Assembly: GCF_001194135.2 (NCBI RefSeq)
Contig: NC_068981.1
Coordinates: 81,699,396-81,763,395 of the forward strand
Length of the DNA stretch: 64,000 nt
Source: Octopus bimaculoides
Lineage: Eukaryota
Direction: 5' to 3'
Part shown: positions 1 through 64,000 of the stretch, piece by piece
Position numbering within the stretch: the stretch's first letter is position 1
Layout of the letters: each line of letters opens with the position of its first letter
Made by a program: the position numbers and the translations under genes
The notes under the pieces: generated by a model
Told to the model about the DNA's origin: nothing
Database searches by the model: none
The model's input: the letters and a program-made list of their open reading frames with translations, nothing else

Positions 1-81
1 GATACGCACAACGTAATTTATTATATAAACAATATATGCGTATAAATTACGATTAAACCGGATGAAATATGTCACAGGGAA

Positions 82-322
82 TAACATTTTTATGACCGCC
101 CAGCAGTAACTCTATTCAGCTGAATAGACGTCAGTGATTGGTTGAAATTACAGAAATACGACAACTTTAACATGGAATAACTTGCGAATTCCTTTTTTTT
201 GTTAAGAAGACTAAGAGTAAAAGATGTTTTATATGACACATTCTACCAGTGTCCCAAGTTTCAAAGTGTTTCGTTAGTGTTTCGTTAAGAAAATACTGGC
301 GCCCCCGTTTTAAAATAGATCC
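82..322 (+). mobile_element. Right-end fragment of the GGATC-TIR MITE family (same family as 2490-3068)
   Basis: Shares GACGTCAGTGATTGGTTGAAATTACAG...CCCCGTTTTAAAATAGATCC with the right arm of 2490-3068, and is the reverse complement of 6122-6350. Confidence 0.8.
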
Positions 323-463
323 GTATAATATAATATTTGGGACAATGAAAATTATGAAACTATAAATAGCATATCAGTTCTTTCATTAGAAGTTTATTTG
401 AAGCTTTAAGAAACTATTGACATACGGAATTGTTCATTGATATTTTATTTTGTTCTCTTGCAG

Positions 464-704
464 ATATTTTGTGGAAAGTAAATGGTGTATGTTTGAATAT
501 AACTTAACTAAAATGGAATATATTCATACCGAAAGAAATATAGTAATTATTGTGGTACTGGAGCAGGTACCACACAGATAGCTGCCATTACCAATTCTTG
601 AACAGATAAAGAATCAGAGTTACATTGAATTTCCAAAAGAAAATGCGATTGCTCAAGAAATGTTCTGGAAAAATCTAAAACATCCTTTACAGCTAAAAGA
701 CTGA
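464..704 (+). pseudogene. TLR: Toll-like receptor terminal exon (C-terminal half of TIR) with an in-frame stop
   Basis: Acceptor TTCTCTTGCAG ends at 463. The exon reads A+YFVESKWCMFEYNLTKMEYIHTERNIVIIVVLEQVPHR*LPLPILEQIKNQSYIEFPKENAIAQEMFWKNLKHPLQLKD*, with TIR motifs SxWCxFE and FWxxL. TAG at 579-581, terminal TGA at 702-704. Not in the ORF track. Confidence 0.88.
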
Positions 705-1147
705 TGTATTTAAATTTGCAATAAGTGCAATTTACAGTCATCAAGAAAAATGCTTATAATTTAATAAGGTAGGCAATAAATTATTTTAAACTTTGAAATT
801 GTTATTTATGACTATTAAAATACTGGAATGCATATGAAAGTTAATTTACACAAGAATTAATAAAGATTACTTTAAGTGTGGAACGATAAATGTGAGTATC
901 TTATTAAAATGTACAAGTTATACTTTATGGACTAAAACAAATCAGCTAATTTAATTAATTACTACAGATGTATACCAACAATAATGATGCAGTATATTGA
1001 TATGGATTAAGCCAATACAAATTTAATTAATGTAAAGTCTTTAATCTATGTGCTGAATTTGGTGTTCTGGTAGCGAGGTAAACATAATGTATATGCAGAA
1101 CTAGTGATAAGATTTCCTGCTGATGTAAACTCTGAATAAGAGAAACA

Positions 1148-1192
<45 letters not shown>

Positions 1193-1505
1193 NNNNNNNN
1201 NNNNNNNNNNNNNNNNNNNNNNNNNNNNNNNNNNNNNNNNNNNNNNNNNNNNNNNNNNNNNNNNNNNNNNNNNNNNNNNNNNNNNNNNNNNNNNNNNNNN
1301 NNNNNNNNNNNNNNNNNNNNNNNNNNNNNNNNNNNNNNNNNNNNNNNNNNNNNNNNNNNNNNNNNNNNNNNNNNNNNNNNNNNNNNNNNNNNNNNNNNNN
1401 NNNNNNNNNNNNNNNNNNNNNNNNNNNNNNNNNNNNNNNNNNNNNNNNNNNNNNNNNNNNNNNNNNNNNNNNNNNNNNNNNNNNNNNNNNNNNNNNNNNN
1501 NNNNN

Positions 1506-1536
<31 letters not shown>

Positions 1537-1987
1537 TGTGTGTGTGTGTGTGTTAAAATAGCAACATTAAAAAAAATCGTTACATCGATGCATTTGTCCT
1601 TGATTTTTCGAGTGGCTGAAAATGATTGTCAGCACCAAAATAGAAATTTGTCGAACTGATATATTATAATAATGACTCAATAGCCAGCGATGTGGCAAAA
1701 AGCCGGCGGGCAAAGAATAAGTTACCTATTTGCGACAGGAGCCGTGTTTGTAACGAATAATAATTAGCACATCCGATCTAAATTGGATTTGACGATTAGA
1801 AGGCCTTAAATTTCCTGTAAACACTCGGAGATACAAATCTCGTGTTCATGAAACGTGCTCATTAAACACCGACTATATCGGCTGCCCAAATGAGAGTCTG
1901 CACCGGTGGATGGCATTAATTGCGAATCATCAGCGATATCCAACCTTTTCTCCATATAAGTGTAGTTTATAATATATTCAGTGATAT

Positions 1988-2106
1988 AGGCGCAGGCGTG
2001 GCTGTGTGGTAAGAAGCTTCGGCAAGTGTCTTCTAGTATAGCCGACCTCGGACCGACCAAAGCCTTGTAAGTGGATTCGGTTGACGGAAACTGAAAGAAG
2101 GCCGTC

Positions 2107-2197
<91 letters not shown>

Positions 2198-2392
2198 TTC
2201 CCCCACCATCGCTTGACAACCGATGTTGGTGTGTTTATGTCTCCGAAACTTAGCGGTTCGGCAAAAGGGAGCAATAGAATAAGTACTGGGCTTACAAAGA
2301 ATAAGTCCTGGGGTCGATTCACTCGACTAAAGACGGTGCTTCAGTATGGCCACAGTCAAATGGCTGAAACAACAAAAAGAGTAAAAGAGTAT
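1988..2392 (+). mobile_element. tRNA-derived SINE with internal (TG)n, octopus type
   Basis: Head GGCGCAGGCGTGGCTGTGTGGTAAGAAGC, central (TG)n, tail ...ATGGCCACAGTCAAATGGCTGAAACAACAAAAAGAGTAAAAGAG. Related pieces at about 30843-30900, 52600-53031, 55930-56120 and 62130-62180. Confidence 0.75.
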
Positions 2393-2489
2393 ACTTAATA
2401 TGTTTAGTAAAACCTTAACAATAGTTACTGACACTGTATAAGATTCCAATGACAAGCGTGGAAAGGACGGAGCGGAAGGTAAATAAATG

Positions 2490-3068
2490 GGATCTTTTTT
2501 AAAACGGGGGCCACATTTTTCATTAATGTTTTACGTAGTGTTTTTGGTACGGAAAGACTTTCAAACTTCGTATACTTATCTATTTTGTGTTATAGAACAG
2601 AAAAATATTTTTGTATTCGAATTTATTTCATGTAAAAAAATTGTCTTATTTCGATAATTTCAACCAATCACTGACGTCCATTCAGTCGATATACATTAAG
2701 TGCCGACTACATAAACAAACGATTCTTCGTTTTATTTGCTTTTTTCATTTTAAATTTGCTTTAACCCTAACCCTAACCCTAACCCTAGGGTTAGGGTTAG
2801 GGTTAGAATTAGGGTTAGGGTTAGGATTAATTGTTTCAGAATCGTTTGTTTATGTAGTCGGCACTTAATGTATATCGGCTGAATGGACGTCAGTGATTGG
2901 TTGAAATTACAGAAATACGACAACTTTAACATGGAATAATTTATGGATTTCTTTTTTTTTAAAGAAGACTAAGAGAAAAAGATGTTTTATATGACACATT
3001 CTACCAGTGTTCCAAGTTTCAAAGTGTTTCGTTAATGAAAAATGTAGCCCCCGTTTTAAAAAAGATCC
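2490..3068. mobile_element. 579-bp MITE with about 37-bp TIRs, 8-bp TSD, nested 71-bp inverted repeat and telomeric-repeat core
   Basis: TIRs GGATCTTTTTTAAAACGGGGGCCACATTTTTCATTAA and TTAATGAAAAATGTAGCCCCCGTTTTAAAAAAGATCC. TSD AATAAATG at 2482-2489 and 3069-3076. Inner inverted repeat 2655-2725 / 2839-2909 (one mismatch). Confidence 0.9.
2762..2825. repeat. Interstitial telomeric repeat, (CCCTAA)n-CCCTAGGG-(TTAGGG)n palindrome
   Basis: Read directly; palindrome centre CCCTAGGG at 2783-2790. Confidence 0.95.
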
Positions 3069-3290
3069 AATAAATGCCTCCGAAGGCGGTTAGGTGTCCG
3101 CCCTCCTAAGCTTCACGTCAAAAAGCGTGTACATAAGATCCGGACAACCACGACTATCCCTGTGAGTGACTACTATAAGTAAACTGTTATCTCTCAATCA
3201 TAATCTAGTTGATATTTTGATGTTTCAAAAAAGGATTTTTGTTGGGTAGGATATTTTATTTTACATCCTGCATATGTATTATGTACTTGC

Positions 3291-3344
<54 letters not shown>

Positions 3345-3646
3345 GTATGTGTGCGTGTATGTGAGAGAAAGAGACACACAGAGAGACAGAGAGAAACAGA
3401 AAGATAGTGTGTGTGTGTGTGTGTGTAGTCTTTTAGTGTAGAAGTGGACATATTTTCATATGTAACTGCGTATGGTTTGATATAAATCGACTGTCAGAAG
3501 CAAGCACTTTTAATTTTCTGATTGACATATAAGTACTTCAACATTTTAAGGATTGCCTTCTCCATTTTGCTTTTAGTATGCCAGCTCTTCTTCAAACTTA
3601 TATATACAGAAAGAGTTGATCAGATAGCATGAATAGATATATATAA

Positions 3647-3695
<49 letters not shown>

Positions 3696-3697
<2 letters not shown>

Positions 3698-4235
3698 TAT
3701 ATATAACGATGACCACTAAAGTGGACATTTAATGTGCTAGAAATAGATCCTAGTAATAAATCGATATTAATTAATATCTGATTTTTTACCCTATGTTTTA
3801 ATTTGATTAACCATAACCAAGTTCTCAAAGTGGATATATGCGACGAAGTAACTATTTTCTGCAGACATATTCCCAGAATTAGCGCGCCAAAATGAAGACT
3901 TTTGATTTTTACCATTAAGTTATAATTAGCAGAACCATATACACGTTCATATACACGTTTGCCTCTGGGGGTGAACAACTTGTATAAGGTTCTGAGAATT
4001 ATATTTTCCTTACAGTTCACGCTGAAGAGAAGCAGATATTCGGTATGAGTGTTGATTTCGAAACCCTTCCGTGAATAATAATGTTTTATTTATGTAATTT
4101 TCACTGTCTTGCCCGCATACGTTTTGGTATTTCGCTGAATTTCTTTTGAGAACCATTGGGTCTTAGTAGACACAACATGTGATCTACTTCTAGCACATTA
4201 AATGTCCACTTTAGTGGTCAACGATATAAATAAAC
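3696..4235. repeat. About 50-bp inverted-repeat-bounded element containing a degenerate hammerhead-like motif (possibly Penelope pLTR-derived)
   Basis: GACCACTAAAGTGGACATTTAATGTGCTAGAA (3711-) is inverted at about 4189-4220. Segment 3753-3805 is repeated at about 4311-4362. CTGAAGA...CGAAAC at 4022-4064. Confidence 0.55.
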
Positions 4236-4488
4236 ATATACTTTAATCCCCTAAGATCTCAGATATTTTTTCTGAATCTCTCTGATTCTTTAAATGTGCT
4301 AGCTTCCTGGTAATAAATCGATATTAATTAATATCTGATTTTTTACCCTATGTTTTAATTTATATATATATATATATATATATAGTTCAAAAAAACAATA
4401 ACAAAAAAACAAAAAATCAACAAAGTGAGGACGTGATATGGATAGTATTATTGGACGCTCAGGAAAGGAAAGAGAGTATGTATGTATG

Positions 4489-5015
4489 TATCTTTTATAT
4501 AAAGGTCAATGTTTGTGTGTTCGTGTGTTATAAACTCGAAAACTACTGAACCGATTCTAATGAAATTTGGAACACAAAATCCAAGCCTATGGAGAAGAGT
4601 AATGCCGTATGTTTCATACAATTTTGAGGGGGCATAAAGTGGTGGAGGCAGAAACCACCGTGAAAATTCATATGCTTCGGATTTTGATGAAATTTGAACC
4701 ATAGGTATTAGAAATAAATTTTAAAATATACCCCAATTTTCCATTTCTTTAGATGATACTAAGTCTCTCTAAAGGAGGCTTAACCCCCAAATTTTAGTCA
4801 TTTTTCATGGACCAAAATTACTGAATAGATCCTTTTGACAATACAGTTCTATATTTAAGAGATGAGGAATTATTTACATTATTTACATTTGACGGATATT
4901 TGTCCTCGTCTTGTTTGTTGTTAACACAACGTTTCGGCTGGTATACCCTCCAGCCTTCATCAGGTGTCTTGGGGAAATTTCGAACCTAGGTTCTTATTCC
5001 TAAGGTATTTTTCGA

Positions 5016-5057
<42 letters not shown>

Positions 5058-5995
5058 CCTCATCGTCATCATCCTTATGATATCTGAAACTTAGATTCAA
5101 TGCATTAGGGCGGGTATAATGCAGTAGAACACCCCATGAAAATTCATAAATTTCCGATGTTGAAATTTCAACCATAGGTAATTGACACAAATCAAGAAGT
5201 ATTCCTAAAGTTTCCGCTTCTCATGAGGATTCTAATGGGGGCATTAACTCCCAAATTTTAGTCATTTTTTATGATCCAAAAAAGGTCAAAATTATTGAAT
5301 GAATCTGTATGAAATTTGGAATTTATGTTCTATTCATAGGGGCAAATGTAATGCAGTATATGTTTGAAAGTGAGGGGGCATAAATGAGGCCATAAGCCCC
5401 ATGGAAATTCATATATTTTTGCTATGAGGGTAGGGAAACTGACTGTTTATTGTGATCGTTTGTCTTTTGGTTTCCTCTACCTTTGCTCTCTTTTACAAAC
5501 CAAGTGAACATTCATATATTTCCGATTTCAAAGAAATTTGAAAATAGATATAAGACACAAGTTAAAAAAGATTCCCAGCAATTCATCTTTTCTAGTTGAC
5601 TTTAAGACCCCTCTAATAGGGGCCTTAACTCCAACATTTTAGAGCTCCATCTGCTCCATCTGCTCCATTTGACAAGAGCAAAAGCCTTTGAATGGTTTTA
5701 TACGATTATGATTTTAAAATCTGGGCATAAAGATGAGTAGTATGGGATAAATATGTCATGATTAGAATTTTTGTTAGGGTGTGTAAAGAGGGAAAGAACA
5801 CCCATTAAAATTTCCTATCTTCATCTTGATGAAATTCGAATCATAGGTGTCCAGTTCATTAGAGAAAATATAAAACAAAAGTCTAATTCTTCAATTCCAT
5901 GTGACACGGGCAACGAGGGGGATCTTTAAGACTTTTGAATATTACTCTATATAATTAATAGAACCGTGTGCACGTGTTTTCATTCGTTGGGGACA
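4489..5995 (+). mobile_element. Degenerate non-autonomous repeat, Helitron/HINE-like core with internal subrepeats
   Basis: Start TATCTTTTATATAAAGG...CTCGAAAACTACTGAACCGATTCTAATGAAATTTGG resembles non-autonomous Helitron cores. GAAAATTCATA and GATGAAATT motifs recur. Boundaries are uncertain. Confidence 0.3.
4923..4968 (-). ncRNA. Minimal type I hammerhead ribozyme motif (Penelope/retrozyme type)
   Basis: Minus strand: GACAC-CTGATGA-A-GGCTGG-AGGGTATA-CCAGCC-GAAAC-GT-T-GTGTT. Stem I GACAC/GTGTT, 6-bp stem II, palindromic ACGT stem III. Confidence 0.7.
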
Positions 5996-6121
5996 GCTAG
6001 CACACGGTTCTGTTGGATTATACCTCTATGGCAGTCTGTACTGAGGAGAAACAGAAATTTTCGGTAAGAAAGTATTGATTTCGAACCATGGTCTACAGAT
6101 AACCTATTTATTTCTCTAATT

Positions 6122-6350
6122 GGATCTATTTTAAAACGGGGTCGCCAGTATTTTCTTAACGAAACACTAACGAAACACTTTGAAACTTGGGACACTGGTA
6201 GAATGTGTCATATAAAACATCTTTTACTCTTAGTCTTCTTAACAAAAAAAAAAAGGAATTCGCAAGTTGTCGTATTTCTGTAATTTCAACCAATCACTGA
6301 CGTCTATTCAGCTGAATAGAGTTACTGCTGGGCGGTCATAAAAATGTTAT
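6122..6350 (-). mobile_element. MITE end fragment, inverted near-identical copy of 82-322
   Basis: GGATCTATTTTAAAACGGGG...GGGCGGTCATAAAAATGTTAT is the reverse complement of 82-322, including the shared variants GAATTC and CAGCAGTAAC. Confidence 0.85.
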
Positions 6351-7135
6351 ACTCCCAGAGGTACTCGATGTACTGATTATGTACACACATTTTGGTTAAA
6401 CTCGTGCGACTCAACTTACTGCACTTTATTGTGCAGTAGATTTTGTAATTCTGTTCGCATAAATTTACATTGTAACAAAAATACATGCCTAAATTCTAAC
6501 TCTTCCAGTTTTCTAGAATGTGCAAAGCATTAGCTTTACTTTTGTGAATTAAGAAAATACTATCTTTATGTTTTACTGTATATATTTTCACGTAATTCTT
6601 AATTGTAATACAACACATCCATCGGAAACAATTCTAAGAGAAATCTATTCATAGCTTTCGGGTAGACATCATTTTTGTGCTGTGGAGTTCTGGTGTTCTG
6701 ATGATAGCATGAGAATGCAACATAAAGCAGGCTATGAGGGAAACATGGATTTGCCTATTCAACAATATCCTTGAGGTACTGTCTCTGGGACAATGTTGAT
6801 AATCATAGAAAAAAGACAGGCTCACTTGCAATTGAAGGCGCTTCATATGAAATAACAAGTTTGATGGAGATGAAGGGAAATTGAAGTGAAATGCATGGAA
6901 TGAAATTATCTCTCTGGGCACAGTCAGTTATAATAGAGACTTCTATCGTATGAAACAAGAGTTTTGACAGTCTGCATTATACCGGCAACTTTGATGCATT
7001 TAAGTTCCGTAGTAACATAGACATAAGCATGTCTAGATATGCAACTAAATGCATGAGAATACATGCATAAAACAAAACACATAAATCTGCACATATACAT
7101 ACATACATACATGTACGCACACCTATGTATATAAT

Positions 7136-7173
<38 letters not shown>

Positions 7174-7179
7174 TGTTTG

Positions 7180-7422
7180 TTGGCACTGAGTCGCTTACGA
7201 CGTCGAAGGTTCCAGTTGATCTAATCAACGGAACAGGCTGCTCGTGAAATTAACGTGAGCACTCCACAGACACGTGTACCCTTAATGTAGTTCTCGGGGA
7301 TATTCAGCGTGACACAGTGTGACAAGGCTGACCCTTTGAATTACAGGTACAACAGAAGAAACAGGAAGAAAGAGTGAGAGAAAGTTGTGGTGGAAGAGTA
7401 CAGCAGGGTTCGCCACCATACC
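7180..7422 (-). mobile_element. tRNA-derived SINE, 3' part (same family as 41711-42070)
   Basis: GTTGGCACT...CGACGTCGA.GGTTCCAGTTGATC...CAGCAGGGTTCGCCACCAT is shared with 41720-41940; truncated by an N gap. Confidence 0.7.
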
Positions 7423-7709
7423 NNNNNNNNNNNNNNNNNNNNNNNNNNNNNNNNNNNNNNNNNNNNNNNNNNNNNNNNNNNNNNNNNNNNNNNNNNNNNN
7501 NNNNNNNNNNNNNNNNNNNNNNNNNNNNNNNNNNNNNNNNNNNNNNNNNNNNNNNNNNNNNNNNNNNNNNNNNNNNNNNNNNNNNNNNNNNNNNNNNNNN
7601 NNNNNNNNNNNNNNNNNNNNNNNNNNNNNNNNNNNNNNNNNNNNNNNNNNNNNNNNNNNNNNNNNNNNNNNNNNNNNNNNNNNNNNNNNNNNNNNNNNNN
7701 NNNNNNNNN

Positions 7710-7955
7710 CTAATAAACGATTTCCTTGCTGCTGTTATAACTTTAAATTCTTCTTTAGTGAGGCCTGCTTTTTTATGGAAGAACCACATTGCCTTGTTTA
7801 GTACTATTGGGTTAATTGATCTATAAAAGTTAGCTATATCAAATTGGATAAATTTAGTTTCTTCTTTATGTTCAATTGATCTAAACCAATTAATTACTTG
7901 GTCTGTATTAGACCATAATTCTAACTTTAACTTAGTGGTTATTGTGGGTAGATAG

Positions 7956-7960
<5 letters not shown>
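7710..7960 (-). mobile_element. Penelope-like element reverse transcriptase fragment
   Basis: WSNTDQVINWFRSIEHKEETKFIQFDIANFYRSI matches the PLE RT pattern W.NT..VI.WF......F..FDI..FYPSI. Confidence 0.7.
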
Positions 7961-7997
<37 letters not shown>

Positions 7998-8598
7998 TGC
8001 ATAGATATGGATAATATTATAGAGTATATTGAACATGGGATAGATAGTACAGTTTGACGCAGCAGACATTTTCGTAGCTCACACTTACTCACCCTTACAC
8101 AACTGCTACTCTGTTACAACGTTTAGTCCCCCTACATATCCTTTTTTAAACACGGACCCACGGAAACGTTAAGTGATGTTAATGCTTCTAATTATTACCG
8201 AGTTAGTTAAAGCATGCATTCAAATTTTTTCGTTTATGTAAAACAAATTACGCTAAAGAAAGAAATATATATTATAGTTAGTACTCAACACATGTGTTGA
8301 ATGTGAGGATATCCGTTAGTAACCAATAATACAAATAATGCAAATAATTGCTTTGAACGAGGGGCTGCTGAAAAGTTCCTGGCTGTGGGTAAAAGGAAAT
8401 ACAAGAGGATAAGTAAATTATGATTATATTCAACATATTCCCCTCTCAGATTCACACAATTATTGCTGCGAGCCTTCAGTTTTTCTAAGCCCTGTAAAAG
8501 AACTCGGAAGATTGGGCCTTTAACCAGGTCTTTCGTGGTACCCTTAAAACCGTGTGTGTGTGTGTGTGGATGCTATAATTTTACTGAATGTTACTTAC

Positions 8599-9382
8599 CT
8601 TCTTAATAAAATAATACATTTTCGTCTAGATTGGATTGCTGATAATATATTTTCTGTTATCAATTTTCCCACAGGGAAGTCCCGGTGATGAATATTCAAA
8701 CGTAAGCTTTCTTTTCCTTCCAATTCTGGAATCAAATAATTTAATGCAAAATCTCGATTTTCGTCGGCATAAATCACAAATGCATCATAAATATATTCAT
8801 CGGGAGTGAGTTGTTTGTAGGAATACTTTTCTCTGATCATGTAATATAAATATCGTAGCTTCCATCTAAAATGGTAAATGAGTGAGGCAACTAGAAATAT
8901 AATCAGTATTACAACACCAAAACTTATCGCAATTATTATCCCTATCAAGGCTGAACAAGTGTGATTCAGAAAGCTTACGATCCTAACAAGCTGATTTCCT
9001 TTCAACTTCCACACTGTTCCGTTAGGATGAGTACATTTCGAGTGGATTATTTTCAAACGAACTGAAGTGCGTAGTTGTGGAGCCTTGTGAGAAATCTTAT
9101 CTGTGCACAACCACATTTCAATTTATTGTTTTGTAAGTTGACAGTGAATTTATGGTGGTGAGATATTTTTTCAAGAGTATTAAAAGTGTTTTCTGACAGT
9201 TCTTGTAAAATGTTTTTAGATAAATCTAAATATGATAAATTTAACATATGACTAATCTTTATATCAAATGATTCTAATAAATTGTTGCGTAAATTTAAGA
9301 TTCTGAGATTTTTCAGCTGTAACAAACTGTTATTTGATAAATATTGAATGTGGTTATTTGAAAGATATAATTCTTCGAGGCT
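8599..9382 (-). pseudogene. TLR: TLR first coding exon, 3' copy: last LRRs, frameshifted LRR-CT, TM helix, N-terminal half of TIR
   Basis: The LRR frame ends CGCAQIRFLTRLHNYALQFV* at 9053, while SKCTHPNGT-TM (ALIGIIIAISFGVVILIIFLVASLIY)-TIR (YDAFVIY, HHRDFPVG, QSRRKCIILL) is in another frame. Phase-2 donor AG|GTAAGT at 8599/8598. Confidence 0.85.
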
Positions 9383-9392
9383 NNNNNNNNNN

Positions 9393-11116
9393 TTTAATTT
9401 ATTGTTTTGTATGTTGACAGTGAGTTTATGGTATTCAGATATATTTTCAATAGCATTCAAAGTGTTTTCTGACAGTTCCTGTAAAATGTTTTTAGATAAA
9501 TCTAAATATGATAAATTTAACATATGACTAATCTTTACATCAAATGATTCTAATAAATTGTTGCGCAAATTTAAGATTCTGAGATTTTTCAGCTGTAACA
9601 AACTGTTGTTTGATAAATATTGAATGTGGTTATTTGAAAGATATAATTCTTCGAGGCTGGTTAAATTTAGAAAAGCTTTACTGAAACCTTCTTCGGCAAC
9701 TTGCCCTGAAATTCCTATTACGTTATTTTCGATATTCAAAAGTCGCAGACCAGTGAAAAATGTGAAGAATTCGTTACTGATATTATTGCATTGGTTGTGA
9801 CTTAAATCCAGTATTTGTAATTGTTCTAAGCCCCGGACTGGGCCACTCCATGGACAAAATATATTATTTGTTGCATTAATTACTCTTATTGCATTTGCAT
9901 CTTTTATGTGGAATGGTGGTATGGGAATTTTATAGTGGCAACCTTGTAGTAAGAGTGTTTTAAGAGATTTGGAGATTGTAAAACTGTAAGTAATATCCCT
10001 ATTGAATAATTTGCTACGAATAAATGGTAGCTCTCTATATGATATTGTCGTGCTAATGTCAATTAATTTAATGTTGGGTAAAGCCTTAATTTGAAAGATA
10101 TATTCTCCGTATGTAAATCTGTTGTTTCTCAAATAAGCGTATTCCAATGTGCTGGGTAAGGAGGGAATGCTATTCCAAGAAAGTAATTCAATATGATCTG
10201 AATTTAAAACAATTTTCTTCAATCTAGTTTTCTGTAAAGAACTTGTGAAATGTTCGGTAATAACAATGCCCGTTCCTACATTTAATTTTATATTACTAAA
10301 ATATAAAGTTTGGAATTCACTTGGGTTTTTTAGATACCTCAAAGTCAGTGTAATTCTATACAGCAGAATTTGATTGTTAAATGAAATGCGTAGGAGTTGC
10401 AGATGTTCAAACTGTGCGAATGCCTCGGTGTTAATTACATCTAAATGGCAATAATCTAAATTCAAATGGGTTATTCTGGGAACATTTTTAAATGCATGTT
10501 TTGTAATATATCTAATAACGGAACTGTTTCTTTTTGAGGCAAAATTAATATATTTTAATTTTGTCAAATTCTTATATCCTGCACCAAACATGAAGTACTG
10601 ACCACCTGATATGTATAAATATTCCAGTGCAGTTAAATGAGATATAGTTCTATCAATAAAGTTCGTGTTTCTGTACACAGTGTTACCTCGTAGTTTCAGA
10701 ATTTTCACTTCAGTTAAATTTCGGAAAAGATTTATAGGAAATGAAGAATAATTAATAGCTAATCTGTTGTATTCCAACGACAGTTCTCTCAAAGACCACA
10801 AACCTTGAAAGGTGTTTGGCAGCAAATATTCAAGAAGATTATCGTCAACTTTTAGCACCTCTAATAAGTTTAAATGCTTAATAATATCAGGAGGGATTCT
10901 TTTAATGTGGTTTCGACTTAAATCTAATGATGTCGTATTTTCTGGAAAATAACTGGGTATTTGAGTTAGGTTTTCGTCAGTACAAGTTACTGTACAGTGT
11001 TGAAATTTGTCTTCGGTACAGTGGCAAACAGCTGGACAATCTGTCTGACAATTTGCAGTCACTGAAGTAAGTAGTTTCAAGAAATAACCAAATATAATAA
11101 TGAATATGTGTAACAT
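9393..11116 (-). CDS. TLR: TLR first coding exon, 5' copy: signal peptide, LRR-NT and many LRRs (single-cysteine-cluster type); open up to the N gap
   Basis: ATG at 11116, hydrophobic leader, CQTDCPAVCHC...CTVTC cap, and repeated LxxLxLxxN motifs with no internal Cys cluster. Confidence 0.92.
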
Positions 11117-22500: not shown

Positions 22501-24501
22501 TGTTATATCGCACGTTCGGATGACCTCTACTCAACTACTATTTCTTTATTTGTTACTACGGCCACAACACAGAGGGGACATTACAAGGACAAACACAACA
22601 CCACAATGGGGACAAAAAACATGAAACGAATGAGAATGAGATGTTATATGAAAATGAAGAAATGAAATGGCTGCATCGGCCCCATTCCCATGCAGTACCA
22701 TTTGAACGTTTATATACACTATTTAAAATCGTTCAATTTTTGCGTTGTTTTTTTTCTTAATCATCTTTTTTTCCTCTCTTTTTTTTTCCATGAAATACTT
22801 TTACTTTTTTTTTCTCTTTTTTGTTCCTTTTTTCTTTGTTTTTCTTTTTTTTCAACAAAACAATTTTACTTACTTTTTTTCTTTTTAATACCTCTTGAAA
22901 GGCGCCAAGTCTTTTTGTTCAACTACTGGTGGCAGGTGTTCGAACTCTACCAACACATCGGGCTGGTCAATCCCGTCTCCGCACATGTCTTTCAGTCTCT
23001 TGTATGTGTCTTTGTCGATCACAATGGCCTTCACGTTTTCGGAATATATACCCGTGGGTAAACTCACTCTTATGATATGTTTGAATTTTAAAATTTTTCT
23101 TTCCGTCTCTTTGCTTTTTGCATATGTTACGAAATTCCATTTATTTTTTCCTCTTCTTGGTTTTTCTCTTTTCTTCTTCCACTTCTGGTACCTTTTCCTT
23201 TTCTATCTCCACTTTGAACAGTCTCTCCATTTCACCCTCATACAGTTGCACCCCTGAATCTTTTTTCTTCGCTGGGATAACCGGCGTCTTTAACACTGTT
23301 TCCTCCTTCTGTATCTCCTTCTCGTACACTTTTTCAATTAATTTTTCACTTTCTCTCTCCACCACCCTTTTGTCTGCCTTCCTTCTGGTCGCAGCTTTCA
23401 TTTCCACCTCTTCTTTCTTCTTTTTCTGGTTCCCTGGCGGCGCGCTTGCTCTTCCACTTCTTTTTCTTTCTACCAACGTGAATCCCTCCTCCGCTGTTTC
23501 TTCTTCCGTCTCCAGCTGTACTACTTGGTTCGCACTCTCCCGCTTCTCCGTCTGTTCTCTCTGTGGGCACCTCACCTTCATGTGGCCTTTCTCCCCACAT
23601 GCAAAACATATCGGCGGCCTGCCCTCCACCATCACTCTCAATCTCAAGTCGTCGGGCAACACTATCTCCTCAACAATTCAATTTAAGTCTTCTATTTTGC
23701 CTGGATAGTGAGCTCAATTCCGTATCCCCAGTAATTAATTCTTTGTGTCCTTGTGGCTTTCAATATTTTGGCCCCATCCTTCATGTTGAATATTATGGCT
23801 GTCATCAGCCACGTTTCTTTTAGTTCTGGGGGTACTTTGCCTATTCGTACTCTGGCCACACGTTTGCCATAGAACGAAGGCAAAAGCACCCACTCCTCCG
23901 ATCTTATTGCCTCCGTCGAGTGTTTAATTGCTTCTTCCTCTGTCGCAAAGCGCACCTCCACGGTGGCATACTTCCTTCCTCTTGTTATAAATGTTAGATT
24001 TTTTATGCTTTTTAAACATTCTTCAATTTCCACAACTGTCGCAACCTCTATCTTTCTCGTTGCAATTTTCATTGTCTTGAATACAACTGTTCTTTTGGTT
24101 ACATTGCTTGTCAGTTCTGCAGGTGGCGTTAATTTCAACGTATCTCCAACTCTCTCCAGCAACCTCTCACATTCCTTCATTTTCTTTGGTTCTACCTTAA
24201 TTTCAATTATTTCCAATGTTTCCTCTTCTATTCCTTTTCCAGTTGTGGTCGCATAACTGTGGCCACCCACTGGTATTTTCTCTATTTTTACCCCAATGGG
24301 AAGAGAAAAAAAAACAACAACTCCAACAATTCGAACAGTAATAATTAACAAACAAATATTTAATGTTATGACTCACGATAAAAACACTCCGTTATCAACA
24401 ACTCTTCAACTCATAGACCTCTGCTCCGACGTCTAGACACCTCCCTCTATATCTACGTATTGGGCTAGCCTATTTCATCGTTTGGGGACGTCGACACAAC
24501 A
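22501..24501 (-). mobile_element. 2001-bp insertion with TGT...ACA termini encoding only a frameshifted Tx1/L1-like ORF1 (RRM-like region, CCHC knuckle, charged tail)
   Basis: Ends TGTTATATCGCACGT and (reverse complement) TGTTGTGTCGACGT. GATAG flanks both sides. ORFs 24351-23692 and 23662-23141 include CFACGEKGHMKVRC. The insertion is absent from the paralogous site at about 40700. Confidence 0.7.
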
Positions 24502-27250
24502 GATAGATAACTTCGATATGTTTCGGCCAGATTGGCCCAGAGCATGTCTAACTTAATAGCAGTGCTTGATAGGATCTGTTAAATCATCTTTTGGTCAAGC
24601 TTTGTGTTATCATTGCCTATTCGAGTAAGGAGTTGTTGATTGAGATGTATCCAGGTATAGGTGGCTTGTCTGTTATTCCTTGAAGAAATTTGTCCAGGAT
24701 TCATTTGAAGGTGTTGGTATCTTTTTCCTCTTTGATTTGTTTTGGGATAATGTTAAAATAGAGCGGGACCTGTCGAGGACAAGAAATTGTGTTGTAATGA
24801 ATTTATGTACTGTGATCCTGAATAGTGTAGGAGTCATATACCATGTGGTCCCAGCCTTGGATAAATTCTGAATCGAATGTTAAGTTCTTATGCAGGTGAT
24901 ATATTCTCCACGTTGTCCAAAAGATGTAGCGCTCATAACAGCGTTGGAGTAAATAAGTAAATAAAGTTTCAATGTTTTACAGTGGCCCCAATAATCAAAA
25001 TCAGAAATGCCCTTAATTTTTTAGTGAATGCTTTCTGGGGTTGCTCAAGTCTTGTAATGCTTTGCTTTATGTGGGGAGACCAATTCTTAAGTCACTTAAT
25101 ACTATAGGATGCTGTGAGTGAAGAGAATGTGTTGGGTTAAACGTAGTCTTTTTTCTTAAATGCATCAATTCAAATTTCCTCTTATTTAACCACATTTTGT
25201 TTTTGTCTGCCAGTTGGCTTGCAGCATGTAGATCCGTCTGGAATTCAGTTCGGTCTTGATAATTTTCAGGAGCTTGGTGTGATCTGCGAATATGTTTACC
25301 CTATTCGATGACGTTTGAGCTGTTGTCTATATAGACTATAAGCAGAAATGGACCCAAAACAATCCCCTGAGCGACACCACTGGTGATTCTTTCTGGGCAG
25401 GAATGAACTCCACCCATCACAACATGTATTTTGTTCACCAGGAAGTAATAAATCCAATCTGGCAGTTTTCCAAGGGTTCCAATATTTGACAATTTTCACA
25501 GGCGGTTATTGCGGTGGACTCTCTCGAACGCTTTACTGAAGTCAAAATATTTGAGATCAGAGTTCGAACATGATCCCAAGGCTTTGAGGACATCGTCGAT
25601 GTGCTGTGACGGCCGTATTAGACAGTCTCTGCCGCAGCAGAAGTCATGCTGGATAGAAGGTTTTGACTTTCCAGGAAGCCAGTTATCATTAATTTCATCA
25701 CTTTCAATCACTTCGTTGATATGGGAGGTGAGGGAGTTTAGACGATAGTTGACAGCGAGAGACCTTTTTCCCTTTTTGAAGACCGTCAAGACAAATTGAG
25801 ATAAGAACTTCTGCGGTATATAGCCTGAGTCTTAAAAATTTTTCCCGATGTTGGTACGTGGGATTGCAAGTTGGTGGCCACATTCATTTAGGATACTAGC
25901 GAGGAATCTATCAGGGCCTACATTTATTGCTGCTGTGATGTCTGAGGCAGTAAAAGGTATGTCCGAGATAATATGTTGAAGATCAACTTCGTTCACATTC
26001 CTTGCATCAATAGCTGTGGGATCACTAAAGACAGAGCAGTATTGTTCCTGCAGTAGTTCGGCCATTTTTTTAGCGTCATGCTGGAGACAGCTGTTATCAT
26101 CAGTCAGTGGACCAACGGGTGAGACAGCGGTTCTATGCTTGTTGACATATTAATAAAACACTTTCGGATCCTGTTTGATTCTTTTGATTACCCAGTTTTC
26201 CTCTCCAGCGCATTGATTGTCGTTGTAGGTTTTACATACTGATCTGCAAATTCTGTTTTCCCAACTCAAGCCTGCTTAATGCTGTTCAGTCTGGACGTTG
26301 TTGGTGGTAGTATTTTAATTGGTTGATTTTTCTTAGTCTTTTGATTTTCCCAATGAGTGTCTTTTTCCCTCTTGGGAGCCTATTTCTGTTCATGCTAGCG
26401 AGTTTCGTGCGTATTTTGAGCATGTATGAGAGACAATGTTCTCAAAGCGCAGCCATATTATATCAATATGAGAGGAACTGTAAAAAGGAATTTTCTCATT
26501 GGTTAGTCATTTAATCAGGTGATATATTGTACTCGTTTATATTACTTGATGTTATGATTTTCCCATAGTTCTGATGGATGGGATTTTTCGTTGGTCCGTG
26601 TTAGGAGATGGAATATGGTTTAATTTGTATTTATTGCACTTCCCTTTTGCTGTTTATTTTTCCTTCGTCTTCAGCCTTTCAGATGGTGATAACTACGTTC
26701 CAGATTCAGGCATATCTTTAGAGAGAAAGAATTTTGACAGAGGCTAGGATGAAACAACGTACACCTGTTGCCTTTTGTGCATCCGTGTTTAGCGTCAGGG
26801 ACACGGGCTCTATATTTGGGAGAGTAACTGGAATCAGTTTTTTTTCCATTTATACTATATGGATAAGTGCACTTAATAAGTCTACAACAAAGGTAGACAC
26901 TACAACATAAGGGAGTATAAGAGAAAGGGCGGTGTCCCTTGTTGATGGTGCTGCTGGGGCCAAATTAACAAATACCTTGAAACGGATAACGGAAGGTTTT
27001 TTTGAAATGGAGGAGGGTTGTCTATATTGGCATGTGGGTTAGAGGAAGAACCGTTGGTCAATGTCCCTGATGTAGTAGTAGTAATACTAGACTGTTGCTG
27101 TTGAAGTGGATTTTGACCTGTCGTAATGGTAGTAGTCTGTTGTAGTGAATACCGTCAAGGAGACGAGATAGTGAAACGAAAGCAGGCGGTATTTGCTGCT
27201 GAATAACGGTTGCTGAGGTGACCTATGACGTCTTACCACAGAGTACGCGG
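24502..27250 (-). mobile_element. CR1/L2-group LINE, degenerate ORF2 with (TATC)n tail
   Basis: AELLQEQYCSVFSDP, VFKKGKRS...NYRL.SLTSHI, YFDFSKAFERV, GVAQGIVLGPFLLIVYIDN, and C-terminal GPALFNIIPKQI...LDKFL..I.DKP. Confidence 0.8.
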
Positions 27251-27322
27251 TACTCTTTTTCTCTATATACATATACATCTAATTATTCATACATAATTAA
27301 ATTTCAAATACATATATGTACC

Positions 27323-27363
<41 letters not shown>

Positions 27364-27373
27364 NNNNNNNNNN

Positions 27374-27417
<44 letters not shown>

Positions 27418-30400
27418 AAACAAGGATTGACAATTTTATAGATTCCCATTAAACTACATCTATGAACATTTCAAGCAGTTACTCTACTCAAGGGAGCTAA
27501 CTATTACATTAATGTCATGCAGTTACCTAACATTAACTGTGAGGTTAAAATCATGAAAAGACAATAATCAATGAACGAGAGCTTCCAAAAAGTGTTAAAC
27601 GTGCTTTTTACTACGAATCAGAGAAATTACAGACGTGCCAAGATTTTGTATTGATATTAGAATAATTTCATGATTCAACTTGGAGAAATTCTAAGTAGTA
27701 AATCCTCTGCCTTTGTGTAGTGTATAAATTTACCCATACAGAAATATAGACACACACATACATACACACATACACACACATACACACACAAACATAAATA
27801 TACTCACAGAAACGCACACAAACACGCAAGCAATAACCATCGTACACACACTCATTTAAAAGCAAACATAAACACATGCACACACACACACACACTTGCA
27901 CACACACACACACACGCAAACACAGAAATACTCACACAAATACACAAATATACACACACACACATACATACGCACACACAAACAAACATACACTCACGGC
28001 AGTAAACGCACGCATACACTGTCATAAAGACCAATACACGAATGTTTGTTTTTACGCATACTAATATATAAAAACAATGGAAGTTTAAAGTGAAATGTTG
28101 ATGGATCATTGGATATCTTTCAGTAGAGCATCATATTGATTTTTAAAAAGTAGACAATGCCTTTGGAGTTATTGCTAAGTAACCCTCATCAGAATGTAAA
28201 ACAACTTAAGTTTATAACGGCAGATATGTCGGCATGCTCTTAAACGGACACATATATGAATACGGACATACACGCCTAATACATAAATATGCACATATAT
28301 ATAGATATATAGATATATACAATAATAACTATATAATAATATATCATAATAATAATCTAGTATTAGATAGTTAAGTATCTATACATAAAACTTGACTGAA
28401 ATTTATAAGAGAGTGTTTGGTTCAATCGGAAGCGCATGGCCCCCATGTTAGAGTTGATATGTGGGTTCGATTCTAACTTGGGTAAGCTCATCATTTATCG
28501 GTCAGTTGTTTAGATAATGTCGCGTTAATTGGAATATATGTCATTCAACTACAGTACTAATTGAATAATATTCTTAAGGCCGCAATCTACTCACACGCAG
28601 CATCTCCAGAGCCTTGTCGCTAAATTAGTCCTTAACCAAACTGTTAACAGTTTTGAAGAGGACTCGTCCCTAACTACATTTCGGCGTAAAAAATTGAGAT
28701 TTGGTTCTGTAGCAGAAAGTTTACATCAAAATTTGTAGAAACGTTATAGGACTAACGCTTCCAATCAAGTTTAGATCTAAATAACTTTTTAAAATTTTAT
28801 TTTAAAAGCAGAATATATTCATCTTAGCTTCAATGATAGAAGAAAGCATGAGGAATTTCATAGTTTTGGTCCCATGCAACAAAAATTTGTATCAAAAAAG
28901 TTGTGAGGTAAAATATGAAAAAGAAATATATATATAAGGCAAAAGATTGCATTTAAGTATAATTAACTGTTTTATTTAAAAAAGAAACTATATTTTAATT
29001 GAGCTTAAATGATAGAGCTCCATTCGAGGAATTTTATGGCATCAATTTCATGCACTGAAGTTTGAAAAGAAAAAAGTTATGAGTGTTTGCTTCTCAAATT
29101 TGAGGGTGATAATATAGTTCTATACTCTTTTATGAATATAGTTCTATAAGGGGACTTTTAATATATGTCATCGGAATCATTGAGTGAAGGAAAATATTAT
29201 CAACGAACCGCTAATTTGCAATTTGTTTAATTACATCATCTGTATTAATTAATGCAATTATATCATGTAAACACAGTCCCATGATATCTGAGACAAGAAA
29301 CAGAATCGTAGTAGTTTACATTGGCAGGAATTTCTCAGTAAGGTAAAAAAATTGGATTCAAGTATAATTAACTCTTTTATTTTAAAAACAAGCTATATTT
29401 TAATTAAGCTTATATGATAAGGTTAAATCGAAGAATTATTAATATTATTTTCATTTTTTTAGATTAAACCTTTATATTTTAATTCAATAACAATAAATCA
29501 ATCAATCAATCACAAAAATGAAAAAAATAAAAATATTATTTAGAAATTTATTAAACTTATTATTCAATTTTCAATAAGGTAAAATCTTATTATATCTGGT
29601 AAAGTACAGAACAAGAAAATTCTTATTTAAAATATTGCAGCTAAGGATAAAATATCAATGTTAAAAATTATTTCATTTTAATATACAAAGTAACATTATA
29701 ATTAAAAAAGGTACCATCATTTTGTTAAAATATCGACACACTAGAATACTTAAAATATAAGAGCCAGAAATACCAATATGGCTAAAGTTTTATGCAAAGT
29801 AGAACAGTATATACGTAAGATATAGGCATAGGGTCAAGACTAAAAATGTGAAGAATTGGCAATAACTTAGGCAATAACTCGAGTAAATTTTACTGTGAAT
29901 TTGTTGTTATAGGTAGATTTTACTGTAATATATAACTAATTTTTGTATTATTCTATTAATTGTACTAACCAATTATGTACTACTATTATTTTTTTATAAC
30001 CTATTTTCAAATTTCTAATTATTAATTAATAATTAAAAAATGTATTTTTTAAAGTACAAAAAAATATTCTAATTGAGTTATTTCAAATTTTGATAGAAGT
30101 AAGAAGTAATAACAAATAGAAGTAATAACTTGTAATAACATTTTTAGTTTTAATGAAAGCTAATATTTTCTAAATCCAAATATTTTATTTGAAATTTTAT
30201 CCTTAACTGTAATATTTTACGTAAAAGTTTTCTTGTTCTGTACTTTACCAGATGTAATAAGTTGTCTTAAATTGTTCCAAGTGTAATAACTTGTCCTGTA
30301 CTTTTCCAGGTTTATAATCTTGACAATATTATTTCTCTTGCTCGCATTTTTCTATGTAAAATTATTATTATTATATATTATAGTATAGTTATTACTCTAT

Positions 30401-31596
30401 GAAAAAATTTCGTAGTCGCTCTTTCTCCGCAACTTATCAAGCCTCCGAGTTTGTTTACAAATATTATATATATATATAAGCTGTAATTTTTTTAATAATT
30501 ATATATCGTTAATATAACAATACATAAAAACGGGCTAGAGTTGAAGTGCTCAGCATGATCTAGAATTCACATTATTGTAAGAATGGATACATAAGGGTGG
30601 AATACCACAGGAACAATACCATATATCCAACGCAAGATTTAATATATGTGTGTGTGTGTGTGTGTGTGTTCAATTCCTTCAAAAATCAATAAATAAATAT
30701 ATAGTTTTCAGTCTCTAAAATGTGTAAAAAGTAAGGTAAAATAAAGTAAACAGGCATATGCAACGATATAAACTTTAGAAATATCATGAATGTTTAAAAT
30801 ATTTATTTTAAAATATTTATAAACATGCATAGTTTCCAAGTTACTCTTTTACTCTTTTACTTGTTTCAGTCATTTGACTGCGGCCATGCTGGAGCACCGG
30901 TCATAAAGTGGCAGAGGTTTCGCATCCATAAAGGGCTTAGCCCCATGAATGACTAGTTAGCGTCTAAAACCGAAGGTCATATAGTTCTTCAAACCTTGGA
31001 CGTAGGAATCCGTTATTGATCGGACCACTGTATTTATATANNNNNNNNNNNNNNNNNNNNNNNNNNNNNNNNNNNNNNNNNNNNNNNNNNNNNNNNNNNN
31101 NNNNNNNNNNNNNNNNNNNNNNNNNNNNNNNNNNNNNNNTCTCTCTCTCTCACTCTCGTTGTTCACGCGTGACCATCTTTCTTTTCCTGCACGGACGTTC
31201 AAGAGAACGTACGTTTTTTTTCTCTCACTGTTCTATCTTTTTTCTTTTCAAAACAAAAAATTGTTTCTCCCAGCGTTCACTATTTTCCGCTCGTTCTGGT
31301 CTAACGAACTTCCATGTTTGTTTTCGTTCAGTTTCCTTGTATGTCTCCACTGTCATGCTTTTGTTTCCAACTTTGAGCGTCCATAAATCCTAAATTTTAT
31401 TTTAGAATTTATGGGAGCAACTGTCTTTTAGAACTCATATTGTCGTTGAATGCTCGAAATGAGCTGGAGATAGACAGTCGACAACTGATGAAGGGCCCTT
31501 TCTCACTGTTTACTTGTCCTGCTTTCCATTTTTCCTCGTTGTTTACGAATCTTATGTTATTTGCACCGTTGGTAACGTCTTGTACCCATATATGCA

Positions 31597-31634
<38 letters not shown>

Positions 31635-32690
31635 CAGGGAACACGGTTGGATAGCTGGTCTTATTGTTAACGATTACTACATTGAGTTTGGTTCCTAAAA
31701 CCGGGATTCGATCATTATCTATTGAAATGTAATTTCATTTTGAGGATCTGGGTATGCATGTTCAGAAACCGCTTTGGGCTTTTGCAATTCCGCAAAGGTC
31801 TAGGGTAAAATTGCAGTAGAATTTCTTGAGATTTCTAGTATACTAGTCGACAAGTGTTTTGAATTATAAAATCTTTACTCTCGCTGACGCCTGGAAACTG
31901 ACCATTGCCCCTGTTTGAAGTAAAATATTTGCAATTTGGGCTGCTGAGATATTTGCATTAAGGGGCACTCTAATTTTCGAAGAAAGATGTTGTTTTTCTA
32001 CTTGTCTCAAAATAACAGTTTCTTTGGGACATGCATTCAACTTATTAGCAAGTGTAACTTTTGTAATAACCAGCAGAGTTTGCCACAAATTACCAGGGGT
32101 CATTTAAGGTGCGATCAAGAGCCTCACAAGAATGTCTATAAAACATTCTGCTTGAGAATCTAGAGTGATGTTATATCATGGATAATATACAGGTTTTGTT
32201 TGAAATTTCAACAGATTATAAAAAATTCGTGATATATGGATAAAAAAATGAATGGGCTCTGTCAAATGTAAAATCTTTATTTGTTACAGATTAGAAGTGG
32301 GAAAAACAATGCAAAAACGGGTTCCTCGATTCCAAATATATTACAGAAAGAAAATTACGAACAAGTGTTTATATTAAATTGATAATACACAATCGCAAGC
32401 AATTAGCACATAAAACAAATTATACAATGATCAACGAAATATTGATGTTGAAAATATACAAATGACTGTGACTGCATACAAAGAAACAACATGATTTTTG
32501 TTAATTAAAGTTAAAGGTTGTAATAAATATTTACTGAACAGTATAGCAATTTTCTGTAAGATTTCAGTCTCTCTCACACATACATAAATTCATAATTTTG
32601 ATGCACACGTATAAAGAAGAAAATTACAAAATATTCTTTCAGTGATACCGTTATAAATTTGACATATAATTTAAATCGATCATACTCTTA

Positions 32691-32928
32691 TTAACCTTCT
32701 CGTATAGACATTTTTAGATTTTTCCAGAAAACATCACTTGTCGTCGCGTTCTCCGTCGGAAAACATATATAACTCTGCATTTTGACTTGATGCTTTAATT
32801 GCAAAGGTAGAACGTCTACAGGAAGTTCTTCGAGCATTATGACAATTACCAAATCTCTTTCAGCGTGAACACATTCCATTTTAGCCATGTTATATTCAAA
32901 CATACACCACTCACTTGACAAAAAGCTC
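32691..32928 (-). CDS. TLR: TLR terminal exon (C-terminal half of TIR), intact; partner first exon not found
   Basis: Acceptor GTTTAATTTCAG|G, then SFLSSEWCMFEYNMAKMECVHAERDLVIVIMLEELPVDVLPLQLKHQVKMQSYICFPTENATTSDVFWKNLKMSIREG*. Same phase and position as the 464-704 exon; 40 of 78 aligned residues are identical by manual count. Confidence 0.9.
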
Positions 32929-33359
32929 CTGAAATTAAACGAAATTATACATTAATATAACTTAAAAGTACGAAACAATTATTGTCATAATTTGCTGGTA
33001 AAAACTGGGGGTGTGAAAGGAGAAAGAAAGAGTGAGAGGGAATGAGAGGGAGAGAGAGAGAGAAAGAGAGAAAGAAGATTAAAAAGAAAAAGATAAAGTA
33101 AGGAACAAAGAAAGAAAAAGAAAGAAAGAAAGAAATAGTATGGAGTGGGTTCTTCATCACCGTAGCTCACCTTATACGGTAGTATCCATGTATAAAATGG
33201 TTAGAGGGAATCGGGATATTCTTTGTGGTATATCCGACGCTGTGCTCTGCCACGGTTACAGACCACAATTCAAAAGCGATCTATTGAAATATACACTGCA
33301 GTAAGTGGGAGCGTTTAAGTTGTCTAAAAGTCTTCGAACCACAAAAATATGGCGAAACT

Positions 33360-35050
33360 TAGTCTGTCTTGCAACTCACATTATCCAAATAAATTCATCG
33401 TTCCATTGACTGTTTTCGATAATTTTGTCTAAGACGGAAAATGTCACTAGTTTTTGGCACAGAAAGTGCAATGTCTCTAGTAAACCTGATTTCTAAATAC
33501 AGCCTATCAACCTTTCCTTTATCTGGTATATTTGCTATGAGATAGTTATCTACCTCAGTGTTGCTAGTAAACGGTACACCATGGTTTCGTCGTCTATTCA
33601 CGGCAGTGTTGGAGATTTTCTTCTTTCCGGTCTCTCCCCCACGTTTAGTGCGTTTCATATATTGCCTGAATGCCTCGGACTCTCGACATTCAATTAGATC
33701 AACCGACTTGGATTTAACTTGGGAAGATGCTAATTTGAGTTGCTTGGTACCTCGACGATTCAACTCATAGTTGATAAATCCCACACTGCATTCTGAGTCG
33801 AGATTATAAATGGGAACTCTCTCTAGTTTAGCTAATTCCATGTTTATCAGACAAGGAGAGACTCTTTGATGATGTTTCCAAAACTAAACAGAACTCTGCT
33901 GGTTCTGGAAACCATCCGCTAACTTTGTACGAAGCCTCTTCAGTGCTTGTAATACCTCTGGCTTCCACTTGGCTGCAATAGCTTCAACAGAACAATATAT
34001 ATCTTCATCATATCTGGTTTCCTGGAATCTGCTAGAAGATTCAAAACTGAGTGCAGGACTATGTACATTTAGCAATCGGTTTGTATCCCCTCTGGAAAGG
34101 TCACCATAAAGTTGTTTGAAAGCAGGTACAAGTTTTGAGTCGGTTGTGCTTGCTGAAGTGGTGAGCGAAAGGAATGGTTCGACAAGGTGCAGTCCAGTCA
34201 GCAATCCTGTGCAATACGAGACTTTGAGGAACTCCAGATCTTTGAATCATCGAAGGAAACAAGCTAATTGGTTTGTAACATGCTCGTATTTCGCCAGATA
34301 CGATGCTATACCATTCGGGTCGTACAAAGTTATTGCACAAGTAGTAAGACGGTTAAAGCGTTCATTCTTCAGGGCAACGAATTGATTAACCCGTGGTTGA
34401 ATGTGCTTGTCGAATTCACCAGTTTTGTTCCATGACTTGCGAGCAAAATCATGACTGATTAATCTTGTTATGCAGTCAAGAGCCTGAACAGTGACACTGG
34501 ATGAGCTCGATGTTGCATTTACAAGAAAATTCGAATAAATTTTGTCTCGACTAATTGCGTTCTCGATGTCCCTCCACTGTTGTTATTACTCGATTGAACA
34601 TAAGTGAAGGGTGCACATTGCAAAACAGACGTGTTCTGTGCTGAGATTTCCTGCTACGATCTCTCCAATCTCAACATTGTGTGATGTTTAGTCCGAGATA
34701 ACAAAATCAGTATTTTCAAATAATATTTTAATCGGGATATTATTTGCTGCTTCTAGTAGCGAAAGTGCTAGTAATTTTCGAGTCAGCTAGGTTATTTCTT
34801 GCTTGTGATGCTACAAGCAGAGTCGGTAGAGCTCTGTAGCGACCATTAATAATCAACCCCTGGACGGAGAAAGATCCAGCTCCCTGCTTTCCAGATCCAT
34901 CATCAGAATAAGTAACGACTGACATTTTATCAGAAGAGAACTCTTACAATTTCGTCCCAATGCCAGGCTCTTGAATGTTACAGGGTACAGATAAAGTGTC
35001 TTGATCGACGAAATCCGCCTGATCATGTGCCTTCCAATTTCTACCGAACA
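33360..35050 (-). mobile_element. Degenerate DDE transposase with CxxH signature (hAT/P/MULE/Kolobok-type architecture; family not assigned)
   Basis: Collinear fragments TYSDDGSGKQGAGSFSVQG (D1), DFVISD.TSHN (D2), LFCNVHP (CxxH), KNERFNRL, and NLDSECSVGFINYEL (candidate E). Several frameshifts. Confidence 0.55.
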
Positions 35051-35389
35051 GTTTGTTACCCACTGTTATCAAAGTCCCTTCCGCTTGTTTCTGAAACATA
35101 TGATATACACTGGGTTTTTTGAAAAATAAGGATGGCTGGTGAATCGTATAAATTCAGCGTTTGGCTTATAACATTCTGTAACACAATTGCAGCGTGGAAG
35201 GTGTTTATAAGCCATTTAAAACACACGAAAACCATTAGATTCACTTCAACATTTATATTTAATTTATCAAAGTATTTTTGTCGCTTTGAAACCGCGACCT
35301 GTTCACTGACAAAAATTCCATGGTGCAGTAGCTGATGTAGACCAGAAGCACACACATCAGTGGCTACGCAGCTCAGAACTAAATGCAGA

Positions 35390-35860
35390 GAGCGAAAGGT
35401 TTATCTTAGTTGCTTCAAAATCAGAGCTTATTGACCCGTAACTACCAAGCCATAGTGATGAAAAATGGAGTAGACTCAAAGTACCGGTACTGCAACGATG
35501 AGATAGAAACAGTGGACCACCTAATCTCTGGGTGTAATGTTTTAGCACGTACAGAGCATAAATCAAGACATGACAGATTTGGTCAATATCTACACTGGTT
35601 AATCTGTCGGCATTATAAAATCAAAACTGCTGACAAATGGTTCAAGAACTACCCTGAGGCTATAACTGAGGGAGAAATTGTAACAATTTTTTTGGACTTT
35701 GCTCTACTTACAGACTAGACATTCAAAGCTAATGAAACAGGTATCGTTGTGAAAGAGGAAAACAATAAAGTCTGTTTATTGACTGACATGAGCATACCTT
35801 GTAATCATAATATCTCGGCAAAAGAATTTGATAAACTCAGAAATACCGTTAAACATTTCG
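35390..35860 (+). mobile_element. R4/Dong-like 3' fragment (CCHC motif plus REL endonuclease)
   Basis: YRYCNDEIETVDHLISGCNVLARTEHKSRHDRFGQYLHW; followed by (TAA)n at about 35897-35950. Confidence 0.8.
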
Positions 35861-35894
35861 TTCAGTGTGCTAACGATTCAGCTAGCTCACTGCC

Positions 35895-35950
<56 letters not shown>

Positions 35951-35955
<5 letters not shown>

Positions 35956-48942: not shown

Positions 48943-49959
48943 CTGAAAAGCCAAAAATATAAATGGATAAAACAAAAGAAAGATAAAATAAAATAAAAAG
49001 TAGTAATACCTTGTGGTTGGGATAGTTAGTTGTTGTCTAGCCCCAAGTTAGTCCTCTTCAAGCAGATCTATTGCTGAGAGTATTCCAGCTGTGATGATTC
49101 TATCCTTATTTCAGATATTTTATAATCTCTAGAACTAACTATTACCCAGTGTGTCTGTTTTTTTTTTTTAATAAGAGTAAAATATGATTTAGAGATTTGA
49201 TTGTTACACATATCAAGCAACAGTACAGAGATTCCTTTGTTAGTTGCAAATATTTAGTGAATATTCAAAGAGTTACATTTTCTTTGGATGCCTCCTGTCT
49301 ACACATAGTGTCATACAAAATATATATCATTTTGTCAGAAAACAGGCATGTGCTCACCAAGTCAGTAATGATGACGTTTTGCAGTAGCAATAAGTGATTG
49401 AATTAATATGACATAGGAATACTAAATGAAGGTTTTAATAGTGCATACACTATCATTATCACTCTTACTGAACAAGTCCAAGACATAATTCTCAATGCTC
49501 GTCCCCTTCCAATAACTAATCAAGTTGATACAAGGTAGCAAGAACGGATATACATTACCATGGGAAACTGAAAATACTGTTGTTAATATGTGAGTAGATG
49601 TGCAAAGCAGTGAAAGCAAGAATACAAACTTTAGTTCAAGTATGTTTGAGAGATTAGGTGCTAACCCTCTCCCACCCCCTTTTCTTCTTCCTGTTGTCTT
49701 TTTAAGAGCAGAAATTTCTAGGAGTGGATTCCCAGTCCCCTTGCTCCTGCAGGGAATAAGGCAACTGCATTCTACTACTCCCACTCCCAGCTACAGGGGA
49801 GTTTGCTTGTTAATCCATAGCTGGGACCCTTACAGGTGCTACCACTCCAGGCTAGAGTAGACCCAGAGGTCGTTCCACACTCCTCAAACACTGAAACCAG
49901 GGCTCCAGGGTCCCACTACCGGATGTAGTTTAGAGACATACCCAGGAGAGATGGAATGG

Positions 49960-50560
49960 CCGGTAGGATGAATGTGAACATAAATGGTGAGATGTTAGAG
50001 GAGGTGAGTGTTTTTAAGTATCTGGGATCACATGTGACAGTAGATGGGGGGTGGGGTGGCTGAGGAAGTGGGATATAGAGCGAGGAAGGGAAGCTGTTGA
50101 AAGGTATGCTAAGAGATAAAAGGTTGAGTATGAAAGTGAAAAGAGGTGTATATGAGGGAATGATTGTGCTGACAATGTTATATGGTGCAGAAACATGGGG
50201 TTTGAGAGAGGTGGAAAGGAGGCGATTTAAAAGTGTTTGAGATGAGATGTTTAAGGGCTATGGTTGGTGTGACATGGATGGACAGGATGCAGAATGAGGA
50301 GGTATGAAGGCAAACAGGAATGAGAGAAAATCTAACCAGAATGGATAGACGAATGTTGAGGTGGTTTGGCCACATGGAGAGGATGGATAAGGAGTGGATA
50401 GTAAGGAGGGTAATGAAGGCTGAAGTGGTAGGCAGCAGAATCAGAGGCAGACCTCGGTTTGTGTGGATGGATGAAGTGAGGAAAGCTTTGGTAATTAGAA
50501 GTGTTGGAGTGAGAGAGGCAAGAGAGTTTATGAATGATAGGAAAGCTTGGAGTGTTTGTG
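49960..50560 (+). mobile_element. RTE-clade LINE 3' fragment
   Basis: EVSVFKYLGS, MLYGAETW, EMRCLRAM.GVT, LRWFGHMERM...RGRPR. Confidence 0.8.
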
Positions 50561-51092
50561 GACGGATGAATGAATTAATATTGCTCAAAGGAATACGGAA
50601 TCAGCATGATGTGGCAGGAGTAGACCAGCATATGCTGTCGGGCCCCACTGCTGATATTGGGGATTGCATTCTATGCCTTGACCCGAGCATAGGATGGGGG
50701 TCACCTCTTGAGTTGGGAAATGAATAGATACCCAATCCTAAAAAAAAAAAAAGGGGAATAAGCCTGGGTATATATAAAATAAAAAGTATTTAAACACCAG
50801 AGTCAGCTAAGAGTGCCCTCTATTGGATTGATGGATGCATTTCAAACTTGTCAGTTCTTTTAAGGAACTGATACCAATAGAGGCAACTCTGGAGATGATG
50901 ATGATGAAACAAAACTTCCTTTATAATAAATCAGTGAATATTATTTACTGATTGAAAAGGTGTTGAGGTGGCAGAGTCATTAGCGTACCAGACAAAATGC
51001 TGAGGGGCATTTCATTCATTTTTGGATTCTCAGTTCAAATTCTACCAAAGTCGACTCTGCCTTTCATCATTTCAGGGTCAATGAAATAAGTA

Positions 51093-51581
51093 CAGATCAT
51101 CGTTGACTTACGACCTATCTGACTTACGACCTATCTGACTTACGACCTATCTGACTTACGACCTATCTGACTTACGACCTATCTGACTTACGACCAATTG
51201 ACTTTACGATGATTGGTGCATCAGCTCCTGGTAGGAATAATAAATAGTCCAGTTGAAATCTAACGAGTTTAATTTCTTTGAAATTAACCCATCTACGGGC
51301 GATGTCAGCTAACAAACGCTTCTTCTAGGTTTCATTATTGATTGCCACTGTGGTTATCCCAAATGTTGGATGAATATCCTGTCACAGAGACACCGAGGCA
51401 ACCTCGTTTTTGTTTATAAGATTGCTTGAGGCTCTGAATTTTTTGACTAACGCAAGTATAATAGTATAATACAGAATGCTGTGTGTGACTTTTACCTGAG
51501 AATGTACCTTAAGAACATAAAAATTTAAAACAAAGTTATGTAGACATATAGGCTGACTTACGACAAGTCGACGACAACCTG
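51093..51581. mobile_element. pogo/Tigger-like MITE containing a 16-bp tandem array
   Basis: TA|CAGATCATCGTTGACTT versus reverse complement TA|CAGGTTGTCGTCGACTT. (GACTTACGACCTATCT) x5.7 at 51105-51195. Confidence 0.65.
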
Positions 51582-52599
51582 TACCCGTCAAGTGTTGGGC
51601 TCCATATAATCAACTACCCAATCCAACAAAATTTCAGGTTGTGCACTTAGAGCAGAAAAGGTTATTTACTGGTTATGTGTACTGGCTGCAAAGCTGGAAC
51701 AAATACTCAAGTAGATGCATGAAACAGCGAAGGAAATTATATAAACTTAGCATCAGTTCAAATATGTCAGAGATATTTGAACCAGTTAAAGCACTGTGGT
51801 ATTTTAATGTCTTTTTGTCTTAAGCAAGAACGTCTCTTCTCTGACAAATTGCAGAGAAAAACTTTTACATGTTGAGATATCTCACATATTTGAACTAGTC
51901 TTCAATTCATTAACTGTTGTTAAGGTTTAGGTCAATTCTAATAGAGTACTTGTATGATCAAAGGCCGTTTTTGCTATGATTAACCTATTTTCTTAGGGAT
52001 AGATCTACGACAACACAATTGAACATGGTTGTTTTTTATTTTTCTTCATTTTTTTTTTTGACTGAAAATGGTAATGCATGATGTGAGTGGTAATTGGCTG
52101 CTTTTTCTAATAGGTTGAGTGACTATGTAAAGGCTACCTCATTTGGTTACTGTGCTGAATTTGGACCTTACTTTTGAACTGAACTGACCTACGTACTAGA
52201 GGAGGATGTAGTCTTTAGTAGTATTTGTAATAATTTCTAATATTTTAGATATTTGGGTGTGGGAATTAGTCAAACTGACCTTTATATTTGACTGGTACTT
52301 TTGACCAGACAAATACCGAGATCAGAGGGATAAAAGGTAAAGTTAACACCAGTGGGTTTTGAACTTAGATCGTGAACAGTCAGAATAAAATACTGCAAAT
52401 CATTCCACCAGATGCTCTAAAGATTTAACCATTCTATTACCCTCAATGGCACCTTTAATAAGTAATAGGTTATGGGACTACCAACAAACATTTACTGGAA
52501 AGCTTACTTAATACGCAATTGTTGATTTCACTTATTCTGACTCATGTGACACTGGCTGATATATTGATCTGAAGCAAAGGAGTTAACAGTAAATTTCTG

Positions 52600-52822
52600 T
52601 GTGTTATCTATTTATCATATACTTGTTTCGGACATTGCTCAGTGGCAATGCTGGGGCAACACCTTGAAAGGTTTAGTCAAACGAATTGAACCAGTATTTA
52701 GTTTTTAAATCTGGTACTCATTCTACTGGTCTCTTACCCAATCACTAAGTTACGGGGATGTAAACAAACCAATACAAGTAGTCAGGAGGGGAAGGGGGAA
52801 CAAACATATATACATACATACA

Positions 52823-52869
<47 letters not shown>

Positions 52870-53031
52870 CAGGCTTCCATACAGTTTACATCAATTAAAT
52901 TCACATACACAACGTTGGTAGGCCTGGGACTATACTAGGAGACACTTGCTCAAGGTGCTGCAAAGTGGAACTGAACCCAATACCATGTGGTTGCAAGGTG
53001 AGCTTCTTAACCACACAATCATGCCTGCACC
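52600..53031 (-). mobile_element. tRNA-derived SINE with internal (CA)n, same family as 1988-2392
   Basis: Minus-strand head GGTGCAGGCATGATTGTGTGGTTAAGAAGC...GGGTTCAGTTCC; shared core GGTTTGTTTACATCCCCGTAACTTAG. Confidence 0.7.
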
Positions 53032-53636
53032 AAGATGAAAAAAAATATTGCCACTATCACTACCATTCAAATCACAAAATTACTGACCTTTATTTTGGCT
53101 ACATCAGTTATTTGGCACCAAATAAAATGAACACATAGACAAAAGGCAGTTTAACTTCATATATAAACTGTTGAAAGCTCAATAGCTCAATAGCTTGAAA
53201 ACTGTTACTAGCATTGCATCGTGTCCTTGCTCATATTGAATCAATCCAAATAGCTGTAATAATTATAAAGAAGTTAGAACAACTGCTTGCTATGATATAA
53301 CTGAAAAGTTTTTGTTCAGCTTAACAGTTTGAAAGTTTTAGCTTTCAGTGCCCATTTCAAGGCCCATGGACCTGAAAAAGTTAACTTTATTGTATTGTTT
53401 CATGATAATTTTATAGATGCTTCATATATGCATTATACCATATGAGATGCTCATGACTAAATGATACTGATGTAAAAAGTTGTGCATCAAAAGAAATGCA
53501 TATGTGAAGCTGGTCAAGTTGGTATAGACAGTACAGCATCAGGTTAGATGCTTTCATTATGACAAAGGTAGAGATGATGACAAAAGTTGAAATTTAGAAA
53601 AATAAGGAAAGAAAAACATATTGTGATGTAACTTAC

Positions 53637-53740
53637 ACAAAGTCCATATCCAAGTTTTCTTTACTGGAATACATTGTCTTAGACCGTTGTTTCTTCTTGC
53701 GAACAGGTGCTACCGGAGGTGGCATCAGACTGGATGCTCC
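53637..53740 (-). CDS. Penultimate coding exon of the unidentified gene (GASSLMPPPVAPVRKKKQRSKTMYSSKENLDMDF)
   Basis: Acceptor (T)nGTTTTGAAG|GGA and donor GT|GTAAGT; phase 0 in, phase 2 out; open frame. Confidence 0.75.
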
Positions 53741-55574
53741 CTTCAAAACAAAAAAAAAAAAGTAAAACAAATTAGAACTACAAAATGAAGCAGCATCTGA
53801 TTTAACCAGCTTCCTCAATACCATGAGAGTTAATTTCTAGTACAGCTAGTAATTTGTTTTCCTTTATAAGAAAAAATTTCTACATAACACATAAATATCA
53901 TAAGCTCTTCCATGAAAACAATGTTAAGACGAAAATATTTTTTGTGTGCAAGCATTTTACAAAATTATACAGACAAGATTACATCTGAGATATCACAGAT
54001 CAAATATCCATCCAGTCACAGAAATAGAAGCACTTCACCCTAAATGACAATGTAATTTTAGCTTAATGGCAAATACACAAAACCACTTGTTCATAGAGTA
54101 AAGATTACATTAACACTTGACAGTGAAGAGAAGTGCAGTGCAGAGAATTCAAAGAAAATACATTTAAAAGAACCTCCCCACCCACAAAAATGAATAACTT
54201 CCACAAACTCCTAATGTAAACTTATATGGAAATTGAAGGATAATGAAATTAACAATGAGCTGGGGCATTGTTGGAACTGTTAGAAATATATTCCAATGAG
54301 AAGTGCATTTTAAATTTGGCAAAGAAGCAAAACCTTTTTGATCAAATGTGTCAATACATTAAAAAAGACCAAAACATACATTTTCATGTGTGTGCAGGCA
54401 TTTTACAAAATTTCATCAGCATAAAGTTAACTATTGCCACAATAATAGGTACAGATCATAGGCAACTGGCAGCACAAGTAAATACCTTACAATATAGTAC
54501 TACATTAAATATTTTACAATCAAAAACTCCTGCAATCATCTTGTATGAGCGACAAGTTGGATGGTTCAAAAGTTCAGAGGAGTAAAATAGTAGCAAGTTT
54601 ATACAACTTGACATATTGAATTATTATTCTACTATTAATCCAGTACTAGTTAATAAGGCTCTCATTTTTGCTATGCACAATTCGGATTCATCTAGGTTGG
54701 ATATAGATTAAATGCTAGCTGCATATAGCACTCAAATAGATTTCAATAACAAATTGAAGTTGAGGTCTGATAGGGCTGGCTGTTTCAACACAGCAATGGG
54801 ATCAAGTGACTTAGCACAAATCACTGATCTTGTCAGAATATTTTTCCTATTCCAGATGGAGTCCTAGTTTCTTAGGTTGGGAAGTAGATGGTCTACATAG
54901 GGATGACACTCTTCATATTAGATAGTTGTAGTAAATTAGAAATAGAGAGATGTAAGAAACAACCATTTAAACTCTTCAAAATTTTCAGACTATAGAAAAT
55001 AATTACTGTAAGGTAAATTTTGTTGACGTAACATTTAGTCTGGATACCAAATTAATTGAACCATACTATAAATCCTGATGTGAGTTGTCTCACTTGCCTA
55101 TGATTAACTTTCAGGTGCTTTTAACACCAGACACATTGAGAATATATTCATTTATACCGAAAATGCAGCTGATCCATGAACTAACAATACACACACCTTA
55201 TGTAGGTGTGTTTGATTTTGTTTATATACCTCAAGCTGCTTCTAATTCATATTTGAATTATTTTCTATGACATGAAATGTTGGGACATGCCAGCAGATGG
55301 TTTTCAAACTATTTAGCATATAGTCATAGTTGGCAATATGGCTTGCAGCAGGCCTTGTTCAGCACATGACATTGAAAAGTCACAACAATGACAAAACATT
55401 GATGCTTGTTGTTCCAGGAAGGGACCTGATGTGAGTTGTCTCACTTGCCTATGATTTACTTCCAGATGTTTTTAACATCAGGCACATTGAGAATATATTC
55501 TCATATGCCTAAAATGCAGTTGACTCATGAACTAACAACACACACACCTTGCGTATGTGTGTTCAATTTTGTTT

Positions 55575-55664
<90 letters not shown>

Positions 55665-56684
55665 GTGTGTGGCCAAGTGCTTGGGGTATTGCACTCAGGA
55701 TTCCAAGTTTGTGGTTTCAATTCCCAGACAGGTGGTGCAGTGTGCTCTTGAGCAAAACACTACATTTCACATTGCTCTAGGACACTCAACAGTACATAGG
55801 TAATCCTGCAATGCAGGTTTATGCTAGTACTTTCAGCATCATTTGAAAGTGAAATCAATGAAAGAAAATGCATTGTGACTAGCAGTACATAAAAACATTC
55901 AATAGTCTGGTTCATACAGGGAGAATGTTATATATGATGCAATCATGGCTGTGTGGTGAAGATTTACACATCACAACCACGTGGTTAAATTAATTTAACT
56001 ATTTAGTCTTGCTGACAGCACCTGAAAGCAAGTGTTTTTTACTTCAGTCTAGGGTCACCTAAAGTCTTGTGAAAGAGTTAATTAGACAGAAACTGAAAAG
56101 CCCATTGTGTGTGTGTGTTTCATCATCTTGACATCATACACTAATTGTAAACAAACTTCACAGATGTACATGCGGTAATAGTTGTTTGCAATCATGTGTG
56201 AAAACATGTCTCACCCTTCATAACAGTCACAGTACATACAAAATGTGTATTGTAAAGAAAACAAAAGACACTGAAAGCATTCACAGGTGCTGGGTATTGT
56301 TATCACAAAGAAGGAACACAAAAAGTGCATGAAAAATACATTGGCTTCATTGTAGATAATGTCAGGAATTCCTGTACTTACAGTTCCTTCATAACAAACT
56401 ACAATAAAATAGAAAACACAAATACACACACAAATGTACTACTTATCATCACACATTGCATACAAACACATCATCGACTCTCTATGCAATAAAACAAAAA
56501 CACTAAAAATAAAGGATCACTTGGACATGCAAAGGACACAACTTTTTGCCATTGCAAACTCAAACACTCAGAAAGCCTGCTATGAAACAGAAAAATCACC
56601 TCCAAACATCTACAACACTACTCTCTCTCCCATATACATAAAATAGTAGTAAACTGAAACTCATGATAAACTGTAGACCATTTT

Positions 56685-56728
<44 letters not shown>

Positions 56729-59700
56729 TAGGGTTAAAAAATAAATAAAGTTGGAGAATGCACAAAAGTATATTTTAAAGAATGTTTAATATTTTTGTTA
56801 CAGTAAGTGATTTAAAATATAACTGGTTCTGATGTATCCATCTTATCAAATATTAAAAAGAACTTTTTAGGAAGCCAAACAGAAATTTTATTTTTGGGAG
56901 GCGGGGTGTTAACAGTTTGTATCCAGGTTTTTATATACATACATGCATACATACATACAGTATCAAGGATTCGAGAGAGAATCAGGTACTTATATATATG
57001 TACATACATTTGTGAATACATATTGGTGTACATTCTTTTATTCTTTTATGTATTTCATCCTAAAGGCTGAAGCCATGCTGGGGCACCATGTATCTATCAT
57101 ACACACACACACACAATATAGCAATATGTGGTTCTTGAGACAAGGGGTAAGAACAAGATATACTCAGTGTAGAAAACAAGTAGTAGTGTTCAAATGAATT
57201 TGAACTTAACTCTATGCTATAATGTATATAAATGCCAGCATGTTCCCACCAGTCTAGGGTGTACACTGGCAACACTTGATTTCAAGCACCCCTATGGGCT
57301 CACCTGAATTCATTCTCATGTGGAGACTATAAACTCTCTAACTCCTTAGCTACATATTCCATCTCAAGTCCCAGAATATTCCCTATACCTTATCCTGGTC
57401 CACAGTTTGTGGGGGTCTCCCATATAACACTAACCATCATGTTTGTAAGTTGCATTGCAGAGAATCGTTTGCTGCATCAAAATTTTTTTATTGTGCAATA
57501 GGTTCTCGAACAATCCTCTCGTGTATGCACAAATTTTATTCCACATTTGCCCATTATGTAAAGTTTTTAAGATTTTTTTTTCTAATTGTGGTCAAGCTTA
57601 CTTACCACTTAGCTATGCTAGCAGCATTTTCTTTCTCTACTCTTTCTATCTCAGCATATCTTCCTCTCCCACAACCCAACCCATATTTCTTTTGTTCATT
57701 GCTTATCTCTTCTTGTCTTGCTGTATAGTATGCTACCATCCCTAAACAGATTTGTCTGCTTAGTGAGATTTCCTTGACCACCAGAGGCATTCCTTTTCAC
57801 CACACTGACCTTAACTTTATCCTCTCTCTGTTTCATCTAGTCTGCCTCTGTTCATTCCCCCAACATCATGGAAATCCTCCACCCTCTCCTTGTCTTTCAT
57901 TTCTTCTTCTCTACCTCTGTTACTCTTTCCAACATCATATATATTCTCCTACCTCACCCTGCCTTTTGGTTTTACTTTTCTCCTCCACTTCCTTCAACCT
58001 TTAAATCTCTGGCACAATTATATGAACTGCTTTTTCCAACTTTTCTCTTGACAAGGGGTGCCAGACTTAATTTGTATTACCTCCATGTGACTGCTGCATA
58101 TCCAAGTCTTGTTGCATATTCCATCTGCAAATTATGGATAAGCTTCCTGAAACAGCTATTGAGTTAAAAAATTATCTATTCTCTTTTTAGTATTTTGTAT
58201 TAATTATGCTCTATGTAAATATATTTGTGTATGTGTGTGTATCATCATCATCATTTAATGTCTGTTTTCCATGCTGGTATGGGTTGGATGGCTTGATTGG
58301 AGATGGTAAGGCCAGGGACTACACCAGGCTCCGTTGTCTGTTCTGGCATGATTTCCACAGCTGGATGCCCTTCCTAACACCAACTGCTCTATAGAGTGTA
58401 CCGTGTGCTTTTACAATGGAAAGTGTAGTACATAGTAATTATAACCATTAATAATACTTAAAAAAAAACAATATAATAGTAAATTTCAGAAAGTATACTA
58501 GATAAGACTATTTTGTCTAATGAAAGATTTGTGAAACAAATATAATATTAGAATGGAAAAATAAGTGAATAAATATACATTAAACCAACAGAAAACCAAC
58601 AAAATTTGAGTATAAATTCATCAAGCATTCTTAAAGTGTCAACTGACAGCTATGATATGAAATAAGTAAAAAAAAAAATCCAAAACATTACATGCCGAAT
58701 AAGAATAATTCCAGATTATATATATATAAAAAAAAAAATGCTAAGATGAACATTGAAGCAAATCAAACATTTTATAGTTAAAAGAACAGATAGAGAAAGT
58801 AAATTAAGATGTTTGTTTTTCATGGGACAGATTAAAAGTAATGGAAAGACTTGAGTCATTATTCTTAAATACCAACCATCAGATGTTATTAAAAGTTGAT
58901 ATTGAAGGAGGGATTGTTTTACTTTGCTTTTATGGTTAAGATACCATGAGGTTTGTATTTAGCTCTCTATCTGTTTGATATAATAAACCAAAATGTTGAG
59001 AATTTCTCAGGTGTTTGTTAAAAATTTCCCTCTGTGCAAATAAGAAATGAATAACAGAAATGCTTAAAAGAACTATATATGTGTGTGAAGAAACTTTGTG
59101 CAAAAAAGGAAAAGTGAAATAAATAAACAATGGGAGTGTATCAAAAGTTAAAATAATATAATGATAGAGACAAAAAAAAAAAGGGATTTGGCAAAATGAA
59201 ACCAAAATACAAAGCACAGAATTTTTATTATGTTCAGTAAAACATAAACAGACTAATTCTCTATGAAACAGAGAGAAGAAATGTTTTCACATATATTAAA
59301 CAACCACAGAGCATGCATATACTTTACCATTGTGGTGGCATTAGAGTTGAATAGAAATTTATACATACACTACAAAAGAAAAGAGGGTCGAAACATTTTA
59401 ACAAGAAAATGTATGACACTGAAATGATATGGGAATTGATGATGATGATGATGATAACATTGCCAATAAGTATAGTCTTTGCAAATTAGGAATTTTCTTT
59501 GTTTTCTTTTAATTTCTCTACTATCCAGTGAAGATTCTATGGTCATTTTACAATCTAGCAGAAGACAATCTTTGCTAACTTAACTGACAAAAAAATTCAG
59601 AGAGCATAGTCAGATATTTATCCCAAAATATGGCAAATCAGCTTCCAATTAATTCAATGTGTGCTGATGACTTGACCTTCTAACATTACCAAATCTGCTG

Positions 59701-61070
59701 CAAGTCTTTTGAAGAAGAAATAGTTAAATATCTTGCTAAACAGATTGAAACTCAAGATGCATTAGCTGGGGAAGGGTTACTGACATATGAATTTTAACAG
59801 TCAATTCATAATTTGATTCATGTTTCTTTATTTGTTCATTTATTTACTGGATTGATCTGGAAGAATGGATTGTAGCCATGATATTTACATGTTCTTTAAT
59901 AGAGGGAATTCCAGAAAAAAATTAGGGAAAATTGTAGTTAATGTAGGGACTGAGTGAAGTAACAATATGGATCATGAGAGGAGGAAAAAAAAAATTGGGA
60001 ATGCTTAAATGGAGGTGGCATGAGACTAGCCAGCTCTGAAATGCAGAGGTCGATAGAGCAGCAACATAATAAACACAGAAAAGACACAGCATGGCAGCAG
60101 GACAGAAGTTGGAGTGTGTCTGAGAGTGACTTAAAGCCAACCAGTTGAGTAACCTTTCTTTAGAGATAATTTAAGAAGTCTGCATCAGAAGCAGTACTAC
60201 TGCCAAAGATGTTGGAACAGGACTCCATTGTGAGTTTCCTTTGAGTTTTATAGATGATCAGTTGTTGATTGAGATTGAAATATTTTCTGGTTCTGAAGAA
60301 GGCTGGTCTTTGTGACAGTTTTTGCAATATTATGTATGTGCACTAACTAACAGAGATCAGCATGGATAGATAGTGTCCTAGCATTTGAAGGTTCCGCGAT
60401 GGTCTTAAGTGCATGCTGTTTAAGAGGACAAGTGTTTCCTTAATATAAGTAGTGATAGTGTTCTTGTGCTCTTTAATGGAGTGAAAATTGGCATGAATCT
60501 AGAGGAGAATGTTTTTAATGTTTTCATGGATTCAATGTTGGCATAAGATGTCTAGGTTCTATGGGGGTGACACCTGAGTGCAGAAGATAAAGAAGGAATG
60601 AAGGGTTATATCATCTGCTAAGTGTCTCTAGTAGTTAACATTAAGTAGGTTGTTGATGTAAAGGATAACTGGTATCATGCTTTGGCCATGAACAACTCAA
60701 TTTGTGCTGGCTAAGTTCACTTGACAAATAACAGAGGTACATTTCATGACTATAAGCATCAAGAGCACTATAAGATTAACAAGAGTTTTATAATCATTCA
60801 ATGCCTAACTGAAATCCTCTTATGTATTTTGTTAAAATATAAAAAAAAATCTGGCAGTGTTTCAATCAATTGTATCACTACTATGCTAGTGGACATAATG
60901 CAATGATGTCATAAGTAAATGATAAAGTCATAGGTAGGTGGTATGGACATGCTTATGGTGAAAAATGTGTCATGTAATGTAGTTATAACTGAGATAATGC
61001 TGTGATGACAAGGGAATATAATCATTGCTATAACAACAAAAGTGAGAAATACAATATCTTGAAAGCATAC

Positions 61071-61294
61071 CAGATTTTTTCTGCCTGAGGTTGGAGAACC
61101 TTCTTGGCTGCTGCTTGGACTTGCGGAATGAGACGATAGGTTGCCACTAAGAAGGTAAAGATCCTCACAAGAACCTCCCCAACTTGATCTCATAATTGGT
61201 TGAGCTTTCATACTGTTTGAAGAGTTGATCAAGCTGCCTACAACAGCAACTCGTTTACTTTTGCGTATGGCTTCAGATCGTTCAAAGTTTTCAT
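61071..61294 (-). CDS. Internal coding exon of the unidentified gene (ENFERSEAIRKSKRVAVVGSLINSS...SPTSGRKNL)
   Basis: Acceptor CTTTTCTCCATTCCAG|AT and donor CTG|GTATGC; 224 nt, phase 1 in, phase 0 out; Ser-rich open frame. Confidence 0.75.
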
Positions 61295-63029
61295 CTGGAA
61301 TGGAGAAAAGAGAAAGATAAAGGGAAATGAGAAAGCAAAAGTTACCAAAAATATATAGAATGAATGACTATTGAGAATGTAGCTGATTAGCAAAAGTCTA
61401 TTTATAATGAAGATGTGAAATAGTCAAGTCTATAGAATATCAGGCAAGCAACTTTTGGCTCACAGAGCCATATGGAGCTTGCCTGATATTTTAGAAGTTG
61501 TTCAGATGTTTTGTTTATCCTGTTTGAGTTAGTTCAAGTAGCTATGGAGAATATTTACCAGATCTTCCAGGAAATGCTATCCATGATAAGAACATAGCTA
61601 GTAATATTGATAACACCACCCAAAACTTCATATCAGGTCACTATGTCTTTGTTGAAGACAACTTTTACAAATCAGGTTCATATAACTCTTAAATAAGCAC
61701 CAGGTTTTGATGTATCTCAGCATTGTCAACACTAAATAGCACTCTGCAATCAATGGAAGCTGTTTCGTACTCTGACTGGGTATATTTTCTTACACAACAA
61801 CTTAGAGTAACCCAATCTATTTTCAGAATTCTAAAATGGAATTGATATTAATGGCCATGTAGTAGATGGAAATTCTATTAACGATGAGTTAGCTCTTATT
61901 TAATAATTTCAACTGAATATAATGACAAGTAGGTTTATAGGCTACAGTATAGAGGCTTAGAAGTACAGATACCATTTATTCTCATTTTAAGTCATATTGG
62001 CAAATTTTGAAATGATGTTAATGAAACCTTAAATTTGTATAATAATAATTATGAATACTAACAGACATTAAAACATAAAAATATGAGTGGTGGGAGTTGC
62101 TGTAGTTAATTAAACTTACACCATTGTTTTATATTTTTATTTGTTTCAGTCATTTGACTGTGGCCATGCTAGAGCACCACCTATTTTACTGCTTATTTTA
62201 CTGATCTAAGTAGGAAGACATTCAAAGGTGAGAGTAAAGTGATGTCAGCAATGCCACTCTATAGATCTGGCCATCCTTCTGTAATAAGGATGAGGAAGAT
62301 AATGATTCCCAAAATTGTTAAGGAAGGATGGATGGACACAGACATAGCTGAATGTTTAAGTTTGCTTTACAATCAGGAGATCATAGGTTTGACCTGACTA
62401 CCACAGAATCTTGAGTTAGTGTTTTCTACTGCATTCTTGGATTGATCTAAACCTTGTGGATGAAACTGAGTAGACAGAAACTGTGTGGAAGCCTGTTGGA
62501 TTGTATTGGTAATTCAAGAGCCCAACCTAATCATACAGAGACAATGCTGATTTGACCTGAAAATTACATTACGGATACATATGGCTGTGGAATACTCAGT
62601 CACACTAATTCACTGAGAAAATCATTCAGTTGGTTGAACAACTGAATGTTCATTTGTCAAAATTGATAGAAACTCCATTCTATTTAGAGGATGGAGTTAG
62701 TTTGTACATATTTTATTAATCCTGGATTAAAGATGAAAGACAAGATCAACCATGGTGGGGTTGAACGTCAAAGTACCAAAGGATTGAAGTAAAAAGTAAA
62801 GCATTTAGTCGAAAAATTGACACACACTGTAGAGAGGAGTCCATAGCATCTGATTGCTAGTTTACATTAGTAACACTACAGTGATGATAGGTAAAGCCTG
62901 CTTTTAAACATTAGCACAATTCTTGACTGCTACTTATAACAGTATTAGGAGATGCCATCCTTTCCATCAACATCATCATTACCATTCTTTTTACATCCAA
63001 AATATTGTGATAGTTGGAATTTTACTCAC

Positions 63030-63062
63030 CAAATGACTTCACCGATCGAGTTTGTAAAAGTT
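63030..63062 (-). CDS. 33-nt symmetric (phase 1-1) exon of the unidentified gene (LLQTRSVKSF)
   Basis: Long pyrimidine tract TTCCTTTCTGTTCTTTTTCTCTTTGTAG and donor G|GTGAGT; joins in frame to exon 61294. Confidence 0.65.
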
Positions 63063-64000
63063 CTACAAAGAGAAAAAGAACAGAAAGGAAAAAAATATTA
63101 GATTAATTAGCTGACAATATTGACTTATAAATTAGGTACAAAGTTACACATTTTTTTTAAACAAGGGTATACAGTCAGATATACTGATCCCCAATACCTG
63201 CTTCATTCTAATTTTTTTCCATCTAAGAAAGATAAAAGGAAAAGTCAATCTCAATTTTGGCAGGAACTACTCATGGATTAACAGATAATACAAGGAAGGA
63301 AGGGAATTAGGAATACAGAAAAATTAATATGAAAAACAGGCAAAATATATCAAACAATACTTGGCGTTAGGAAGGGCATCCAGCTGTAGAAACTCTGCCA
63401 AATTAGATTGGAGCCTGGTGTTGCCATCCGGTTTCACCAGTCCTCAGTCAAATCGTCCAACCCATGCTAGCATGGAAAGCGGACGTTAAACGATGATGAT
63501 GATGATGATATATGTATGTATGTATTTATTAGACATGTATAGAGATAGGCAGATAAATAAGGACAGAGAAACATGCACACATACACATTATATATATACA
63601 CACACACGCACATATATATTTATATATGTGCATGTGGTGTGTATGAGAGATATGTTACTGAAGTAAAAGTGATTGATTTAATGTGTGATGAGCTAAAACA
63701 TGCAAACTAACATTATATTGTTAGAACAGCAGAGAGGTAGTGAGGAAGAAACTGAAGATGTTCCTCCATGATGTTGCTCTGTGTACAATTAGAAATGTCA
63801 CAAATGAAAAACAGAGCTTCAATGTGGTTGCTCATCCTGCAAGAACTTGTGGTAAAATCACCCTCAATTCATACCCTACGCTTTTAAAGCAGGATGCTTT
63901 GTAAAATATAGTCCTTAGACATGATGGTTACAGATAGAATGTCTTTGATCAGGAGTCACCCCATTGTTCACCTAAAACAACAGTGGAAATATCAGAAGCT

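What the first reader, a model, noticed from the sequence alone, without database searches (positions are those of the whole stretch)
464..32928. TLR cluster with an intron splitting the TIR domain; one first exon and two terminal exons, none in cis-spliceable order
Seen: the first exon (minus) ends in a phase-2 donor in mid-TIR (AG|GTAAGT, 8599). Two terminal TIR exons with matching phase-2 acceptors exist, and both restore Arg (AG+A, AG+G) before the xFxxSxWC motif. One is downstream but on the opposite strand (464-704, +). The other is on the same strand but 21 kb upstream (32928-32691). They are about 51% identical in amino acids, so the intron position predates an old duplication. Inference: a modular TLR locus in which ectodomain exons and TIR-completing exons have been rearranged independently, or could be paired in more than one way. 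Many deuterostome and molluscan TLRs encode TIR without an intron, so the architecture itself is notable. Draft scaffolding error is a serious alternative.
Basis: partly seen in the sequence, partly recalled or inferred. Interest (0 to 1): 0.7.

Follow-up and report, generated by a model that had tools for sequence, protein, structure and literature searches.

The report
Octopus TLR cluster: flipped exon, broken assembly
The window is part of an Octopus bimaculoides cluster of ordinary two-exon Toll-like receptor genes; the "unspliceable" exon order comes from one damaged gene copy whose last exon lies in a flipped 5.8-kb segment, plus a neighbouring gene whose first exon falls in assembly gaps, not from exons that are mixed and matched.

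Summary
The "modular locus" interpretation is not supported.

- **Source.** The window is Octopus bimaculoides chromosome CM046601.1, in a gap-rich cluster of two TLR types.
- **Pairing.** A-type first exons use t1-type terminal exons, and B-type first exons use t2-type ones. Seven gene copies in four octopod species have both exons in cis on one strand, 2.7-11 kb apart. All share the same phase-2 intron in the TIR domain.
- **t1 (464-704).** It is the window gene's own terminal exon. It lies in a 5.8-kb segment bounded by 99-100% identical inverted repeats (81-322 and 6122-6350). That segment is flipped relative to paralogs. The small contig is not mis-oriented, because the gap at 1193-1505 is only a (TG)n run. 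Reads must decide whether the flip is real or an assembler path error.
t1 has an in-frame TAG (579-581). The first exon has a 1-nt deletion (about 9077) and an unmerged 266-bp overlap at the 10-N gap.
- **t2 (32928-32691).** It is the last exon of the upstream B-type gene. That gene's first exon is missing at the gaps 38443-39667.
- **TIR intron.** It is shared by both gene types in Octopus and Argonauta, and absent from the closest scallop and abalone homologues.

Interest is low.

The parts
9393..11116 (-). A1 first exon, 5' part: signal peptide, LRRNT and LRRs, on contig 9393-12460
   Evidence: An ORF with Pfam LRRNT and LRR_8 (E 1e-43). It is 62% identical to the intact Argonauta orthologue and 88% to paralogue A2.
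9115..9660 (-). Two 266-bp near-identical copies flanking the 10-N gap at 9383-9392. Most likely an unmerged contig overlap, not a real LRR duplication.
   Evidence: There are 14 mismatches in 266 bp, 11 of them in the last 66 bp. Argonauta and A2 have one copy. The flanks of the other 10-N gaps also overlap.
8599..9382 (-). A1 first exon, 3' part: last LRRs, LRRCT, transmembrane segment and the N-terminal half of TIR. It ends in the phase-2 donor AG|GTAAGT.
   Evidence: The donor has the same position and phase in 8 first exons.
9053..9080 (-). Frameshift in LRRCT: 1-nt deletion at about 9076/9077 (CAC-AAC versus CACAAAG in homologues), giving a premature TGA at 9055-9053
   Evidence: Nucleotide alignment with O. 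vulgaris A and B, O. sinensis A and Argonauta A. Two overlapping ORFs in different frames.
6344..7019 (-). Segment X: A1 intron sequence that in paralogues lies immediately upstream of the terminal-exon acceptor region
   Evidence: 85% identical to L007 19240-19921. In A2 this abuts the terminal-exon segment (L007 19914-20627). 87% identical to the t1' contig.
6122..6350 (-). Inverted-repeat arm R, at the right-hand breakpoint of the flipped segment
   Evidence: Arms 6264-6350 (100%, 87 nt) and 6122-6251 (99%, 130 nt) are complementary to 81-167 and 193-322.
81..322 (+). Inverted-repeat arm R', at the left-hand breakpoint, ending 141 bp upstream of the t1 acceptor
   Evidence: GTATAA flanks X|R and R'|Y where A2 has a single copy.
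323..6121 (+). Flipped 5.8-kb segment: 141 bp of intron, terminal exon t1, the 3' flank, the (TG)n gap at 1193-1505 and downstream sequence
   Evidence: Window 324-1027 (+) matches L007 19914-20627 in the orientation opposite to X. Collinearity continues across the gap into 1536-1640 in t1', tA2 and O. sinensis.
464..704 (+). t1, the A-type terminal exon (C-terminal half of TIR). Acceptor cag|A, phase 2; in-frame TAG at 579-581.
   Evidence: 73% amino-acid identity to the Argonauta A terminal exon and 94-95% to t1' and tA2.
32691..32928 (-). t2, the B-type terminal exon. Intact, acceptor cag|G, phase 2. It belongs to the B-type gene upstream of A1.
   Evidence: 90% amino-acid identity to the O. 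vulgaris B terminal exon and 86-87% to tB1 and tB2.
31623..36802 (-). 3' part of the B-type gene: intron from about 0.95 kb after its first exon, then t2 and the 3' flank. Collinear with the gap-free O. vulgaris B gene.
   Evidence: Window 36802-36214, 35789-33634 and 33641-31623 match L003 38390-38978, 43044-45176 and 45229-47229 at 88-93%.
38443..39667 (.). Assembly break (556 N, a 569-bp contig, then exactly 100 N) where the first exon of the t2 gene is expected
   Evidence: Collinearity with O. vulgaris jumps from L003 15469 to 38390 across this stretch. No first-exon similarity was found by tblastn.
45185..56351 (-). Syntenic anchor: sequence collinear with the 3' part of the SOWAH/ankyrin gene that lies upstream of the TLR cluster in O. 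vulgaris and Argonauta
   Evidence: 88-94% identity to L003 1-9164. Gene lists.

Best explanation
**Setting.** The window covers part of a head-to-tail array of ordinary two-exon Toll-like receptor genes in Octopus bimaculoides (chromosome CM046601.1, 81.70-81.76 Mb). It lies downstream of a SOWAH-like gene.

**Gene structure.**
- There are two old paralogue types. A-type first exons splice to t1-type terminal exons, and B-type first exons splice to t2-type ones.
- Each gene has one long first exon (signal peptide, LRRs, LRRCT, transmembrane segment and the first half of TIR).
- A phase-2 intron of 2.7-11 kb, usually full of transposons, follows.
- A roughly 240-bp terminal exon completes TIR.

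**The window gene A1.**
- A1 has its own terminal exon, t1, about 8 kb away.
- t1 sits in a 5.8-kb segment bounded by near-identical ~240-bp inverted repeats. In the assembly this segment is flipped, so exon 1 cannot be spliced to it.
- A1 also carries a 1-nt deletion in LRRCT and a CAG-to-TAG change in t1. It is most likely a recently inactivated copy. The orthologous A copy in O. vulgaris and O. sinensis is already reduced to a truncated fragment.

**t2.** It is the last exon of the B-type gene that precedes A1 in the array. That gene's first exon is absent because the assembly breaks at 38443-39667, exactly where it should be.

**Shown versus inferred.**
- Shown: the exon-type pairing in cis in other copies and species, the breakpoints and repeats, the lesions, and the collinearity.
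- Inferred: that the flip exists in the animal rather than only in the assembly (about 60:40), that A1 is a pseudogene, and that the missing B first exon is unassembled rather than deleted.
For: **Identity of the locus:**

**Cis-ordered, same-strand pairs with identical intron position and phase**:
- Argonauta A: L001 9149-11419 plus 20658-20898, gap-free and intact.
- O. bimaculoides A2: L007 10001-11968 plus 20054-20290.
- O. bimaculoides B1: L006 47713-49989 plus 52647-52877.
- O. bimaculoides B2: L007 36382-38657 plus 44117-44347.
- O. vulgaris B: L003 35157-37436 plus 45942-46175, gap-free.
- O. sinensis B: L005 9962-12238 plus 23154-23387, gap-free.
- Argonauta B: L010 6001-8097 plus 17089-17328, gap-free.

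**t1 versus t2.** t1 is 73% identical to the Argonauta A terminal exon; t2 is only 49% identical to it.

**The flip.**
- Homology to A2 runs along window 7019-6344 on the minus strand, then resumes at 324-1027 on the plus strand.
- The inverted-repeat arms lie exactly at the two breakpoints.
- Sequence across the 1193-1505 gap is collinear in t1', tA2 and O. sinensis, so contig 1-1192 is correctly oriented relative to contig 1506-7422.

**Lesions:**

**A-type decay in sister species:**

**t2.**
- About 90% collinear with the O. vulgaris B intron, terminal exon and 3' flank.
- Adjacency of its block to the A1-side contig is supported by overlapping flanks at the 10-N gap 27364-27373.
- The orthologue-type 5' half of a B first exon exists as an orphan contig at L006 27769-28695, next to another 100-N join.
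Against: - No reads or transcripts were available. With 87-nt and 130-nt identical stretches in the inverted repeats, an assembler could have taken the wrong exit, so the flip may not exist in the animal.
- Apart from one deletion and one stop codon, A1 is an open 2.5-kb reading frame in an AT-rich genome. The two lesions could therefore be consensus errors from mixed paralogous reads, or heterozygous variants.
- The simple model of two independent repeat insertions followed by recombination predicts a second target-site duplication, which I did not find.
- There are three t1-type terminal exons but only two assembled A-type first exons, and two diverged copies of an upstream block (window 40051-41711 and 20837-25563, 81-87% identical). 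The true copy number and order of the array are therefore not resolved.
- The overlap at gap 27364-27373 is a low-complexity (GT)n run.
Confidence: 0.72

Rival explanations
1. One reading: a modular TLR locus in which ectodomain first exons and TIR-completing terminal exons are shuffled independently, or can be combined in more than one way (alternative pairing or trans-splicing).
For: - Donors and acceptors of both types share one position and phase, so any first exon could formally be joined in frame to any terminal exon.
- Several automated gene models join exons across neighbouring genes.
Against: - In seven copies across four species, each first-exon type is followed in cis by its own terminal-exon type. 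No locus shows a shared terminal exon or a cross-type pair.
- In the TIR part, orthologues are more alike (78-93%) than paralogues (43-72%). The two halves of each TIR have therefore evolved together.
- The window gene is damaged.
- The cross-gene models are read-through chimeras that include transposon ORFs.
Confidence: 0.03
2. A pure assembly artefact for A1. In the animal the 5.8-kb segment is in the gene orientation (exon 1, an intron of roughly 3 kb, then t1), and the frameshift and stop codon are consensus errors. A1 would then be an intact, functional gene.
For: - The inverted repeats share 87-nt and 130-nt identical stretches, long enough to confuse a short-read assembler.
- The region is a patchwork of small contigs. 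It contains unmerged overlaps, and gene-conversion tracts that are 82-97% identical between paralogues.
- Apart from two single-base lesions, the reading frame is open.
Against: - The junctions X-R and R'-Y lie inside N-free sequence, not at gaps.
- Paired reads with ordinary insert sizes span 240 bp.
- Two independent disabling lesions in one copy, plus decay of the orthologous copy in O. vulgaris and O. sinensis, fit real pseudogenisation.
Confidence: 0.22
3. t2 is an orphan: the remnant of a B-type copy whose first exon has really been deleted, or a contig block mis-placed by scaffolding from downstream of the orphan B first-exon half left of the window.
For: - No first exon lies within 31 kb upstream of t2.
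- Collinearity with O. vulgaris skips about 23 kb at 36802-40051.
- The orphan 5' half of a B-type first exon, 89% identical to the same O. vulgaris gene, lies 8.6-9.6 kb left of the window in the wrong order.
- The right side of the t2 block is joined only through gaps.
Against: - t2 keeps an intact 78-codon frame, its acceptor and all conserved TIR residues. That is unexpected for a long-orphaned exon in an AT-rich genome.
- Its left-hand join is a 10-N gap with overlapping flanks.
- The break falls at a 556-N gap and an exactly 100-N gap whose true sizes are unknown.
Confidence: 0.3

Closest known systems
Annotated octopod 'toll-like receptor 4' genes: O. bimaculoides XP_014770880.1 (P0019), O. 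sinensis P0020, O. vulgaris P0021, Argonauta hians Ahia01_000026600 (P0022)
   Same: They have the same domain order (LRRNT, LRRs, one LRRCT, transmembrane segment, TIR). They share the two-coding-exon structure with the phase-2 intron before xFLxSEWC. Their terminal exon is t2-type, 82-90% identical to the window's t2.
   Different: They are the B type, only about 65% identical to the window's first exon. They are complete, and their exons are in cis.
Argonauta hians Ahia01_000022700 (P0001, locus L001), orthologue of the window's A-type gene
   Same: It is 62-63% identical over the whole protein. The donor position is identical, and a t1-type terminal exon lies 9.2 kb downstream. A SOWAH-like gene lies upstream.
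   Different: It is intact and on one strand in gap-free sequence. It has a single copy of the LRRs that appear duplicated at the octopus 10-N gap, and Lys where t1 has a stop codon. The deposited model stops at the donor and misses the terminal exon.
Single-cysteine-cluster TLRs of other molluscs (Argopecten irradians 'TLR4' P0023, Haliotis rubra 'TLR4' P0003)
   Same: They have the same architecture and are the best non-cephalopod matches (29-37% identity).
   Different: The TIR domain is encoded in one exon. Haliotis has the whole ORF in one exon, and Argopecten has residues 12-890 in one exon.
Variable-first-exon clusters such as protocadherin and UGT1A (from general knowledge).
   Same: Several similar first exons lie in one region, with splice sites of compatible phase.
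   Different: Those clusters have many first exons on one strand upstream of one shared set of constant exons. Here every first exon has a private terminal exon of matching type.
Gene-disrupting inversions between inverted repeats, for example the F8 intron-22 inversion in haemophilia A (from general knowledge)
   Same: Near-identical inverted repeats sit at both breakpoints. The flipped segment separates the 3' exon from the rest of the gene.
   Different: The scale is far smaller (5.8 kb, 240-bp repeats). The flip is not confirmed at read level, and it sits in a gene copy that is already damaged.

Membership tests
Toll-like receptor (single-cysteine-cluster type) | Extracellular LRR array with an LRRNT cap and a single LRRCT cap | tested here: met
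   Pfam LRRNT (E 1e-6) and LRR_8 (E 1e-43) on the first exon. The CxC...C LRRCT motif aligns with Argonauta and other copies.
Toll-like receptor (single-cysteine-cluster type) | Single transmembrane segment followed by a cytoplasmic TIR domain | tested here: met
   A hydrophobic stretch, IGIIIAISFGVVILIIFLVASLIY, precedes YDAF. Pfam TIR scores E 1e-13 and 9e-12 only after the first exon is joined to a terminal exon.
Toll-like receptor (single-cysteine-cluster type) | An uninterrupted reading frame that can be spliced in cis (that is, a functional gene) | tested here: not met
   For the window copy A1: a 1-nt deletion in LRRCT, TAG in t1, and t1 on the opposite strand in the assembly. The feature is met in Argonauta A and in the B-type genes.
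Variable-exon / shared-exon cluster (alternative pairing of first and terminal exons) | Several first exons on one strand upstream of shared terminal exon(s) | tested here: not met
   Each first exon has its own terminal exon of matching type 2.7-11 kb downstream, in seven copies.
Variable-exon / shared-exon cluster (alternative pairing of first and terminal exons) | Transcripts that join one terminal exon to different first exons | not testable with these tools
   No RNA-seq or Iso-Seq reads were available. Only automated, partly chimeric gene models were seen.
Inverted-repeat-bounded inversion | Near-identical inverted repeats at both breakpoints | tested here: met
   Arms 81-167/6264-6350 are 100% complementary and arms 193-322/6122-6251 are 99% complementary. 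The core motif occurs only three times in the 64-kb window, all within 1-7422.
Inverted-repeat-bounded inversion | Collinear with un-inverted relatives outside the repeats and inverted between them | tested here: met
   Against paralogue A2, against t1' and against O. sinensis. Only the first few hundred bases inside and outside could be compared, because the paralogue contigs end in gaps.
Inverted-repeat-bounded inversion | Orientation confirmed by reads that span the repeats | not testable with these tools
   No read data were available.

The most novel reading that the evidence does not exclude
The 5.8-kb segment carrying the terminal TIR exon is a real, recurrently flipping (polymorphic) inversion between its near-identical inverted repeats. 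Individual octopus haplotypes would then carry the receptor's last exon either in a spliceable or an unspliceable orientation, giving a germline on/off polymorphism of an innate immune receptor. The 99-100% identity of the arms would be maintained by the same recombination.
Probability: 0.07. Interest if true: 0.5.

Novelty: already known. Interest (0 to 1): 0.2.

Why it matters
**For genome scanning.** This case is a caution. In a short-read, gap-rich assembly of a recently duplicated gene cluster, exons that seem out of order are best explained by three things:
- window edges;
- unassembled paralogous sequence;
- small inversions in decaying gene copies.

**Biological content that remains.**
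- Octopod TLRs of this clade share a lineage-specific phase-2 intron inside the TIR domain. The intron is conserved through an old duplication and is absent from the nearest scallop and abalone homologues.
- The A-type receptor is being lost in the genus Octopus.
- The C-terminal LRRs of the A and B paralogues evolve in concert.

These points matter for anyone counting or annotating cephalopod TLRs. Current public gene models at this locus are truncated or chimeric.

Tried and rejected
1. **Mis-oriented 1.2-kb contig (window 1-1192, gaps on both sides).** This was my first explanation after seeing the Argonauta locus. I rejected it because the sequence beyond the 1193-1505 gap continues the paralogous and orthologous 3' flank in the same orientation.
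2. **LTR-type insertion with direct repeats plus a flipped contig.** Rejected for the same reason. No retroelement ORFs lie between the repeats.
3. **Second target-site duplication.** The two-insertion recombination model predicts one, but I did not find it.
4. **Using the reverse-transcriptase ORF that runs into gap 7423-7709 to confirm orientation of contig 1506-7422.** The ORF does not resume after the gap, so this was not informative.
5. **t1' as an allelic copy of t1.** t1' (L006 29987-30223) is about 9% diverged from both t1 and tA2, so it is a third paralogue.
6. **Hidden first exons upstream of t2.** tblastn at E up to 10 found nothing.
7. **Literature.** The one search made for cephalopod TLRs, and the one paper read, did not mention introns. 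The paper says only that cephalopods have the smallest molluscan TLR repertoires (PMC10279657).
8. **Transcript evidence.** No octopus transcript-derived proteins with the junctions appeared in the two protein searches.
Full report
**Where the window comes from**

The first-exon protein is encoded on Octopus bimaculoides chromosome CM046601.1 (assembly GCA_001194135.2, 199.9 Mb). The window covers 81,699,396-81,763,395 on the plus strand. It contains eleven runs of N. It begins immediately after a gap that is 2489 N long in L006.

**Checking the observation**

- The minus-strand first exon ends AG|GTAAGT, with its last base at 8599.
- t1 begins cag|A at 464 and stops at 702-704.
- t2 begins cag|G at 32928 and stops at 32693-32691.
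- Pfam finds LRRNT and LRR_8 in the first exon. The first-exon TIR half alone scores weakly (E 0.0015). A full TIR domain appears only when a terminal exon is appended (E 1e-13 with t2, 9e-12 with t1).
- t1 and t2 are 53% identical. There is no other first exon in the window.

Three things were missed.
- t1 has an in-frame TAG at 579-581.
- The first exon is two ORFs in different frames. Aligned with four homologous copies, a 1-nt deletion near 9076/9077 explains this. The frame then hits TGA at 9055-9053.
- The first exon spans the 10-N gap at 9383-9392. Its flanks are 266-bp near-duplicates with 14 mismatches. With one copy removed, the protein aligns end to end with the Argonauta orthologue. 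Paralogue A2 also has one copy.

The flanks of the other 10-N gaps in the window also overlap. The overlap is a perfect 54 bp at 16518-16527 and a (GT)n run at 27364-27373. These short gaps therefore look like unmerged contig overlaps.

**Two gene types, each with its own terminal exon**

A profile search returned annotated octopod TLRs. I fetched their loci and mapped all exon types onto them.

- **A type.** This is the window's first exon. It is followed by a t1-type terminal exon on the same strand in:
  - Argonauta hians: L001 9149-11419, then 20658-20898. The locus is gap-free and both exons are intact.
  - O. bimaculoides paralogue A2: L007 10001-11968, then 20054-20290.
- **B type.** These are the genes NCBI names 'toll-like receptor 4'. 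The first exon is followed by a t2-type terminal exon in:
  - O. bimaculoides B1 and B2;
  - O. vulgaris;
  - O. sinensis;
  - Argonauta.

All eight first exons end AG|GTRAGT or AG|GTAAAT at the same codon position. All nine terminal exons start cag|N in phase 2.

The intron is therefore older than the A/B duplication and the Octopus-Argonauta split. It is not general to molluscs. The best abalone homologue is a single exon. The best scallop homologue has residues 12-890 in one exon.

**What happened to t1**

Because contig 1-1192 has gaps on both sides, I first suspected a flipped contig. That is wrong.
- In the paralogues t1' (L006) and tA2 (L007), and in O. sinensis (L005), the terminal exon's 3' flank runs into a TG-rich microsatellite and then into the sequence TTAAAATAGCAACAT...TCCTTGATT.
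- In the window the same sequence resumes at 1554 on the plus strand, right after the gap.
- So 1-1192 and 1506-7422 are correctly joined.

The rearrangement lies inside N-free sequence.
- Homology to the A2 intron runs along the minus strand from 7019 to 6344. It corresponds to L007 19240-19921.
- Homology then resumes at 324-1027 on the plus strand. That corresponds to the adjoining L007 19914-20627.
- Exactly at the two breakpoints sit inverted repeats: 81-322 and 6122-6350. Their arms are 100% (87 nt) and 99% (130 nt) complementary. They differ only by a 16-bp indel, a T-run length and one substitution.
- A GTATAA motif flanks X|R and R'|Y where A2 has one copy.

The simplest reading is a 5.8-kb inversion between inverted repeats, which carries t1 onto the other strand. 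With identical stretches this long, a short-read assembler could also have chosen the wrong exit. I put real versus artefact at about 60:40.

**Is A1 alive?**

A1 carries three things: the frameshift, the stop codon (CAG in both paralogues, AAA in Argonauta) and the flipped exon.

The orthologous, SOWAH-adjacent A copy in O. vulgaris and O. sinensis is reduced. It survives only as a fragment starting near residue 457, with a 16-nt deletion and no t1 nearby. Together these point to loss of this gene in the genus.

The rest of the A1 frame is still open. The lesions are therefore either recent or errors.

**What t2 is**

- Window 36802-31623 is collinear at 88-93% with the gap-free O. vulgaris B gene. 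The match starts about 0.95 kb after that gene's first exon and runs through the terminal exon and 3' flank.
- Further right, window 56351-40051 is collinear with the SOWAH side of the O. vulgaris locus.
- Between these two blocks, at 36802-40051, about 23 kb of the O. vulgaris order is skipped. The skipped part includes the B first exon. The window has there a transposon-like stretch, a 556-N gap, a 569-bp contig and an exactly 100-N gap.
- The block carrying t2 is tied to the A1-side contig by a 10-N gap with overlapping flanks.

So t2 is most simply the last exon of the B-type gene that precedes A1 in a head-to-tail array, and its first exon is lost in the assembly break.

An orphan 5' half of a B-type first exon lies 8.6-9.6 kb left of the window. 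It is 89% identical to the same O. vulgaris gene and ends at another 100-N gap. It may be the missing piece, misplaced.

The array's true copy number is unresolved.
- Three t1-type exons exist, against two assembled A-type first exons.
- Three t2-type exons exist, against two complete B-type first exons plus one half.
- Two diverged copies of an upstream block also exist.

**The modular reading**

Nothing supports exchange of terminal exons between gene types.
- In the TIR region, orthologues are more alike (78-93%) than paralogues (43-72%).
- Every complete copy pairs like with like.
- The public models that cross genes are read-through chimeras, some including transposon ORFs. They are XP_052821640.1 (1558 aa), XP_014770878.1 and the O. 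vulgaris 880-aa model, all of which read through from one TLR gene into the next, and UniProt A0A0L8FLX6, which joins transposon-like ORFs to t2.

**Comparison with what is known**

These are ordinary single-cysteine-cluster TLRs, already present in RefSeq as TLR4-like genes. A published survey reports that cephalopods have the smallest molluscan TLR repertoires. It does not mention introns (PMC10279657).

The TIR-splitting intron is a modest lineage-specific feature. The inverted-repeat-bounded flip resembles, on a small scale, known gene-disrupting inversions such as F8 intron 22 (general knowledge).

**Verdict**

The sequence features are real. The striking arrangement is explained by a damaged copy, an inverted-repeat flip of uncertain reality, and assembly breaks. 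Interest is low.

Noticed in passing
window 9393-10060 (A1 residues ~354-574, the part before the 10-N gap); compared with P0019 and with L001 and L010: Concerted evolution. The C-terminal LRRs are 82-97% identical between A and B paralogues within O. bimaculoides and within Argonauta, but only 54-77% identical between orthologues. The TIR part shows the opposite pattern. In Argonauta the two genes are 4.8 Mb apart. One of the window's contig breaks (the 10-N gap at 9383-9392) falls in this tract.
   Followed up: partly
window 8599-9116 (-); L006 10001-52880; L007 10001-44350; L003 10001-47136: Three independent public gene models (XP_052821640.1, XP_014770878.1 and the O. vulgaris 880-aa model) read through from an A-type first exon into the B-type first exon downstream. 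In two of them the A-type donor at the TIR intron is joined directly to an acceptor five codons upstream of the B-type ATG (…LLRR|HEDIYM, …LLSR|HDDIYM). This could reflect real read-through transcripts or be a shared prediction artefact.
   Followed up: no
L003 23417-24280; L004 10004-10858: The A-type gene of O. vulgaris and O. sinensis survives only as a 5'-truncated fragment starting near residue 457. It has a 16-nt deletion after LVRI and no t1 exon nearby. O. sinensis keeps a t1 remnant 9 kb upstream of another B gene (L005 840-926).
   Followed up: partly
window 16518-16527, 27364-27373, 9383-9392, 39568-39667: The 10-N gaps are unmerged contig overlaps: a perfect 54 bp, a (GT)n run, and 266 bp with 14 mismatches. 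Exactly 100-N gaps (also at L006 28695-28794) look like joins of unknown size between older scaffolds.
   Followed up: partly
window 45185-56351 (-): This stretch is collinear at 88-94% with the 3' part of the O. vulgaris gene carrying SOWAH and ankyrin Pfam domains. The same neighbour precedes the A-type TLR in Argonauta. No long ankyrin ORF lies in this stretch, so it is probably mostly intron and UTR.
   Followed up: partly
window 7710-8092 (-), 15280-15723 (-), 19358-19957 (+), 23141-24351 (-), 47515-47895 (+): Transposon remnants: a reverse-transcriptase-like ORF in the A1 intron, a LINE-type endonuclease, RVT_1, a zinc-knuckle gag-like ORF, and a DDE_3 (Tc1/mariner-type) transposase. The Argonauta intron holds what look like retroelement ORFs (not scanned against Pfam).
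   Followed up: partly
window 16743-18151: Tandem minisatellites with periods of about 120 bp (17481-18151) and about 207 bp (16743-17482). They were seen as ladders of self-hits upstream of A1.
   Followed up: no
window 2615-3068; L003 28176-29020; L004 14688-15538: A third, 86%-identical copy of the breakpoint repeat, with a partial inverted partner, lies inside the flipped segment. Diverged copies occur at the corresponding place in O. vulgaris and O. sinensis. The repeat family is therefore old at this locus, while the two breakpoint copies are nearly identical.
   Followed up: partly
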